Origin: Methanomassiliicoccaceae archaeon
Lineage (GTDB): Archaea; Thermoplasmatota; Thermoplasmata; Methanomassiliicoccales; Methanomassiliicoccaceae
Direction of reading: 5' to 3'
DNA length: 64,000 nt
NCBI GenBank assembly: GCA_963728405.1
Contig: CAVSJV010000004.1
Coordinates: 64,001 to 128,000, forward strand
Below the pieces are notes generated by a model, which did not search any database, was not told the origin of the DNA, and was given only the letters and a program-made list of their open reading frames with translations. A program made the position numbers and the translations under genes. The first letter of the stretch is position 1. Every line of letters starts with the position of its first letter. Positions 1-64,000 of the stretch are shown here, piece after piece.

Positions 1-140
1 GTGCCGGCGATGTGGACCGACCGATACTTGAGATGGGGATCCCCTAGATGATGCAGCAGCCCGGTGACATTGGCCAAGCCGAACTTGATCCCCAGGGCCT
101 CCTGGTCGAACAGCCAGTCGATCGTTTCCCGGTAATCCAC
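1..140 (-). CDS. folC: Folylpolyglutamate synthase/dihydrofolate synthase, N-terminus (runs off window)
   Basis: Manual translation from GTG at 140: VDYRETIDWLFDQEALGIKFGLANVTGLLHHLGDPHLKYRSVHIAGT. Matches the FolC N-terminus leading into the HIAGTNGKGS P-loop. Confidence 0.85.
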   Translation of the reverse strand, partial: MDYRETIDWLFDQEALGIKFGLANVTGLLHHLGDPHLKYRSVHIAG

Positions 141-162
141 GGCCGTCCATGGCCATGGCCGC

Positions 163-945
163 TTAAATCTCTTGCTCCTTCTGCATGGTCGCGACGTATT
201 CCTTGAGCTCAACCTTCCGCTTCCTTGCCTGGGACTTCATGACCTTCATGAACCCCGAGCCATACTGGGCGGCCTTCTTCTCCCTCATCGCGATAAGCTC
301 CATTCCCATGGCCATGGCCGCATCTCGCAGAGGGGCCTTCCTTACGCCGTCGCGGACCTTGTCGGCAGGGGGAATGGTCTCCGCGATCCTTCGTACCTCC
401 TGATCCAAGAAGGGATGCTCGATAATTTTCCCATAGTGACCAGCGATGACCCGGTCCAAGGGCGCCCCGTCGGAGAGGACCTTGGCCACGTCGTCCCTCA
501 TGCCCTGCTCCAGTTGGTCTCCGGACATCGCCAGGTAGCGGTTGTAACCGCCGAACATCTCGTCCGCCCCCTGGCCGCTCATGAGCACATCCTCCTTAAC
601 CCGTGAGGCGATCATCTGTAGAGGAAGCTCGAACGACAGGACCACTGGGTGCTCGATCCGGACGATCCTCAGGGTCTCCCGGCATGCGGCCATCACATCG
701 TCCGGGGTCATGAGCAGGGGGGTCCAGGGCAGATCAAGGGCCGCGGCCATCTCCTCGCTCATGCGCAGGTCGTGAGCGCCCTCCACCCCTACCGTGTACA
801 ACTGGGGGGTCCCGTGTTTCATGGCCAGAGCGGCCAGCAATCCGCTGTCCAGTCCTCCTGAGAACATGATAGCGACCGGCCCGTGATCCATGACCTTTTC
901 GACCGCTTCGTCCAAGGTGCGCAATAGCTCAGTGATGGTGCTCAT
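163..945 (-). CDS. Asparagine synthase C-terminal (ATP pyrophosphatase) domain protein, no glutaminase domain
   Basis: SGGLDS PP-loop, SGQGADEMFGGY, PFLD and KKAAQYGSG motifs. Start taken at the ATG of MSTITELL. Confidence 0.85.
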   Translation of the reverse strand: MSTITELLRTLDEAVEKVMDHGPVAIMFSGGLDSGLLAALAMKHGTPQLYTVGVEGAHDLRMSEEMAAALDLPWTPLLMTPDDVMAACRETLRIVRIEHPVVLSFELPLQMIASRVKEDVLMSGQGADEMFGGYNRYLAMSGDQLEQGMRDDVAKVLSDGAPLDRVIAGHYGKIIEHPFLDQEVRRIAETIPPADKVRDGVRKAPLRDAAMAMGMELIAMREKKAAQYGSGFMKVMKSQARKRKVELKEYVATMQKEQEI

Positions 946-1025
946 CTGCTGACCTCTCTCCTCAAGGCGGGGGGTGGAAATAAACATGAGCCTCCCCAAG
1001 AGGTTTTATTGCTCTATACCCTTCA

Positions 1026-1490
1026 ATGGTCGATAAGATGGACAATGTCACCCGCATAGGCATATCGCTCGAGCCCGACCTCCTAAAGGAGTTCGACGAC
1101 CTCGTTACCGGCCGGGGCTACACCAACCGGTCGGAGGCTATACGGGACCTAATCCGCATCGCCCTCACCGAGGACCGTTGGGAGGACAGCGAGGCAGATG
1201 TCGTAGGGACCATTACTTTGGTGTATGATCACGGAAAGGGATGTGTCCAGGACAGACTGATGGAGATACAGCACCATCACCATGCCAACATATCCTCGAC
1301 CATCCACATCCATCTAAGCTTAGAGCAGTGTCTGGAGGTGCTCATCGTTTGGGGCGTGGTCAAGGAGGTCAAGCACCTTGCCGACGAGATCATCAGCATC
1401 AACGGCGTTTCGTTCGGCAAACTGACCATGACCTCGGGCTCTATGGACCGTGTGGGCGAGCGAGGGGCAAAGCACCCGCACGAACACTAA
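1026..1490 (+). CDS. nikR: Nickel-responsive transcriptional regulator NikR
   Basis: RHH N-terminus (RIGISL...NRSEAIRDLIR) and the QHHHH..STIHIHL..CLE nickel site. Confidence 0.95.
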   Translation: MVDKMDNVTRIGISLEPDLLKEFDDLVTGRGYTNRSEAIRDLIRIALTEDRWEDSEADVVGTITLVYDHGKGCVQDRLMEIQHHHHANISSTIHIHLSLEQCLEVLIVWGVVKEVKHLADEIISINGVSFGKLTMTSGSMDRVGERGAKHPHEH

Positions 1491-1567
1491 GCCAGCTATT
1501 CCTTTTTCGACCCATTTCGACCCCCCAAGCCATATTTTTTATACTCCGTGTCCTTTGGTCGAGGAGC

Positions 1568-4025
1568 ATGAGCAGGCTCATCATCTCAGAGAAGAGCGAC
1601 GCCGCGGCAAGGATAGCTACAATACTGTCCAGGGGCGGCTCCAAGAGGACCAGCGTCAATAAGGTGCCGGTCTTCGAGTTCGAGGATGAGGGCGGACCTG
1701 TTCACGTGGTCGGGCTGAGGGGGCACATCATCGAACTTGACTATCCCCCGGCAATGAACGACTGGAGGGGGGTGAGCCTATCGGATCTTATCAAGGCCGA
1801 GCCAGAGAAGAGGATCACTGCTCATAACATCGTCTCCACTTTGAGAGACCTTTCCAAGGATGTCAACGAGATCATCATCGCCACCGACTTTGACCGTGAA
1901 GGAGAGCTGATCGGCCTGGAGACGGCCCGCCTACTCGACCTTAACGATAAGAAGGTCGGACGGGCCAGGTTCAGCGCGTTCACCCGCCAGGAGATCGATA
2001 CTGCCTTCGGCCAGCTCACCAAGCCGGACGAGGGATTGGCCGATTCGGCGGAATGCCGCCAAAAGATCGATCTGGCCTGGGGTGCGGTGCTCACACGTTT
2101 CATCTCATTGGCCTCGAACCAGGGCGGAAGTAACTTCCTGTCCGTAGGCCGGGTACAGAGTCCCACCCTGGCGCTGGTGGTCGCGAGGCACGAGGCCATC
2201 GAGGAGTTCGTTCCAACGCCCTACTGGAACGTCACCGCCCGCTTCGAGAAGGGCTTAGAGTTCCAGGGTAACCATTCAAAGAACCCCTTCCGGGAAGAGA
2301 CCGAGGCGGCCAAGGCTCTGGCCAACTGCGAGGGATCGGACAAGGGAAGGGTCACCAAGTACGAGCGTACTGAGAAGGATGAGTATCCCCTCCCGCCGTT
2401 CAACACCACCATGATGCTCATGGAGGCCAACAAGCTAGGATTCACCGCGGCCCGAGCGATGAAGATCGCCGAGGACCTTTACACCGCCGGTTACATCTCA
2501 TATCCAAGGACGGACAATACCGTCTATCCGCCCTCCCTGGGGCTGCGGCGCATTCTGGAGAAGCTGCTGGAGTCGGAGGACCTCAAGAAGGACGCCGAAG
2601 AGCTCCTGACCCAGGAGCACATCCGGCCGTCCAGGGGCAAGGTCCAGGCCACTGATCACCCCCCCATCTATCCGACCGAGGCCGCTAACAGTAAGCAGTT
2701 CAAGGGGGAGAAGTGGGCCATCTATGAGCTTGTGGCCCGCCGCTTCATGGCCACTGTGGCCCCTCCGGCCAAGGCCGCGTTATCTAATTCCACCATCGAT
2801 GTCAACGGGGAGGAGTTCGATGCCAGAGGCTACAAGCTCCTCTACCCCGGCTGGAAGAAGTACTATCCTTACTTCCGGGTCAATGAGATCGAGCTGCCCG
2901 AATTGAAGGTGGGCGAGGACAGTCCGCATGCTAGGCGCCGGCTCGGACAAGAAAATGACCCAGCCACCGGGACGCTACTCTCAGGGCAGCTTGATCCAGG
3001 AGATGGAGCGTCTTGCACTAGGGACGAAATCCACCCGGCACGACATCATCCAGAAGCTCTACGACCGCAAGTATGTAGAAGGGAACGATCTCATCCCCAC
3101 GGCCAGCGGTGTTGCCGTGGCCGAGGCGCTGATCAAGCATGCCCAGATCGTCACCGATCCCAAGATGACCGCCCACCTCGAGCAGGACATGGATGATATA
3201 GCCAACGGGAAGAACACCCTGAGCGACGTGGTCGAAGAATCACAGGACATGCTCTCCGATATCCTGGAAACGATGGAGAAGCATCGCAGCCAGATCGGTG
3301 AAGAGATCAGGAAGGCCATCGAATCACAACACTATATCGGAAAGTGCCCTGACTGTGGCTCCGATCTTAAGGTCATCAGGTCCAAGATGGGGAGGCCATT
3401 CGTTGGCTGCTCCAAGTATCCCGATTGCAAGCGCGTCTACCAATACCCGCCCTCGGCGCTGGTCCAGTCTACCGAAGAGATCTGCGAGATGTGCAAGGCG
3501 CCCATGGTGAGGGTGGTCAGGAAGGGGCAAGCGCCCCTGGTGCATTGCCTGGACCCGGGCTGCGAGAGCAACCGGGAACGGATGACCGCTGGCTCCTGCC
3601 CCCACTGCGGGAAGGACCTGCGGATCATCTACTCACGCGCTGGCAAGAGATTCCTGGGCTGCTCCGGGTACCCCGATTGCAAGCAGACCTATCCCCTTCC
3701 CCAGTACGGCAAGTTCGCGCCCACCGGCGATAAGTGTGAGGGATGTGGCGCCCCGGTGTTACAGATCTGGATGAGGGGGCAGACCTGGAAATCCTGCGCC
3801 AACATGGACTGCCCGACCAAGAAGAAGGAAGGGGAGAAGAAGTCCGCTCCCAAGAAGGCGGCGAAGAAAGCTCCGGCCAGGAAGGCAGCCCCGAAGAAGA
3901 CCGGGGCCGAGGAAGAGCCGGCCAAGGCCAAGAAGGCCCCGGCCAAGAAAGTGGCCGTGAAGAAACCCGCGGTCAAGAAGAAAGTGGTTGCAAAGAAGGC
4001 TGCGCCACCCATGGCGGTCGAATAG
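1568..4025 (+). CDS. topA: DNA topoisomerase IA with C-terminal Zn ribbons and Lys/Ala-rich tail; apparent +1 frameshift at 2919-2923
   Basis: TOPRIM motifs (ISEK, ATDFDREGE), SVGRVQSPTL, active-site YISYPRTD, LGTKSTR and CxxC repeats. Deleting the A in GAC(A)GTC joins the two ORFs. Confidence 0.93.
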
Positions 4026-4147
4026 AGCAATGACTGCCATGCAGCCGCCTTCCATCTCTCATTTTAGAACTGAGACAAGGAACTAGGATGCCCCTTTGCC
4101 CGGCCGGTGGGCCCGTCGAGATAAGCTAAGGATCAAGTAAATCGGTC

Positions 4148-4601
4148 TCACCGGCGATCGTGGTCGTCATGATCATGCTCACATTCGTGGTCATGCTCAT
4201 GATCATGGGCCTTTTCCAGATCCTCCACAGTCACATCCGCACCGGCGAACGCCATCTCCCTCAGGGCCAAAGGGTCCACGAGGTCCTGGATCTTCTTGCG
4301 ACTCAGGCCGTAGAGCAGCACAGTTGACGATGACATCCATCTCCTTGATGCCCTCATCCAGCTGGCCCTTGGACATCGGTATGCCGTCATGATTGGTCAC
4401 GCTAACGGCCAGAAATCCATGCCCCGAGGTCTCCACGATGCACTTGATATGGCCGATGAGGTCAGCGCCGGCCTTGAGGCAGCCCATGGTGATCTTGGTC
4501 ATGAGCCCCTCGACCTGGGTCTGGATCTCCGCTGAGGGGACCGGCCTCTCGAAATGCACATCGATCTTCACGGCATAGGCGGCGAAATCGGAAGTGATCA
4601 T
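4148..4601 (-). CDS. Hypothetical CobW-associated protein with His/Asp-rich tail; apparent frameshift at 4320-4324
   Basis: IGHIK motif. Removing 1 nt gives ...DVIVNVLLYGLSRKKIQ...HDHEHDHECEHDHDDHDRR. ATGA overlap with the upstream GTPase. Confidence 0.7.
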
Positions 4602-5198
4602 TGCATCACCATCGCTTCGACCACCTTATCGACAGTTCGTTCCCTCGGTGGCGGAGATGGGGATGATCGGCTTGGACGAGTTGATCTCCCGGAGCGCTCG
4701 CTCGATCCCTTTCAAGGCAGCCTCGTCCACGGTGTCCATCTTATTTATGAGGATGAGGTCGGCGGACTTGACCTGGGCGGCCAGGGGCCGCCCCAGTGCT
4801 TTCAAGATCACCTGGAAGCGAGCAGCGTCGACGACGACCGCCGAGCGTATCGAAGAGAGCTTCTTTCCCGAGTAATGCTCCATGCAAAGCACGATGGCCT
4901 CGGGGTCGGCGACACCGGTCGGTTCGATGACGATAAGGTCGGGGGCGATATTGTTCTCGATATCCACCACAGTCTGCAAGAGGTCCGGCCCCAGGGTGCA
5001 ACAGATACATCCACTGGCCATTTCCTTTACTTGTAGGCCGTACTTGGTCATCACCTTTCCATCGATGCCCACCGTGCCGAAATCGTTGACGATGACCACG
5101 ACCTTTTTTCCGGTCCGCTCAATGATCTTGCTGATGATCGATAGGACCAGAGTGGTCTTACCCGAGCCTAGGAATCCCGCTACGATGAACATGTCCAT
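4598..5198 (-). CDS. CobW/COG0523-type G3E GTPase (GTPase domain only); apparent frameshift at 4632-4636
   Basis: GFLGSGKTT, VNDFG, GCICC, IEPTGVA and NKMD motifs. The corrected end GTNVDKVVEAMVMQ* overlaps the next start. Confidence 0.88.
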
Positions 5199-5350
5199 GA
5201 ACCAACGCCTCGCTTCCCTTCCGATTCAAAATTAGATATATAAAATCAACCGCGGACTTGTGCGAGAATGTAGTTCAGATGATCCGTTCCGACCCTTCTA
5301 TCTCGGGGCCGCCCCATTTGGTCCACCGGAAAATCGATCATTGATGACGA

Positions 5351-5536
5351 TCAGCATTTGAACAGTTCTTCATCGTCCTGACCCAGGAAATGCTTCTCCA
5401 GCATTTCGCGCTCTTTCGCGATCCTGCGGTTGCGGCAGTGCACGCATTCCACCCGCTTCCCCAATCCCTGCTTACGCCTGACCACTTCCGTGTCCAGGTC
5501 GGCAAGAGCGCCACAGCCACATAGGGCCTTGTTCAT
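5351..5536 (-). CDS. Small Cys-rich putative Zn-binding protein
   Basis: MNKALCGCG...VECVHCRNRR; 61 aa with CxC and CxxC. Confidence 0.55.
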   Translation of the reverse strand: MNKALCGCGALADLDTEVVRRKQGLGKRVECVHCRNRRIAKEREMLEKHFLGQDDEELFKC

Positions 5537-5952
5537 CGAATATGGACCAAACATGAGTGCTACCCCAGCAATGCTTGATCCCATCGGATTCAACGCGGCA
5601 ACCCCCATCCCCGTTCTCGCGAACGTGCCGGTCACTTGATGATCCTATGAGAGGTTCATAGCATACGCTAATGGTTTAAGTGCTGATTTCCTCCGATTCC
5701 TATGTCTAGCCTGTTACGAGAGCTGAGGGTTTCCCCATGGTTGAGCTTTTATTTTAACAGGCCCGATACTCATGAACAACCCACCAATCTTAAACATTTC
5801 CTTAACATGTTATAATCGTAGATTTTAGGAAATAAAAACTCTGGCCTAGTGAATTTGTGAGCAATGTTTTCCATTTATTAAAGACACATACTGAGCCAGT
5901 AACGAATGAGAATTAGAGGAGAATGCACGTACGAAAAGTACGGTAAGCTTCT

Positions 5953-6417
5953 TCAATTGCTCTGCGAGTCGTTCGGAACGTTCGGCAGAGGTTTTACAGG
6001 GTAGACCTCCACATCCACGTCGATGCCCTTTCGCACGCTCTGTGTTACGATGCAGAAGTCCTCGAAGATCTCCCGGCACCGTTGAAATTTTATTTCATCG
6101 CCTATCCGGGGGAATATCTTGACCGACATGTGGGTGATCCGCAGGCGCCCTTTCTCATTTCGCCCCATGGTGGTCGTGACCTCGGCACAGATGCTTGGTA
6201 TCTCGGCCCTGGATTTCTCCATGCAGAACACCATTGAGGCACATAGGCAGTTCCCCACAGCAGCGGCCAACAGCTTTCCGGCGTTAGGATATTCCCCCTT
6301 GCCCAGCGGCTCCGGCTCGTCGGTGAAGATGTTCTCGATCTTGTCGGAATTGAAAGAAACCATGAACTTGTAGTGCTCCACTCGGCACATCTTGGTCAGG
6401 AACTCAGCCTCTTCCAT
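5953..6417 (-). CDS. OsmC/Ohr family protein
   Basis: DEPEPLG...PNAGKLLAAAVGNC and FCIVTQSV Cys pair. Confidence 0.85.
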   Translation of the reverse strand: MEEAEFLTKMCRVEHYKFMVSFNSDKIENIFTDEPEPLGKGEYPNAGKLLAAAVGNCLCASMVFCMEKSRAEIPSICAEVTTTMGRNEKGRLRITHMSVKIFPRIGDEIKFQRCREIFEDFCIVTQSVRKGIDVDVEVYPVKPLPNVPNDSQSN

Positions 6418-7623
6418 CTAGGCCAGCTCCAGCCTCTCCAGCTGTTTCAGCACTTCGGCCCTCAGGGCCTCGGCCTTCTTGTCTCGTATCATCCGCTTAC
6501 CATTCTCCATCAGCTTAGTCATGGCTGGGACCATCCCCTTGCCGCAGTGAGCGCAGCTTGGGACATTACCCTCGGAAGTGGAGACCTCAAAGTTGAAGCA
6601 GTCGGAGCATCGGAACAGGAACTTTCGTCCACCGAACTTGCCCCTCTTGGCGACCGGAGCGCCGTCCTTCTCTACGATATCCAAAGCGAAGTCCACGGTA
6701 GGGGCGTTCGATATGCTCGTGCCGACGCCAAATCCATCCGCTCCGGCCTTGGCAAGGTCAGGTATGGTCTTGTCGTCCAAGCCGCCGGATACGAAGATCT
6801 TCACGTGCTGGCATCCACGAAGGTCCAACTCCCAGCGAACCTCCCTGATGAGCTCGGTGAACGAGCCGCGCCGCGAACCGGGCGTGTCGAGTCGTACCCC
6901 CGCCAGGCCCTTCACGGCCTGGCAGGCGGCAATAGCTTCGGTCTTCTCGTCGGAATATGTATCGACCAGCACTATGCGGGGCACTGAGGCGTCAACTACC
7001 TCATCGAATGCCTTAAACGCCTTCACCGAGTCGCCCATCATGATAATCAGCGCATGAGGCATGGTGCCTTCCGGCTTCTTCTCGATGGTCTCCGCTCCCA
7101 GCAGAGAGGAAACGGCGTCGCAGCCCCCGATGTAGGAGGAGCGGTCGAGCATAGGGCTGATGGCCGGATGCGTCCTCCGTATCCCAAAGGCGATCATGGA
7201 ACGGTCTCCGCCGGCCTTGCGGCAGCGAGCGGCCATGGTCGCCACGCCGGTCGAATGGCAGATGAACCCCAGCAGGGGAGTCTCGTAAACGCAGTATTCG
7301 GCGTAGGGGCCTTCGATAGTCAGCACCGGCAGCTTGATCCCGCTCTGGGTGCGCGATGGGAACACCGATCCCTCGGTCAGACCCCAGATATCGACATTCT
7401 TACCTTCCATCAGGCGGAGCGCTTCTTCCAGCCCACACAACACGCCCCACGGCCAGTCCCGAGGCAGCTTGGCCACGGTCATTTCAGCTAAGGCATTCTG
7501 TTCTAGCATTCCCTTGGCCTTAAGGACCTCCATCGTACGTGTGAAGTAGATGTCGGTTGTTCGGCCCTGCATGATCTCCTCATCGGAGGCGGTGAAGAAA
7601 CGTCTTCCCCCTGGTGCACCCAT
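6418..7623 (-). CDS. pncB: Nicotinate phosphoribosyltransferase
   Basis: TDIYF, FGIRR, GTMPHA, VRLDTP, SGGLD and GVGT motifs. Confidence 0.92.
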   Translation of the reverse strand: MGAPGGRRFFTASDEEIMQGRTTDIYFTRTMEVLKAKGMLEQNALAEMTVAKLPRDWPWGVLCGLEEALRLMEGKNVDIWGLTEGSVFPSRTQSGIKLPVLTIEGPYAEYCVYETPLLGFICHSTGVATMAARCRKAGGDRSMIAFGIRRTHPAISPMLDRSSYIGGCDAVSSLLGAETIEKKPEGTMPHALIIMMGDSVKAFKAFDEVVDASVPRIVLVDTYSDEKTEAIAACQAVKGLAGVRLDTPGSRRGSFTELIREVRWELDLRGCQHVKIFVSGGLDDKTIPDLAKAGADGFGVGTSISNAPTVDFALDIVEKDGAPVAKRGKFGGRKFLFRCSDCFNFEVSTSEGNVPSCAHCGKGMVPAMTKLMENGKRMIRDKKAEALRAEVLKQLERLELA

Positions 7624-7695
7624 GTTCCTTTCTCCTCTGGATGCCAGGAATGGCTCGTAGGAGTATAATATTTGGTGTTAGAAAAAAGAAGGGGT

Positions 7696-8975
<1,280 letters not shown>

Positions 8976-9039
8976 ATCTAGGACCTCAAGTATGGATGAT
9001 AAAGGATAATACGAAAACCTACTTAACTTCCACTAGGCC

Positions 9040-10011
9040 TCAGCGGGTGATCTTCACGGCCGGCTGGGCCTCTCCCTCTATGATCTCCATGTTCCTTTCC
9101 AAGAGAGCCATCTCCCGAACATCCAGGGCCCGGGGGTCGACCGAGATGATGACCCTGGACTTGTATTCCATCACTACCTCGGTGATGCGATGGATCATCT
9201 TGAGGACCTTGTCGAAACCGTTGTTGACGATAAGGAACTCTATGCCGTCGATCATCACCACGCTGTCGTCGGACTTCTCGATGAAGCGGATGATGGTGTC
9301 CCCTAGGATGCCAATATTGGATGGGTTCACGTAGACCTTACCCAACTGATTGCTGAGCCAGATGATCGGCGTCTCTTCCAGGCCCCATTCCTGGCGGACC
9401 ACTGCGGGGTACTGCCTAGTGATGCACAGCCCCTGGATGCTGTGAGTGACCTGATCAGTGAATATCTCGAAGGATTTCACCGCCTTCTGCTCCTTGACGA
9501 CGTAGCTGAGCCCGCGGCGCAGCTCATATTTCTTTGCGGACTTCTTGGCCTTTTCCATTCCTTCCGGTGCGATGCCCTTCTTTTTACTCAGAAAGGAGAA
9601 TAGCCCCGCCTCCTCCTTGGGGTGCGGCTCGGGGACAGATACGGGCCTATCTTCGAGCATCCCCCTAAGCCGGTCGGACAGCTCTTTGTTGTTGAACGGC
9701 TTTCGGATGTAACCAGAAACGACATCTTGCAGGCCAAAGATGTCCGTGCCCACATCGGTCGTGGCGGTCAGCATCATGACCTTGGTCCCCGTGGTGATGC
9801 CGTCCTCCTTCAGCTTGCGAAGGACGGTCCAGCCATCCATGTCCGGCATGTTGATATCGAGAAGTATTAGGTCGGGACGCTCGGCGCCGGCCTTCTCCAA
9901 TGCCTCCTTACCGCCTGAAGCAGTAAGGGGAGAGAACCCTGCCCCGGAGACCAGTTCGGAGACGATGTCCTGTATCGCCGGATTATCATCAACGATCAGA
10001 ACTTTCTTCAA
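9040..10011 (-). CDS. Response regulator receiver domain fused to a DUF835 domain
   Basis: REC motifs VDD, LLDINMP, LTA and KPF. C-terminal GLCITRQYP...IIWLS...DGIEFL is typical of DUF835. Confidence 0.85.
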   Translation of the reverse strand: MKKVLIVDDNPAIQDIVSELVSGAGFSPLTASGGKEALEKAGAERPDLILLDINMPDMDGWTVLRKLKEDGITTGTKVMMLTATTDVGTDIFGLQDVVSGYIRKPFNNKELSDRLRGMLEDRPVSVPEPHPKEEAGLFSFLSKKKGIAPEGMEKAKKSAKKYELRRGLSYVVKEQKAVKSFEIFTDQVTHSIQGLCITRQYPAVVRQEWGLEETPIIWLSNQLGKVYVNPSNIGILGDTIIRFIEKSDDSVVMIDGIEFLIVNNGFDKVLKMIHRITEVVMEYKSRVIISVDPRALDVREMALLERNMEIIEGEAQPAVKITR

Positions 10012-10155
10012 CTGAACATCTCCTGGACCATCCCGTTTTACTATCGAAGCGTAAAACTATGTTAAAAATCTATCCCTTTCATTATTATTACGAAAGGCGA
10101 AATGGTAGGCGGTCAGGAGGCGTGGACCTCCTGGAAGAATAAAGGTTTCGAAGGC

Positions 10156-10305
10156 TTAGGCCTTCCTGCTTTCCTTGGCCTTCTGGCGGAGACCTTCGTA
10201 ACCGCATTTGCGGCAGCGGGTGGCCCTCGGGGCATTCCTCGCGTCGCACTTCATGCAGATCTTCTTATTAAGAAGCCTTTCATCAGCTTCCTTGAAACGT
10301 GCCAT
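10156..10305 (-). CDS. rpl40e: 50S ribosomal protein L40e
   Basis: [40 protein letters not shown]. Confidence 0.95.
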
Positions 10306-10365
10306 CTGAATCCTCTTCCGTGATGAATATGAAAGTCCTATAAATAAATTGGCTAGACCCACGCC

Positions 10366-11337
10366 TCAATCGGCACTGTCGCCACGATGCTCTCCTACGA
10401 GAACCATGTAGGCCAGGAGGGATTCGAGCTGTATCCGCTCGTTCGAACCTTCTACGATTCGGAATTCGATCTCTCCGGTTCGGTCCATTAGTCTGACCTT
10501 CTCGTAGTCCGGAATGTCCAGCTCGAATACAGTCTTGTGAATCTGCTTGATTATGTCCTCGCCCGACAGCCCATAGGTGATCATGATCTCGTCGAGGCGG
10601 TTCCGGGCAGCGATGAAATCGCCGGAGATGGCCAACTGCAGCAGCTCCTTGACCTCTTCCGGGCGAGCTGTTCCAGTCGTATGATAGACCAGGTCCACGG
10701 TAATCTTCTCGCCCAGAGAGGCGGCGACCTGTAACGAGTTAACGGCCTTGCGCATGTCGCCCTGCGATACGTGCACGAGGGCCTCCAGGGCATCGTCTGC
10801 TATGGTAAGGTTTTCCACAGATGCTATGTGCTTCAGGTAGTTGCGGACGTCCTCCGCGCGTAGCGGACGGAACCGGAAGACCGCGCAACGGGACTGGATG
10901 GGGTCGATGATCTTGGACGAATAGTTGCAGGAGAGGATGAACCGGCAGGTCTTGCTGTATTTTTCCATCGTTCGCCTCAGGGCCGCCTGAGCGTCACCGG
11001 TGAGAGCATCAGCCTCGTCCAGGAAGATGATCTTGAAGTCGGCGCCGCCGATGGGGCCGGTCCGAGCGAAATCCTTGATCTTTCCCCTGACGACATCGAT
11101 CCCTCTCTCGTCTGATGCATTCAGCTCATTGAAGTTGCCCTTCCAGTTTTCACCGTACAACTCCCGGGCGAGGGCGATGGCGGACGTGGTCTTGCCGGTA
11201 CCGGCGGGACCGGCGAGCATGAGGTGGGGGAGGTTTCTGGCCTGGACGTACGATTCCAGTCGGTCCACGATGTCCTTCTGACCAACGACGTCCTTGAGCG
11301 CCTTAGGCCGATACTTCTCGATCCATATCTCATTCAT
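10366..11337 (-). CDS. rfcS: Replication factor C small subunit
   Basis: WIEKYRP, GPAGTGKT, ELNASDERG, LDEAD and SRC motifs. Confidence 0.96.
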   Translation of the reverse strand: MNEIWIEKYRPKALKDVVGQKDIVDRLESYVQARNLPHLMLAGPAGTGKTTSAIALARELYGENWKGNFNELNASDERGIDVVRGKIKDFARTGPIGGADFKIIFLDEADALTGDAQAALRRTMEKYSKTCRFILSCNYSSKIIDPIQSRCAVFRFRPLRAEDVRNYLKHIASVENLTIADDALEALVHVSQGDMRKAVNSLQVAASLGEKITVDLVYHTTGTARPEEVKELLQLAISGDFIAARNRLDEIMITYGLSGEDIIKQIHKTVFELDIPDYEKVRLMDRTGEIEFRIVEGSNERIQLESLLAYMVLVGEHRGDSAD

Positions 11338-11659
11338 ATTTTAACACCATGATAAACTAATTCCTTAGAGTTAAAGCGGATTTCAATTCTTCTGCACTTT
11401 GGGCAAGGTCAATAAGAGAAATAAATACTCCTATCTCTGAGAATCTTCAATACAAAGGACCATGCGACCCCATTAGAGGGTCTCGTTTTGATATCTGCCA
11501 TTGACGATGAAATAGTTTTTCGGAGGTCCCTACATTTCCACTATCTTGATTTTGCACATTATGGGCCACCTAATTCCTTTCCAACTAGGTGGTCGGGCGA
11601 GGTGGGCTGCTCCACTATCGAAGATTCTTGCTTCAACCAACCAACTTGCAGCAAATTTC

Positions 11660-12000
11660 AATGGCCGGGTTGACCCCGATCATCACCAGGATCCCGGCGT
11701 CCCCATTCTCGCTCAATGGAGAGATGATGACAATAGATGATGATAATACGTTGAGGTGGTCACAACCATATTGATCGGATTTCTCGTGGCCTGATCCGCA
11801 GGTCGGCGGATTCGCCCTTTGGTTCATGACATTTCTCCCATCATTCGTTTGGCTCATTGATAAGTCCGGCCTTGGAATGCCATGGTTCCTTGGCCCAGTA
11901 TGCCTGATCGCCGCCCTCGAGCTGCTGGCATGGCAGGGCATATGACCTCACCAAACTATACAACGCAGCGATACGACAGACTGCCCTTGCTCCGCGGTAG
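11660..12000 (+). pseudogene. Decayed paralog of the zinc-ribbon/TM2-like membrane protein
   Basis: With one frameshift the 3' end reads LLAWQ-AYDLTKLYNAAIRQTALAPR*, versus WVWQIYDAYNKANQYNAAVQQTGRAPW* in the intact copy. The 5' part is highly degenerate. Confidence 0.55.
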
Positions 12001-12085
12001 CGCTTAATATTTTTATTCCATCTTTTTTTCCAGTAAATATATTTAACCAACAGTCGTTGTCGGCCATAACTCAGAAGGAGATTAA

Positions 12086-12526
12086 ATGTTCTGTCCCAAC
12101 TGTGGAAAGGATTCAGCACCGGGCGCCAAGTTCTGCGAGAGTTGCGGAACTGTCCTGCCGGCAGGCCAGCAGGCCACTCCTATGGATCAGCAATATGCCC
12201 AGGCGCCTCCACCATATCAGGCCGCACCCCAATACCAGGGAGCGCCTCCCTATGGTCAGCCGATGTATGCTCCCATGCCCCTGAAGAACGCGGGTCTAGC
12301 GGCCATCCTTGCCTTGATAATCCCCGGGGCGGGCCATATCTACCTCGGCCGGATAGGCGAGGGACTGATGTACTTGATCGTGTGCATCGTTCTGGGCGTC
12401 CTGTTCTTCCTACTGGTAACCATTGTCGTTCTGTTGATCCTATGGGTCTGGCAGATCTACGATGCCTATAATAAGGCGAACCAGTACAACGCGGCAGTCC
12501 AACAGACCGGGCGCGCACCCTGGTAA
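12086..12526 (+). CDS. Zinc-ribbon plus TM2-like small membrane protein
   Basis: MFCPNCG...FCESCG ribbon, Q/P/Y-rich linker, and KNAGLAAILALIIPGAGHIYLG TM2-like motif. Confidence 0.85.
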   Translation: MFCPNCGKDSAPGAKFCESCGTVLPAGQQATPMDQQYAQAPPPYQAAPQYQGAPPYGQPMYAPMPLKNAGLAAILALIIPGAGHIYLGRIGEGLMYLIVCIVLGVLFFLLVTIVVLLILWVWQIYDAYNKANQYNAAVQQTGRAPW

Positions 12527-12596
12527 ACACCTTCATCGATCGTTCTTTTTAATTTCCAATTTTTTTATATTTGTACACCGCTCCACGAAGTTAGAG

Positions 12597-12845
12597 ATCG
12601 AGCAGGTACTGCCCAAGGCGCAGCACCTAGATAGCAGATGGTTCTTCGTTCTGTAGCTCCTGCGGCGTTAACCTAACTCAAACGCCATCGCCTGCCTACC
12701 CAGGCACCGCCCCGTATGGCAACTTCGTTTACCGGCGGAAGAGCGAGGGATTGGCATTACTGCTGGCCATCTTGTTACCGGGGCCGGACAGCTCCACGCT
12801 GGAAAGATCGTCAAAGGGATCACCGTAATGCTCACGTTCTCTTAC
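12597..12845 (+). pseudogene. Second decayed zinc-ribbon/TM2-like paralog (5' part)
   Basis: RYCPRRST*IADGSSFCSSCGVNL...RKSEGLALLLAILLPG/GQLHAGKIVKGITVML. Has an in-frame TAG, a lost Cys and a frameshift. Confidence 0.65.
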
Positions 12846-13201
12846 CATGGCCCCCAATACCAATCTAATCGTTTTCACGGTCATCATGGCCACGCCCATA
12901 TTACAGGTCCGGGTGTCATCGCCACCGCTATCATCTGAGCGTGCGGTACGATCCGGTCACCACCCTACTGGCGGGGAGCTTCTCGCTCCTAATAACTTGG
13001 GTCCTCCTCAGGAACGCGTCCCGGGTGGTCAAGTTGGTGGGTACGCAGATCATCGACATCTTCTCCAAGGTGGTCGGTCTCCTGATAGCGGCCATGGCCA
13101 TCGAGTACATCTTCAAAGGCGCCAACGACTGGTTCAACCCCACCGGCCAGGCCTCCTCCCTCATCGAGCCAGTGGTCCATGCGTTGATCGGCCTCCTGTG
13201 A
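12846..13201 (+). pseudogene. MarC family membrane protein, 3' fragment
   Basis: ATP..TGPGVIATAI (frameshifted) followed by ...KLVGTQIIDIFSKVVGLLIAAMAIEYIFKG. The N-terminal half is absent. Confidence 0.65.
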
Positions 13202-13229
13202 CCAAAACCATTTTAACCGCCCTTAATTC

Positions 13230-14162
13230 TTGAGTGCCGTGGTCCAGTGCAGCAAGTGCGGCCGTGACGCGGTCACCTTCATCCGATACAATGGCAGTCA
13301 CCTCTGTTCATCTCATTTTCAGGAGTATGTCGAACATGTCGGGTCAAGAGGGAGCTGCGCGATCAAGTGGACCTGTCGACCATCAAGCATATCGCGGTCG
13401 CCATTTCTGGAGGCAAGGACAGCTGCGCAGCATTGCTGCTCGTCCATGACATCTTGGGCGAGCGCCGGGACGTGACCATCTCAGCAATCACTGTAGATGA
13501 GGGCATCGCCGGGTATCGACCAGAGGCACTGGAGAAAGCTCGCCGCTTCTCAGCCGAGCTGGGGATCGAACATCACGTGGTCTCCTTCCTCGATCTCATC
13601 GGAACGACCATGGACCGGGCGGTCCGGGACCTAGGACAGAGAACGCCCTGCGCCTATTGCGGGGTGTTCCGACGACAGTGCATGAACCAGAAGGCCCGGG
13701 AGATCGGGGCCCAGGCGCTCGCCACCGGCCACAATCTCGATGATATCGCCCAGGCGGTGCTGATGAACTTCACCCGGGGGGACTGTCGAGCGTCTCGCCC
13801 GCATGGGGCCGCATAACAAAGTCCAGCCCGGCCTGGTGCCGAGGATCATACCGCTGCGCCAGATACCAGAGAAAGAGACATACCTGTACGCACTGCTACG
13901 GGACCTGGACTTCACCGATTCGACCTGCCCATACTGGGAAGCGGCGCTGCGCAACGAGTACCGGGACATCATAGACAATATGGAGGCGCGATCGCCGGGA
14001 ACGAAGCATTCCATCCTCGCCAGCTACGATGCCGTTCGGCCCTTGCTCCAGCAGCGGTATCCCCAGACCGACCTCCGCCTATGCGGGTGTGGAGAACCAT
14101 CGCCAAGGGGCAAGTGCATGGCCTGCACTATGCTGGAAGAGATGAAGAAAAGGAAGGGGTAA
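13230..14162 (+). CDS. TtuA/Ncs6-type tRNA 2-thiolation protein; two apparent frameshifts (13334-13339, 13782-13786)
   Basis: N-terminal CSKC..LC.SH, SGGKDS, VDEGI, CAYCGVFRR, GHNLDD, CPY and a C-terminal Zn finger. Frames join after restoring ACGT at both sites. Confidence 0.88.
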
Positions 14163-14181
14163 GGGGTTTCTAAAAAGGGTT

Positions 14182-15459
14182 TCAGAGAAGTTCGTGGTAC
14201 TCGTAGGCCTCGGCGCCCTCGCCCAGGCAGTACTGCACCTTGGTGAAGTCCTTCTTGAGCTCCCAGACGTCCTTCTTGACCTCTTCTGGTTTCTCCTTCT
14301 TCACGACCACACGGTAGATGAGCCGGGCGACCTCTTCCATCTCACCCTTTTCCATGCCCAGCCGGGTCAGTTCTTGGGTGCCCAGGCGAATGCCTGATGG
14401 CTTCACCGCACTGGTATCGCCCGGCAGCATGTTCTTGTTGGTTATGATGTTGGCCTTCTCGAGGTCGAGAGCGGCCTGCGCGCCGCCGCCGTACTTCGAA
14501 ACGTTCACGGCCAGGGTGTGCGACTCGGTGAAGCCGAGGTGGGGGCACATGACATCGATGCCCATCTCATGGAGCGCACTGCCCAGGGCCTTGGCGTTCT
14601 TGATCACCTGGCCGGCATACTTCTTGCCGTAGATCTCGAACTCGGCCATGGTGACCGCCAGAGCGGCCATGGAATGGAGGTGATGAGAGGATGTCACACC
14701 CGGGAATACGGCCTTCTGAAGCTTACTCTCGATGTCCTCGCTGATCTTGTCGCCGATGATGATGCCGTGATTGGGTCCAGGGAAGGTCTTGTGCGTGCTG
14801 GCGGAGATAACATGTACGCCCTCCCTCAAGGGGTCCTGGAACTTACCGCCGGCGATCAGGCCGAGGACGTGAGCCGCGTCGTACCATACGATGCTGCCCG
14901 CTTCCTGTAAGGCATCTTGGATCTCCTTGATGGGGGTGGGGAACAGGAAGACCGATAGACCGAATTGGGCGACCTTGGGCTTCTCCCGGATAAGGAACTT
15001 CCTAGTGGCATCGACATCAAGGTTCCAGTTCTTGTAGTCCCACGGGTAGTGGACCGGGTTTAGGCCACGTAGGCCGACCGCACCGAAGGGGGCTGTCGAG
15101 ATGTGCGCGCCCGAAGCGAGCTCGGGGGTGGAGATCTTGTCGCCAGGCTTGGTGAGGGCGAACAGGATCGCGATATTGGCCACGGTGCCGGAGGTCGGCC
15201 GGACGTCGACGAACTGGGCCTTGAATATCTTCCTGGCGAGCTCGAGACATTTGAGCTCGACCTTGTCCACATATATGTTGCCCTGATAGTACCTTTTGCC
15301 CGGGAGACCCTCGGCGTACCGATCGTGGAAGTCCGAGATCATCATCTCTTTGGCCAGGGGGCTCATGAGATTCTCGGAGGCGATCATGGGAAGGGACTCC
15401 TTGAACCAATCAGTGTGCGCTTTTACCTGGTCTCTAATCCAGTAAGCATCCTCTTTCAT
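14182..15459 (-). CDS. glyA: Serine hydroxymethyltransferase
   Basis: IASEN, YAEGLPGKRYY, YDAAHVLGL, STHKT (PLP Lys) and SGIRLGT motifs. Confidence 0.96.
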   Translation of the reverse strand: MKEDAYWIRDQVKAHTDWFKESLPMIASENLMSPLAKEMMISDFHDRYAEGLPGKRYYQGNIYVDKVELKCLELARKIFKAQFVDVRPTSGTVANIAILFALTKPGDKISTPELASGAHISTAPFGAVGLRGLNPVHYPWDYKNWNLDVDATRKFLIREKPKVAQFGLSVFLFPTPIKEIQDALQEAGSIVWYDAAHVLGLIAGGKFQDPLREGVHVISASTHKTFPGPNHGIIIGDKISEDIESKLQKAVFPGVTSSHHLHSMAALAVTMAEFEIYGKKYAGQVIKNAKALGSALHEMGIDVMCPHLGFTESHTLAVNVSKYGGGAQAALDLEKANIITNKNMLPGDTSAVKPSGIRLGTQELTRLGMEKGEMEEVARLIYRVVVKKEKPEEVKKDVWELKKDFTKVQYCLGEGAEAYEYHELL

Positions 15460-15632
15460 GAAAGTTACCAACTCGCAATAAGGAAACTTATAAAAATAAG
15501 TGTTGTCGAACCGCACGAACTGTGAAAAACCCTAGCGTTCCCTCAACATCGAGCCTCGAACAATAGACTTCTTCTCTCCTTTTCTATATGGCCAGGACTT
15601 TTGCAGCGTTTGGTGCTAGACTATAACATTTA

Positions 15633-15860
15633 TGGCCGCTGGCCTCGAACATCGAGGCCGTGGACATCTCCATCTCCTCCTTCCCCCTCCTCGGCATGCT
15701 GGATAAGCATCGAACCTACTTTAGAAAGGCTCAGTTCAAGCATCCGATCAACTTTGTGGTCGGCCTCATGCTTCAACGACAGGGGCGGTAAGCACATCGA
15801 CCGTCATGGTTACGGCCACTGGAAGCACTAAGGATTCGCTCGAGATCGCCTGGTTCGTTA
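15633..15860 (+). mobile_element. Possible degraded transposase fragment (IS701-like N-terminus) at the left island edge
   Basis: Reads LLGMLDKHRTYFRKAQFKHPINFVVGLML, loosely like DDE/IS701 N-termini. No catalytic core or terminal repeats are visible. Confidence 0.25.
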
Positions 15861-15994
15861 GGCTACAAGAACGATTCGATAATGTTCAATATTTGCCGAA
15901 CTAACTCCACCATTGATGTTCATGGCGCGACACTCGTCCTTGGAAGGTAAAATGCAAGTTGATGTGCGCACATGATGGATTTGGAGGTTAGCGA

Positions 15995-16906
15995 TTGAAG
16001 GACGACTATCTGGATAAAGAGCTAATGGAGCGCTTACAGGTCCCGCCGGGGAAGAAGGTAAAGCTAGACGATTACGACACAGGCTGGGCCCAGAACGAGG
16101 GGATGAAGGAGGAGGGAAAGGAAGGCATAAAAAAAGAAGCCAGAGAGCTATTGGATAAAAACATCAAAGAGCTGGCAGATGCCCAAGAACTGCTGTGGGC
16201 CAGCGATTCCTATTCCTTGCTTATAGTGCTGCAGGGCATGGATGCCGCAGGCAAGGACGGGACCATCAAGCACGTCATGTCCGGCATAAACCCGCAGGGA
16301 TGTCACGTTGTTAGCTTCGGGCCCCCCTCCCAGGAGGACCTGGCTCACGACTATTTGTGGAGGGTGGTCAAAGCTCTCCCAGAGCGGGGGCGCATCGGGA
16401 TTTTTAACCGTTCTCATTACGAGGAGGTGCTGGTGGTCCGGGTCCACCCCGAACTTCTGAAAGCCGAGAACATCACCAGAGGCAAGATTGACCAACAGGT
16501 GTGGAAGGACCGCTACCAGGACATCAACGATTTCGAGCACCACCTCGTTCGGAACGGCACATTGGTGCTCAAGTTCTTCCTGCACATCTCCAAGGAGGAG
16601 CAGAGGCGCCGGTTCCTGGAACGCTTGGAAGATCCCGAGAAACAATGGAAGTTCACTTCCTCGGACATCAACGAGCGTGCGTTCTGGGACGATTACCAGA
16701 AAGCGTACCAAGATGCGATCGGGGCGACCTCAACGCCGTGGGCGCCGTGGCACATCATTCCCGCCGATTACAAATGGGTAGCCCGAACTCTAGTGGCCGA
16801 GATAGTGACCTCTCGGATCAGGTCCCTGGACCTGGAATATCCTAAGCCCACCAAGGAGGAGCTGAAATTGTTGGAGAACGCGAAGGAGAAGTTGAAAACG
16901 GAATGA
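15995..16906 (+). CDS. ppk2: Polyphosphate kinase 2, class III type
   Basis: QGMDAAGKDGTIKHV, HDYLWR, PERGRIGIFNRSHYEEVLVVRVH and KFFLHIS motifs. Confidence 0.93.
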   Translation: MKDDYLDKELMERLQVPPGKKVKLDDYDTGWAQNEGMKEEGKEGIKKEARELLDKNIKELADAQELLWASDSYSLLIVLQGMDAAGKDGTIKHVMSGINPQGCHVVSFGPPSQEDLAHDYLWRVVKALPERGRIGIFNRSHYEEVLVVRVHPELLKAENITRGKIDQQVWKDRYQDINDFEHHLVRNGTLVLKFFLHISKEEQRRRFLERLEDPEKQWKFTSSDINERAFWDDYQKAYQDAIGATSTPWAPWHIIPADYKWVARTLVAEIVTSRIRSLDLEYPKPTKEELKLLENAKEKLKTE

Positions 16907-16970
16907 ATGAGAACTCGGTACCCAGGGAGAGGTCCTTTCAAGATTCTATGAGCCCGTGGGTATCGTTCGG

Positions 16971-18253
16971 TCATCCCATCGTCGACCATCGGAGGAACCA
17001 TTTACGGACCGCCCACAAGGCCAGACCCATAATGATCACTCCGGCACCAAGAAATATGGCGTCGGGTGAGATGAGGAAGGCCATCAGGAGCAGTAGCACG
17101 CAGGATAGGGATCCAAAGACTGGAACGAACTTCGGATACTTTCGATAGGTCGTCTTCAAACGAAAGGCAGAGATGTTGGCGAACATGTAATAGAACAGCT
17201 GGGCGAACATGTTCCTATGGTGACAACGCTGACCAGATCTACGAATAGGACCAGGATAACAATGAACGCCCCGGTCAACACAACGGCATAAGAGGGAGTG
17301 CCATATCGTGGATGAACTCGGGCCATCGCCTTGGGGAGGTCCCCCTGGCGAGCCATAGCATACTCCATCCTGGAAACACCGAGGATGGTGGTGATGAGAA
17401 CGCTCGCTGTAGCCAGCACCCCGCCGATGGAAATAAGGAGCACAGCGAACTCGCTTCCAGTGATGCTCATAGCATGAGAGAGGGGTGAACTCGATGAGGA
17501 CAGACCGGGACCGCCCACTAGGCCGACCGCCACTAGGGCGATCAGGATGTAGAAGACGGTCGAGATGGCCAGCGACCACAGGATGGCCTTCGGCACGTTC
17601 TTTTTTGGCTCCTTGACCTCAGCCGCTATCACCGTGACCCGCGCGAACCCGCCGAAGGCGAAGAATATGTAGTAGGCACCCACGAACGTCCCTGTGCTCA
17701 AAGGTTGAAAGGGCTGAAAATTTGCCAGGTTAATGAACATTAGACCAAAAACGATGAAAAAGGACAATAGGATCATCTTGGCAAGTACGATGGCGTTGTT
17801 GAGCTCGGCAGTGTGGCTCGCCCCGTAATAGTTCATGACCGTGAAGATGATGCAGATCGCCGCGGCGACGATGGGGACACTTAGCCCCGGAAATATCACT
17901 GCCAGATAGTAGGCGAAGCTGAGAGCTACCGCTGCCCCTATCAATGTATTGGATAGTGACCACATCCATCCCGAAAGAAAACCGGCCAAGGGGGAGATGA
18001 GCTTGCCGGCATAGTCGTAAACACCACCCTCTCGGGGATCCCATATGGTCAGCTCGATCAGGCTCAAGGCAGTTACAGATGACACAGCAGCAGCTAGGAC
18101 GATGGAGATGACGATCGCTGAGCCCGCATAGCCGGCGGAAATGCCTGTGACCACGAAGATGCCCGATCCAATGATGGCTCCGATGTTGATCGCTATCGCG
18201 TCCACTAGGCTGAGCGAAGGCGTCAGGCCCGGGATCGCCCTGAGCTTAGGCAT
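16971..18253 (-). CDS. APC family amino acid permease; apparent +2 frameshift at 17207-17212
   Basis: GAIIGSGIF, FAFGGF and AEVKEPKKNVP motifs, about 12 TM segments. Restoring AACGTT joins VTIGTFAQLFYY. Confidence 0.88.
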
Positions 18254-18671
18254 CGAAAATCATTAATCCAGTAGCTCCATTATGTATGTGTGCATCCAGT
18301 GCTCGGGCTGACATCTTTGATCGCAGATCTCCCAATGGAACCAGAGACCTGATAGTAGGGCGCCACCCCAGATATCTGATCGGCGAAGCAATGGAGCAAG
18401 TTGTAGGGACAGTCATGGAGCGGGGGTTTTGTACCGATACTGTCGGCCTCTGCGACGAACACCCGACCCGCGATCCGATCGTCGACATTTCGACACCCCA
18501 TGCTTTGATCGCATCTCTGTACTTCCTCCGATCTACAGGTAGCTTTGGTAAGCAAATTAAGCACACTATGAGGGGACGACCCCCTGTGACTTTAATCTGG
18601 TCAATGATGTATTTCCTCATGTAAACTAACCGTGATTGATATGTATGGGTTAATGAGAAGGAATACGATGG

Positions 18672-21203
18672 ATGGTTTCGGCAAAAAATGCGTCTGTTCA
18701 ACAGAGTGGAGAGTCAGTTCAGGGCTCGATCCAAGATTATGAAAAAATGGGTATCGCCGAAACATTTGCCAAACTATCCAGCAGTGAAAAAGGATTGACA
18801 GACGCGGAGGCCCACGAACGCGTGAAGCGGTTCGGCTACAATGAGCTCTTAGAGAAAAAGGTCAATCCAATACTTAAGTTCCTGAGCTACTTCTGGGGGC
18901 CCATACCCATCATGATCATGATCGCGGTAGTACTGTCCGCGATCATCGGCCACTGGGAGGATTTCTTCATCATCCTGGCGCTGCTGTTCTCGAACGCCAT
19001 CGTCGGTTTTTATCAGGAGAGGAAAGCGGATAACGCCATCGAGCTGCTGAAGCAGAGGCTCGCTCCGGAGGCCCGGGCGTTCCGCGATGGTAAATGGGTC
19101 CAGATACCTGCAAAAGAGCTTGTCCCGGGTGACGTCGTCCGCGTGCGCCTCGGCGACATCGTTCCTGCGGACATAAAGCTCTTCAAAGGCAAGTATCTCG
19201 AGGTGGACCAATCTGCGCTCACCGGCGAGTCGCTGCCAGTGGAGAAGGCCGAGAACGATGTAAGTTATTCCGGCTCGTTGATCAGAAAGGGCGAGATGGA
19301 TGCCATAGTTGTCACAACTGGAATGAACACATACTTCGGAAAAACTACGAAGTTAGTCGGAGAAGCAAAGGCGGCCAGTCACTTCCAGCGCAATGTGGTG
19401 AAGATCGGTGACTACCTGATCGTCATCGACGTCGTCCTGGTCGCTTTGGTCCTCATCACCGCCATCCTGCGCCACCAAAGTCTCTTGGACACTTTACAGT
19501 TCGCCCTGGTCCTCACCATTGCCGCCATCCCGGTGGCGCTGCCCGCGGTGCTCTCGGTGACCATGGCCATAGGGGCGATCGTCCTGGCGAAGAAGGAAGC
19601 GATCGTCAGCAAGCTCGTGGCCATCGAAGAGATGGCGGGCATGGACATCCTTTGCTCGGACAAGACCGGCACCATAACACAGAACAAACTGACCTTGGCC
19701 AAGGTCATTGGTTATGGTGATACCAGCGAAGCGGAGGTCATGCTGAATGCCGCCCTCGCTTCCCGAGCCGAGGACAAGGATCCCATCGATAGTGCCATTC
19801 TCCAGAGCATCGATTCAATGGGTGAAGTTAAGGAACAGGTCAGCAGCTACGAGATCAAAGAGTTCGTTCCGTTCGATCCGGTTATCAAACGCACCGAGGC
19901 TCAGGTCGTAAGCAAGAGTGGGGAGTTTCGCGTGACCAAGGGCGCGCCCCAGATCATTCTAGGCATGGTGGAGAACAAGGAAGACCTTGGCACCCAGGTC
20001 CAGAAAAACGTCCAGGACCTAGCCTCGATGGGATATCGGGCCTTGGGAGTTGCACGCCGAGAAAAGGACGGATGGCGATTACTGGGAGTCATTGGCCTGC
20101 ACGATCCCCCGCGCTCCGATTCTTCTGTAACGATCCGTAAGGCACAGCAGATGGGGCTTGAAGTAAAGATGGTTACTGGAGACCATTCCGCCATCGCCAA
20201 GGAGATCGCCCAAGAGGTCGGTCTGAGCACCGATATCGTACCATCAGAGTCGTTCGTTAACATGCCGGAAAAGCAGGCTGCCGATGTGGTGGAAAAGGCC
20301 GGTGGCTTCGCCGAGGTCTTTCCTGAGCACAAGTACCGAATCGTTCAACTGCTACAGGGAAAGGGTCACATAGTCGGCATGACCGGAGATGGGGTCAACG
20401 ACGCTCCAGCGTTGAAGAAAGCGGATGCCGGGATCGCGGTGGAAGGTGCTACGGACGCCGCCAAGTCGGCCGCGGACATCGTTCTGACCCGTCCCGGCCT
20501 AGGTGTGGTCATCGACGCCATAATCGAAAGCAGGAAGATATTTCAAAGAATGATCAATTACTCGATCTACCGCATATCGGAGACTATCCGGGTGCTATTC
20601 TTCATCACTTTATCCATTCTCGTATTCCAGTTCTACCCCATAACCGCCTTGATGATCGTTCTTCTTGCTCTATTGAACGATCTGCCCATTCTGACCATCG
20701 CCTTCGATAATGTCCTTTACTCTGCAAAACCGGAGAAATGGGACATGCGCACCCTCCTTCTGGTGGCGATGTACCTCGGGATGATCGGCGTGGTCGAGTC
20801 GTTCATCGTCCTCTACATCGGACTGAACGTGTTCCACCTGGACCAGGCATCGCTCCAATCGTTCATCTATCTAAAGCTCTCAGTGGGCGGGCACCTCGTA
20901 CTGTTAGTTGCTCGTACCAAAGGGCATTTTTGGTCAGTGAGGCCAGCACCCCAGTTGCTGTGGGCGATAATCTTGACCCAGACCACTGCCACCCTCCTGG
21001 TGATATTTGGAATATTGCTGCCTCAACTGGGTCTCGTCTACGTCGCGTTCATCTGGGTCGAAGGTCTGCTAGTGTTCATCATCACAGATTTCCTCAAGGT
21101 GGGCCTATACGACATCCTGATCAAGAGAGGAGTGGTGGCACAAGGAATATCCGCTCCGGAGGATGGGGGCACGCCCAAGGGGGAGCCAACCCCCTCCAAG
21201 TGA
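18672..21203 (+). CDS. Plasma-membrane H+-transporting P-type ATPase (P3A), copy 1
   Basis: DQSALTGES, IPVALPAVLSVTMA, CSDKTGT, KGAPQ, MTGDGVNDAP, SRKIFQRM and M6 ALLND motifs. Confidence 0.95.
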   Translation: MVSAKNASVQQSGESVQGSIQDYEKMGIAETFAKLSSSEKGLTDAEAHERVKRFGYNELLEKKVNPILKFLSYFWGPIPIMIMIAVVLSAIIGHWEDFFIILALLFSNAIVGFYQERKADNAIELLKQRLAPEARAFRDGKWVQIPAKELVPGDVVRVRLGDIVPADIKLFKGKYLEVDQSALTGESLPVEKAENDVSYSGSLIRKGEMDAIVVTTGMNTYFGKTTKLVGEAKAASHFQRNVVKIGDYLIVIDVVLVALVLITAILRHQSLLDTLQFALVLTIAAIPVALPAVLSVTMAIGAIVLAKKEAIVSKLVAIEEMAGMDILCSDKTGTITQNKLTLAKVIGYGDTSEAEVMLNAALASRAEDKDPIDSAILQSIDSMGEVKEQVSSYEIKEFVPFDPVIKRTEAQVVSKSGEFRVTKGAPQIILGMVENKEDLGTQVQKNVQDLASMGYRALGVARREKDGWRLLGVIGLHDPPRSDSSVTIRKAQQMGLEVKMVTGDHSAIAKEIAQEVGLSTDIVPSESFVNMPEKQAADVVEKAGGFAEVFPEHKYRIVQLLQGKGHIVGMTGDGVNDAPALKKADAGIAVEGATDAAKSAADIVLTRPGLGVVIDAIIESRKIFQRMINYSIYRISETIRVLFFITLSILVFQFYPITALMIVLLALLNDLPILTIAFDNVLYSAKPEKWDMRTLLLVAMYLGMIGVVESFIVLYIGLNVFHLDQASLQSFIYLKLSVGGHLVLLVARTKGHFWSVRPAPQLLWAIILTQTTATLLVIFGILLPQLGLVYVAFIWVEGLLVFIITDFLKVGLYDILIKRGVVAQGISAPEDGGTPKGEPTPSK
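18910..19063 (+). repeat. 154-bp exact direct repeat, copy A (in H+-ATPase 1)
   Basis: Identical by eye to 41035-41188 (tcatgatcatgatcgcgg...gaagcagaggctcgc). Confidence 0.9.
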
Positions 21204-21286
21204 TAGTGCTCATATGTCGGCAAATTGCTAAGATCGTTGCTAGGGCGGGATAGACTTTTTATCCGTGACCGTCAGAATCCTTTGGC

Positions 21287-21748
21287 ATGTACTATAGAGA
21301 AGGTAGCCGAGAGCGAGAGTTCGAGCCTGAAATTAGTCCGCCACCGATAATACCTCCTCTGATCGAGATCGTTCATCATGCCCTTTTCTTGCGGGCCGAA
21401 GTATTGCAGAAAGAATATCCTGGCACAAGGGTTGAGCAGGAATTTCAGGACGACGAGCCTCGGGGCATTCTTTGGCTAATAGCGGACGATGGCACTGTGA
21501 TTAGGAAAGAGTTCGTGGAAACATCCTTCTCTGCCGACAGGCCGGAGCGGGACGGGGAGTACATCGATGCCGTTCGAAGATTTCGACACATTGCTATCCA
21601 TTATCCTGGTTTGATCATGCCGAAGGAGCATGTTATAAAGCGTATCTCTGACCTGTTGATCAATGCCAGGGCAACTGAGTTACCTGAGGAAGTTACCATA
21701 CAGGGCTTTCTTTATGCCGAAGATGGGAGAACCATCTTGGAGGCATGA
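21287..21748 (+). CDS. Hypothetical protein
   Basis: 153 aa ORF with normal composition and an upstream TTTTATC box. No recognised family. Confidence 0.6.
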   Translation: MYYREGSREREFEPEISPPPIIPPLIEIVHHALFLRAEVLQKEYPGTRVEQEFQDDEPRGILWLIADDGTVIRKEFVETSFSADRPERDGEYIDAVRRFRHIAIHYPGLIMPKEHVIKRISDLLINARATELPEEVTIQGFLYAEDGRTILEA

Positions 21749-22105
21749 CAATTCTTTCCCCCCATTTGATTCATACTCCGATTATCGCATAGTCTGCTTT
21801 CTCTAGACTATCCAGGATCGATAGGGCGAGTCATACTGCTGTAAAATGACCTTAGCTCTCGAGGTTTGTGGCCCAATAGCATGACGGCTCGGGATGGTAC
21901 AATATCGGCCTGTCACTTGGGGTGGGCTGAACCTTACATCGACATCAACGTGCCTCGGTTCGGCCATCAGCTACGACCTCGGAGCCAGGCCTCCAGGGCG
22001 CAGACTTAGTAACCACATTAGGTTGCTTCGAGCGCTCGATCATGGACCGTGGCCCCTTGTGCCGTTTCTGATAGGAACTTAGCAGCTCCGAGATAGGCGT
22101 AGCGC

Positions 22106-22540
22106 TCAGGGCACTACGAGCACGGGCACCTCGGAATGCTGAACGGTTCGGGAAGATACGCTCCCCAGGAGGAACTCCTGGACCCCGCTGACGCCCGTGG
22201 CACCGACGACTACGAGGTCATACCCCTTCTTCGATCGGTTTAAGAGCAGTTGGGCCGGATTACCCATCTCCACCACGGTATCAAAGGCAACCTTCTGCTC
22301 ATCCATGATCTTACCGGCCCGATTGAACATCTCGCCAGCGAGTATGTCCTCACTAGGTACGTAGGTTGGCTTGGAGATGAAACGATCGGTATAGATCGAG
22401 TCCGTGGCCACGAACATCAGCGTCACCGTGGCCTCATAGTGCGCGGCCAATTCAGCAGCATAGCCCGCTGCCCTATACGATCCTTCTGAGCCATCGATCC
22501 CTACTAGTATCTTCTTGATTGCAGGCATATTCTCAAGCAA
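22106..22540 (-). CDS. Universal stress protein (UspA family)
   Basis: ILVGIDGSEGS...GNPA...LVVVGATG...LLGSVS...PVLVVP. Confidence 0.92.
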   Translation of the reverse strand: MLENMPAIKKILVGIDGSEGSYRAAGYAAELAAHYEATVTLMFVATDSIYTDRFISKPTYVPSEDILAGEMFNRAGKIMDEQKVAFDTVVEMGNPAQLLLNRSKKGYDLVVVGATGVSGVQEFLLGSVSSRTVQHSEVPVLVVP

Positions 22541-23007
22541 TTATTCGAGCAACTATGTTATGAGGTTTATGTTCATTACTCAATATTTGTTCGTAAAAGA
22601 AAGGAGCTTTTATTCTAACCCAAGAAAATTATAATTTTGGCCATACGGGTGCCGTTCTCAGTAAGGTTCTTGTCAAGGCCCTCTGTGCCAGGCAGTACCT
22701 GCATTCCATCCGCTCTCTCAATCGCCTTCTGTTCCCTATTCTATTCTCGCTCACTCCCCTCTCGCAGTCGGGTCTTAATATCCCCTCGGCGAGGCTTAAT
22801 GGGCGGGCCTGTTCGCGAGTATGAGACTTTGCCACCCGTCATGAGATCGGGCAGAGACAGTGGTGCCATCGCTGATGGGACAGGACCCCCTCAGATAGGC
22901 CCTGATCACCCACCTGTGATCCAGCCCCCGATCTTCGGTCATCTCGATCGGATGACCTCCTCCTCGGGAGGGGATCGTTTATTCCATACGATGGCCTGGG
23001 AGCCCGA

Positions 23008-24898
23008 TCACTGAAGGGGTCCGTTTGAATGAGTGTTCGTCCGCTCATTGAGATCATGCTCGACGGCCTTGGCACCTGCAGCGTGCTGTGGATGTATCTT
23101 TCCCGTATGGCCGAAGTGAGCGAAAGAGACCGCAGCATTGATGAGGCCTATATGTGAAAGAGCCAGAGGATAGTTGCCCAGCTGAGCACCATTCGAGGGC
23201 TCGATCTCCTCCGCCAAAAGGCCTAGGGGCCCCATCCTGGCCAGGATGCCCTCATAGATCGTCTGGGCCTCATTCAACCGTCCCGCCCTGATCAGCGCAA
23301 CCACCAACCAGAAATGTACATAGCACAAAGGACCCCTCTTTTCCGCTGACACCTTCCGGAGCGCTTGAATATCGGTAACAGAGACCGTCGATGACCAAAT
23401 GTTTTAAGGTCGCATCGATGGTCGAGACCATCCGGGGATCCTTGCCGTCGATAAAACCAATCGTAGGTAGTATGAGATTGGAGGCATCCAGGGTCTCATC
23501 CTCATAGGACTGCTTGAATGCGCCAAGACTCTCGCTCCATCCTTTTTCGAGCACCTCCGCCTTGATGAGATCTTGCTCATGGCGCCATTTGGTGACATTA
23601 CCGGGAAGGCCGATTTTAAGGGCCATCTCGCTGCCTTGTTCCAAAGCGGACCAAAGCATGGCTTTGCTGTGGACGAAGTGCCTCACTCCCCCGCGCACCT
23701 CCCAGATGCCATTGTCTGGCTCGTGCCAATGGTCGGCCGCCCAATCGAGGATACCTCTGATTTGGGGCCACATGGTATGGGGATCATAACTCCCTATGTG
23801 CCACGCGAAGTGTATTGCACTTATCACCTCACCATAGACATCCAGCTGTTCCTGCTGGTAGGCCGCGTTCCCGATACGCACCGGTCGGGAATCGCGATAA
23901 CCACGCAGGTGATCCAGCGTCGTCTCGGTGGGATTATTTTCATGGATGATCGGATACAATATCCTTATGCCCGTTCCTTCTAATTCCACTGTGTGAACAA
24001 TCCAGTCGAAGAAAGGCTTCGCATAGTCCATGTATCCAGATAGCATCAGGGCATAGAGAGTAAAGGAAGCATCTCGGATCCAATTAAGTCGGTAGTCCCA
24101 ATTTCTTTCACCACCGATCGTCTCAGGAAGTGAGGTCGTGGGGGATGCTATGATCGCCCCCGAAGGATTGTAAGTCATGAGCTTCAAGGTCAGAACGCTG
24201 CGCAGGACTTCTTCCCGGTAAGGCCCGTGGTAGGTACATTTATCAACCCAGTCCTTCCAGAATGATAGGGTCGACCTGAGACCCTCATAGGGTGAGAACT
24301 GGAGCAGCTCAGGATCGTATTGGACCCCTAAGATGAATGAGACCTTTTCGCCAGCGGCCATCCTAACGTCTGCGTAGATCTCCCTGTTCATGTGATCAAT
24401 TCGCCAAGTGCTTGGCGATATCATCTGGTACGGACCGAATATTGCCCGGCTTCCATCGATATCAAAAAGAGGAAGGGAGCGGGCATAATCGGGCCGGGGG
24501 GCGCATCTACAGATTATGTCGGCGGTGCCCTCGGTGCACTCCAAGATCCGAACGAGCCTGCTGGGATGGTATATCGGGGAGGACGGCTTCTCCAGGTCGA
24601 CGTACATGAAGTCCCTAAGAACCACTTTTCCCGTATCACAATTGAATGTGGTCTCTAGGACATTGGTGTGCTCCACATACTTGTGAACGGACTCGCATGC
24701 CAAGGTTGGCCTAATGCTCCAGAACCCCCCCTTATCCACATCGAGTATTCGGGCAAAGAGCGATGGCGAATCGAATCGGGGCAGGCAGAGCCAATCAATG
24801 GAGCCCTGACTGCTGACAAGTGCCGCGGAGTGGCAGTTCCCGATAAGGCCATAATCCTCGATCGGTCGATAGGAAGTCGAAGACAGTTCATCGTTCAC
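23008..24898 (-). CDS. GH15 glycoside hydrolase (trehalase/glucoamylase-like); apparent frameshift near 23313
   Basis: IEDYGLIGNC, CLPRFDSPS, PTTSLPE.IGGERNWDYR, QLDVYGE, GIWEVRG, EGSFVLCTFW, GLLAEE and GNYPLALSH motifs. Confidence 0.9.
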
Positions 24899-25313
24899 TA
24901 GCTTTTCCCTCCATGATCGAAAATATAAATGGAGTAAGTCTCATCGACACGAACCTGGGGTGACTGTGAGATAGAGATGATTTGCCATATGCGCGCATGG
25001 GGTCGCATCTCATCACTCGCTACATCGAACCCAATCGGACGGCACGCGGGCCCCCACTGCGGTATTCGACGCATCAGATGCTTTAGTAACATATGCTAGA
25101 TGATGAGTGTCGATAGGGTCATAACAATTTTCCTTCCGCCTGGGCAGGGGGTGCACAAAAGGCTGCTGCACCAGGATGCCTTCGGCGGCCAAACCCATTC
25201 TGCCCCATAATAAATGATTAAATAGCAAGAGCTTTGAATAATTGAATAATTGGGAACGACTTGTTCGGTAATCCTTCACGAGGGCCGTTCCCCTATCAGT
25301 GGAGGACTGGAAG

Positions 25314-26301
25314 ATGCGATTGATTTTCACCGAGGTCATGGGCAATCAGGATAAGCTACGAGCGGTGTTCCAGAACGACGATCTGATTATGTTCGACGGT
25401 CCCCTTGATGAGGACGAGCTGATACACGAGGCCGAGGACGCATCCATACTCTCTGTATTCATACGGACCAAGGTAAGTGAGAGGGTGATCAGCCATCTTC
25501 CCAAATTACAGATGATCAACACAAGGAGCGCGGGGTTTGATCATATCTCCGCGAAGTACGCGATGGAGAAGGGGGTAGCCGTCACCCATGTACCCGATTA
25601 TGGTCCCAATGTGGTGGCAGAACACGCTTTCTGCCTGCTCCTGGCCTGCGCTCGGAGCCTCCTAGCAGCGGACCGATCGGTCAAGGAGTTAAAAAAGTTC
25701 GATTTCGAACCGTTCATGGGTATCGAGCTCAAGGGCAAGGTATTGGGAGTGGTTGGAACAGGAAAGATCGGTGCTGAGGTCATTCGGATCGCTCATGGGT
25801 TCGGTATGAAGGTGGTCGCCTTCGACCTTTACAGGAACGAAAGGCTTGCAGGAGAATTCGGGTTCCCTTATCTCTCCCTAGAGAAGCTCTTGGAGGAGAG
25901 TGATTTTGTGACCCTTCACCTGCCTCTCACCCCAAGCACAGAGAATCTGATCGATCGCTCCGCTCTCCAAAGGATGAAGGAAGGCAGTATCCTGATCAAC
26001 ACGGCTCGAGGTAAAATCGTAGATGAAAGGAGCCTCAGAGAAGCTCTGGACAGTGGCCATTTGGCCGCGGCTGGATTGGATGTGATCGACGATGAGTCCC
26101 ATCCGGAGAACGATCCGTTACTGGGCTCGGAAAACGTCGTGCTCACTCCCCATATCGCATTTTACACCAGGGAGTCGATTAGCAGGATGTTCGACGAGTC
26201 CATCCAGACCATTAAAGCATTTAAATCGGGAAAAACGATAAATGGGATCCCCAAAGAGTAACGTGGAAAAGATAAAGATGCATACTCACCCCCAGGATTA
26301 G
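25314..26301 (+). CDS. D-isomer-specific 2-hydroxyacid dehydrogenase (D-lactate dehydrogenase-like)
   Basis: TRSAGFDHI, VPDYG, GTGKIG, NTARG, GLDV and TPHIAFYT motifs. The TAA at 26259 vanishes if TAACGT is read as TACGT, extending the ORF to the TAG at 26301. Confidence 0.88.
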
Positions 26302-26453
26302 GGCAGGTCGATAGCAACTATGGCCGTTCCTAATGGTCTCAATGCGATAATTCTAGATTCGTCTCTTAAACAGACCGATCCAATGCGCCACCGGCCATCG
26401 AAAAGCACAAACTCCTGGTTTTCAAATCAAGTATTGCAGCTTGAGGAAGCGTC

Positions 26454-27418
26454 ATGGGCATAGGGGAGTGGGCGGTCGGAGTGGATCTGGGAGGCACACA
26501 TATCCGGGTGGCCCGGGTGGATACTGATGGAACAGTGCATGGGATAATTGAAGAAAACACCAGGGTGGAAGAGGGACCGAATGGAGTTGAACTTCAAGTG
26601 GTCGGTATGGTCCATAATCTCTGCAGATCGGAGACGGCCCCACCAGTAGGTGTTGGGGTAGGAATAGCTGGTGACATCGATAAGGACAGTGGTGAGATCA
26701 TATTCAGCCCAAACCTGAGGTGGCACAATGTCCCCTTCCGAGCTGATCTCCAGAAGCGTCTAGACATGCCCGTGCTCGCCATCAACGATGTCCGGGCTGC
26801 TACCTGGGGAGAATGGACCCATGGGGCCGGGCGAGGCTTTGATGACATCGTGTGCATGTTCATCGGCACAGGGATCGGAGGGGGCATCGTTAGCGGTGGA
26901 CGGGTGCTCAGCGGTTGTGGCAATTCCGCCGGAGAGATCGGACACATGGTGGTCCAATTGGGCGGGCCAAGATGCACCTGCGGCAATTGGGGTTGCCTGG
27001 AGGCGCTAGCCGGAGGGTGGGCAATAGCCCAGAGGGCACAGGCTGAGGTCAGTGCCCATCCTGCCACCGGTACAATATTGCTAGATATGTCTCCTGATAT
27101 CGACAACATCTCAGCCCGAACGGTTATCGGCGCAGCCCGATCGGGGGATCAAGTTTCCCTTCGACTCGTGGAGCAGGCGACCGACGCCTTATCGCGGGAG
27201 CCGTGAGCCTGGTCAACGCGTTCGGTCCTTGCCGGCTAATTTTGGGAGGAGGAATGGTAGATGGTTTACCTGAATTGGTGGATCATATCGATAAAGGGGT
27301 CCAGGCCCGGGCCATGGAAGCTGCCCGGAGAAGGGTAAAGGTCATACCATCTGAACTGAGATCTCGAGCGGGAGTAGTTGGGGCGGCCACCTATTTTATG
27401 AAAAATATGAGGACATAA
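26454..27418 (+). CDS. glk: ROK family glucokinase; apparent 1-nt deletion near 27189
   Basis: VDLGGT, NDVRAA.WGE, IGTGIGGG, AGEIGH, CTCGNWGCLEA and AGVVGAA motifs. Confidence 0.88.
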
Positions 27419-27542
27419 CAAAAGGAGATCCGGCCCGAGATCACAGTATCCGATCATGGATCGTTAGGATCCAAGGACGCAGGAACATTTTTAAAACACG
27501 CCCTTCCATGATATTTACCAGACAGACACTGGAGAGGATATA

Positions 27543-28592
27543 TTGACCAAGATCGGAATAAATGGGATGGGGCGCATCGGTCGAATAATCGCGCGGCGCT
27601 ATCTGACCGATCCTCCCGACAACATCGAGCTGGTGGCGGCAAATGACCTGTTCTCGCCTGACAACATTGCCTATCTTACCAAATATGACTCCGTTCATGG
27701 AAGGGCCCCATTTGAGGTGGAGGGCGGAACCGACTTCCTCCGGCTTGGGTCGAGCCGGATACAGATGTTCAAAGAAGCGGACCCCGCCAACATTCCCTGG
27801 AGGGATTTGGGAGTGGACATCGTCCTGGAATGCACCGGGGTGTTCCGCGATCGGGAAAAGGCCGCCGGACACCTGGAGGCTGGCGCATCAAAGGTCATCT
27901 TGAGCGCCCCCTCGGACACCGCAGACCTGACCATCGTCCTTGGTGTCAACGACGATAAGTACGATCCCTCCCAGCACCACATCGTCTCCGCCGCTTCCTG
28001 CACCACCAACTCACTGGCTCCAGTGGCCAAGGTATTGAACGACTCTTTCGGCATCGATTACCTGATGGCCACGACCGTCCACGCCTACACTGCCAGCCAA
28101 AAGCTGGTCGACAGCCCCGCCCGGAAGCTGAGAAGGGGCCGGGCGGCCGCGGTGTCCCTTGTCCCCACCACCACGGGGGCAGCCAACGCTACGGTCAAGA
28201 CCATACCTGAACTGAATGGCCGGATGCACGCCGTGGCCATACGCGCTCCGATCCCTGATGGGGCCATAACCGACGTCACCGCCACTTTGAAGCAGGATGT
28301 CACCGAGGAGATGGTCAATAACGCGCTGAAGAGCGCGGCCAATGGAAGGATGAACGGGATCCTTGACTATAGCGAGGATGAGCTGGTGTCGGCTGACATC
28401 ATCACCGACCCTCACTCCTCCATAATCGATGCCGGATCGACCAAGGTCATCGGTGGCCGGACGGTCAAGGTGCTGGCCTGGTACGACAACGAGTACGGAT
28501 TCTCCTGCCGGATGCTTGACCTGGCCTCCCATATCGCCAAGGCGGGCATACCCGGAAAGACCGTTCGGAGGGAACAGCCGGTCCGAGCGTGA
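27543..28592 (+). CDS. gap: Type I (bacterial-type) glyceraldehyde-3-phosphate dehydrogenase
   Basis: GINGMGRIGR, YDSVHG, LECTG, ASCTTN, HAYTASQ, TTGAA and WYDNE motifs. Confidence 0.95.
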   Translation: MTKIGINGMGRIGRIIARRYLTDPPDNIELVAANDLFSPDNIAYLTKYDSVHGRAPFEVEGGTDFLRLGSSRIQMFKEADPANIPWRDLGVDIVLECTGVFRDREKAAGHLEAGASKVILSAPSDTADLTIVLGVNDDKYDPSQHHIVSAASCTTNSLAPVAKVLNDSFGIDYLMATTVHAYTASQKLVDSPARKLRRGRAAAVSLVPTTTGAANATVKTIPELNGRMHAVAIRAPIPDGAITDVTATLKQDVTEEMVNNALKSAANGRMNGILDYSEDELVSADIITDPHSSIIDAGSTKVIGGRTVKVLAWYDNEYGFSCRMLDLASHIAKAGIPGKTVRREQPVRA

Positions 28593-28620
28593 AATTTGTA
28601 TCATGTTATGGAGGATTGAA

Positions 28621-31080
28621 ATGAGACAAGCAACACCACTGGAAGAGAAAGCCGCTGCCCCGACCCCGAGATACATACGTTGCGTTCAGGGAAATCGGCA
28701 TCGAGGACGTGCCCTTGGTCGGGGGCAAGAATGCCTCGCTGGGCGAGATGTACCGGGAGCTCACGAGCAAGGGGGTCAAGATACCAAACGGTTTTACCAT
28801 AACTGCCGAGGGTTATCGGCATCTCCTCTCAACGACAGGGATCAAAGGGCCGATGGAAAAGGTCCTGACCGGAGTGGACAAGGAAAACGTCACGGACCTG
28901 GCAGAACGGGGCAAGAAGGTCCGGGACCTCATTCTGGAGGCCGGGATACCGGATGACCTGTGGGAGGAGGTCAAGGTGGCCTACGACCGCTTGTGCGAAG
29001 AGTATGGTGAACACCGACGTGGCGGTCCGAAGTTCTAGCGCTACGGCGGAGGACCTTCCGACCGCCTCGTTCGCTGGACAGCAGGAAACCTACCTGAACA
29101 TCCGCGGCTATACCGCAGCTGAGGGAGGCGTGCAGCAAATGCTTCGCCTCCCTGTTCACCGACCGGGCCATCTCCTATCGGATCGACAAGGGGTTCGGCC
29201 AGTTCGATGTTGCCCTCTCCATCGGGATCATGAAGATGGTCCGTTCCGACCTGGCTTCCAGCGGAGTGATCTTCACCCTCGACACCGAGACCGGGTTCCG
29301 GGATGTGGTCTTCATCACCGCCGCCTACGGCCTCGGTGAGAACATCGTGCAGGGAGCCGTGAACCCCGATGAATACTATGTCTTCAAGCCCACCTTCCGT
29401 AAGGGTTCCAAGGCCATCATCAGGAAGAAGCTGGGGGAGAAGGAGAATGAAGATGATCTACGGCCGAGGGGGGACCAAGGAACTGACTCGGAACATTGAC
29501 GTCCCCGAGGAGGACCGCCAAAGGTTCTGCTTGACCGATGACGAGATCCTGGAACTAGCCTCCTTCGCCGTCACCATCGAGGATTACTACTCCAAGAAGT
29601 CAGGGCACGACATGCCCATGGACATCGAGTGGGCCAAGGACGGGGAGAGCGGGGAGCTGTTCATCGTCCAGTCGCGGCCGGAAACGGTGCAATCACAGGG
29701 GCCATGGACGTGCTGGAGACCTACATTCTCGAGAATAGAGGGCGCCGTGCTGAGCCGGAGGGACGAGCGTTGGTTCCAAGATCGCGTCGGGAAAGGCCCG
29801 GGTGATCAGAGACATGAGCCGCTGCCCGAATTCCGTCCGGGGGAGATCCTGGTGTCGACAAGACGCACCCGGACTGGGAGCCCGTCATGAAGATCGCCGC
29901 GGCCATCGTGACCAATCTGGGTGGGCGGACCTGCCATGCGGCCATCGTCAGCCGGGAGCTGGGCATCCCCGCCGTGGTGGGTACGGACGATGCCACCCGC
30001 GTGATCCGTGATGGGGACCAGGTCACCGTGAGCTGCGCCGAGGGCGACGATGGATTCGTTTACGAGGGGGCGCTGCCTTTCCGGGTGGAGCGCACCACGC
30101 TCAAGGACCTCAAGCGTCCGAAGACCGCGATGATGATGAATCTGGGCAATCCGGAGGAAGCGTTCTCCCTCTCCTTCATCCCTAACGACGGGGTCGGCCT
30201 CGCCCGTTTGGAGTTCATCATCAGCAGCTACATCCGCGTTCATCCCATGGCCCTGCTTCACCCTGAAAAAGTGGAGGACGCGAAGGATAGGGAAGCCATA
30301 GAACACCTGACCTCGGCCTTCCCCGATAAGAAGGGCTACTTCGTGGAGACGCTGGCCCATGGCATGGCTACCATCGCCGCCGCGTTCTATCCCAAGGACA
30401 TGGTGGTCCGGTTGAGCGATTTCAAGACCAATGAGTATGCCAGTCTTCTGGGCGGGCGCTACTTCGAACCTGACGAGAGCAACCCCATGCTGGGGTTCCG
30501 AGGCGCATCCCGTTACTACTCGGACCGCTACCGGGAAGGCTTCGGCCTAGAATGCCAGGCGGTCAAGATGGTGAGGGAGACAATGGGCCTGACCAACCTC
30601 ATACCCATGATACCGTTCTGCCGGCGGGTGGAGGAGGCAGAGAAGGTCTTGGCGGAGATGGAACGGAACGGATTGAAGCGGGGTGAGCACGGCCTGCAGG
30701 TCTACATCATGTGCGAGATACCCAACAATTTCCTGCTGATCGACGAGTTCAGCCGTTACTTCGATGGGTTCTCCATAGGTTCCAATGATCTCACCCAGTT
30801 GGTCCTGGGCATCGACCGGGACTCCGAAGTACTGGCCTCGGAATTCGACGAGCGAGATCCCGGGGTGATGAAGGCCATGTCCCTAGCAGTACAGGGGGCG
30901 AAGAGGAACGGCAGGCATAGCGGTATCTGCGGCCAGGCCCCCAGCGACTACCCGGAGATAGCTGAGTTCCTGGTCAAGGAGGGCATCGACTCCATCTCGG
31001 TGAACCCAGACACCCTGATGAAGATCACCTTGAAGGTTTCGCAGATGGAGGAGAAGCTCAAGAAAGAGGGACCGAAGTGA
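28621..31080 (+). CDS. ppsA: Phosphoenolpyruvate synthase; multiple frameshifts in the 5' half (possible pseudogene)
   Basis: [66 protein letters not shown] and ICGQAPSD motifs. Confidence 0.9.
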
Positions 31081-31102
31081 TCGGGCTGAGAGCCATGACA
31101 CG

Positions 31103-32054
31103 GTGACGAGGATGATCTATACTCTCGCCCTCAACCCGGCCATCGACCGCACCTTCTGGGTGGATAGGATAGACTTCGAGGAAACTACTCGGGTACAAAA
31201 GGAATGCCGCTACCCCGGAGGGAAGGGCATCGATGTTTCCCGGGTACTGACCAACATGGACATCCCCAATATGGCGCTGGGCTTCGTCGGCGGCTTCGTC
31301 GGGGACGAGCTGGAGTGCCGACTGACCAGCGAGGGCGTACGCACCGACCTCATTCACATCTCTGGAGAGACCCGCACTAACATCATCGTGCATGAAAAAG
31401 ACACGGGTCGCCACATATTGCTCACGGCCAGTGGGCCGGAGATCGCCCCCTATGAACTTGGTGCCCTTTTCAGTAAATTAGAGGGTCTGAGGGACATTTC
31501 GTTATTAGCAATAGGGGGAAGCCTTCCACCGGGGGTCCATCCAGAAGCCTATCGCCGGATTATATGGGCGATGAAAAAGCGGGGCATGGTCACCCTCCTA
31601 GATGCTGACGGCGATGCGTTGAGACTGGGAATACAGGGCGGTCCGACCTATATCAAACCGAACCGGCATGAACTAAGCCAGCTGGTGGGAAGGGAGCTTA
31701 CTGGGCTGGCGGACATCCTGGATGCAGCGGAGGGGGTCCGATCGCAGGGGGTGGAAACCGTACTGGTATCGATGGGGGCCGACGGGATCGTGCTGGTGGG
31801 GGAGGACAGAAGGTACTTGGCCATCCCGCCGAAGGTCGATGCGGTGAACACCGTTGGATTGGGAGATTCTGCCGTGGCCGGCTTCGTCTATGGCATTGCC
31901 ACTGGCCTCGAACCGAAAGAGTGCCTGATCTATGCTACCGCTGCAGGGACCGCTACCGCGTTGAAACCGGGGACCGCCCGGGCCAACAAGAAGGACGGTG
32001 TTGGAAATGGTGCCCAGGATAACGTTCAAAGATCTTTCAAGGAGCAATGGATGA
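31103..32054 (+). CDS. pfkB: PfkB-family 1-phosphofructokinase/6-phosphofructokinase-2-like kinase; apparent frameshift at 31995-31999
   Basis: LNPAID, PGGKGIDVS, GETRTN, GSLPPG, IKPN and NTVGLGDS motifs. The corrected end [21 protein letters not shown] overlaps the aldolase ATG. Confidence 0.88.
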
Positions 32055-32969
32055 TGAACGGAACGAAAGTTGTTGTACCTCTGGACGTTCCCAGAGGAAA
32101 GCGAAAAATGTTTTTGGACAACTACACGGCCCTGACCGGAGGGAAGGGTCGGCTCATGCTGTTCGCCGGGGACCAGAAAGTTGAGCATCTGAACGATGAT
32201 TTCCGGGGTGAAGGCATCGCTCCAGACGATGGGGACCCCGAGCATTTGTTTCGGATCGCCGCCGGTGGCCGGATAGGGGCATTTGCTACCCAGTACGGGC
32301 TGGTGGCACGTTATGCTGCAGACTACCCCAGGGTCCCCTATATCGTAAAGCTCAATTCCAAGACACATCTGGTCAAAACGCTCCAAGCCGAACCGCTCAG
32401 CCAACAATGGATGACCGTCGATCAGGTTGCGGCCCTGAAAGATGAGAACGATATCACTGTGCTAGGGGTGGGGTATACTGTCTACCTGGGCAGCGAGAAC
32501 GAGGCGATCATGCTCCGAGAGGCGGCCCAGATCGTCCACCGGGCGCATCATCATGGCCTCACCGCCATACTGTGGATGTACCCACGGGGAAAGGCCGTCC
32601 CTAACGAGAAGGACCCCCACTGCGATCGCTGGGGCTGCCGGAGTAGCGGCCTGCCTAGGATCTGATTTTGCCAAGGTTAACTACCCCGAGGGGCCGGATG
32701 CTCAGGATCGCTTCCGAGAGGCGGTGCGAGCGGCGGGAAGGACCGGGGTCATATGTTCTGGAGGAGGGCATATGGAGGTGAGATCATTCTTGGAGAGACT
32801 CCATGAGCAGATCGCGGCCGGGGCGGCCGGAAGTGCTACCGGCCGCAACGTACATCAGAAGCCGTTGGACGAGGCGGTACGGTTCTGCAACGCCGTTTAT
32901 GCTATCACCGTCGAAGATGCCTCGGTCGATGAGGCCATGGATCTCTACTGGGGGGACCTGGGAGCTTGA
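32051..32969 (+). CDS. Class I (DhnA-type) fructose-bisphosphate aldolase; apparent frameshift near 32620
   Basis: [36 protein letters not shown] and ATGRNVHQ motifs. Confidence 0.85.
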
Positions 32970-33700
32970 CGAAGCTGGTCCTACTGCGACATGGTCAGAG
33001 CCTGTGGAACGAGGCGGGGCGGTTCACCGGCTGGATCGATGTGGACCTTTCCACCAAAGGTCGGCAGGAGGCCCTGGAGGCGGGCACAAGACTTCGCAAA
33101 GAGGGCATCGCCCTGGACCTTGCCTTCACTTCCGTCCTCAAGAGGGCCATCCGCACGGCATGGATCGTAATGGACGAGATGGACCTCATGTGGATCCCGC
33201 TGTCCCGCTCCTGGCAGTTGAACGAGAGACATTATGGGGCCTTGCAGGGGTTGAGCAAGGAGGACACGGTCAAGGAGCATGGAAAGGCCCAGGTCCATGC
33301 CTGGCGACGAGGGTATGATGTACGTCCACCATCCCTTGACCCGTCAGATCCTAGACATCCTCGGTTCGATCCCCGATACAAGGGACTCCAAGTTGATCTC
33401 CTTCCTTCATCCGAGTCCCTCAAGGACACATTGGACAGGACCCTGCCTTACTGGCAGGAGGAGATATTGCCCCTGGTACGAGACGGCAAGAACGTCCTGG
33501 TGGCGGCCCACGGCAACAGCCTGCGGGCATTGGTCAAGCACCTCGACGACATCAGCGATGATGAGATCACCGAGTTGAACATACCCACTGGAATCCCCCT
33601 GGTCTACGAGATGGTGGACGGCGCAGTAAAAGAACGGCGCTATCTGGCCTCGAAGGGTGAGCTGACCAAGGCTACGGAAAAGGCGGCCCAGGTGCGATGA
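32966..33700 (+). CDS. gpmA: 2,3-bisphosphoglycerate-dependent phosphoglycerate mutase
   Basis: [35 protein letters not shown] and IPTGIP motifs. Confidence 0.95.
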
Positions 33701-33908
33701 GCGGTGTCATATTTTCGCCGGCCTAGACCCTCGCCAGCTCCTTATTCTCCAGAGCATTGACCGCGAGCAGCCACGTCCCGCAAGCCTCTCTAGAAAGGCG
33801 CCGCCACTCGTGTATGCTCAGGGGCGGGGATCCCGGGACCATAGGGTCCCTTGATCGACCGTTCAGCCTTTTTGCCATATCCCTTCCCAAGCCCGGACCG
33901 TCCGGATC

Positions 33909-35585
33909 TCATACGATGACCTCCATTCTTTTTGATAGAGCCTGATCGTTGATCTCCGCTTTGAGCTTCGATAGGGTCCCGAATGCATCTTTATCTAGGT
34001 CAATCCTCAGGACCCTCCTCCCCCGATGTCTCAATGCCGCATAGTCTCCGAGAGAGGATGCACGGATCAATTCTCCAAAGGTATAGTCTGTCTCTGGCAC
34101 ATCCAGATCATCACCGATCTCATCGATGATCTGTAGGAACAAACCCGTATTGGGGCCCCCTTTGTGAAGCTGCCCTGTAGAATGTAAGAATCGGGGCCCA
34201 TATCCCAGAGTGGTAGCAACGCCTAGATCGAATAGGATCTTCCGACGTATCTGTTGCAATTCTTTCGAAATGTGGGCATCGGGTTCGAGATAGGCCTGAA
34301 TAGAGACGTAGTCACCCTGCCTGGCCTGAGACGACCATTTTCTCAACCTATCCTGCAATCCATCTGGATCACCAATGGAGATGGTCTCCACATTTTCAAG
34401 GATGGCTTCCTCCGTTCTGCCGGCGGCCATCATCTTTTTGGCCAGGTCCTTTGCCATTTGCACATCGGGTTGATCGAAAGGATTGATTCCAAGCACTGTG
34501 GCCGCCGAGGCCACCGCAATCTCCCAATTAAGAATTTCCCGGCCTAGGCCTATCTTTTCTTTCAACATTATGCGAACGGTAGGATGTCCAGCCTCCTCTA
34601 GCTCCTTCATCCGGTCCTCGATGTTGTCCTCATCCCCCCGCATGGTCAAACCAATGAAAAAACGGTCCGGTGGATAACTTGCAGGATCGAGCATAGGTTC
34701 GTCAATGATGGGCACAATGCCCTTTCCGCCCTTACCGGTGCTCTCCGCGATCAATTGTTCGATCCATGAAGGAAAACTGCGAACCGACGATGAGGCCAGA
34801 AATGTGACCTTGTCCCTTCCAGAAAGAGCTAGCTCACCCAACGCCGATCCCAGAACAAGGCCATCACTGTGCTCGGGCTTGGCTTGGAACGCATCGTTCT
34901 CACGCATGCTGAACGAGTTGTCAAGTAATTTGTGCACATCGATGCCGATCAACGCTGCCGGCACTAATCCAAACGCCGTCAGTGCAGAATATCGGCCACC
35001 CACGTCGGGTGTGGCCTCAAAGACCCGCCGGAAGCCCCTCTCCACTGCCAACTGGGCCAGGGGAGTTCCTGGATCAGTGATGGCGATGAAGTGACGCCCT
35101 CCATCGATTCCAGTAGATCGCATCTCCTTCCAAAAATACCTGAAGAGCGACAAGGTCTCCAAGGTAGTGCCAGACTTGCTTGAAACGATGAAAAGGGTTT
35201 TGCGGGGATCGATACTTTTTCTCACTTCCTTCACGGCAGCAGGATGGGTGCTGTCAAGAACGGTAAGCGCTGGATACCCCTTCGCGTTTCCAAAAGTTTT
35301 CTGGAATATTTCTGGAGCGAGGCTTGAGCCTCCCATTCCCAATAGGACCAGATCGGTCAAGCCTTCCATTCGTATCTCTTGGGCAAAATTGACAAAATCT
35401 TCGAGCTGGGGGGGCATCGATTCCCCAAGGGATAACCAGCCAAGTCGATTTGTTATCTCCGGGACCGGTTCCGGGAACCACAGAGTGGGGTCCCGCCCCC
35501 ATAACCTTTTGGTGAAATCTATCTTACTCCACTGCTCCAGCCGGGCGTCGACTTTGTTTTCATAAGGGCCTAAGTTCAAGAACAT
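33909..35585 (-). CDS. pgi: Glucose-6-phosphate isomerase (type found as the C-terminal domain of bacterial Tal-Pgi fusions)
   Basis: NRLGWL, GMGGSSL, SKSGTTLET, VGGRYS, EQLIAESTGK, NPFDQPDV and GPRFLHSTGQLHKGG motifs. Confidence 0.9.
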   Translation of the reverse strand: MFLNLGPYENKVDARLEQWSKIDFTKRLWGRDPTLWFPEPVPEITNRLGWLSLGESMPPQLEDFVNFAQEIRMEGLTDLVLLGMGGSSLAPEIFQKTFGNAKGYPALTVLDSTHPAAVKEVRKSIDPRKTLFIVSSKSGTTLETLSLFRYFWKEMRSTGIDGGRHFIAITDPGTPLAQLAVERGFRRVFEATPDVGGRYSALTAFGLVPAALIGIDVHKLLDNSFSMRENDAFQAKPEHSDGLVLGSALGELALSGRDKVTFLASSSVRSFPSWIEQLIAESTGKGGKGIVPIIDEPMLDPASYPPDRFFIGLTMRGDEDNIEDRMKELEEAGHPTVRIMLKEKIGLGREILNWEIAVASAATVLGINPFDQPDVQMAKDLAKKMMAAGRTEEAILENVETISIGDPDGLQDRLRKWSSQARQGDYVSIQAYLEPDAHISKELQQIRRKILFDLGVATTLGYGPRFLHSTGQLHKGGPNTGLFLQIIDEIGDDLDVPETDYTFGELIRASSLGDYAALRHRGRRVLRIDLDKDAFGTLSKLKAEINDQALSKRMEVIV

Positions 35586-35900
35586 GATATCCTCCTTTCC
35601 GACAATTTTGTCTCGGCGCTTTTCCTTTAGTGCTAACAGGAGAGTATTGAAATGTTCGGATGACGTCCTGGAACAATCGTCTGCAGGCCTTCCCCACCAC
35701 ATTCGGGCCTCTATTCCGAGAAAGGATGATCACATTGCCTATTCTTTCGTATCATCCATCTGGTCCTCGAACGTAGGACTTACATTCTCGTGCGCCATGA
35801 ACACGTTCATTGTTACCGGGAACCCCTTATCGGCGGTTTCTGACGCTACTGGCCCCCCCATACATCGGGCATCTGGATATCGATTCTTCCCTGCGACCCT
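35586..35900 (-). pseudogene. Decayed 3' remnant of a transaldolase domain upstream of pgi
   Basis: KNRYPD...ETADKGFPVTMNVFMAHENVSPTFEDQMDDTKE and FNTLLLALKEKR resemble the Tal C-terminus (KNPxYxD...DTVNTMPxxTLxAFxDHGxVxxTLE; FxxLLxALxEKR). Confidence 0.6.
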
Positions 35901-35999
35901 CTTCGGCCCTCGAGAATAAACTCGTTTCACTTCCTAGAATCGGAGACCAATCTAGAAATCAGGACTCGACGATACCCGCCCACTACAAGGAGATTATAG

Positions 36000-37337
36000 A
36001 TGGGCGAACTGAAGAGGGAGCTGGGCCTTCTCGGGGCGACGGATATCGGCATCGGAGCTATCATCGGCGCAGGCATCTTTGTTCTGAGCGGCGTGGCGGC
36101 GGGCTTGGCCGGCCCAGGGGTCATAATGGCATTCGTCCTGGCCGGCATCACCGCCCTCCTCACGGCCCTGAGTTCGGCGGAGCTGTCGTCCTTCATCACC
36201 GAGGCCGGAGGCTCCTACATCTATACGACAAAGGCCTTCGGTAACTTCTGGGGCTTCATTGTCGGCTGGACGGCCGTTTTCGACTACATCGTGGGCGCGA
36301 GCGCGGTTAGCATCGGTTTTGCCGCATATCTCCTTTATTTCCTGGGGGTAGGTCTAGACCAGGTCCTGATAATCACCATCGGAGCGATCCTTCCCCTATG
36401 CCTGATGCTAGTCAACCTGAAAGGCATGAAAGAGGCGACCAGGGCCAATAATGTCCTCGTATTCATGAAGGTGGGCGCCCTCCTGATCTTCATTCTGACC
36501 GGGGCCATGTTCATTACCGGCGGTCATGGTCTCTCGAATTACTCCCCTCTTCTTCCGAATGGCGTTTCCGGGCTATTTTCGGCGACGGCGATCATCTTCT
36601 TTGCATTTATTGGGTTCAACACGGTCACCACTATATCGGAAGAGGTCAAGGAACCGGAGCGGACCGTTCCCAAAGCGATCCTCCTCGCCTTCGGGATCAG
36701 CACACTTCTCTACATCGGCGTTTCTGCGGTCGAGGTCGGTCTCGTGAACTGGAAGGTCCTAGGTGAATCCACTGCACCTCTGGAGACGGCCCTTAGGATC
36801 GCCACCGACAACATACTGATACTGAAATATGTGTCGATCTCGGCCTTGTTCGCCACCGCATCGGTAGTAATGTCCTCGATCATGGGCGGTTCTCGCGCTC
36901 TTTTTGCAATGGCAAGAGAGCGGACCATCCCTCACTTTCTTTCAGCGGTCTCCAGACGGGGGATCCCCATTGTGGCGGTCATATTATGCGGTACGGTAAT
37001 CGGAGGTATCGTTATCATCGCTGGAGGTAATCTGGGTTGGCTGGCTTCAGCTTTCAACTTTGGCACGCTGACAACTTTCATGTTCATCAATCTCAGCGTC
37101 ATAAAGCTTAGAGGAACATTGCCGAACCAGAAACGATTGTTCAAGGTACCTTTCTACCCAGTCACACCAGTACTTGCGATCGCATTCTGCGGAGGCCTCA
37201 TATTTTTCCTCAATATCAATGCGATAATCATCGCTGCGATCTGGATCACCTTGGGCATTGGCTTCTATTTGTTGCATCAGAGGAGAACGAAGCTATCGAT
37301 CGGAAACGATGCCATCAGAGTTCCCCCTACGACCTAA
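36000..37337 (+). CDS. APC family amino acid permease
   Basis: GAIIGAGIF, AGGSY, FFAFIGF and EEVKEPERTVP motifs; about 12 TM segments. Confidence 0.92.
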   Translation: MGELKRELGLLGATDIGIGAIIGAGIFVLSGVAAGLAGPGVIMAFVLAGITALLTALSSAELSSFITEAGGSYIYTTKAFGNFWGFIVGWTAVFDYIVGASAVSIGFAAYLLYFLGVGLDQVLIITIGAILPLCLMLVNLKGMKEATRANNVLVFMKVGALLIFILTGAMFITGGHGLSNYSPLLPNGVSGLFSATAIIFFAFIGFNTVTTISEEVKEPERTVPKAILLAFGISTLLYIGVSAVEVGLVNWKVLGESTAPLETALRIATDNILILKYVSISALFATASVVMSSIMGGSRALFAMARERTIPHFLSAVSRRGIPIVAVILCGTVIGGIVIIAGGNLGWLASAFNFGTLTTFMFINLSVIKLRGTLPNQKRLFKVPFYPVTPVLAIAFCGGLIFFLNINAIIIAAIWITLGIGFYLLHQRRTKLSIGNDAIRVPPTT

Positions 37338-37541
37338 TTCTGCTGCTGAACAGTCAACTGAGATGAAATCTATCTTCCTACCGATAGGGTTTGAAGAACG
37401 CCCAGATGCCCCATTCCATCTTTTATCGATTCTGTGGAGAGAGCCATCATGGGATTCTTTTTATCTCAAATTCCCTTAACCGTGGCCGAGGCCTTAAGCA
37501 CGGTCCGCTCTAACTCCCCAAAAGTAAGAAAGAATTTTTAT

Positions 37542-39218
37542 ATGCCACTGTTGCGAAGTATCCGTCGCCCATTCAGTGAGGACCTCGGGACCTATCTAAG
37601 GAAATGGGTACCTATCAGCATCGTTATCGGTATCCTCGCCGGACTTGGGGCCATTATTTTCCAGTTCCTCCTCGATGTGATCTGGAACGCCTCCTACAAC
37701 ACATTCTCGATACCATGGTATATCGTCTTGTTCATCCCGGCCATCGGGGGCCTTTTGGCCGGGATCATCATAATGAGATGGGCCCCCGAGACCGCCGGGT
37801 CCGGTACCGATCACATCATCGATGCAGTGCATCATCATGGTGGAAAGGTCCGGGCGAGGATCGTCCCGATCAAGATCGCCGCGTCGGCATTGACCATCGG
37901 GAGTGGCGGCAGTTCCGGGAACGAAGGTCCGATCTCCCAGATCTCCGGAGGCATCGCCTCGTTCATCGGCACCAAGCTGGGGCTGAGCAGGTCGGAAATG
38001 CGCATACTGGTGATCGCAGGAATGGCGGCGGGGTGGTCGGCCGTGTTCAGAGCGCCACTGGGATCAGCCATCTTTGCTATCGAAGTGCCTTACAAGAACG
38101 ACTTTGAGGGCAATGCGGTCATTCCATCGATCATCTCCAGCGTGACCTCCTATCTCGTCTTCATCCCTTTCGGCGGCGCCGACCCCATATTTTCTTCGAA
38201 CCTACCAAGCGTCAACATCACGGCCCAGCTGCTCACCACCGTTCTGATCCTGGGTGTGATCATAGGTCTTGTAGGGATCCTCTTCGTTCTTCTGATGAGA
38301 AGGATGACAAATGCCTTCCGCCGCTCCTCCCTCCCTCTGCCAGGAGCTACCTTCTTAGGGGGGCTAATGGTGGGGATCATCGGATTGGAATACCCCCAGG
38401 TGCTCGGCCTGGGAGAGGGTGCTATTCAGCTGATCCTTGGTGGCACTCTGATCACCATCGGCCTCCTCGTAGGCCTGCTTCTTGCCAAGATGATCGCCAC
38501 GTCGCTGACGGTTGGATCTGGTGGAAGCGGAGGTATCTTCTTCCCTTCCTTGATGATCGGCGGCGCGGTCGGCGGTATCATGGCAATGGTCCTGAACTTG
38601 CAACCTTACCCGCTCTTTGTATTGGTAGGCATGGGCGCCATGATGGCCGGAGTCTCCAAGACCCCGATCGCCGCCGCTGTGCTAGTCACTGAGATGGTGG
38701 GCGGTTTCGTTGTTCTCATCCCGCTCATGGTAGCATCCACAGTGAGCTATTTGGTATCAGGAAAGTATTCTCTGTTCGAGAGTCAGATCACCAGCGGCAG
38801 GATCGGTGTGGATTTCTCCACACTAGGCGAGGTCAAGGTAAAGGACGTCATGTCCGGAGGCCCCGTCTTCATTGACCTACAATCGTCCTCAGGAGAGGTA
38901 TTGAACCTGATCAAGGAACACCCACATCATCTGTATCCTGTTGTTCAGGACGATCGTGTGGTCGGCATCATAACAAGGGAGTCCGTTCTCCAAAAGAAGG
39001 ACCAGGATTTCACCCCGTCGGATCTGATGAGAATAGATTTTCAGTCCATTTCACAAACCAGTTCGGCCGCCAATGCGTTCGAGATCATGACGTCAAAAAG
39101 AGTGTCCGCGATCGTGGTTGTCCAATCCGACGAGAGCGATGGACTGGCAGGAATGATCACCAGGATCGACGTTTTCAATTCCATGGAGCATATGGACGAG
39201 AGGCACCACGCCTATTGA
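37542..39218 (+). CDS. ClC chloride channel/transporter with C-terminal CBS pair
   Basis: GSGTD, GSGGSSGNEGP, FRAPL and GGSGGIFFP motifs followed by CBS domains. Confidence 0.92.
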   Translation: MPLLRSIRRPFSEDLGTYLRKWVPISIVIGILAGLGAIIFQFLLDVIWNASYNTFSIPWYIVLFIPAIGGLLAGIIIMRWAPETAGSGTDHIIDAVHHHGGKVRARIVPIKIAASALTIGSGGSSGNEGPISQISGGIASFIGTKLGLSRSEMRILVIAGMAAGWSAVFRAPLGSAIFAIEVPYKNDFEGNAVIPSIISSVTSYLVFIPFGGADPIFSSNLPSVNITAQLLTTVLILGVIIGLVGILFVLLMRRMTNAFRRSSLPLPGATFLGGLMVGIIGLEYPQVLGLGEGAIQLILGGTLITIGLLVGLLLAKMIATSLTVGSGGSGGIFFPSLMIGGAVGGIMAMVLNLQPYPLFVLVGMGAMMAGVSKTPIAAAVLVTEMVGGFVVLIPLMVASTVSYLVSGKYSLFESQITSGRIGVDFSTLGEVKVKDVMSGGPVFIDLQSSSGEVLNLIKEHPHHLYPVVQDDRVVGIITRESVLQKKDQDFTPSDLMRIDFQSISQTSSAANAFEIMTSKRVSAIVVVQSDESDGLAGMITRIDVFNSMEHMDERHHAY

Positions 39219-39264
39219 TCGGGCGACCGATTTTCAGTCGTAGCATTCATTATTGAGTCTCGGC

Positions 39265-40129
39265 CTAGGGTTTGATGCCCATGCCCTTAAGCCCATGAAG
39301 GATCTCTTCCATCACCTCAGAAACGATCAGGTCCTTCTTTTCAAATTCCCGTATCCAGATGTGCACATCCAAGGCTATTGAGGAAGCGTTGATGCTAGTG
39401 ATGAGCACCTGGGGCTGAAACCGAGCCGTATCTCCACTATAGTCAAGAAGTCTTCGAACTCGGGGCAGTTGTATGATCCTTCGAATAATGGACTCTTCCT
39501 CATTTGGAACTATGGGCAGGATGCGCCTGTTGGCTTCTATGATCTTGAGAATCAGACCCTTCACTGCGTCGTAGTTGGCTTGGAAGGGGACCTCAAGCTT
39601 CAGCGTGACCTCGACCAAGGCCGAGCGAGTGTAGTTGGTGACCTTTGAGCTAAGTATGTTGGAATTAGGTATTACGAACAATCTTCCATCGGAACTGCGC
39701 AGGACCGTGTTGGTGAGGTTAATGTCCTTGACCTGAGTCAGGCCAGTGTCACCGATTTCTATCCAATCTTCCAGTTGTATCGGCCGCTCTAGGAGAATAA
39801 GGAAACCGGCGATGACGTTCTGGACAACCTGCTGTGAGGCGAAGGCCACTGCCACACCAATTATACCTAGGGAGGCAGCAAGCTCACTGAAACTTAGGCC
39901 CAGTGGACCAAGCACGAGGACCAGTCCGACGAACAGACCAACTAGAAGAATGGTATACTCGACCGTCCGGGATATCATCTTAGAATATCGCAGGCTTTCC
40001 AACCTTTCGTCAAGCCAACAGTCGAAAAAGTGCGTAAAGTATTCGAGAGGTGAGAACGGAGAAGAATATCACTGCTACAGCAAGAATGACCAAGCCGACA
40101 TCTACACCAAATATCACCACCGCGGCCAT
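39265..40129 (-). CDS. Small-conductance mechanosensitive channel (MscS family); apparent frameshift at 40018-40022
   Basis: GIIGVAVAFASQ..NVIAG...ERPIQLEDWI...IPNS...VTNYT. The hydrophobic N-terminus MAAVVIFGVDV joins after restoring CGACGT. Confidence 0.88.
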
Positions 40130-40362
40130 AGCAACCGCAGCTCGGTGCAAGGTAAAAAGGATTTGCTGGCCCCATACTTGTCCATGAATTAATAAAATTC
40201 GTCGCCGGTGGCAACTCCGCTCTTTGGTTTGTGTTCCTAGATACTATCTCACTTCTGAGGAATCGTCCTTATCGTCATCTATGTCCGCTAAAGGCAATAG
40301 CCCATGGACCAGACGTCAATGCTAAGTGATATGCTAAATACGACGGGCTTAATATATTCACC

Positions 40363-40518
40363 ATGGGGCAGAAGGCAATCAGGAAGATCGCCAATGTCCG
40401 AGCTAAGGAAATGGAAAAGATTGCCAAGGTGGAAGATAAAGAAAAGAAAGTGATCGCCAAGGATGAGGCAAAGAAGGTCAAGATGAGAAAAGGGGCAATG
40501 AGACGCTCTCCCGGTTGA
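40363..40518 (+). CDS. Small Lys-rich hypothetical protein (51 aa)
   Basis: MGQKAIRKIANVRAKEMEKIAKVEDKEKKVIAKDEAKKVKMRKGAMRRSPG*, with an AT-rich TTAATATATT upstream. Too short to appear in the ORF track. Confidence 0.4.
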   Translation: MGQKAIRKIANVRAKEMEKIAKVEDKEKKVIAKDEAKKVKMRKGAMRRSPG

Positions 40519-40817
40519 GATCAAAGAGATAGGTTGCTGGTATGCAGCGCAATTGGGGGACCAAACCGCCTTCTGGACCATGGGGCAGAAGCCGTCACGC
40601 TTGATCCCCAAGCCGAGCCTCTTGACCATATGGGTCCCATGGATGGTGTTGTCCTCCAACCGATTAGGTAGTCTTCTGCTTTGTATTGCGCCATTAGGAT
40701 GATATGTCCCGAAGTTGAGCCCGACCAGCTCGAATGACATAAGGTTCAGATGCATCCACCATGCCCCTGTACCGATTATGTCAGGCATGAACGTGGAAGC
40801 CGGAGATCGGTGAATCG

Positions 40818-43314
40818 ATGCCCATTAATGAATCTGATACGGCGAAGCAGGTCCAGGCGGACATCGCGGCCACGAGCACGGCCACACTGTATGAACGGCT
40901 GTCTAGCAGCGAGGGGGGGCTCAGCTCCGATGAGGCTAGGGTGCGCCAGCGGAAGTATGGCTTGAACGCCATCAGTGAGAAGAAGGTAAGCCCCCTCATC
41001 AAATTCCTCCAATACTTCTACGGCCCCATCCCGTTCATGATCATGATCGCGGTAGTACTGTCCGCGATCATCGGCCACTGGGAGGATTTCTTCATCATCC
41101 TGGCGCTGCTGTTCTCGAACGCCATCGTCGGTTTTTATCAGGAGAGGAAAGCGGATAACGCCATCGAGCTGCTGAAGCAGAGGCTCGCCTTGACCGCGAA
41201 GGTGCTTCGGGACGGGAAGTGGGGGATGATCCCCGCACTCGAGCTGGTTCCCGGTGACGTGGTGCGGGTCCGGCTTGGAGACATCGTTCCTGCGGATGTG
41301 AAGCTGATCGAGGGGCAATTTCTCGAGGTCGATCAATCTGCGCTCACCGGCGAGTCGTTGCCGGTTGAGAAGACGTTGAACGATGTGGCCTACTCCGGTT
41401 CCATCGTTCGCAGGGGAGAGATGAACGCCCTGGTGGTGAACACCGGTATCCACACCTATTTCGGCAGGACGACCAAACTGGTGGAGGAGGCCATCAACGT
41501 AAGCCACTTTCAGAGGAACGTGGCGAAGATAGGCAACTACCTGATCCTCATCGTCGCCATCCTGGTGCTGATCGTGTTCGTCGTTGCCCTTCTGCGCCAC
41601 CAAAGCCTCTTAGACACTTTACAGTTCGCGCTGGTGCTCACCATCGCCGGCATCCCAGTGGCGCTGCCCGCGGTCCTATCTGTAACTTTGGCCGTAGGGG
41701 CCGTCATCTTGGCGAAAAAAGAGGCCCTGGTCAGCAAGCTCACCTCCATCGAGGAGCTGGCCGGGATGGACATCCTGTGCAGCGACAAGACCGGGACCAT
41801 CACCAAGAATCAACTATCCGTGGCCCAGATCGTAACCTACGACGTCTCCCAAGCGGACATGCTGCTGGCGGCCGCCCTCGCTTCCCGAGCCGAGGACAAG
41901 GACCCCATCGATAACGCCGTCCTAGAGAAGGCCACAGCCACCTCAGGCGCGGGGGAAAGAACAGTCGATTTTAAGGTTAAGCGTTTCACCCCCTTCGATC
42001 CGGTCATCAAGCGCACCGAAGCTGTTGTGGAGGGCGATGAAGGCGACTTCCAAGTGGCCAAAGGGGCCCCCCAGGTAGCGTTGCAGATGGCAAGGAACAA
42101 GGAGGCGATCCAGGCTCAGGTCAACAAGGGCGTGGAGGAGATGGCCAGATTGGGTTATCGCGCGCTAGGAGTGGTTCGCAACGATGGCGCTGGCTGGAAA
42201 TTTCTAGGGGTCCTGGGGCTCCAGGACCCACCACGGGATGATTCCTCCGAGACAGTCGCGCAGGCGAAACGGATGGGGGTCGATGTCAAGATGGTGACCG
42301 GAGATCATACTGCCATCGCCAAGGAGGTCTCCCGGCAGGTCGGACTGGGAACCAATATCGTGTCCGCAAAGGCACTTCTCGATACGCTGGATCAGCAAGC
42401 GGAGGAAATGATCGAGAACGCGGACGGAATTGCCGAGGTGTTCCCGGAGGCCAAGTTCCGCATCGTGGACCTGCTGCAGAAGAAGGGGCACATAGTCGGC
42501 ATGACCGGAGATGGGGTGAACGATGCGCCCGCCCTTAAGAAGGCCGACGCCGGCATCGCGGTGGAAGGTGCTACCGACGCGGCCAAGTCAGCGGCGGACA
42601 TCGTGCTCACGAGACCGGGTCTGTCGGTCATCATAGACGCCATCATAGAAAGCCGCAAGATCTTCCAGCGCATGATCAACTACTCGATCTACCGCATCTG
42701 CGAGACCATCCGCTTGCTGTTCTTCGTGACCTTGTCCATCATCGTGTTTCAATTCTACCCCATCACCGCGCTGATGATCGTGCTCCTGGCACTGCTCAAC
42801 GACCTGCCGATCCTGACGATCGCATATGACAAACGTGCTCTATTCAGCCAAGCCAGAAAGATGGAATCTCCGGACCGTGCTCATCGTCGCCACGTTCCTG
42901 GGAATGATCGGCGTGGTGGTGTCGTTCTTTACCCTTTACTTGGGCTTGGAGATCTTCAAGCTGGACCAAACATCGATCCAATCGTTCGTCTATCTGAAGC
43001 TATCAGTGGGCGGACACCTGGTCGTTCTGGTCGCCCGCACCAAAGGGCCATTCTGGTCAGTGAAGCCCGCCCGAAGGCTGCTTCTGGCCATCGTTTTAAC
43101 CCAGGCAGTGGCGACCGCCTTAGTACTGTTCGGGATCTTGTTGCCCCAGCTAGCCCTGGCCTACGTGGTGTTCATCTGGGTGGAGATGTTGATCGTGTTC
43201 GTCATCACCGATTTCCTGAAGGTGAGGCTCTATAATTACCTGATCAGAAAGGGGGAAGTGGCCATGGGCATCTCATCCCAGACCGAACTTCCAGGAAGGC
43301 TCAGCAGCAATTAG
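40818..43314 (+). CDS. Plasma-membrane H+-transporting P-type ATPase (P3A), copy 2; apparent +1 frameshift at 42831
   Basis: Same motifs as copy 1. Removing one A from AAACGT restores IAYDNVLYSAKPERW, collinear with copy 1. Confidence 0.93.
41035..41188 (+). repeat. 154-bp exact direct repeat, copy B (in H+-ATPase 2)
   Basis: Identical by eye to 18910-19063. Confidence 0.9.
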
Positions 43315-43577
43315 GTGCTTTTCATCATTCGAGTCCCTCGGTCGGAAGGGATACAACGATTAGATGAACGGCACGAGGTAGGTGGTGAAAGAGGAGATCG
43401 TGCTGGCCCTCCTGGATCGCTTCGACATGACCATCACTTGAGAGCATGGTCAGAAAAACGAGATCAGATGGTGTGAACGGTGCCTCATGGCCCATCTCCC
43501 CGTATCAACGTTTGACAAGTCACTATCTCGTATTGATATATTTTTATTTAATAAACTAATTAGCCCTAGGATTCGGG

Positions 43578-44846
43578 ATGGATGCGTACATCGTACTCTT
43601 AGTGGCCGCCCTGTCAGTTTCAGTGGGTTTTATTGCAAGCTATCTCTTCAAGCAGTATAAGGCCCCCGATGTGTTACTGTTAATTGGATTTGGTCTCGTC
43701 ATCGGGCCGAGCGCCCTTGGTTTCATAGACGCTACTTTCGCCAGCAAGCTCGTGGGGATGATGCCCTATGTGGCGGCTCTTGCGCTGGCGGTGATCATGC
43801 TTCAGGCGGGCATGGGCCTGAACATTCGCGATGTCATCATCTCCTTTAAGCAGGCGCTCATCCTGACGATTCTAGCATTCATCCTTTCTGTTAGTATGAT
43901 CACCGCCCTCTGCATGATCGCCTTGGGCTGGACCATCGGGGAAGCCCTACTCCTTGGTTTCATCCTGGGAGGAACGAGCGGGGCAGTGGTCATTCCCCTG
44001 CTATGCGGCATAGGTGCTTCGAAAAAGACCAAGGTCATGCTGACCCTCGAGGCGGCAATAACCGACGTGCTCGTCGTCGTTCTCGCCCTAACCGTCGTTG
44101 CTCTCATGGTGACAGGTTCCGCCAACCTAACAAGAGCCATAGCCGGCATCCTGACCGCCTTCTTCGCTTCCGCCTTCATCGGCATCATAGGCGGCATCAT
44201 CTGGCTTAAGGTCCTGGCATTCATGAAGGACCACACCTACTCCTACATCATTACCCTGGCCGCCCTCCTTGCCATATTCGCCGGAACCGAGATAATTGTG
44301 GACAGGACAGGTGGCGGGGCCATAGCCGCGTTGGTCTTCGGCCTGACTCTGACCAACGGGCACGAGCTTAACCGATTTATCAAGAAAGGTGAGAAGATCG
44401 TTAGTTGTGAGGACAAGATTAAAAATTTTCACGAAGAAATCTCCTTTTTTGTTCGGACCTTCTTCTTCATCTACCTGGGCGTCGTCCTCTCTACCATTCA
44501 TTTCCAGCCAGCCCACATAATCATTGGTATTGCCATCGTCCTAGCGTTGTTGATCGGTAGGCTCATCTCGGCCATGGCAGTGAACCGCTTCTGGGATATG
44601 GCCAATATAGACAGGATGACCATCGTGTTCATGCTGCCTCGTGGGCTCTGTGCGGCGGTGCTGGCCTCGGTGCCATTATCCTATGGCGTGGTCAGCGGAG
44701 AGATCGGGGACCTCATCCTTGGAACAACGGCGGTGGTCATCATCCTAACGACCTCCATAGCATCGGTGGGGGCGTTCATCATCGACTGGCAGAGCAAGGC
44801 CTGCCCTTCTGTCGAGAAGGAGGCGCCGTTCAAGCAGCCAGAATGA
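43578..44846 (+). CDS. Cation:proton antiporter (CPA1/NhaP-like)
   Basis: PDVLLLIGFG, TSGAVV, LEAAITD, FFIYLG, GRLIS and PRGL motifs; about 12 TM segments. Confidence 0.88.
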   Translation: MDAYIVLLVAALSVSVGFIASYLFKQYKAPDVLLLIGFGLVIGPSALGFIDATFASKLVGMMPYVAALALAVIMLQAGMGLNIRDVIISFKQALILTILAFILSVSMITALCMIALGWTIGEALLLGFILGGTSGAVVIPLLCGIGASKKTKVMLTLEAAITDVLVVVLALTVVALMVTGSANLTRAIAGILTAFFASAFIGIIGGIIWLKVLAFMKDHTYSYIITLAALLAIFAGTEIIVDRTGGGAIAALVFGLTLTNGHELNRFIKKGEKIVSCEDKIKNFHEEISFFVRTFFFIYLGVVLSTIHFQPAHIIIGIAIVLALLIGRLISAMAVNRFWDMANIDRMTIVFMLPRGLCAAVLASVPLSYGVVSGEIGDLILGTTAVVIILTTSIASVGAFIIDWQSKACPSVEKEAPFKQPE

Positions 44847-45485
44847 GGGAGCGCCAAGTGATCACTGCCCCAGTGCCATAGCACTCTGGGCCAACCTATT
44901 CCTTGTCCTCGAACACCCCCTTTCTCTCGAGGAAGAGAACTGGGCTCACCTTCGCTCCGATCAATTTGCCATCGATATTCACAATCGACAGATCGTTCAT
45001 CCGGTCGCCCATCATTGTATTCACCACCACGGTGAGCTTCGAACCCTTGGTGATCGCCCTGCCCAATATCATGATGCTTTCGACATAATGGTTGTAAATG
45101 TCGCCCCTAGAACGAGAGGGCGTTGCTGCCCCCGGCCCCGAGGCAATGGCCGAACAAATGCAGGCTCGTTTTGATGCTGTAATACTTAGACCGTCCTGGA
45201 AAAGCGATTGGCAAGCATCTGTTAGCTCGCCTCCTCCATCGGGGCCCCCCTTGACCCGGGAGGTCTCGAGCACTATCTTTTCGCTGGCATTGCCGATCAG
45301 CATATCGCTGACCTTCCTCTCGCGGTATGAAGTGGCGGGGGATCCGAAGAGGGGACCATATTCCAACCAAATGATGGCCGTCGACCATTGATCTGTTGAT
45401 CGATCGAGCTACATGGCCTCACCATATCCGCTCTGGTCTTGAATTCCCCTGGACGTACTCCTTCCCTAAAACTTCACGGGGTCTC

Positions 45486-47054
45486 CTAAACCTTCCTGTA
45501 CCGGATTATCTCTCGCCAGAACACTGGTGTCATTACAGCAAAGACTGTCAGGAATTCCAATCGGCCGGCCCACATGGTGAAGATCAGGGCCACTTTGGCC
45601 AGATCAGGAAGGCCACCGAACGTTCCCATCGGACCTAGCTGACCGACCCCGGGGCCAGCGTTCGATAGGGTGGTAATGGCCGCGCTCATCGAAGTGACCG
45701 GCTCAATGCCCAAGAGCACAAGAGCAACCGTGCAAGCGAGGGCGGTGGCGAAATAGCAGATGGCCACGGCCATCATCGATGAGATCGTTTCCTCACCCAA
45801 ATGACGCCCGTCGAGCTTGAGGGAGAAGATAGCCCTCGGATGCACGGTCTTGTAGATGGACGCATAGATGAACTTTCTTGAGAGTATGAAACGAACGATC
45901 TTGATACCTCCGGCCGTGGAGCCGGTGCATCCTCCGATGACGATGAGCGCCAGTAGTAGGAATAGCATGCTGCTGCTCCATAGGGAGAAGTCGGCCGTGG
46001 CGAATCCCGTGGAGGTCATGCAGCTGATCACCTGGAAGGCGGACGTCCGGATCCCCTGCTCAAGATCAGTGAACGTGCCGCTCCATAGCAGGACGAGCCC
46101 GATCAGGGTGGCAAGGACCACCAATGCCGAATACATCCTGAACTCGGCATTCCGCCAGTAGGTTCTTCCCTTACCGGTCGCGATCGCCTGAAAATGCAGA
46201 TAGAAGTTGGTTCCCGCAAGGAACATGAATGCTATGATGATCCATTCCACGAACGGGTTCTGGTAGAACGCGATGCTTTGAGCATGGGGGGAGAAACCAC
46301 CGGTGGACATGGTCGAGAACATCACCACCATAGAATCGTACATCCCTATCCCGGTCAGGAGGAGCAGGAGGAGCTGAACGACGGAAAGACCGAGATAGAT
46401 GTAATGGAACTTTTTCGCCTCTTCCTGTATGCGCAGTGAGATGTTCTGAACGTTGATGCCAGAGAACTCGTTCTTGGCCAGGCTTCTTCCTGCGATCCCT
46501 AACATAGGGAAGACCGTGACGAAGATCATGACGATCCCTGCCCCGCCTAACCACTGGGTGAAGCTCCTCCAGAACAGAAGGCTCCGAGGCCAAGCTTCGA
46601 TGTTGAACATGATCGAGGAACCAGTGGTGGTGAAGCCGCTCATGGTCTCGAACATCGAGTCGATGACGCCCATCCCATACATCATGTATGGGATCGCACC
46701 GAAGACCATGACCACCAGCCAGCCGGTCGTTACTACGAACAACGCCATCGTCGGTCGGGTCTGCTCGGCCGCTTGGTAACGAAGCAATAGGGGCAGACCG
46801 ATGGACGCGCTGAGCAATGGGGGGTAGATCCAGGGGCGGGGGTCCTCATTATAGATTATTGCAGTGGCCAACGGCGCGATGAACGCCAGGGCCAGGTAGA
46901 AGAAAAGCAGGCCAAAAAGGTAAGCAAAGGTGTTCTCCTTCCGGGTAATTTTCTCTATGACCATATAGCGCGTCAAGCCATGCTGCCTGAGCAGCATCTT
47001 GAAACACTTCCATGTCCTTTTCCACATGCCCGTATGGATCATCTTTGCGCCCAT
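45486..47054 (-). CDS. trkH: Trk potassium uptake permease
   Basis: FETMSGFTTTGSS, QWLGGAG, STGGF, GGCTGSTAGGIK, LSNAGPG and WAGRLE motifs. Confidence 0.94.
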   Translation of the reverse strand: MGAKMIHTGMWKRTWKCFKMLLRQHGLTRYMVIEKITRKENTFAYLFGLLFFYLALAFIAPLATAIIYNEDPRPWIYPPLLSASIGLPLLLRYQAAEQTRPTMALFVVTTGWLVVMVFGAIPYMMYGMGVIDSMFETMSGFTTTGSSIMFNIEAWPRSLLFWRSFTQWLGGAGIVMIFVTVFPMLGIAGRSLAKNEFSGINVQNISLRIQEEAKKFHYIYLGLSVVQLLLLLLTGIGMYDSMVVMFSTMSTGGFSPHAQSIAFYQNPFVEWIIIAFMFLAGTNFYLHFQAIATGKGRTYWRNAEFRMYSALVVLATLIGLVLLWSGTFTDLEQGIRTSAFQVISCMTSTGFATADFSLWSSSMLFLLLALIVIGGCTGSTAGGIKIVRFILSRKFIYASIYKTVHPRAIFSLKLDGRHLGEETISSMMAVAICYFATALACTVALVLLGIEPVTSMSAAITTLSNAGPGVGQLGPMGTFGGLPDLAKVALIFTMWAGRLEFLTVFAVMTPVFWREIIRYRKV

Positions 47055-48400
47055 TAGGGATTCACCGGGATGTCCAGTTTGAAAATCCGCTCGAGGACGG
47101 AGACGTCCATCTTATCTGCATATATGAGCAGGGCATCTCCTTCCTTGATCACCATGTCCCGGGCGGGTAAGATAGGTCCGTCATCGGTTATAACCATGGC
47201 AATGATGGACCGTTCTGGCAGCTCGATCTCCTCGACGCTCTTGCCATTGATACGGCATCTCGGTCCCACCATCAGGCTGATCAGCTCATTCTTGAACCCT
47301 TCCATCAGGAGCAGGACCTCATGCTCCGGAACGGTCTGCTTGATGATCTCATTCGCGACTACTTCGTAGTAGCTTACGGCCGAATCGATGCCCACCATTT
47401 GGAAAATATCCTTGTATTCTTGTTTGGAGAATGAAGTGATGGTCTTGGTGACCCCTAGATGTTTTCCTACTAAACAAGCGAGGAGGTCCCCCTCCTCATT
47501 ATTGGTGGCGCAGACCAGCACATCGGTCATTCCCACGTTTTCATTGCGCAGGACCAACGGGTCAGAGCCGTTATCGTTTATTATGATCGCGCGGTTGAAC
47601 TTTTGAGCCAGCTCTTTGCATCTGGATTCGTTCTTCTCGATCAACCGTACAGATATGCTTTCTTTCTCCAACATGCAGATCAGGTACTCGGCGACGATTC
47701 CTCCACCGATGATCAGCACATCCCTTGGCAACTTTACCGAACCGAGGAAATGGTCGAATTTGATGATGTCATCTTCCTTGCCGATGACGATGACCTCATC
47801 GCCGATGCGGAGAGCGTCACCCTCCAACGGAATGAAGGCATCCCCGTTCCGGTGGATGCAAAGGATCTTGCACCCCCCTGGAACAGGCAGTTGGAACAAC
47901 GGCACATTGGCGATATCATGACGGTCGTGAGAGAACCTGAACTTAGCAACCTCGAGGCCATACGCGGGGATGGCCTCGTGATCGATAGCGTTCTCCAACA
48001 GAGCTATCTTCTTCATCTTCGTAGCGACTAGATATTCAGGAGAGATGACGTGATCTACATTCAGGAAGTTGGATACGCGGCCCCCCTCAGTGTAATCTTG
48101 GTCCCGCATTCGGGCGACGGTCCTTAGGTTCGGGAACATTTTCTTGGCGACGAGGCAGGCGAAGATGTTTACCTCATCGCTTTCAGTCACCGCAAGGAAA
48201 AAATCGATATCTCCATCCAGGACCCCTTGGAGCACATGAGGGCTGGCGCCATTGGCGTGGAGTACCCCGACATTCAGGGTGTTAACGACATACTCGTACC
48301 GTTTCTCATCCTTCTCCACAACCATCACAGAGTGTTGGTTTGATAGGAGACGAGCTATGGTGTATCCAACATTCCCGGCACCGACAATTACGATGTGCAT
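47054..48400 (-). CDS. trkA: Trk potassium uptake NAD-binding subunit
   Basis: Tandem RCK domains (GAGNVG; GGGIVA). TAATG overlap with trkH. Confidence 0.94.
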   Translation of the reverse strand: MHIVIVGAGNVGYTIARLLSNQHSVMVVEKDEKRYEYVVNTLNVGVLHANGASPHVLQGVLDGDIDFFLAVTESDEVNIFACLVAKKMFPNLRTVARMRDQDYTEGGRVSNFLNVDHVISPEYLVATKMKKIALLENAIDHEAIPAYGLEVAKFRFSHDRHDIANVPLFQLPVPGGCKILCIHRNGDAFIPLEGDALRIGDEVIVIGKEDDIIKFDHFLGSVKLPRDVLIIGGGIVAEYLICMLEKESISVRLIEKNESRCKELAQKFNRAIIINDNGSDPLVLRNENVGMTDVLVCATNNEEGDLLACLVGKHLGVTKTITSFSKQEYKDIFQMVGIDSAVSYYEVVANEIIKQTVPEHEVLLLMEGFKNELISLMVGPRCRINGKSVEEIELPERSIIAMVITDDGPILPARDMVIKEGDALLIYADKMDVSVLERIFKLDIPVNP

Positions 48401-48751
48401 GCACGAACCACAACCGGAATGTTGAGGGGGATAGGGGTGGGCTACTAAAGGTTTATCTTAGGGGTCACGCTCGGCGGGTTGATGGTACAGATGGGCCCTA
48501 CCCCTGCCACCATATGTCGCACCTATCGCCCCCGATACGAATCGATGATCGCCTCGTATCCGCCTTTTAATGTCGAGCGGGCATTTCCTGCCAAGCGCAC
48601 CGATATATGAGATCGCGGTAGAGACCGTCCCGTTCAATTGTTGACATTGTCTGAAAGATGGGATAGATGAGTGATTTTTAAATCGGCCTTCGTTATCGTG
48701 CCGCGGAACCAGGGGGAGGTACAATTATATCTCAATAGCAATTCTAAGCCC

Positions 48752-49228
48752 ATGTCGCAAGTATATTCGAGGGTAATAAAAATCAGCGGGAATACCGGAA
48801 CCATCTTCGACGGGATGGCATCGTTCCTGGTGGCCAGAGGGTTCGTGATCAATAATGCCGACAGGCCGAACACAATGGTTGCGGACAGGGGCATCCTCCG
48901 GCCAACCAACAAGATCGAGAAGTACCCTCACACCCTGGTCATCGCCATGCATCCTACCGGAGATGCCCTGTCGTTGTCCTTTATTTATGTTATGAGCGAT
49001 TTCTGGCACTACACCGCCGGTGACCGCCTATTCTTCAACAACGAGATCGACCTCTTCGTAAGGGGCCTCGTGGCGGACGGAGCGAAGGTGGCGGCAGGCG
49101 AGGCCGTGCCATCGGTGATCGATAACGGCTATATCGAGGAGCTCAGACAGCTGGCCAAGCTTAGGGGCGAGGGGGTTCTTTCCGGCGAAGAGTTCGATCA
49201 GAAGAAGAAGTTGCTCCTGGGCCTCTGA
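48752..49228 (+). CDS. Hypothetical protein with C-terminal SHOCT-like motif
   Basis: C-terminus IEELRQLAKLRGEGVLSGEEFDQKKKLLL. Confidence 0.7.
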   Translation: MSQVYSRVIKISGNTGTIFDGMASFLVARGFVINNADRPNTMVADRGILRPTNKIEKYPHTLVIAMHPTGDALSLSFIYVMSDFWHYTAGDRLFFNNEIDLFVRGLVADGAKVAAGEAVPSVIDNGYIEELRQLAKLRGEGVLSGEEFDQKKKLLLGL

Positions 49229-49355
49229 ACCTACAACCGTTTACCCGGGTACCCCGGGGATTATATTTCATTTTCCATCATCACTATTCGATTTTTGCAC
49301 GGTTGACCGCTCAAGGATTATATATCTGTAGGACCGAGGGAGCTTGGGCGATGAT

Positions 49356-49688
49356 ATGGACCTCCAATTCATTCTGAAAGACAAGTTCCGACTAGCAGTG
49401 ATCGAGGACCTCTCGAACGGAGAGGAGGGCGCAGACAGGATCGCTAAGAAGAACCATCTGCCGGCCATGGCGGTGGACCGGGCGGTCCGCGAGCTCCTAG
49501 CTGAGGGCATAGTAGGGGGACCGAGCTCAAGCCTTTATCTCACGGACAAGGGAAAGGAGATGCTAGCGGAGATAAAGGGAATGGAACGGATCCCCGGAGG
49601 TGGCGTGGATTCCAAGGCCCGTTCCCGAATCCCCGATCGGCTGGGGCCAGAGGACAGCCGCCGTCGCAAGGAGAACCAAGGCACCTGA
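49356..49688 (+). CDS. Winged helix-turn-helix protein
   Basis: FRLAVIEDL...IAKK...AVRELLAEGIV...YLTDKGKE pattern. Confidence 0.7.
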   Translation: MDLQFILKDKFRLAVIEDLSNGEEGADRIAKKNHLPAMAVDRAVRELLAEGIVGGPSSSLYLTDKGKEMLAEIKGMERIPGGGVDSKARSRIPDRLGPEDSRRRKENQGT

Positions 49689-50726
49689 TCAGCCCAGTCT
49701 CTTCTTTAGTTCGGTGATCGATGACACTGGAAACGGGTCGACCCCCCTCAGCATGGCGAGATAATATGATACGAAGTCGCCGATGATCATACCCCGCATC
49801 ACATTCTCCAAGGCGGTTGGACCTTCCAGGTCCACGATGACGGGGTCCAGCTTGAAATCCTCGAAGATGGAGATGGTCGCTCCCATGATGTCGGCCATCA
49901 TGTCATGGTCCGACCCAGCCCTGAGGAATACCGGAACGTTGCGCTGGTCCCTCGGTCCGTCCAGCCAGCCTACGATCTGATTGTGGTCTGCCTCCGGCAA
50001 CTCGCCCGACAGGCATAGCATCTTGGAGTTCTCGTTGATCTGGGTCTGCCATCTCCGGGCCGCGGTACGCATGTTCCGTGATGAATATATGAACGGCATC
50101 TTCCCGTCCAGTTGCTCGGCGATAAGCTTCGCAGGGTTCGCCGACCGTGAGGTCTCCGGAGAGCAGGCTTTAACCTCGTTCCTAATGGCCGGCAATAGGG
50201 ACCTCAGTTCGCTGGCCACCGTCGATATGTCTGCCGCCTCGACCACCGTGGCCGCCGCTCCGAGCAGATGTCCGAGGGCAGCCCGGGGCTGCAACCCCCC
50301 CGGCACTTTGACCAGCTTCTCATTGCACCCTTGGCAGAGTTGCATGAGCTTACCTCCGGATGTGATGGCCGCGATAGTCGCGTTCCTATGGCGGGCCTGC
50401 TCATGCATGGCCAATGTTTCCCTGGTGTTGCCGGAGTACGAGATCAGGATGACGAGAGTGGACTCGTCGACCCAGTTGGGGAGCTGGACGTCGCGGACCA
50501 CCGTCGAGAAGACAGTAGATGTCCGCTCGAGATGATCACTCAAGACATCGGCACCCATGGCCGAGCCCCCCAGTCCACATAGGCAGATCTTGCGGGGCCG
50601 CTGGTCGATCTGTACCTCGCTCGAGAGGGAGAAGGCAAGCTGAACGGGCAGGTCGATCATCTGCCTCAGCATGCCGGAAGGGTCGAGAGAGGCGAGGGCA
50701 CTGGCGTCATCCAGGGTGATGGGCAT
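49689..50726 (-). CDS. Archaeal-type bifunctional phosphoglucose/phosphomannose isomerase
   Basis: GLGGSA, SYSGNTRET, SGGKL, QPRAA, QINENSK and PEADHN motifs. Confidence 0.92.
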   Translation of the reverse strand: MPITLDDASALASLDPSGMLRQMIDLPVQLAFSLSSEVQIDQRPRKICLCGLGGSAMGADVLSDHLERTSTVFSTVVRDVQLPNWVDESTLVILISYSGNTRETLAMHEQARHRNATIAAITSGGKLMQLCQGCNEKLVKVPGGLQPRAALGHLLGAAATVVEAADISTVASELRSLLPAIRNEVKACSPETSRSANPAKLIAEQLDGKMPFIYSSRNMRTAARRWQTQINENSKMLCLSGELPEADHNQIVGWLDGPRDQRNVPVFLRAGSDHDMMADIMGATISIFEDFKLDPVIVDLEGPTALENVMRGMIIGDFVSYYLAMLRGVDPFPVSSITELKKRLG

Positions 50727-50893
50727 GCATCCTTGATGGCCGCTGATGATATATTATTATGATTGGTCCATGAAACGTGTGAATGCCCAATGGACCAGCT
50801 ATGCGGCGGCCCAATGCCTCACATCAACAAGAATTTTAGTAGCTACCGGAGACATAATATAGAGTAGGCAATATGGACGAGAAAGGTGCATAA

Positions 50894-51594
50894 ATGGATA
50901 AGATAAGCGAGGCCTATGCCGCGCTGCGATCCGGTCGGTTCGTGCTGATATTCGATTCGGACAGCAGGGAGAGGGAGACCGACATGATGATCGCCTCCGA
51001 GCATGTTACTTACGAGAGCGTAAGGACGCTCCGCAAGGATGCCGGCGGCCTAATCTGCACCACCGCGCCCGGTGAGGTCTGGAAGAAATTGGACCTGCCG
51101 TTCCTGGCCGAGCTGTTCGCCGAATCGTATGTCAAGCATCCCGTGTTGCGTGGCCTGGCTCCCAACGACCTTCCTTATGATACCAAGTCCGCTTTCTCGT
51201 TGACCATCAATCACCGCCACACCTTTACCGGCATTCCGGATGGAGACCGGGCGTTGACCATCTCAGAATTCGCCAAGCTGTGCAAGAAGGTCTCCGACAT
51301 GAGCGCCGAGGAGGCACGGGAGGAGTTCGGAAAAGCCTTCCGCGCTCCTGGCCATGTGTTCTTATTAAACTCTCAGCCTGGGGTCCTGAACGACCGCCGC
51401 GGCCATACTGAGCTATCGACCGCCATCCTCAAGATGGGCGGGATGTTCCCCTCCGCCACCATCTGCGAGATGATGGGCGATGACGGGAAGGCCCTGACCA
51501 AAGAAAAGGCTCAAGAGTACGCCAAGAGATTTGGGCTCGTCTACCTCGAGGGCGCCGAGATCATCGAGGAATGGAAGAAAAGCAAGTGGTCAAG

Positions 51595-51598
<4 letters not shown>
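50894..51598 (+). CDS. ribB: 3,4-dihydroxy-2-butanone 4-phosphate synthase (archaeal type)
   Basis: DSDSRERETD, AGGLIC, TFTGIPD.DRA, PGHV, RRGHTE and ICEM motifs. Confidence 0.93.
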
Positions 51599-52505
<907 letters not shown>

Positions 52506-52509
52506 GCAT

Positions 52510-52922
52510 ATGAAACGTTACAATATTGGAATAGTGGTATCTGAGTTCAACTTCGACATCACGTCGATGATGCTGGAGCGAGCGAAGGCGCATGCCGCCT
52601 TCCTGGACGTGAACATGTGACCAAGGTCATCTCAGTTCCGGGCGTCTACGACATGCCCCTGGCCATCAAGAAACTGCTCGAGGACAAGGCCATCGACGGC
52701 GTGGTTACCCTGGGATGCGTGATCGAGGGAGAGACAGACCATGACCAGATCGTCATTCAGCACGCCGCCCGCAAGATCATCGACCTCTCGTTGCAATACG
52801 ATAAGCCAGTATCCCTGGGCATCAGCGGTCCCGGCATGACCCGCCTGCAGGCCGAGGAGCGCATCGAGAAGGGGCGCGATGCCCTGGAAGCGGTCGTGAA
52901 GCTCCTTAAGAACCTGGAGTAA
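52510..52922 (+). CDS. ribH: Lumazine synthase; apparent +2 frameshift at 52613-52618
   Basis: [18 protein letters not shown] joins VPGVYDMP...[12 protein letters not shown]...GISGPG when AACATGT is read as AACGT. Confidence 0.92.
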
Positions 52923-52974
52923 AACTCCTTCCATTTCCCAATTTTTAATAGTATGGACCTGCCAGGTACTACCG

Positions 52975-53874
52975 GTGGATGATTTGCAGGGCAAGACAAT
53001 CTTCGTCACCGGCGCCACTGGAAAGCAGGGCAGCGCGGCGGTAAGGCATCTTCTGGAAGCAGGGTTCAAGGTACGGGGTCTGACCCGCGAACCTGATAAA
53101 CCCGAGGCTGAACGTTTAAAGGCGCTAGGCGCCGACATCGTCGAGGGAGACCTGGACGATCCCGGGCGCATAAGGAAGGACATTGAAGGCGCCTATGGCG
53201 TGTTCGCCGTCCTGACCTGGAAGGAGGAGGGACCGGCGGGTGAGGTGAAGCAGGGCAAGATACTCGCCGACGCGGCCAAAGATGCCGGGGTCGAGCACTT
53301 CCTATATAGCTCAGTAGGCGGGGCGGACCGCTCCACGGGCATACCTCACTTCGAGAGCAAGGCCACCAACGAGAGATACATGCGGCAGATCGGACTGCCC
53401 CTCACGGTCCTTCGGCCGGTACACTTCATGGAGGGCTTCAACGCTCCCAATGCCCAGAAGATCATAGCCGGCGGCCGGCTGATAATGGCCCTCGACCCGA
53501 GCAAGCCTCTCCAGATGATCTCGGTCGAGGACATCGGGTTCATGGCCGCTATCGCACTGGACAACAGGGACGACTGGCTCGGTCGATCGATGGAGATCGC
53601 CGGCGATTCCCTCACCCTGCCGCAGGTCGCGCAGAAGTTCTCGGCGGCCCTGGGGCAGAAGGTGGAATTCGTGGAGCAGCAGCTACAGGAACTGAAGAAG
53701 ATCGATAACGAGCGGTTCCTGATGATGAAGTGGCTGAACGAGTCGGGCTACCAGGCGGACATTGCAGCGGTCAAGGCCATGCATCCCAGCCTGATGGACC
53801 TGGAACAGTGGTTGGAAAAGGGCTATTGGAAAGGGAGCGAGGAGGGAGTGCCGATCCCCCAGCGAGCCATTTGA
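52975..53874 (+). CDS. NmrA/HSCARG family NAD(P)-binding protein
   Basis: TGATGKQG, YSSVGGA and PHFESK motifs. Confidence 0.9.
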   Translation: MDDLQGKTIFVTGATGKQGSAAVRHLLEAGFKVRGLTREPDKPEAERLKALGADIVEGDLDDPGRIRKDIEGAYGVFAVLTWKEEGPAGEVKQGKILADAAKDAGVEHFLYSSVGGADRSTGIPHFESKATNERYMRQIGLPLTVLRPVHFMEGFNAPNAQKIIAGGRLIMALDPSKPLQMISVEDIGFMAAIALDNRDDWLGRSMEIAGDSLTLPQVAQKFSAALGQKVEFVEQQLQELKKIDNERFLMMKWLNESGYQADIAAVKAMHPSLMDLEQWLEKGYWKGSEEGVPIPQRAI

Positions 53875-53919
53875 CCTGCGGCATCAGGAACGGCCCTAGC
53901 CTTGCTCGTTAGGATCTCC

Positions 53920-55110
53920 CTAGGCCACCTTGTTCATGTACTTCTCGATGGAGTCGAACGCGGTGGCGAGCGTCTCCACCGGCGGCAGGAACACCGCGCG
54001 GAAGTGCATCTTGCCGTACGTCTCGTCGAACCCCGAGCCAGGTACAAGAAGCACGTGGCAGTTGTTCAGGATGTCCAGCACGAAGTCGTGGTCGTTCTTC
54101 CAGTGCTTCGATTCGATCTTGGGGAAGATGTAGAACGCCGCCTGCGGCTTGGTCGTTGACAGCCCGGGAATGGAGTTGATACGCTTTACGATATAGTCCC
54201 GACGCTCCCGGAGCTTGCTGTTCATTCCCTCGAGGTGGTCCTTGGGACCCTTAAGGGCCTCGATGACCGCCATCTGGCAGGGGTTGTTGGCACTGATGCG
54301 CAAGCGTAGTTGACGCATCATACCCTCCTTGATTTCGTCCAGCTTTCCCTGGGGGTCGCGGAAAACGGTGTACCCGAGCCTCCAGCCGGGGAGCAGGTCC
54401 ACCTTGGAGAACCCATTGAACAGGATAACCGGGACGTCCTTGGACAGCGCTGCCGGAGAGTGGTGCACGCCGTCGAAGGTCATGAGGTCGTAGATCTCAT
54501 CGGAGATGATGAACAGGTCATGCTCTCCAGCCAGGTCGGTGATCTCCCTGAGCACCTTGTCCGAGTACAGCGAACCGGTCGGGTTGTTCGGGTTGATGAC
54601 CACGATGTACTTGGTCTTCGGCGTGATCTTCTTGCGCATATCGTCCACGTCGGGCTGCCAGTTGGTCGCCTCATCTGCCTTGTAGGCGACCGACGTCCCA
54701 CCGAAGAACTTGGTGAACTCAGTATAGGAAGGATAACCGGGACCAGGAACAAGGACCTCATCGCCTACGTCCACCGCGGCGGCGGTGACCATCTGGATGG
54801 CTTCAGTGACGCCATTGGTGATGACGCAGTTGTCGATGCTCACGTCCACGCCGTTCTTCTGTTTCTCCTTCTCGAGGATGGCCCGGCGCAGCTCGACGTC
54901 TCCCTCCGACTCGGCATACCCGTTGTCGTTCACTTCCACGGCGCGGCACAGAGCGTCGCGCACGTGCTTGGGCGTTTCGAAGTCATACTTATTGGGATCT
55001 CCGATATGGAGCTTGATGATCTCCGCGCCCCTCTTCTCCAGCTCTCTCGCTGGCAGTAAGATGTCACGGATGGCGTAGGACACGCCCATCGAGCGCTTGG
55101 TCGCTTTCAT
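53920..55110 (-). CDS. Class I/II PLP aminotransferase (AlaA-like)
   Basis: YAIRD, HIGDP, NPNNPTG, DEIYD and GFSK...PGWRLG motifs. Confidence 0.92.
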   Translation of the reverse strand: MKATKRSMGVSYAIRDILLPARELEKRGAEIIKLHIGDPNKYDFETPKHVRDALCRAVEVNDNGYAESEGDVELRRAILEKEKQKNGVDVSIDNCVITNGVTEAIQMVTAAAVDVGDEVLVPGPGYPSYTEFTKFFGGTSVAYKADEATNWQPDVDDMRKKITPKTKYIVVINPNNPTGSLYSDKVLREITDLAGEHDLFIISDEIYDLMTFDGVHHSPAALSKDVPVILFNGFSKVDLLPGWRLGYTVFRDPQGKLDEIKEGMMRQLRLRISANNPCQMAVIEALKGPKDHLEGMNSKLRERRDYIVKRINSIPGLSTTKPQAAFYIFPKIESKHWKNDHDFVLDILNNCHVLLVPGSGFDETYGKMHFRAVFLPPVETLATAFDSIEKYMNKVA

Positions 55111-55243
55111 GATGACGGGCCTCAAATACTGGCCTTAAATAAACTTCGAATATAAACTAGCTTCTACCAGAGCCCATGAAGTCACCGCACGTTCAATGGA
55201 CATTCAAAAAATGTTTTAATACCCCTACGCCTACACGCTGGTC

Positions 55244-57166
55244 GTGGCCCTGGTCCGATTAGGAAAGATCCCATTGAGATGGTGCGACGCGTGCAACGTT
55301 CCGGTCCTGGAGAACAAACAGTGTGGACGCTGCGGCGGGGATACTCGCCAGATGGAGATCACGCCGCCCGGTGATGCCCGACCGGCTTCTGCCCACGATA
55401 TCGCTCTGGTTCGGGAAGTGATCGACCGACAGTTCGGGCCCGGCTGCGGCCTGGCGGCCATCCCGGACGGCCATTTCATCCTCATGAACAAGGCCCCTGC
55501 CCTCGACCGGATGGATGAGATCATCATCGACGGCAAGGTCGCGGGGACGCTTCGTTATGACTTCGACCACGGATGGGTGTTCCTCGCCCGTATGGTCGCG
55601 GCCAAGGCCATGCAGCGCGTGGCCACCAAAGGTATCGTGGAGGCCGATGACGGGGCGGTGAGGCCCATCCTCGGCGGCTCGAGTCTTTTGGTCCCAGGGG
55701 TCCTCACTTCGAGCTCGGACATCAAGGTCAACGACGAGGTCATTGTGATCGACCGGCAGGGCAGGGCTTTCGCCGCTGGCCTGGCCCGGATGAGCCATGA
55801 GCAGATGGACCCGGACACCAAGGGCATGGCTGTAAAGGTCCGCTGGTACGAAGCACCTGAAGATAACATTGCGGAGAGGCCGGGTTCGGGATGGCCAGAG
55901 GTACTAGTGGCCAACCGACCAGAGATGGATGCTAAGATCGCCGAAGCGGTGAAGTTCATTCATCGAGTGATGCGCGAGCACCCTCTTCCAGCCATGGTCT
56001 CGTTCTCGGGAGGAAAGGACTCCCTGGCCACCTTGCTACTAAGCCTCAAGGCCGGTCTCAAGCTGCCGGTGTTCTTCATCGATACCGGGCTGGAGTTCCC
56101 CGAAACGGTGCAGCATGTGCGGGACATCGCTGCCCGACATCAGCTGGAGCTGATAGTAGAGCATGCGCCGCGGGAGGCATTCGAAGAGGGGCTGAGGATC
56201 TTCGGCCCCCCTGGCCGCGACTACCGGTGGTGCTGCAAGACCAATAAGCTGGGCCCCACTGTCCGCGCCATCACCAAGTATTATCCGAAGGGGGTTCTCT
56301 CGTTCATCGGCCAGCGACGGTACGAGTCCGAGGCCCGCTCCAATAAGCCCCGGGTCTGGGAGAACCCCTGGGTTCCCGGGCAGGTGGGGGCATCGCCCAT
56401 TCAGAACTGGACCGCGATGCATATCTGGCTGCTGATCAAGGGTGAGGGAGAAGAGTACAACCCCTGGTACGACCGCGGCCTGGACCGCATCGGCTGCTTC
56501 ATGTGTCCTGCATCGGACCTGGCGGAACTAAAGGTGGTCCAGCAGGGCTCGGAGGTGTTCAAGGGATGGGACGCGTCCCTCAGGAAGTACGCGGCTTCCC
56601 GGGGGCTGCCGGCCGAATGGGTCGATAATGGTATATGGAGATGGAGGATCGTGCCTCCGTCCATCAAGCAGGAACTCGAAAAGGTCGGCATATCGATCAA
56701 GGCTGAGGAGCTCAGGCCCGAGGACCAGCCGGCCGAGAACCTCAAGCTATTCATCCAGAGGGGGATCTCCCCGTGTACGATGGGGTATTCCATCGAAGGC
56801 GCGTTCAACCGACCGCTGCACCTGGAACGTATCGCCAACACGTTGAACATCATCGGCGATGTGACGGTGAACGAGGAGGAGGGCTGGGTGATGGTCGACG
56901 GCATTACGGTTTTCGATGCCGGTGCACTGATCGGTAAGGACAAAGACGCAGAAAAGTTAAAAGAAAAAGTGGAAAGGGTGCGCAGAACGGTGGTCAAGGC
57001 CGAGGAGTGCGTTGGCTGTGGCGTCTGCACCGCAAGATGCATCGAGGGTGCACTTAGGCTAGAACTGGGCCGTGTTCGCATCGAGGTTGTTAGTTGCGTC
57101 CATTGTGGACGCTGTGCGGAACCGTGCCCAGCAATCACCTTCGGTGACAGCGCCTTCGAGTTCTGA
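55244..57166 (+). CDS. PAPS-reductase-family protein with N-terminal Zn ribbon, PUA domain and C-terminal 2x[4Fe-4S] ferredoxin
   Basis: WCDAC..CGRC, PUA (GSSLLVPGV), SFSGGKDS, RWCCKTNK, RIGCFMCP and two CxxCxxCxxxC motifs. Confidence 0.88.
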   Translation: MALVRLGKIPLRWCDACNVPVLENKQCGRCGGDTRQMEITPPGDARPASAHDIALVREVIDRQFGPGCGLAAIPDGHFILMNKAPALDRMDEIIIDGKVAGTLRYDFDHGWVFLARMVAAKAMQRVATKGIVEADDGAVRPILGGSSLLVPGVLTSSSDIKVNDEVIVIDRQGRAFAAGLARMSHEQMDPDTKGMAVKVRWYEAPEDNIAERPGSGWPEVLVANRPEMDAKIAEAVKFIHRVMREHPLPAMVSFSGGKDSLATLLLSLKAGLKLPVFFIDTGLEFPETVQHVRDIAARHQLELIVEHAPREAFEEGLRIFGPPGRDYRWCCKTNKLGPTVRAITKYYPKGVLSFIGQRRYESEARSNKPRVWENPWVPGQVGASPIQNWTAMHIWLLIKGEGEEYNPWYDRGLDRIGCFMCPASDLAELKVVQQGSEVFKGWDASLRKYAASRGLPAEWVDNGIWRWRIVPPSIKQELEKVGISIKAEELRPEDQPAENLKLFIQRGISPCTMGYSIEGAFNRPLHLERIANTLNIIGDVTVNEEEGWVMVDGITVFDAGALIGKDKDAEKLKEKVERVRRTVVKAEECVGCGVCTARCIEGALRLELGRVRIEVVSCVHCGRCAEPCPAITFGDSAFEF

Positions 57167-57229
57167 CCTTCCAATCAAATAAATGAATGAAAGGGTTTCA
57201 ACCGAAGCGTCCCCGAGTGCCCCCGTCGT

Positions 57230-58483
57230 TCAGCGCACGAAGTCGATACCGTCGTCGTCCGCTGGAGCCTGGGTCTGCCTCTGAGGCTGGGCCTGAGGCT
57301 GGGACCGGTACTGCTGCTGGGGCTGCTGGCCGCCAAGCTTGGGCTTGGCCTCATTGTCAAAGCCGAGCTTTGTGGGGCCCTGACCGCCCTTGCCGTACAT
57401 ATATTTCGACGAAGCGCCGGTGACGATGACCAGGATCTTGATGGTTCCCTCGACCGCGGGATCGATAGAGCATCCCCAGATGATCCTGGCGCGCTCGTGG
57501 ACGGAGTCGGTGACGATCTGTGCGGCCCTCTGAGCCTCTCCGACGGTCATATCCGGTCCGCCAACGACCCTGATCAGCACGCCCTTGGCGTCCTTCAGGT
57601 CGATCTCGCCCAGCAGCGGCGAGCTGAGGGCTTCGTGAACGGCCGCCTTGACGCGGTCGTCCTCTTCAGTGTTCCCTTCGCCGATACCGACGAACGCGAC
57701 ACCGCCTTCCTTCATAACGGTCTGAATATCAGCATAGTCGAGGTTGACCAGGCCGGGTTTGGTGATGATCTCGGTCAGGCCCTTGATGGTCTGCATTAGC
57801 ACCTCATCGGCGACCTTGAACGCAGCGTCGACGGGCAGCTTTGGCACCAGCTCGAGCAGCTTGTCGTTCGGGACCACAATGGTGGTATCGCAGACAGCGC
57901 GCAGTTTGTTCAACCCGATCATGGCGTTCTCGGCGCGGACAGTCCCTTCAGCCTTGAAGGGGAAAGTGACCACACCGATGGTGAGTGCGCGGATCTGCTC
58001 CTTGGCGATCCCAGCGACATAGTGAGCGGAACCGGTACCGGTGCCGCCACCCATTCCGGCAGTGACAAAGACGATATTCGAACCCTGTAAGAAGGCTCTG
58101 ATGTCAGAGTCGTTCTCCCTCGCCGCGGCCTCTCCATTCTCTGGCAGGGCGCCTGCACCCATGCCCCTGGTGGTGCTCCTCCCAATGAGGATCTTCTTCG
58201 GAGCCCGGATGGTCAAAAGGTGCTTGGCGTCAGTGTTGATGGCGCATACCTGGGCCCCGCTGATGCCGGCATCGACGCAACGGTTTATGGTGTTGGACCC
58301 GCCCCCACCACAACCGATGATCTTGATGCAAACATCAAGCTCCTTGGCAATCGCCTCCAATTCTCTGTCCGTGTCCGACATCGGCTGGGCCTGCGGTACT
58401 GGTGCGGGCCCTGCCTGCGGCTTAGCCGTATAGCTTTCCTTGAACTCGCTCCCTAGAGCGTTCTTAACCAATGAATTAGGCAT
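57230..58483 (-). CDS. ftsZ: Cell division protein FtsZ
   Basis: GCGGGGSN, INTDA, GMGGGTGTG, PFKAEG and NLDYAD motifs. Confidence 0.97.
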   Translation of the reverse strand: MPNSLVKNALGSEFKESYTAKPQAGPAPVPQAQPMSDTDRELEAIAKELDVCIKIIGCGGGGSNTINRCVDAGISGAQVCAINTDAKHLLTIRAPKKILIGRSTTRGMGAGALPENGEAAARENDSDIRAFLQGSNIVFVTAGMGGGTGTGSAHYVAGIAKEQIRALTIGVVTFPFKAEGTVRAENAMIGLNKLRAVCDTTIVVPNDKLLELVPKLPVDAAFKVADEVLMQTIKGLTEIITKPGLVNLDYADIQTVMKEGGVAFVGIGEGNTEEDDRVKAAVHEALSSPLLGEIDLKDAKGVLIRVVGGPDMTVGEAQRAAQIVTDSVHERARIIWGCSIDPAVEGTIKILVIVTGASSKYMYGKGGQGPTKLGFDNEAKPKLGGQQPQQQYRSQPQAQPQRQTQAPADDDGIDFVR

Positions 58484-58601
58484 TAGTGCATCCCTCGTCA
58501 GACGGAACAGCCTATCTTGAATATAAATCTTGCGAGTTCCATATGGATGGTTAAAATTATCAATTATGATATTCTAATACTGGAGGTAATCCAGTGCATC
58601 C

Positions 58602-59792
58602 CTAAGTACTTGCCTGTAATCTGTCAGACTCTTGTCCGACGACATCTTGCACCTGGCCCATGACCGCCTCCGGCCACATTACGATGTGGATACTGGGGTC
58701 CTCTTCCAGATGGCGGAACTGGGACTGGTAGACATCCTCGGCCGTGGTAGCGATAATGGATGATGTCACCTTCACGCACACTAGACCGACATTATAAAGT
58801 GTGAACAAGGCGCCCGGATCGCGCTGTTTGACCCGGACCTTGATGCTAGATTCATAATCCTGGATGAAATTCTCCTCGAAGGCTAACAGGATCTCAATGG
58901 CCTCAGAGCGCCTGTTGGCGATCACCAGCGAGGTGACCGAGTCAACCAAACCATGCAAAAGAGATAATATCTGGACGTCCGAAGGGGGCAGCTCTCCCTT
59001 CTTAACCTGGGGCCGTTTGTTCACGTTATCCTTGACCTCCTGGGCAATAATATGGAGGTCGGTGCGCAATTTCGATTCCTTTGTCCGTTCCTCGACAATC
59101 TCTCGGGTCTCATCGAAGTTTCGGTACCGGCTAGCCCTCATGGCCTTTCGCAACGGTTCCTCTATCGCCCCACTATATACGCCCATCCTTGACAGGTCGG
59201 GGGCCATCTTCAGGAGGTCGGCCACATATTCCTTCAACTGCTCCGAGCTCCGATAGCGGTGCTTCACATAATCGAGGCAGAAGCCGATGTCCTTTACCGC
59301 CTCCATGATCTCTCCAGCCGTGAACGTCTCTCTCGATTGATTGGCCAGGGACATTATGTCGTCGACCGGGATGTCCTTTCGCTTGGACATCGCCACCAAA
59401 AGCATGGTCTGCTCGTAGAACGAGGCATATGTGATTGCGTGTGCTCCGACCGCGTCACCCAAGAATCCTTGTACAGCCTTCCTGACATTCCTACTAGGAT
59501 GGACCATATCGGTCAGGATCGATTCCATGCCCATCTTATCCTTGGAGATCATGATGAGCGTTTCTTTGACCGCCTGGCGAACGCGATTGTCTTCGTGCTC
59601 ATAATGCCTAAGGAGCAGAGTTACGGTCTCCAGAGGCTTTGATTCTGCCCTCCTGGCCAGCTTCTGCTGAGCCCTCCTGGCCTCTATCGCCAGAGAGGAG
59701 CGGAATGAATCTATCATATTGGCCTCCAGCCGTTCCTCTTCGTATTTCTTACCAAAAATCCCTATGAACGACATGTTTGGCTCACCAGGCAA
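58602..59792 (-). CDS. Hypothetical helical protein with N-terminal HEAT-like repeats
   Basis: HEDNRVRQAVKETL and HPSRNVRKAV HEAT-like motifs; intact 396-aa ORF. Confidence 0.7.
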   Translation of the reverse strand: MPGEPNMSFIGIFGKKYEEERLEANMIDSFRSSLAIEARRAQQKLARRAESKPLETVTLLLRHYEHEDNRVRQAVKETLIMISKDKMGMESILTDMVHPSRNVRKAVQGFLGDAVGAHAITYASFYEQTMLLVAMSKRKDIPVDDIMSLANQSRETFTAGEIMEAVKDIGFCLDYVKHRYRSSEQLKEYVADLLKMAPDLSRMGVYSGAIEEPLRKAMRASRYRNFDETREIVEERTKESKLRTDLHIIAQEVKDNVNKRPQVKKGELPPSDVQILSLLHGLVDSVTSLVIANRRSEAIEILLAFEENFIQDYESSIKVRVKQRDPGALFTLYNVGLVCVKVTSSIIATTAEDVYQSQFRHLEEDPSIHIVMWPEAVMGQVQDVVGQESDRLQAST

Positions 59793-60018
59793 TACAGGGA
59801 ACTCCTGGTAGCTACAAAAAGGTTGTCATCCAGATGTGTTCAGTTTTTCGATATAGGGAATTTAATTAATTGTTTATAATATTTGATATGACATAGTGTT
59901 CGTGGAGCGCTACCTGGTGGCGACGTTTCGATGCTGGATGGCCTGATTTCAGATATTATTATCAAAACCTATTTATGGCGGCTCTTCGATTAACCAAAAA
60001 TCGGATGCGTTGATTCAA

Positions 60019-60378
60019 ATGAGCGAGCTTTCTCCTGTTCGAAGTGCCTTGGACGATATCAAGAAACAAGATCATGTCCTCGATGCTTCGCTGGTATCCC
60101 GGGGCGGCATGTACGTCATGGGAGGCCCGATAAAGGGAATTCACCGGGAGACCTTCGCGGCCATGTCCGCCATCATCTTGGGGGCAGCAGAGACCACCTC
60201 CACCGAGCTCAAGGACAAGTTGAACAAGGTCTCTATCGAACTAACTGAACAGACCCTTGTGCTCATCGGAATCGGACCAAAGTACCTGGTTGCCGTGATG
60301 CTGGACCAGGAAGGTGACCAGGACAAGGTCGCTAACATGGCCAGGGACCTCATGTCTAAGGTCGAATCGGTGCTCTGA
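60019..60378 (+). CDS. Roadblock/LC7 domain protein
   Basis: ASLVSRGG...ETFAAMSAIILGAAE...VSIE pattern. Confidence 0.88.
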   Translation: MSELSPVRSALDDIKKQDHVLDASLVSRGGMYVMGGPIKGIHRETFAAMSAIILGAAETTSTELKDKLNKVSIELTEQTLVLIGIGPKYLVAVMLDQEGDQDKVANMARDLMSKVESVL

Positions 60379-60457
60379 ACAAATTCCAGCCCCTATTCGA
60401 AAAGGATTTTCTCTAACACGCCTAATATGGAGGCAGAGAGGACGGCCGTTCGCCACT

Positions 60458-61114
60458 TCACATTCTCTTGAAGCCCCGTCTGAACCATCTGGTTATGCCT
60501 ATGGCGCCGTGGCCGAAGCTCTCCGAGGAGGAAAGGTTCTTGCCGACCGCCTTGCACTTGCGGTCCTTGATCGCCTGGATCACGTCCTGGTAGGTCTTAC
60601 TGTCATCTGGCACCTCAGTATATGCCCGACCGATCGAGTTTACATTGTGGGCGTCGCTCCCCCCGATCCCCGGTAGGCCCATCTTCCTGGCGAGCCGATG
60701 GGCCTGGGAATTAGCCCTCTTTTTGGAGCGGCCGTTGATGGTCTCGATGGCATCGAAATCGTTGCTCTTTATGTTCCCCTCCCCTAGGCCGGACCACCAT
60801 CTGAACGGATGGGCCGCTATCGCGATCCCCCCGGCCCGATGTATCCGTTCCAAGGTCTCCGTTACGCCGAGGCCCCGGGGAACCTCCTCCTTGACGCCAA
60901 ACGCCAGGATGTGCCCTTCTTCGGCGGTGATCTCCATGGCCGGTATGACGATGACCTTGGAGCGCGGTCCCCCATTCTGGTGTGCCTTCAAGGTATTATG
61001 GTCAGTGATGGCCACCACCCCTATCCCCAGCTCCTCGCAGCGCTTGAGTAGCTCTTCTACCGTTTGATGGCCGTCGTCGGAGTGAGTGGAGTGGACATGG
61101 AGGTCTGCCTTCAT
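60458..61114 (-). CDS. PHP domain metallophosphoesterase
   Basis: DLHVHS..SDDG, ITDHN, AHPF and GGSDAH motifs. Confidence 0.92.
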   Translation of the reverse strand: MKADLHVHSTHSDDGHQTVEELLKRCEELGIGVVAITDHNTLKAHQNGGPRSKVIVIPAMEITAEEGHILAFGVKEEVPRGLGVTETLERIHRAGGIAIAAHPFRWWSGLGEGNIKSNDFDAIETINGRSKKRANSQAHRLARKMGLPGIGGSDAHNVNSIGRAYTEVPDDSKTYQDVIQAIKDRKCKAVGKNLSSSESFGHGAIGITRWFRRGFKRM

Positions 61115-63327
61115 CTGATGGTCGCTCCGTTGGGGATGCTCTCATCGATCCCGATGGGCGCCCCCTTATCGGTGAAGAACGCCAGTGCTTCTTCCGCTTC
61201 CGGCGCGGGCAGGAAGACCGCGACCTTGGAAATATCCATGCGCTCGGGGCAGCGGCACTTGATGACCCTGCCCACGTCAACCTGCCCTTTGCCGGCGACG
61301 CCAGCGACCCTCAAGGTCAGCTTCTGGAAGTCCTTGAACTCGATCTGTCGGTCGCTGGGGACCAAACCGCTATTCACACTGTCCCCGGGGACCGTGTCGG
61401 CGGGAGGGACGATGAGCTTTACGATCCCGCCTCCCTCGGCCGCCAGGAGCATCCCCTGGGATTCATAGCCGCGTAGCTTGGCCGGTTTAAGATTGGATAC
61501 GACCACGACCTTCTTTCCCTTCAGCTCGTCCAAAGTGTAATATGCTTTCAGGCCGGCCACGATCTGTATCTTGGTCCCGATGTCCACCTGCATTAGGAGG
61601 AGGGCATCGGCGTTAGGGTGGTTCTGGGCCTCGATGATCTGACCTACCTTGAGGTTGAGCGACCCGAATCCCTTGAACGCGGAGTTCGTTTCGTCCTTCT
61701 CCACGGCCACCTTCGAGAACAGGGGCAGCGGCTCCTTCAGCTTCTGGTTCGCGAGAAGGGGCGAATCGACCCCGTCCCATCCGCTCTCGGTCAATTTGCC
61801 CTCGTGACCCAGGAGCTTCCACGCCCCTTCAGCGGAGCGGGGAAGGTATGGGTAGCTGAGAACGGCAAGGGCCTTCACCAGCTGGAGATTGAGGTTCAGG
61901 GCCGAGCCGCACATCTCGCGGTCCTTCTTAATCAGCGCCCACGGACCAACGCCATCGAAGTAGCGATTGCCATACTGCGCCAGGTCCATGATGGTCTTCA
62001 GGGCCCTCTTGAACTCGCAGCGGTCCAGGTTGGAGTCCACCTCCTGCTTCACCCTGGCGATGGTGTCCATGACCTCTTGTCTCTCGGCATCGGTGCCCTT
62101 GTACTCGGGTACCTCGCCGTAGTGCTTATACGTGAAGCTGAGCACGCGGTGATAGAAGTTGCCCAGGGTGGCCACCAGTTCGTTGTTCACCTTGGTCTCG
62201 AAATCGTCCCAGGAGAAGTCGGCGTCCTTATTCTCCGGCATGTTCGCGGCCACATAGTAACGGATGGCGTCGACCTCATACTTCTGGAGGAGCGACGGTA
62301 TGTCGATGCTGGTACCGCGGCTCTTGGACAGCTTGTCGCCCTTGAAGGTCAGGAACTCGTTGGCCGGTACATCATAGGGAAGGGCCAGACCGCCGTAGCC
62401 CATGAGCATGGCCGGCCATATGATCGTATGAAACGGAATATTGTCCTTGCCCAAGAAGTAGTAACCTTTCACTGTGAGGTCGGACCAGTAGGTCTTCCAC
62501 TCGTCCGGACGGCCGACCATCTTGGCCCACTCCTTGGAAGCGGACAGATAGCCGATCACGGCCTCAAACCAGACATAGATGACCTTTCCCTCCCAGCCCG
62601 GGATGGGGACAGGGACCCCCCAGGTCATGTCCCGGGTGATAGGGCGGTCCTGCAGTCCGGCCTCCAACCAGTTCTGGGTGAATAGCTTGACCGAGCTCTT
62701 CCATTGCTCCTTACCGGAGATCCACTGGATGAGCGGCTCCTGGAACGCCGAGAGCCTCAGGAAGTAGTGTTCGGTCTCCCGAAGTTCCGGAGACGTGGCG
62801 CAGTGCACGCATACTGCGCTCAAGAGCTCACCGCCCTCGAAGGTCTTGCCGCACTTCTCACACTGGTCACCCCTGGCCTTCTCGTTACCGCAGGCGGGGC
62901 ATTTGCCCTCCACATAGCGGTCAGGAAGGAACTTGTCGCAGCGGGGGCAGAAGTACTGCAGGGTGCCCTTCTTGTAAAGGAAACCATTCCTCTGCAGGGT
63001 CAGGAAGACATCGGTCACCACCTCGAAATGGTTCTTGGTGTGCGTCTTGGTGAACAGGGAGAACTCGATGTCCAAGCCCTCGATCGATCTCTTGTTGATC
63101 TCATGGTACCGCTCGGCGATCGCTTCCGGAGTGACACCTTCCTTCTCGGCCTTCACCGTGATGGGCGTTCCATGCTGGTCGGAACCAGAGACCATGAGCA
63201 CTTCGTCGCCTTTCAGGCGGTGGTACTTGGAGAAGATGTCGGGGGGAAGGAGAGAACCGGCCACATGCCCCAAATGGATGGGGGCGTTCGCATAGGGCCA
63301 CGCTACGCACACTAGGACCTTAGCCAT
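61111..63327 (-). CDS. metG: Methionine-tRNA ligase with C-terminal tRNA-binding OB domain(s)
   Basis: PYAN..HLGH, GSDQHG, Zn knuckles, YVWFEA, GKDNIPFH, KLSKS and ESQGMLLAA motifs. Confidence 0.97.
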   Translation of the reverse strand: MAKVLVCVAWPYANAPIHLGHVAGSLLPPDIFSKYHRLKGDEVLMVSGSDQHGTPITVKAEKEGVTPEAIAERYHEINKRSIEGLDIEFSLFTKTHTKNHFEVVTDVFLTLQRNGFLYKKGTLQYFCPRCDKFLPDRYVEGKCPACGNEKARGDQCEKCGKTFEGGELLSAVCVHCATSPELRETEHYFLRLSAFQEPLIQWISGKEQWKSSVKLFTQNWLEAGLQDRPITRDMTWGVPVPIPGWEGKVIYVWFEAVIGYLSASKEWAKMVGRPDEWKTYWSDLTVKGYYFLGKDNIPFHTIIWPAMLMGYGGLALPYDVPANEFLTFKGDKLSKSRGTSIDIPSLLQKYEVDAIRYYVAANMPENKDADFSWDDFETKVNNELVATLGNFYHRVLSFTYKHYGEVPEYKGTDAERQEVMDTIARVKQEVDSNLDRCEFKRALKTIMDLAQYGNRYFDGVGPWALIKKDREMCGSALNLNLQLVKALAVLSYPYLPRSAEGAWKLLGHEGKLTESGWDGVDSPLLANQKLKEPLPLFSKVAVEKDETNSAFKGFGSLNLKVGQIIEAQNHPNADALLLMQVDIGTKIQIVAGLKAYYTLDELKGKKVVVVSNLKPAKLRGYESQGMLLAAEGGGIVKLIVPPADTVPGDSVNSGLVPSDRQIEFKDFQKLTLRVAGVAGKGQVDVGRVIKCRCPERMDISKVAVFLPAPEAEEALAFFTDKGAPIGIDESIPNGATIR

Positions 63328-63433
63328 TTTATCATCAATGGATTGTGAAAGAAGGATTTAACATTGACCGCTGACCAGCTAACCGATGGCCCGGGCATTA
63401 TCTTTTTATTGCAGGGGTAGCATTGCGCTCAAC

Positions 63434-64000
63434 ATGCGCATAGCCGTGCTGTTGAGGGATCACTGTCAACCGAAGAAGTGCAACGCCGAGTGCAGGAACT
63501 ACTGCCCGATCGTGCGCACTGGCGTCGAGGCCGTGGTCATGGACGACAGCGACCGCCCCATCATTTCGGAAGAGCTGTGCGCCGGATGCGGCATCTGCGT
63601 GCATAAATGCCCGTTCGAGGCGATAAAGATCATCGGCCTGCCTGAAGAGATGAAGACCGAACTCATGCACCAGTATGGCAAGAATGGCTTTCGCATTTAC
63701 CGTCTGCCCGTTCCCAAGAAGGGGATGGTGACCGGTATCCTCGGTCCGAACGGCATCGGTAAGACGACCAGTATCAAGCTGCTATCGGGGGAGGAGGTCC
63801 CTAACTTCGGCAATTTCGAGACGCCGCTCTCGAAGAGCGAGGTCCTCCAGAAGCTGGCCGGCACCGAGCTAGGCGACTACCTGGCCAAGGTGTACGCCGG
63901 GAAAGTTCGCACTGCTCTGAAGCCCCAGTATGTGGACAAGCTGCCTGCCGTGGTGAAGGGCGTGGTCAGGGACCTGCTGAAGAAGGTCGCTGAGCGCATC
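63434..64000 (+). CDS. Ribosome recycling ATPase ABCE1/RLI (5' part, runs off window)
   Basis: Manual translation: MRIAVLLRDHCQPKKCNAECRNYCP...LCAGCGICVHKCPF...GPNGIGKTT. Confidence 0.93.
   Translation, partial: MRIAVLLRDHCQPKKCNAECRNYCPIVRTGVEAVVMDDSDRPIISEELCAGCGICVHKCPFEAIKIIGLPEEMKTELMHQYGKNGFRIYRLPVPKKGMVTGILGPNGIGKTTSIKLLSGEEVPNFGNFETPLSKSEVLQKLAGTELGDYLAKVYAGKVRTALKPQYVDKLPAVVKGVVRDLLKKVAERI

Follow-up and report, generated by a model that had tools for sequence, protein, structure and literature searches.

In the plasma-membrane P3A pumps Pma1 of fungi and AHA2 of plants, an arginine in TM5 and an aspartate in TM6 define H+ pumping. In the acid resistance of Escherichia coli, ClC-ec1 is the electrical shunt for amino-acid decarboxylase/antiporter systems. 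Thermococcus kodakarensis has a modified EMP glycolysis that depends on PEP synthase, an enzyme (ppsA) whose classical role is gluconeogenic. Prokaryotic P3A members, including methanogen enzymes, are treated in a review that, in the part available, states their transport function to be undetermined (PMC10654040). In "Ca. Nitrosotalea devanaterra," a "pH homeostasis" cluster consisting of mntH, a carbonic anhydrase gene, uspA, a P-type ATPase gene ("mgtA," annotated as a Mg2+ pump), and alsD is described in excerpt as horizontally mobile and is proposed to serve acid adaptation (PMC4836417). For "Ca. Methanomassiliicoccus armoricus," of the same genus as the organism studied here, the same glycolysis/gluconeogenesis and trehalose pathways have already been predicted, contrary to the original prediction's remark that Methanomassiliicoccales are not known to catabolize sugars; the accessible portion of that account makes no mention of clustering, of a bacterial-type second set, or of a link to a P-type pump (PMC7824343).

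Here we describe a locus in a window of 64,000 nucleotides (the whole stretch of DNA analyzed, to which all positions refer) from a Methanomassiliicoccaceae archaeon. An island of ~33 kb, at about 15.6 to 48.7 kb, carries two proton-pump genes together with genes for sugar and polyphosphate breakdown. Like E. coli acid resistance, it has a ClC homologue and APC-family permeases; unlike that system, it yielded no decarboxylase in a Pfam scan of the island, its APC permeases score far under the AdiC, GadC, and CadB models, and its ClC, which keeps the gating Glu, has C-terminal CBS domains and a Val aligned to the second Glu of the reference IIEE motif, a position that we take to be the proton-transfer Glu203. 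As in T. kodakarensis, ppsA lies inside the glycolytic cluster and no pyruvate kinase was found in the genome (PF00224 search), but the island sugar kinases belong to ATP-dependent families (ROK and PfkB), not ADP-dependent ones, and therefore would not generate AMP. The island shares with the Nitrosotalea cluster a P-type ATPase core with an adjacent universal stress protein (USP) gene, whereas that cluster, as excerpted, is without glycolysis, PPK2, ClC, or Trk genes (PMC4836417). The Nitrosotalea loci in our survey (see below) have an ATPase 60% identical and a USP gene 46 nt upstream, their match to NDEV_1079 being putative. With moderate confidence, we read the island as a supercluster of family blocks in which reserves would power P3A pumps and the frame breaks would be assembly errors.

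Results

Every gene listed in the original prediction was found by Pfam and NCBIfam searches at 15995 to 48400 (Table 1). The organism is a methanogen, as had been supposed, since mcrA is present in its genome. The placement between core blocks was also borne out: across same-genus genomes (n = 10), only ~0.7 kb separates glyA from the SIS-type PGI gene in 8, and the block is absent there. The interval measures 6.85 kb in G003; G006 was not scorable because its assembly is too fragmented. Neither a tRNA nor a border repeat was present, the left junction included, and Pfam returned no integrase or transposase match for any scanned ORF. Nucleotide matches to the gap-gpmA block occurred in 16 of 40 relatives (66 to 81% identity), every one within the family; ATPase1 is 69 to 78% identical to its family orthologues, and both ATPases are nested in one monophyletic Methanomassiliicoccales clade. 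Composition speaks the other way, being mildly atypical (GC content, 54.6% versus 57.5% for the genome; 7th percentile). A mobile element or bacterial/foreign DNA was rejected, the island genes being of Methanomassiliicoccaceae type. The block is a genuine lineage-specific chromosomal insertion, or supercluster, in a Methanomassiliicoccus-type methanogen.

Table 1. Features of the island and its borders (window positions)
Feature	Position	Strand	Basis
glyA (core flank)	14182-15505		
Left junction	15529-15994		glyA-ppk2 interval; congener similarity stops ~15505-15589
PPK2, single-domain, class-III-like	15995-16906	+	PF03976, E 3e-67
APC-family amino-acid permease 1 (APC1)	17156-18253	-	AA_permease_2, E 2e-46, profile positions 1-341 of 427
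P3A-type H+-ATPase 1, intact, 843 aa	18672-21203	+	TIGR01647, 1036.8 bits (cut-off 615.5)
153-aa acidic protein, no assigned family	21287-21748	+	Downstream of ATPase1
USP	22106-22540	-	PF00582, E 1.5e-28
GH15 glycoside hydrolase, trehalase/glucoamylase-like	23008-24898	-	Glyco_hydro_15 + TREH_N; frame change near 23300
D-isomer 2-hydroxyacid dehydrogenase	25299-26261	+	2-Hacid_dh_C, E 8e-59
ROK-family glucokinase	26454-27415	+	ROK, E 1e-51; frame change near 27190
Type I (bacterial-type) GAPDH (gap)	27543-28592	+	TIGR01534, 403.5 bits (cut-off 367.2)
PEP synthase (ppsA)	about 28625-31080	+	PPDK_N, PEP-utilizers pieces in separate ORFs
PfkB-family hexose-phosphate kinase, 1-PFK/PFK-2/LacC clade	31103-about 32060	+	PfkB, E 1.5e-50
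Class I (DhnA-type) aldolase	about 32051-32969	+	DeoC/LacD domain; frame change near 32615
2,3-BPG-dependent phosphoglycerate mutase (gpmA)	32966-33700	+	NF010713, 360 bits (cut-off 305)
Phosphoglucose isomerase (PGI)	33909-35702	-	PF00342; like PGI half of Tal-Pgi fusions
APC-family amino-acid permease 2 (APC2)	36000-37337	+	AA_permease, E 4.5e-56; TIGR00909 below cut-off
ClC with two CBS domains	37434-39218	+	Voltage_CLC, E 3e-89, plus CBS
MscS-type mechanosensitive channel	39265-40002	-	MS_channel_2nd, E 1.7e-20
P3A-type H+-ATPase 2	40818-43311	+	Pfam architecture as ATPase1; frame change near 42830
Cation/H+ antiporter, Na_H_Exchanger family (CPA1)	43578-44846	+	PF00999, E 6e-34
TrkH K+ uptake membrane subunit	45486-47054	-	PF02386, E 6e-55
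TrkA K+ uptake regulatory subunit	47054-48400	-	NF007039, 358 bits (cut-off 293)
Right junction	48401-48745		Congener similarity back at 48683-48752, SHOCT-domain gene
SIS-type PGI gene (core flank)	49689-50726		

ATPase1 exceeds the equivalog cut-off of TIGR01647 (plasma-membrane proton-efflux ATPase), has Pma1 and AHA2 as its best PDB matches (E = 1e-183), and matches them at the DKTGT motif, the TM5 Arg (R634), and the TM6 Asp (D670), results that uphold its assignment as a P3A pump. Unlike the eukaryotic pumps, it is without long regulatory N and C termini, and its transport function is a prediction. The acidic protein returned no Pfam or NCBIfam match and no Atlas lead; copies 47 to 60% identical adjoin ATPase1 in G011 and G013. 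ATPase2, 70% identical to ATPase1 and with its last ~150 residues shifted to another frame, falls in a separate old paralogue clade, and a third paralogue lies on C3, in addition to the two in the island. PPK2 (382 bits on TIGR03709; cut-off, 247) has as its best PDB matches 6an9/6au0 ("PPK3 Class III," E = 2e-91); its closest solved relatives are thus class III enzymes, the class first proposed for it. APC1 is C-terminally short, lacking the ~110 last residues of its paralogues and aligning only to residues 4 to 331 of the 445-aa APC2. Of the ion-transport proteins, the CPA1 antiporter has weak K+/H+ antiporter matches and at most 51% identity to relatives, and in G011 and G013 as well, ClC adjoins the orthologue of ATPase2, an adjacency that holds within the family only.

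Among the sugar genes, the two frames of GH15 align to an intact 634-aa GH15 of G003, for which the archaeal trehalase TreH1 is the closest model, with a score below cut-off; the genome has five GH15 copies. The dehydrogenase ranks D-lactate dehydrogenase 3kb6 first among PDB entries, followed by PGDH and glyoxylate reductase, and because it lies under every NCBIfam cut-off, lactate as the end product would be a guess. The ROK glucokinase aligns in frames 2 and then 1 to a paralogue on C5 and is at most 47% identical to any protein of the 40 relatives; it and GH15 are additions specific to this genome, inserted between the dehydrogenase gene and gap. For the PfkB kinase, fructose-1-phosphate kinases are the closest structures in the PDB and the best-scoring function is 1-phosphofructokinase (G023 orthologue on TIGR03828, 317 bits; cut-off, 292). 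The aldolase matches 4moz ("fructose-bisphosphate aldolase," E = 4e-102), NF005321 gives its orthologue in G003 492.5 bits (cut-off, 420), and its frame junction is backed by at least 13 relatives; an apparent 520-aa pfkB-aldolase fusion was dismissed as untrustworthy, given the aldolase frame changes in this assembly. The PGI scores 649.8 bits on NF007080 (cut-off, 712) over profile positions 358 to 946 of 949. Elsewhere the genome encodes an archaeal FBP aldolase/phosphatase as well as a type II GAPDH, and PGK, TPI, and enolase are all encoded. The island EMP set is a second one, probably a bacterial-type set beside archaeal gluconeogenic enzymes.

Next, we surveyed the neighbors of 80 P3A-ATPase loci from ~20 lineages that share two peptide motifs with the query, many of them kin (15 Methanomassiliicoccales and 6 Accumulibacter loci). 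At 32 of 73 loci, from 10 taxon groups, the pump had a reserve gene (PPK2, GlgP/PGM, TreT/GH65, gap/gpmA/ppsA, or ADI/OTC, a list picked in part after the neighbors had been seen) no farther than 6 kb away. With a near-versus-far comparison inside the same loci as the sole control, the density of these genes was 15.3 per 100 kb at 0 to 2 kb and 1.0 to 3.7 per 100 kb beyond. USP genes likewise lay directly beside the pump. PPK2 followed it on the same strand, 175 to 235 nt downstream, at five Accumulibacter loci and one thaumarchaeal locus; Dehalococcoidales had the operons ATPase-PGM-gap-GlgP-gpmA, ATPase-PGM-ppsA-GlgP, and TreT-ATPase-ppsA-GlgP, and a thorarchaeal operon had the order ATPase-APC-OTC-ADI. 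ClC, Trk, CPA1, and MscS genes were not enriched near P3A pumps (2, 1, 1, 1, and 0 over five distance bins). That P3A pumps are linked to reserve catabolism supplying ATP thus finds comparative support, and the original proposal that reserve ATP feeds the pumps is supported in this part, while the ClC/Trk/CPA/MscS part has no general link.

These counts also bear on an osmoadaptation or ion-homeostasis cluster, in place of an energy or acid module, which we consider unlikely. In such a cluster, TrkAH would import K+ following hyperosmotic shock and MscS would let solutes out on downshock; Na+ and Cl- would be dealt with by the antiporter and ClC, and compatible solutes would enter through the APC permeases. 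GH15 and the EMP enzymes would turn over the osmolyte trehalose, and the cation moved by the P-type pumps may be a different one. The gene set is indeed a classic osmotic toolkit, ClC-CPA-TrkHA are contiguous in G001, and the quoted review's statement on prokaryotic P3A transport leaves room for another cation (PMC10654040); trehalose synthesis and degradation in Methanomassiliicoccus are, in the available text, proposed as a stress response (PMC7824343 and PMC12363242). Against this, genes for PPK2, glycogen phosphorylase/PGM, lower glycolysis, and arginine deiminase pathway enzymes recur beside the pump across phyla, those for osmolyte transporters and Trk/MscS do not, and ATPase1 retains both residues of Pma1/AHA2 H+ pumping.

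The complete 20-gene set was not found together in any of the 40 relatives searched, which keep the island genes as three to five separate blocks or loci. A family-wide cluster consists of pgi, a P3A H+-ATPase, and the 2-hydroxyacid dehydrogenase, followed by gap-ppsA-pfkB-fba-gpmA(-pgk). Of the 12 family genomes that have an ATPase1 orthologue, 9 (G000, G007, G008, G011, G013, G014, G019, G021, and G022) have it no farther than 10 kb from EMP cluster genes, and at seven named family loci, the pump is flanked by a HAD-trehalose-phosphatase-GH65 fusion and pgi. The EMP cluster also occurs in five family genomes that lack a close ATPase1 orthologue (G001, G002, G003, G010, and G015); the pathway therefore does not need the pump. 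Of the single functional module originally envisaged, comparative support extends to the pump beside the EMP cluster and not to the 20 genes as a whole, whose scattering in relatives had been named as counterevidence.

That scattering would suit a site without functional unity, in which the glyA/PGI interval is a rearrangement hot spot collecting accessory genes and adjacency is accidental. The insert in G003, the closest relative, is a different one (a GH15 paralogue and DUF1269-like and VIT-like ORFs), GH15 is multicopy, and pgk, which follows gpmA at 13 relatives' loci, has here remained on C5 beside the GH65 fusion. We find this account doubtful, however: the genome-specific GH15 and ROK genes complete a route from trehalose/glucose to G6P, and the island sub-blocks have conserved counterparts elsewhere.

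Five island genes are frame interrupted in this assembly (GH15, ROK glucokinase, ppsA, aldolase, and ATPase2). For ppsA, a single ORF of 818 to 944 aa in ten relatives (G003 orthologue on NF005057, 1172 bits), we counted at least four frames that alternate from about 29010 to 29860, and nucleotide alignment gave eight frameshifting indels within 850 bp. Frame changes relative to three to four intact relatives also affect the flank genes topA, enolase (two sites), a TtuA-like gene (two sites), and ribH, and the genes for TPI, PGK, type II GAPDH, and the GH65 fusion are interrupted elsewhere. Because topA, enolase, ribH, TPI, and PGK are broken as well, the island breaks most likely stem from indel errors in the assembly and not from decay of the genes; if the eight clustered ppsA indels were real, the pathway would be broken in this strain. 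A chimeric join, for which these many indel errors might speak, is highly improbable: the contig is 286 kb long with collinear core flanks on either side, the island genes are all family type with no sign of the bacterial DNA that the original prediction had allowed for, and pfkB, gpmA, the Tal-Pgi-type pgi, trkH, trkA, and CPA1 occur in this genome only in the island, not as duplicated contaminant copies.

Discussion

The supercluster, in which reserves would power the pumps, joins four blocks that related genomes keep apart: PPK2, an APC permease, ATPase1, the small protein, and USP (block A); GH15 and ROK glucokinase added to the dehydrogenase-GAPDH-PpsA-PfkB-aldolase-dPGM cluster, with PGI (block B); APC2, ClC-CBS, MscS, ATPase2, and the cation/H+ antiporter (block C); and TrkHA (block D). 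Block B would turn stored trehalose or glucose into ATP. Since no pyruvate kinase was found, PEP would pass to pyruvate by PpsA or a PPDK-like enzyme, with PpsA presumably working in that direction. The class-III-like PPK2 would make ATP from AMP/ADP and polyphosphate. With this reserve-derived ATP, the P3A pumps may expel H+, holding membrane potential and cytoplasmic pH while methanogenesis is off, and Trk, ClC, and the antiporter may tune charge, K+, and pH. Alternatively, the cluster could serve trehalose synthesis. Nothing in the analyses presented here favors acid stress over starvation or osmotic stress. The pairing of pump and reserve genes would place prokaryotic P3A pumps in a context that is both new and testable.

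The island is an insertion of rearranged family genes

The genome under study (2.73 Mb in 18 contigs, mcrA encoded) carries between glyA and a SIS-type PGI gene a block of ~33 kb, the island, in which every gene that the original prediction had named at 15995-48400 was confirmed with Pfam and NCBIfam; all main island proteins fall in well-known families. In 8 of 10 same-genus genomes, glyA and the SIS-type PGI gene lie ~0.7 kb apart with a small SHOCT-domain gene as the sole gene between them, so that the name island, proposed from this genome alone, was borne out by the absence of the block from the orthologous site in these sister genomes. One of the 10 congeners (G006) was too fragmented at this site to be judged. 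The closest relative (G003; flanks 83 to 87% identical at the nucleotide level) has a different insert of 6.85 kb at glyA, which includes a GH15 paralogue 89% identical to one of the copies on contig C5 (C5:223570) and not to the island copy. A small ORF present once in the window has three tandem paralogues (32 to 69% identity) in G003.

We found no tRNA genes in the 64-kb window, no flanking direct repeats at the island edges, and no Pfam match to an integrase or transposase in any ORF scanned. The GC content of the island was 54.6% versus 57.5% for the genome, with 7% of 146 genome windows lower in GC and 9% deviating more in tetranucleotide usage. The island is thus an insertion and not a mobile element, its composition is only mildly atypical, and neither composition nor phylogeny marks it as foreign. 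Island genes were 63 to 81% identical to family homologues; the most divergent, the ROK glucokinase (≤47%) and the CPA1 antiporter (≤51%), had no close counterpart among 40 relatives. A chimeric join with bacterial DNA, which the original prediction had raised against itself, was rejected on the family-type gene identities, the nesting of the ATPases in the clade of the order, and composition.

Comparison of gene order indicates that the island consists of family genes, rearranged. The gap-ppsA-pfkB-fba-gpmA block (the EMP cluster) was present in 16 of the 40 relatives, all of the same family, at 66 to 81% nucleotide identity and at other chromosomal places, usually with the 2-hydroxyacid dehydrogenase gene before it and a pgk after it. 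The pump was within 10 kb of this cluster in 9 of the 12 genomes with an orthologue of ATPase1, the first of the two island P3A ATPases, and in seven named family loci it was flanked by pgi and by a gene for a 1,335- to 1,358-aa HAD/trehalose-phosphatase/GH65 fusion. In the study genome, the fusion gene, with two frame changes, immediately precedes pgk, with one, on C5; because GH65 and pgk bracket the ATPase1/EMP cluster in relatives, this may be the ancestral locus of the island segment. Plain excision of the segment from there was rejected, since the strands of GH65 and pgk do not fit. The trkHA and APC2 genes are located elsewhere in relatives, ClC adjoins the ATPase2 orthologue in G011 and G013, and ClC, CPA and TrkHA are contiguous in G001. 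In the study genome, pfkB, gpmA, the island pgi, trkH, trkA, and the antiporter gene are single copy.

Coordinates of features in the window, which spans C4:64001-128000, and elsewhere in the genome (C numbers denote contig coordinates)
Feature	Position	Place	Remark
Topoisomerase I (topA)	frame change ~2920	flank	one intact ORF in each of 3-4 relatives
Unnamed 233-aa gene	frame changes ~4323, ~4635	flank	intact in 3-4 relatives
Enolase	frame changes ~7914, ~8210	flank	intact in 3-4 relatives
Small ORF	12086-12526		G003 paralogues at L032:10560-12102
TtuA-like PP-loop gene	frame changes ~13337, ~13780	flank	intact in 3-4 relatives
glyA	14182-15505
ATPase1	18672-21203 (+)	island
GH15	23008-24898	island	paralogues C4:1749-3545, C5:223570-225447, C5:334164-335978, C13:172714-174601
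ppsA indels	29009-29856	island
ClC-CBS	37434-39218	island
ATPase2	40818-43311 (+)	island
SIS-type PGI	49689-50726
Lumazine synthase (ribH)	frame change ~52615	flank	intact in 3-4 relatives
PPK2-like pair	C2:168817-170205
Third P3A ATPase	C3:47011-49464
GH65 fusion and pgk	C5:119311-124595
PGK	C17:71559-72716
Type II GAPDH	C17:75360-76376

Frame changes point to assembly errors

Several island genes are interrupted. The ppsA gene changes frame at least four times, and its nucleotide alignment with ten intact orthologues revealed eight frameshifting indels, oddly crowded into 850 bp; the aldolase, ATPase2, GH15, and ROK genes each had one frame change relative to intact orthologues. Interrupted genes outside the window were those for TPI, two PGK copies, type II GAPDH, the GH65 fusion, and a third ATPase. 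On C17, internal stop codons interrupt the archaeal type II GAPDH gene (TGA) and, inside the family match, the neighboring PGK gene (one TGA and one TAA); these too are most likely errors of the assembly. Decay specific to the island (ppsA, aldolase, GH15, glk, and ATPase2) was rejected because frame changes of the same kind affect topA, enolase, the TtuA-like gene, and ribH in the flanks and TPI, PGK, type II GAPDH, and GH65 elsewhere. So many essential genes cannot be defective at once; the indel errors are those of the assembly, and the island genes are therefore to be treated as probably intact. The pattern suggests that such errors are frequent in this assembly (completeness, 93.75%), and a 520-aa "pfkB-aldolase fusion" is unreliable.

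Predicted proton pumps and accompanying proteins

ATPase1 scored 1036.8 bits against TIGR01647, the P3A equivalog (NCBIfam; cut-off, 615.5), while its next-ranked family, the MgtA type, reached 396.6 bits, under its own cut-off. The closest solved structures were Pma1 and AHA2. Alignment to the Pma1 chain 7vh5_A located a CSDKTGT motif and placed R634 (TM5 Arg) and D670 (TM6 Asp), both invariant across seven family orthologues, opposite chain residues 695 and 730, which we take to be the yeast numbering of these Pma1 residues. The functional role of the phosphorylated Asp, the TM5 Arg, and the TM6 Asp (H+ acceptor/donor) in P3A pumps is taken from PMC10654040. ATPase1 is predicted from its sequence to be a P3A plasma-membrane-type H+-ATPase, H+ export being likewise a prediction. 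In a FastTree phylogeny, whose branch supports are SH-like local values and not bootstraps, sequences of the order form a monophyletic clade, within which ATPase1 and ATPase2 are old paralogues. The third P3A ATPase, on C3, is 58 to 66% identical to ATPase1 and split across frames. For the 153-aa protein downstream of ATPase1, neither a family match nor an Atlas lead was found.

The island PPK2 has a single PF03976 domain (residues 47 to 276 of 303; Pfam), and its nearest solved relatives were 6an9/6au0, labeled polyphosphate:AMP phosphotransferase, PPK3 Class III (E value, 2e-91, full length), followed by 5lc9; against NF042973 it scored 390 bits, under the cut-off of 450. It groups with characterized class III enzymes and is predicted to convert AMP via ADP to ATP with polyphosphate. 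On C2, two adjoining PPK2-like matches (29% and 40% identity) could represent a two-domain PPK2. The ClC-CBS protein keeps the gating Glu (NEGP, opposite REGP of the reference) and has IEV opposite the reference IEE, that is, Val at the second Glu of the "IIEE" of ClC-ec1-type exchangers; we take the aligned positions to be the gating Glu and the internal proton-transfer Glu. Val at the second-Glu site is typical of channel-type CLCs. The genome encodes five GH15 (trehalase/glucoamylase-like) paralogues, the island copy included.

A second, bacterial-type glycolytic set

The island GAPDH is of bacterial type I and gpmA encodes a bacterial dPGM; the PfkB kinase falls in the 1-PFK/PFK-2/LacC clade, with F6P and F1P both candidate substrates; the structure closest to the aldolase, a class I enzyme of the DhnA type, is labeled fructose-bisphosphate aldolase; and the island PGI is similar to the PGI portion of Tal-Pgi fusions. 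With the ROK kinase, these enzymes, the enolase of the flank, and PGK and TPI encoded elsewhere represent all EMP steps from glucokinase to enolase, and the PfkB member is the only committed-step kinase of the genome. Because the archaeal gluconeogenic FBP aldolase/phosphatase and type II GAPDH are encoded elsewhere, the island glk, pgi, PfkB kinase, class I aldolase, type I GAPDH, and dPGM form a separate bacterial-type set; an archaeal-type PGI/PMI lies at the island edge. Pyruvate kinase (PF00224) had no match in this 93.75%-complete genome and matched in 14 of 14 control genomes. Two PpsA/PPDK-like genes are present.

Trehalose or glucose would be converted to pyruvate through the island set, with GH15 and ROK here or GH65 in relatives, and PpsA or the second PpsA/PPDK-like protein would act in place of pyruvate kinase. 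The set may also work in the opposite direction, toward trehalose. For "Ca. M. armoricus," glycolysis/gluconeogenesis and both the synthesis and the degradation of trehalose have already been predicted (PMC7824343). Under sugar breakdown, lactate as the end product is a guess: the 2-hydroxyacid dehydrogenase reached no NCBIfam cut-off, its top-ranking models being PGDH and glyoxylate reductase, and its best PDB match was the D-LDH 3kb6 (E value, 1e-62), with the PGDH 1wwk close behind.

Reserve-type genes cluster near P3A pumps across lineages

We used an alignment of the seven ATPase1 orthologues to survey species-representative genomes, sampling the best 80 of 126 confirmed relatives, all of them proteins that have two peptide motifs in common with the query. 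Loci were assigned to 22 taxon groups by record titles. To find neighbors, every ORF up to 6 kb from the pump was entered into an unbiased clustering, and the clusters were then annotated with Pfam.

Families recurring near the pump in the best 80 of 126 confirmed relatives
Family	Loci	Taxon groups	Within 1.5 kb of pump
USP	15	6	12
APC permease	11	8
HEAT-repeat protein	11	5
ppsA	9	5
PPK2	8	4	7
Alpha-glucan phosphorylase	7	3
TrmB-MEDS regulator	7	3
Inorganic pyrophosphatase	7	2

Gene order at P3A-ATPase loci of other lineages
Lineage and locus	Order
Dehalococcoidales L101	ATPase-PGM-GAPDH-GlgP-gpmA-ACD-like
Dehalococcoidales L110	ATPase-PGM-ppsA-GlgP
Chloroflexi L091	TreT-ATPase-ppsA-GlgP
Thorarchaeota L074	ATPase-APC-OTC-ADI
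Thaumarchaeota L075	ATPase-PPK2-USP
Nitrosotalea L071	M50/CBS-USP-ATPase-PhaC-like
Five Accumulibacter loci and Crenothrix (L116-L119, L123, L112)	ATPase-PPK2-SulP (same strand, tight)

Among the 73 loci that had 3 kb or more of flanking sequence on one side, 32, from 10 groups, carried a reserve-type gene within 6 kb of the pump (carbohydrate-reserve/glycolysis gene, 19; PPK2, 8; ADI/OTC, 5), the list of reserve families having been partly picked after the neighbors were seen. The density of these genes was 15.3 per 100 kb at 0 to 2 kb from the pump and then, in four successive 2-kb bins, 3.3, 3.7, 3.0, and 1.0, a near-versus-far comparison within the same loci that is the sole control for the enrichment, many of the loci being kin and hence not independent. 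The same fall with distance was seen (23, 5, 2, 1, and 0) once the Methanomassiliicoccales were left out and Accumulibacter was reduced to one locus. Counts for ClC, Trk, CPA1, and MscS were flat over the five bins (2, 1, 1, 1, and 0). In Accumulibacter, whose members are polyphosphate-accumulating bacteria, 175 to 235 nt separate the ATPase gene from PPK2, and a SulP/STAS transporter gene follows. The ppsA, gap, and gpmA products beside the pump in L101, L110, and L091 were 58 to 62% identical to Methanomassiliicoccaceae proteins and the ATPases 54 to 57%; this excess over the ATPase identity suggests inter-domain transfer of cluster genes.

These results divide the original prediction, in which ATP made independently of the proton motive force feeds P-type proton pumps within one module. 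The energetic core gained comparative support and appears general beyond this genome; the unity of all 20 genes and a general link to ion transport did not hold, the ion-transport half being tied to pumps only within the family. Acid stress, starvation, and osmotic stress fit the comparisons alike.

A possible role under starvation or stress

The island belongs to a known kind, the ion/pH-homeostasis gene clusters built round a P-type pump. The closest described system is the "pH homeostasis" cluster of Nitrosotalea, which includes uspA and a P-type ATPase gene (PMC4836417). A 2023 review (PMC10654040) places the P3A ATPases of prokaryotes mainly in methanogens and calls their transport function undetermined to date. 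In the main text of openly accessible papers, we found no description of pump-PPK2 or pump-glycolysis neighborhoods.

We tentatively propose, giving it somewhat less than an even chance, that a widespread module for "reserve-powered membrane energisation" has the P3A H+-ATPases of prokaryotes as its output device. Operons that mobilize glycogen, trehalose, polyphosphate, or arginine would carry the pump and a universal stress protein, and anaerobes and slow growers under starvation or stress would maintain their membrane potential and cytoplasmic pH at the cost of ATP made at the substrate level. Among the lineages concerned would be methylotrophic methanogens, Dehalococcoidia, Asgard archaea and Bathyarchaeia, acidophilic ammonia oxidizers, and the polyphosphate-accumulating Accumulibacter, and the island, where the two pump paralogues, the two fuels, and the ion shunts lie together, would be the module at its most complete.

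The main value of these observations lies in the cross-phylum association, more than in this single island. The neighborhoods give the question of P3A transport a concrete physiological setting that can be tested, in which reserve-derived ATP would feed the pumps, and the tight ATPase-PPK2-SulP arrangement of Accumulibacter is a candidate for anaerobic generation of proton motive force from polyphosphate. For H2-dependent methylotrophic methanogens, the neighborhoods suggest how these organisms could outlast gaps in substrate supply.

Follow-up and report, generated by a model that had tools for sequence, protein, structure and literature searches.

On balance, the sequence evidence slightly favours the reading that the genes around gap, pfkB and gpmA form an accessory operon, conserved within a family of Methanomassiliicoccus-type methanogens, that would act as a second, catabolic Embden-Meyerhof (EMP) route beside the native gluconeogenic enzymes. 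The window is the whole stretch of 64,000 nucleotides that was analysed. Pfam and NCBIfam profile searches verified all eight genes named in an earlier sequence-only reading at their positions and orientations, seven of them co-oriented and a PGI gene convergent. The features are the following:

7775-8975, - strand, enolase, split by a frame break (Enolase_N and part of Enolase_C)
23270..24898, - strand, glucoamylase/trehalase-like GH15 gene, pointing away from the dehydrogenase
25314-26261, + strand, D-2-hydroxyacid dehydrogenase (Pfam)
26454-~27403, + strand, ROK kinase, glk (Pfam)
27543-28592, + strand, class I GAPDH, gap (TIGR01534; frame intact)
28621-31080, + strand, PEP synthase, ppsA, the genome's second copy (NF005057)
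31112-32054, + strand, PfkB kinase, pfkB (TIGR03168, TIGR03828)
32051-32969, + strand, DhnA/PRK06852-type class I aldolase (NF005321)
32966-33700, + strand, GpmA (NF010713; frame intact)
35585-33909, - strand, PGI, convergent on gpmA (PF00342; frame intact)
49689-50726, - strand, native archaeal bifunctional PGI/PMI (TIGR02128)

The overlaps or very short gaps described within gap-ppsA-pfkB-aldolase-gpmA were also found: the gap-pps and pps-pfkB spacers measure 28 nt and 31 nt, and pfkB/aldolase and aldolase/gpmA each overlap by 4 nt. The host is archaeal, as had been proposed, with an archaeal SSU rRNA (1168 bits) and mcrA, and its relatives carry the label Methanomassiliicoccus.

The dehydrogenase matches PF02826 (198 bits) and PF00389 (103 bits) and stays below cut-off on all NCBIfam equivalogs, the best being PGDH (241.6 bits, cut-off 454) and glyoxylate reductase (237.5 bits, cut-off 455); no D-LDH model of NCBIfam was passed above cut-off. 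Its best solved chains, 11 bits apart, are 3KB6, deposited as 'D-lactate dehydrogenase' (215 bits), and the PGDH 1WWK (204 bits), and a full-length SerA and a gene resembling glyoxylate reductase are encoded separately in the genome. A D-lactate end step carried out by this adjacent enzyme is plausible. The ROK glucokinase matches PF00480 (176 bits), and gap reaches 403.5 bits on TIGR01534 (cut-off 367.2) with 81% identity to the ortholog of the relative G008. The C-terminal ORF of ppsA alone scores 607 bits on NF005057 (cut-off 598), and the intact G008 ortholog 1173.5 bits. PfkB belongs to the 1-PFK/Pfk-2/LacC subfamily (TIGR03168, 304 bits, cut-off 216). It scores 297.7 bits on the 1-phosphofructokinase model TIGR03828, the two recorded scores (297.7 and 294.1) exceeding the cut-off of 292 by about 2-6 bits; the Pfk-2 model gave 168 and 176 bits, below its cut-off of 353. 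Among solved chains it reaches 167 bits with fructose-1-phosphate kinases versus 142 bits with Pfk-2. The aldolase resembles the PRK06852/archaeal-type class I FBP aldolases: it matches NF005321 in two pieces (302.5 and 160.4 bits), the intact G008 ortholog reaches 514.2 bits (cut-off 420), and against solved chains this ortholog scores best with 4MOZ 'fructose-bisphosphate aldolase' (358 bits) and reaches 114 bits with Thermoproteus tenax 1OJX. Unlike these solved enzymes the window copy is frame-broken, and its FBP activity is predicted. GpmA scores 360 bits on NF010713 (cut-off 305) and 341 bits on TIGR01258. The PGI is of the long type (PF00342, 77.7 bits), aligns with positions 358-946 of NF007080, its PGI half, at 649.8 bits where the cut-off is 712, and has orthologs in 6/18 family genomes. 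The GH15 gene, one of five genomic paralogs, reaches 341 bits on the archaeal trehalase model TreH1 (NF041084), below the cut-off of 820, and is not a neighbour of the cassette in G008.

The proposal that the cassette duplicates native EMP steps is supported: it makes up a second, probably co-transcribed EMP set next to an archaeal one. We located class II GAPDH (486 bits) beside PGK, FBP aldolase/phosphatase (535 bits) beside TPI, and aPGM, so that the tpi, pgk and native class II gap genes that were sought are all in the genome; the PGI/PMI expected at 49689 (TIGR02128, 232.2 bits, cut-off 213.9) and the host enolase do lie in the window. The other ppsA of the genome is 40% identical to the cassette copy. 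The cassette had been said to lack pgk, which is true locally; in relatives, however, a second, bacterial-type PGK follows the cassette, within 100 nt of gpmA in six genomes, and it occurs in 12/12 gap-positive and 0/6 gap-negative family genomes. Its ortholog in the present genome stands on another contig (C5:119326-120497) beside a GH65/trehalose-phosphatase gene. Pyruvate kinase, which had been noted as lacking from the cassette, was not found anywhere in this 93.75% complete genome, and nor were ADP-PFK/GK, glycogen phosphorylase or AFOR/GAPOR. The sugar-supply genes comprise five GH15 paralogs, one GH65, OtsA and two ROK kinases.

The gap-pfkB-aldolase order is kept in all five family loci examined, three of which have ppsA, four gpmA and three the dehydrogenase, and the full set is likewise present in one public MAG. 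The arrangement is non-random, because the order is identical in these 5/5 loci and the MAG. Class I gap was found in 12/18 family genomes and pfkB in 9/15, with none in 45 genomes from the remainder of the order; the operon is absent from 6/18 genomes of the family and from the order's other families. G001 and G015 carry a short variant without ppsA, which is therefore a separable addition. The dehydrogenase tracks class I GAPDH (16/18 gap-positive and 0/12 gap-negative relatives, counts drawn from kin and so not independent), being missing from two gap-positive genomes, G001 and G002; it also lies downstream of gap in a bacterial MAG. The glk and GH15 genes adjoin the cassette in the present genome alone.

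In the catabolic route that we propose, GH15 (and GH65) enzymes would release glucose from trehalose or alpha-glucan, the ROK kinase would convert it to glucose-6-phosphate and PGI to fructose-6-phosphate, which PfkB, with a substrate that we infer, would phosphorylate to fructose-1,6-bisphosphate. The class I aldolase would then yield trioses, class I NAD-GAPDH and the cassette-type PGK 3-phosphoglycerate, and GpmA followed by host enolase PEP. The cassette PEP synthase may run in reverse to pyruvate, standing in for the missing pyruvate kinase, and NADH would be re-oxidised by the adjacent dehydrogenase with a 2-oxoacid, possibly pyruvate, as acceptor. It is possible, though doubtful, that the genes form instead a second amphibolic or gluconeogenic trunk, in which PEP synthase makes PEP from pyruvate, NAD-GAPDH, GpmA, PGK and aldolase work toward hexose in conditions that do not suit the native NADP-linked set, and PfkB acts on fructose-1-phosphate or tagatose-6-phosphate rather than fructose-6-phosphate. 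PfkB passes the 1-phosphofructokinase cut-off, NCBI records of relatives give it that name, ppsA is separable, and all remaining cassette steps are reversible, which counts for this alternative. However, a complete gluconeogenic set is already present, with the one-way FBP aldolase/phosphatase and a further ppsA among its members, and glucose and fructose-6-phosphate come from the neighbouring GH15, ROK kinase and PGI. The sole irreversible core step is that of a PFK-B sugar-phosphate subfamily kinase, and a catabolic direction is therefore indicated.

PEP synthase itself bears on both readings. According to the available text of PMC8100219 and PMC12525153, it is gluconeogenic in most organisms. 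The available text of PMC8100219 adds that the enzyme strongly favours this direction, and that its use as the glycolytic PEP-to-pyruvate enzyme in Thermococcus kodakarensis is tied to ADP-dependent kinases, which supply AMP for it, alongside GAPOR. The modified EMP pathway of that organism resembles the catabolic route proposed here in the link between a PEP synthase gene and genes of glycolysis and in a pyruvate kinase that is absent or secondary (PMC8100219, in the text available). It differs in that the kinases here belong to the ATP-dependent ROK and PfkB families, a point against catabolic use, while GAP oxidation would use NAD-GAPDH and PGK, and the reverse action of PEP synthase is predicted.

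The sequence-only reading had taken the cassette for a single bacterial glucose-to-lactate import that plugs into host TPI, PGK and enolase, which is improbable. Its parts were compared with a control panel of 14 genomes, four of them archaeal, including the methanogens M. jannaschii and M. acetivorans. The bacterial affinity claimed for gpmA and glk was recovered, and together with the extra PGK these genes look bacterial. gpmA exceeds its cut-off in five bacterial and 0/4 archaeal controls, its named matches outside the family are bacterial (6/6), and in the tree the family clade is nested within bacterial rows (supports 88-94). glk is private to the present genome at that position, being absent from the cassettes of relatives, where it has no ortholog and its best relatives are just 46-47% identical; its organism-named matches are all bacterial (7/7), and the non-self matches in the list show 50-59% identity. 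The extra PGK matches the bacterial PGK/TPI model only. A single GAPDH clade of the family and the order's other families was rejected (lnL difference 115.5, p-AU 5e-144, for a group chosen after the tree was seen), and the deposited name of the dehydrogenase's best solved relative also agrees with an import, whereas the D-LDH family models were not reached. Against a bacterial origin of the whole, the class I GAPDH, claimed as a bacterial part, belongs to a clade in which archaeal rows outnumber bacterial ones by 21 to two and which consists mostly of archaea from the host's own phylum; of the 14 controls, only the two methanogens have an aldolase above the NF005321 cut-off; and the named neighbours of pfkB are mixed (Ca. 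Syntrophoarchaeum, Nitrospirota, 'bacterium'). The operon was absent from every bacterial locus among the 79 loci fetched. No island marks were seen at the cassette, where GC content (0.58-0.605) lies within the contig range of the genome (0.51-0.61) and neither tRNA genes nor flanking repeats occur. The core gap-(ppsA)-pfkB-aldolase-gpmA is neither private nor a recent import, because it is syntenic and intact in 5/5 family loci and one public MAG. Its ancestry is a mosaic: the module was assembled from genes of differing origin and not as one bacterial block.

The NF005321 aldolase family also contains methanogen enzymes serving other purposes, which counts against the catabolic reading, and has been linked to the 6-deoxy-5-ketofructose-phosphate pathway to aromatic amino acids. 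That aldolase and kinase serve such biosynthesis here, as in Methanocaldococcus, is very unlikely; the restriction of the family to the two methanogen controls favours it, but the other enzymes of the operon belong to the glycolytic trunk, a further gene of the DhnA family lies at C5:394747-395274, and the operon, missing from many relatives, is therefore a poor fit to an essential biosynthetic role.

Four of the eight cassette genes (glk, ppsA, pfkB and the aldolase) have broken frames, which had gone unnoticed, whereas the frames are intact in family relatives. In glk a single shift near 27190 leaves the C-terminal 71 residues in another frame (27188-27400), and ppsA, mapped against three intact orthologs, carries nine indels that shift the frame, all of them within 28683-29856. 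A single shift near 31990 puts the last ~20 residues of pfkB in a different frame and creates a spurious 520-aa pfkB-aldolase ORF, the true stop overlapping the aldolase start, and the aldolase has a single shift at about 32620-32650. This makes 12 breaks in about 7 kb, nine of which fall in 1.2 kb of ppsA, a density about forty-fold above the genome average of ~1 detectable frame change per 5.3 kb; no other sampled gene has more than two. Genome-wide, 30 out of 158 conserved orthologs were broken, with 35 frame changes over 62,104 aligned residues, and some of the broken proteins are 95% identical to their G008 counterparts. Breaks also occur in the housekeeping genes enolase, topA, TPI, two PGKs and OtsA. 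The enolase ORF 8202-8975 covers Enolase_N and just 112/296 positions of Enolase_C, beside ORF 7775-8251 on the same strand. Compared with G008, the broken half of ppsA differs at codon positions 1/2/3 by 0.118/0.089/0.379 and the intact G007 ppsA by 0.113/0.089/0.407, the same third-position excess with positions 1 and 2 not raised. The 12 breaks are assembly (sequencing) errors, because 30/158 genes are broken genome-wide and ppsA is under full purifying selection; we give hardly any credence to decay in this strain, with the four genes as pseudogenes, for all the clustering in ppsA and its dispensability in some relatives.

A close known system is the sugar-phosphate metabolism of Haloarchaea, for which PMC12525153 cites Tästensen and Schönheit (2018). 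In Haloferax volcanii, an archaeon related to methanogens, as described in the available text of PMC12525153, bacterial-type NAD-GAPDH, dPGM, PGI, ATP-glucokinase and 1-PFK stand beside an archaeal anabolic GAPDH, which resembles the present case in the retained class II GAPDH and the added class I GAPDH, cofactor-dependent PGM, ROK-type glucokinase and PfkB kinase, some of them bacterial-like. Within the sample of that review the pattern is stated to be confined to Haloarchaea, and its available text has 0 occurrences of Methanomassiliicoccales. In contrast to Haloarchaea, the host here is a methyl-reducing methanogen and strict anaerobe, its genes lie in a single operon, accessory within the family, its aldolase comes from a class I family found in methanogens and not from class II, pyruvate kinase was not found and the GAPDH clade is mostly archaeal.

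Methanococcus and Methanosarcina mobilise a carbohydrate store in starvation via an EMP variant (available text of PMC9723798 and PMC12525153), a likeness to the catabolic operon proposed here. ADP-PFK/GK, glycogen phosphorylase, pyruvate kinase and a GAPOR-type gene of the AFOR family are all present in the controls M. jannaschii and M. acetivorans, but none of them was found in the present genome; PfkB, ROK kinases, GH15/GH65 hydrolases and OtsA occur instead, and these appear to point to trehalose or hydrolytic glucan use. The operon of the Methanomassiliicoccus-type methanogens would probably serve in mobilising stored trehalose or glucan.

Profile searches recovered the eight glycolytic genes that the sequence-only reading had described as a cassette, in the order and orientation it had given, and an archaeal SSU rRNA and mcrA in the genome holding the window (G000; 2.73 Mb, 18 contigs, 93.75% complete) bore out that the host is an archaeon. 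Proteins of its close relatives carry the NCBI label Methanomassiliicoccus sp. The eight genes and the gene upstream of them are listed below.

Genes of the cassette and its upstream neighbour, in window coordinates
23270-24898, divergent, upstream of the dehydrogenase gene: GH15 glucoamylase/trehalase-like gene
25314-26261, +: D-2-hydroxyacid dehydrogenase (PF00389 103.5 bits and PF02826 198.4 bits, both over cut-off)
26454-about 27403, +: ROK kinase, glk (TIGR00744 165.6 bits for a 250-aa piece alone; frame break)
27543-28592, +: class I GAPDH, gap (TIGR01534 403.5 bits, cut-off 367.2)
28621-31080, +: PEP synthase, ppsA (C-terminal ORF over the NF005057 cut-off)
31112-32054, +: PfkB-family kinase, pfkB (TIGR03828 297.7 bits, cut-off 292)
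32051-32969, +: class I aldolase, PRK06852 family (NF005321, two pieces of 302.5 and 160.4 bits)
32966-33700, +: GpmA (NF010713 360.1 bits, cut-off 305)
35585-33909, -: PGI, long type, convergent

Of the five genes from gap to gpmA, gap and ppsA are 28 nt apart and ppsA and pfkB 31 nt, and each of the next two junctions is a 4-nt overlap; in the reference relative G008 the DNA read gives a gap/ppsA spacer of about 20-28 nt. The GAPDH scored 111.5 bits on PF00044, 189 bits on PF02800 and only 20.9 bits on the type II model, and its translation contains SAASCTTNSLAP, in which the catalytic cysteine motif of class I GAPDH, S-C-T-T-N, is present. GpmA also passed TIGR01258 (341.1 bits vs 81.7) and reached only 36 bits on the archaeal dPGM model NF038349. 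The N-terminal half of ppsA is fragmented across frames; its C-terminal ORF scored 607.4 bits on NF005057 and the intact G008 ortholog 1173.5 bits (cut-off 598). The G008 aldolase reached 514.2 bits on NF005321 (cut-off 420). The glk score of 165.6 bits on TIGR00744, under the cut-off of 260.35, belongs to the 250-aa piece alone; the remaining 71 residues lie in another frame. PfkB marginally passed the 1-phosphofructokinase model TIGR03828, by 2-6 bits (297.7 bits for the window, 294.1 for G008; cut-off 292), and stayed under the cut-off of the Pfk-2 model NF007632 (168.3 and 176.1 bits; cut-off 353). Its solved relatives were nearly equal (F1P kinases 167, tagatose-6-P kinase 153 and Pfk-2 142 bits), and JGI records of relatives name the ortholog 6-phosphofructokinase 2. 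PfkB could still have 6-phosphofructokinase activity despite its low Pfk-2 score.

The window also holds a polyphosphate kinase 2 gene (15995-16906) and a response-regulator receiver-DUF835 fusion (9040-10011). Two paralogous plasma-membrane-type proton-efflux P-type ATPases (18672-21203 and 40818-43299; TIGR01647 1037 and 925 bits) are separated by 20 kb, with TrkA/TrkH K+ uptake, a Na+/H+ exchanger, a ClC channel and an MscS-like channel around and between them. This is an ion-homeostasis neighbourhood.

The reading frame is interrupted in four of the eight cassette genes (glk, ppsA, pfkB and the aldolase gene). Single shifts sever the last 71 residues of glk, split the aldolase and displace the last ~20 residues of PfkB, where the wrong frame continues into the aldolase gene and produces a spurious 520-aa ORF. 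Compared with three intact orthologs, ppsA carries nine frame-shifting indels within 28683-29856, crowded into 1.2 kb against a genome rate of about one frame change per 5.3 kb. The frame survey started from 269 ORFs (200 aa or longer) in twenty 20-kb samples of G008, a complete relative, and counted tblastn frame changes in the 158 orthologs found in G000 at 55% identity or more. Frame changes were found in 30 of these (35 changes over 62,104 aligned residues), and the broken orthologs include proteins 95% identical to their G008 counterparts. An alternative count of non-3n indels by pairwise DNA alignment was dropped because divergent stretches made it too noisy: 168 kb gave 338 'events', of which many compensated each other within 10 nt. 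Elsewhere in G000 the frames of TPI, two PGKs, OtsA and a GH65 gene are broken, as are those of four other genes of the window.

Other frame-broken genes of the window
1241-4025: topA
7775-8975: enolase
16971-18253: amino acid permease
40818-43299: P-type ATPase

In the relatives the cassette frames are open, and the G008 ppsA, aldolase and pfkB products all exceed curated cut-offs. Differences from G008 at codon positions 1/2/3 amount to 0.118/0.089/0.379 in the broken half of ppsA and to 0.113/0.089/0.407 in the intact ppsA of the related genome G007, which shows full purifying selection on the broken half, without neutral decay. From this selection and the genome-wide frame changes we conclude that the breaks are probably assembly errors. 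Roughly a fifth of conserved genes are broken in this assembly, and pseudogene, fusion and split-gene calls on G000, such as the 520-aa 'PfkB-aldolase', are suspect.

The operon is an accessory feature of the family. Class I gap is present in 12 of the 18 family genomes (7 of the 10 of the genus), gpmA in 8 of 15, and pfkB in 9 of 15 and in none of the 45 genomes of the order's six other families. The order gap-pfkB-aldolase is constant in all five family loci examined; gpmA comes next in four, three (G007, G008 and G014) have ppsA between gap and pfkB, and the dehydrogenase gene precedes gap in three. A public MAG (L049) carries the complete dehydrogenase-gap-ppsA-pfkB-aldolase-gpmA series. 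A long PGI gene is present in 6 of 18 family genomes, among them those of all three examined loci that bear ppsA. Among the loci compared, ROK and GH15 genes adjoin the cassette in G000 only.

Outside the family, none of 23 archaeal loci (20 phylum-level, two order-level and the locus on contig C2 of G000 itself) had another cassette gene near gap. The operon was likewise found in none of 79 bacterial loci among the matches listed, which come from a GAPDH scan (at least 600 stretches, one family member among the matches listed) and are not an unbiased bacterial sample. The only multi-gene cassette-like bacterial locus among the matches listed is that of a public Dehalococcoidia MAG (L067), where a long-type PGI (44% identity), gpmA (59%), a ROK kinase (35%) and class I gap (51%) lie within 10 kb in an order unlike that of the cassette. 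The other families of the order, as sampled, yielded no aldolase over the NF005321 cut-off, and weak matches below it in two of them (15 of 19 in f7, 4 of 4 in f3). Class I GAPDH and the dehydrogenase occur in families f2, f4 and f6 without gpmA, and gpmA occurs in f3, f5 and f7 without either, so that their distributions across these families are complementary.

A divergent class I GAPDH on contig C2 of G000 was rejected as a native paralog, since it lies in a 45-kb contig end (C2:1-45000) of 66-73% GC, against 0.51-0.61 for whole contigs. In this contig end (locus L019, C2:20000-33000) the GAPDH gene precedes that of an MFS transporter, in an ArsJ-like pairing, and a homolog of bacterial DNA polymerase III delta' is also present; a chimeric join or bacterial contamination is the probable origin of the end.

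The sequence-only reading had proposed that the cassette as a whole was imported from bacteria. Some genes fit such an origin, namely gpmA, glk and an extra PGK. The gpmA model matched five bacterial controls and no archaeal ones, all six named matches in the part of the list beyond the family (56-71% identity) were bacterial, and the tree placed the family clade among bacterial rows, away from the other families of the order, as expected under import, with supports of only 88-94. For glk, the best identity among 5.8 billion proteins was at most 59% once the query's own entry was excluded, and all seven named matches were bacterial. The GAPDH and the aldolase do not fit. In the GAPDH tree (64 rows) the family clade (11 rows, support 99) falls inside a support-100 clade on a long stem (0.61), whose other members are ten additional copies belonging to a different family of the phylum and two MAGs of bacteria (Thermodesulfobacteriota and Nitrospirota, one each), a placement that does not uphold the bacterial ancestry proposed for gap. 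The class I GAPDHs of the order's other families fall elsewhere; constraining them with those of the family, a group chosen after the tree was seen, changed the likelihood by -115.5 lnL units (p-AU 5e-144). Carriers of class I GAPDH are common in the phylum (96 of 401 genomes). Of 14 controls, only M. jannaschii and M. acetivorans passed the aldolase model, as did 29 of 201 phylum genomes. Named neighbours of pfkB (54-58% identity) are mixed, comprising Ca. Syntrophoarchaeum, Nitrospirota, 'bacterium' and 'Euryarchaeota'. A search of protein representatives clustered at 50%, whose best full-length single-domain match was 55% identical, was uninformative on donors. The GC content of the cassette (0.58-0.605) is inside the range of G000 contigs (0.51-0.61), no tRNA genes were found in the window, and flanking repeats were only at chance level. 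With these mosaic affinities, the synteny within the family and the lack of island signatures, acquisition of one recent bacterial cassette is unsupported; what the gene affinities support is an operon that would have been put together piecemeal, partly from bacterial genes.

The native class II gap, tpi and pgk that the sequence-only reading presumed in the host were all located, and the native gluconeogenic set of G000 is complete: class II GAPDH beside PGK, FBP aldolase/phosphatase, a one-way enzyme, beside TPI, aPGM, PGI/PMI, enolase and a second ppsA, 40% identical to that of the cassette. Pyruvate kinase, ADP-PFK/GK, glycogen phosphorylase and AFOR/GAPOR were not found in G000 (93.75% complete). 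Given this full gluconeogenic set and the catabolic alternatives not found, the operon would fill the steps absent for the catabolic direction, with a PFK candidate, a cleaving aldolase and an NAD-type GAPDH with its own PGK, and its PEP synthase would perhaps convert PEP to pyruvate.

This second PGK belongs to the cassette module: each of the 12 gap-positive family genomes carries it, the six gap-negative ones do not, and it lies less than 100 nt from gpmA in six genomes. The copies scored, the cassette-type PGK of relatives and a third PGK of G000, matched solely the bacterial PGK/TPI model.

PGK genes of G000
C17:71559-72716: archaeal PGK adjoining class II GAPDH
C5:119326-120497: ortholog of the cassette-type PGK (52-64% identical over three HSPs)
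C5:420221-421144: third PGK, with a close match only in G003 (79%) among the relatives searched

Directly upstream of the cassette-type PGK, a frame-split gene (C5:120598-123863; L158:4598-7863, -) encodes a trehalose-phosphatase domain fused to a GH65 phosphorylase, and this position points to a tie between trehalose metabolism and the module. G000 also has OtsA and two ROK kinases. Its five GH15 (glucoamylase/trehalase-like) paralogs lie at C4:1761-3359, window 23270-24898, C5:223588-225183, C5:334173-335774 and C13:172990-174577, the others being 50-62% identical to the window copy. We infer that the module mobilises trehalose or glucan.

The dehydrogenase passed no NCBIfam equivalog cut-off, including those of the D-lactate dehydrogenase models NF006374 (148.1 bits, cut-off 356), NF009127 (120.8, 579) and VanH (172.4, 540). 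Its best solved relatives are 3KB6, a chain deposited as D-LDH, at 215 bits, and a PGDH at 204 bits. A canonical SerA (659 bits, cut-off 454) and a glyoxylate-reductase-like protein are encoded by other genes of G000, which makes the dehydrogenase a third enzyme. Among the relatives, 16 of 18 with class I gap carry it and 0 of 12 without class I gap do, and the pattern extends to families in which the two genes lie far from each other; since the genomes are kin, the count overstates the association. Among the matches listed, one bacterial MAG (L050) also has a dehydrogenase gene 3' of gap. This pattern fits a putative role as NADH-recycling partner of the GAPDH.

The weak steps of the catabolic reading are the substrate of PfkB, the reverse PEP synthase and the final step from pyruvate. 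Free-living Methanomassiliicoccus species are known as obligate H2-dependent methyl reducers. It is conceivable, though we consider it rather improbable, that these species make ATP by substrate-level phosphorylation through the NAD-linked EMP route of the operon, fermenting stored trehalose or glucan, or scavenged glucose, by way of pyruvate to D-lactate or another D-2-hydroxyacid, with a dedicated PEP synthase paralog in reverse replacing pyruvate kinase; they would then be the second archaeal lineage after Haloarchaea with a largely non-native glycolysis.

The closest parallel to the operon is the bacterial-type glycolytic set of Haloarchaea, with separate catabolic and anabolic GAPDHs. A 2025 review describes the bacterial-type sugar-phosphate enzyme set in archaea as specific to Haloarchaea (PMC12525153), and Methanomassiliicoccales are absent from its text; the operon would qualify that claim. 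According to another paper, the PEP synthase of Thermococcus runs in the reverse, glycolytic direction, with AMP coming from ADP-dependent kinases (PMC8100219); unlike in Thermococcus, the kinases of G000 are of the ATP-dependent ROK and PfkB families. We found no description of the operon in the literature searched, supplements being outside its scope, and the gene-presence tables of PMC12525153 and PMC9723798 may list its genes.

The enzymes of the operon are all from known, routinely annotated families; what is new is the operon itself, its accessory spread in a methanogen family and its mix of enzymes. Methanomassiliicoccales are regarded as methanogens whose energy metabolism is pared down. 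A conserved parallel glycolytic operon would give the large-genome Methanomassiliicoccales a starvation or osmolyte-turnover metabolism.
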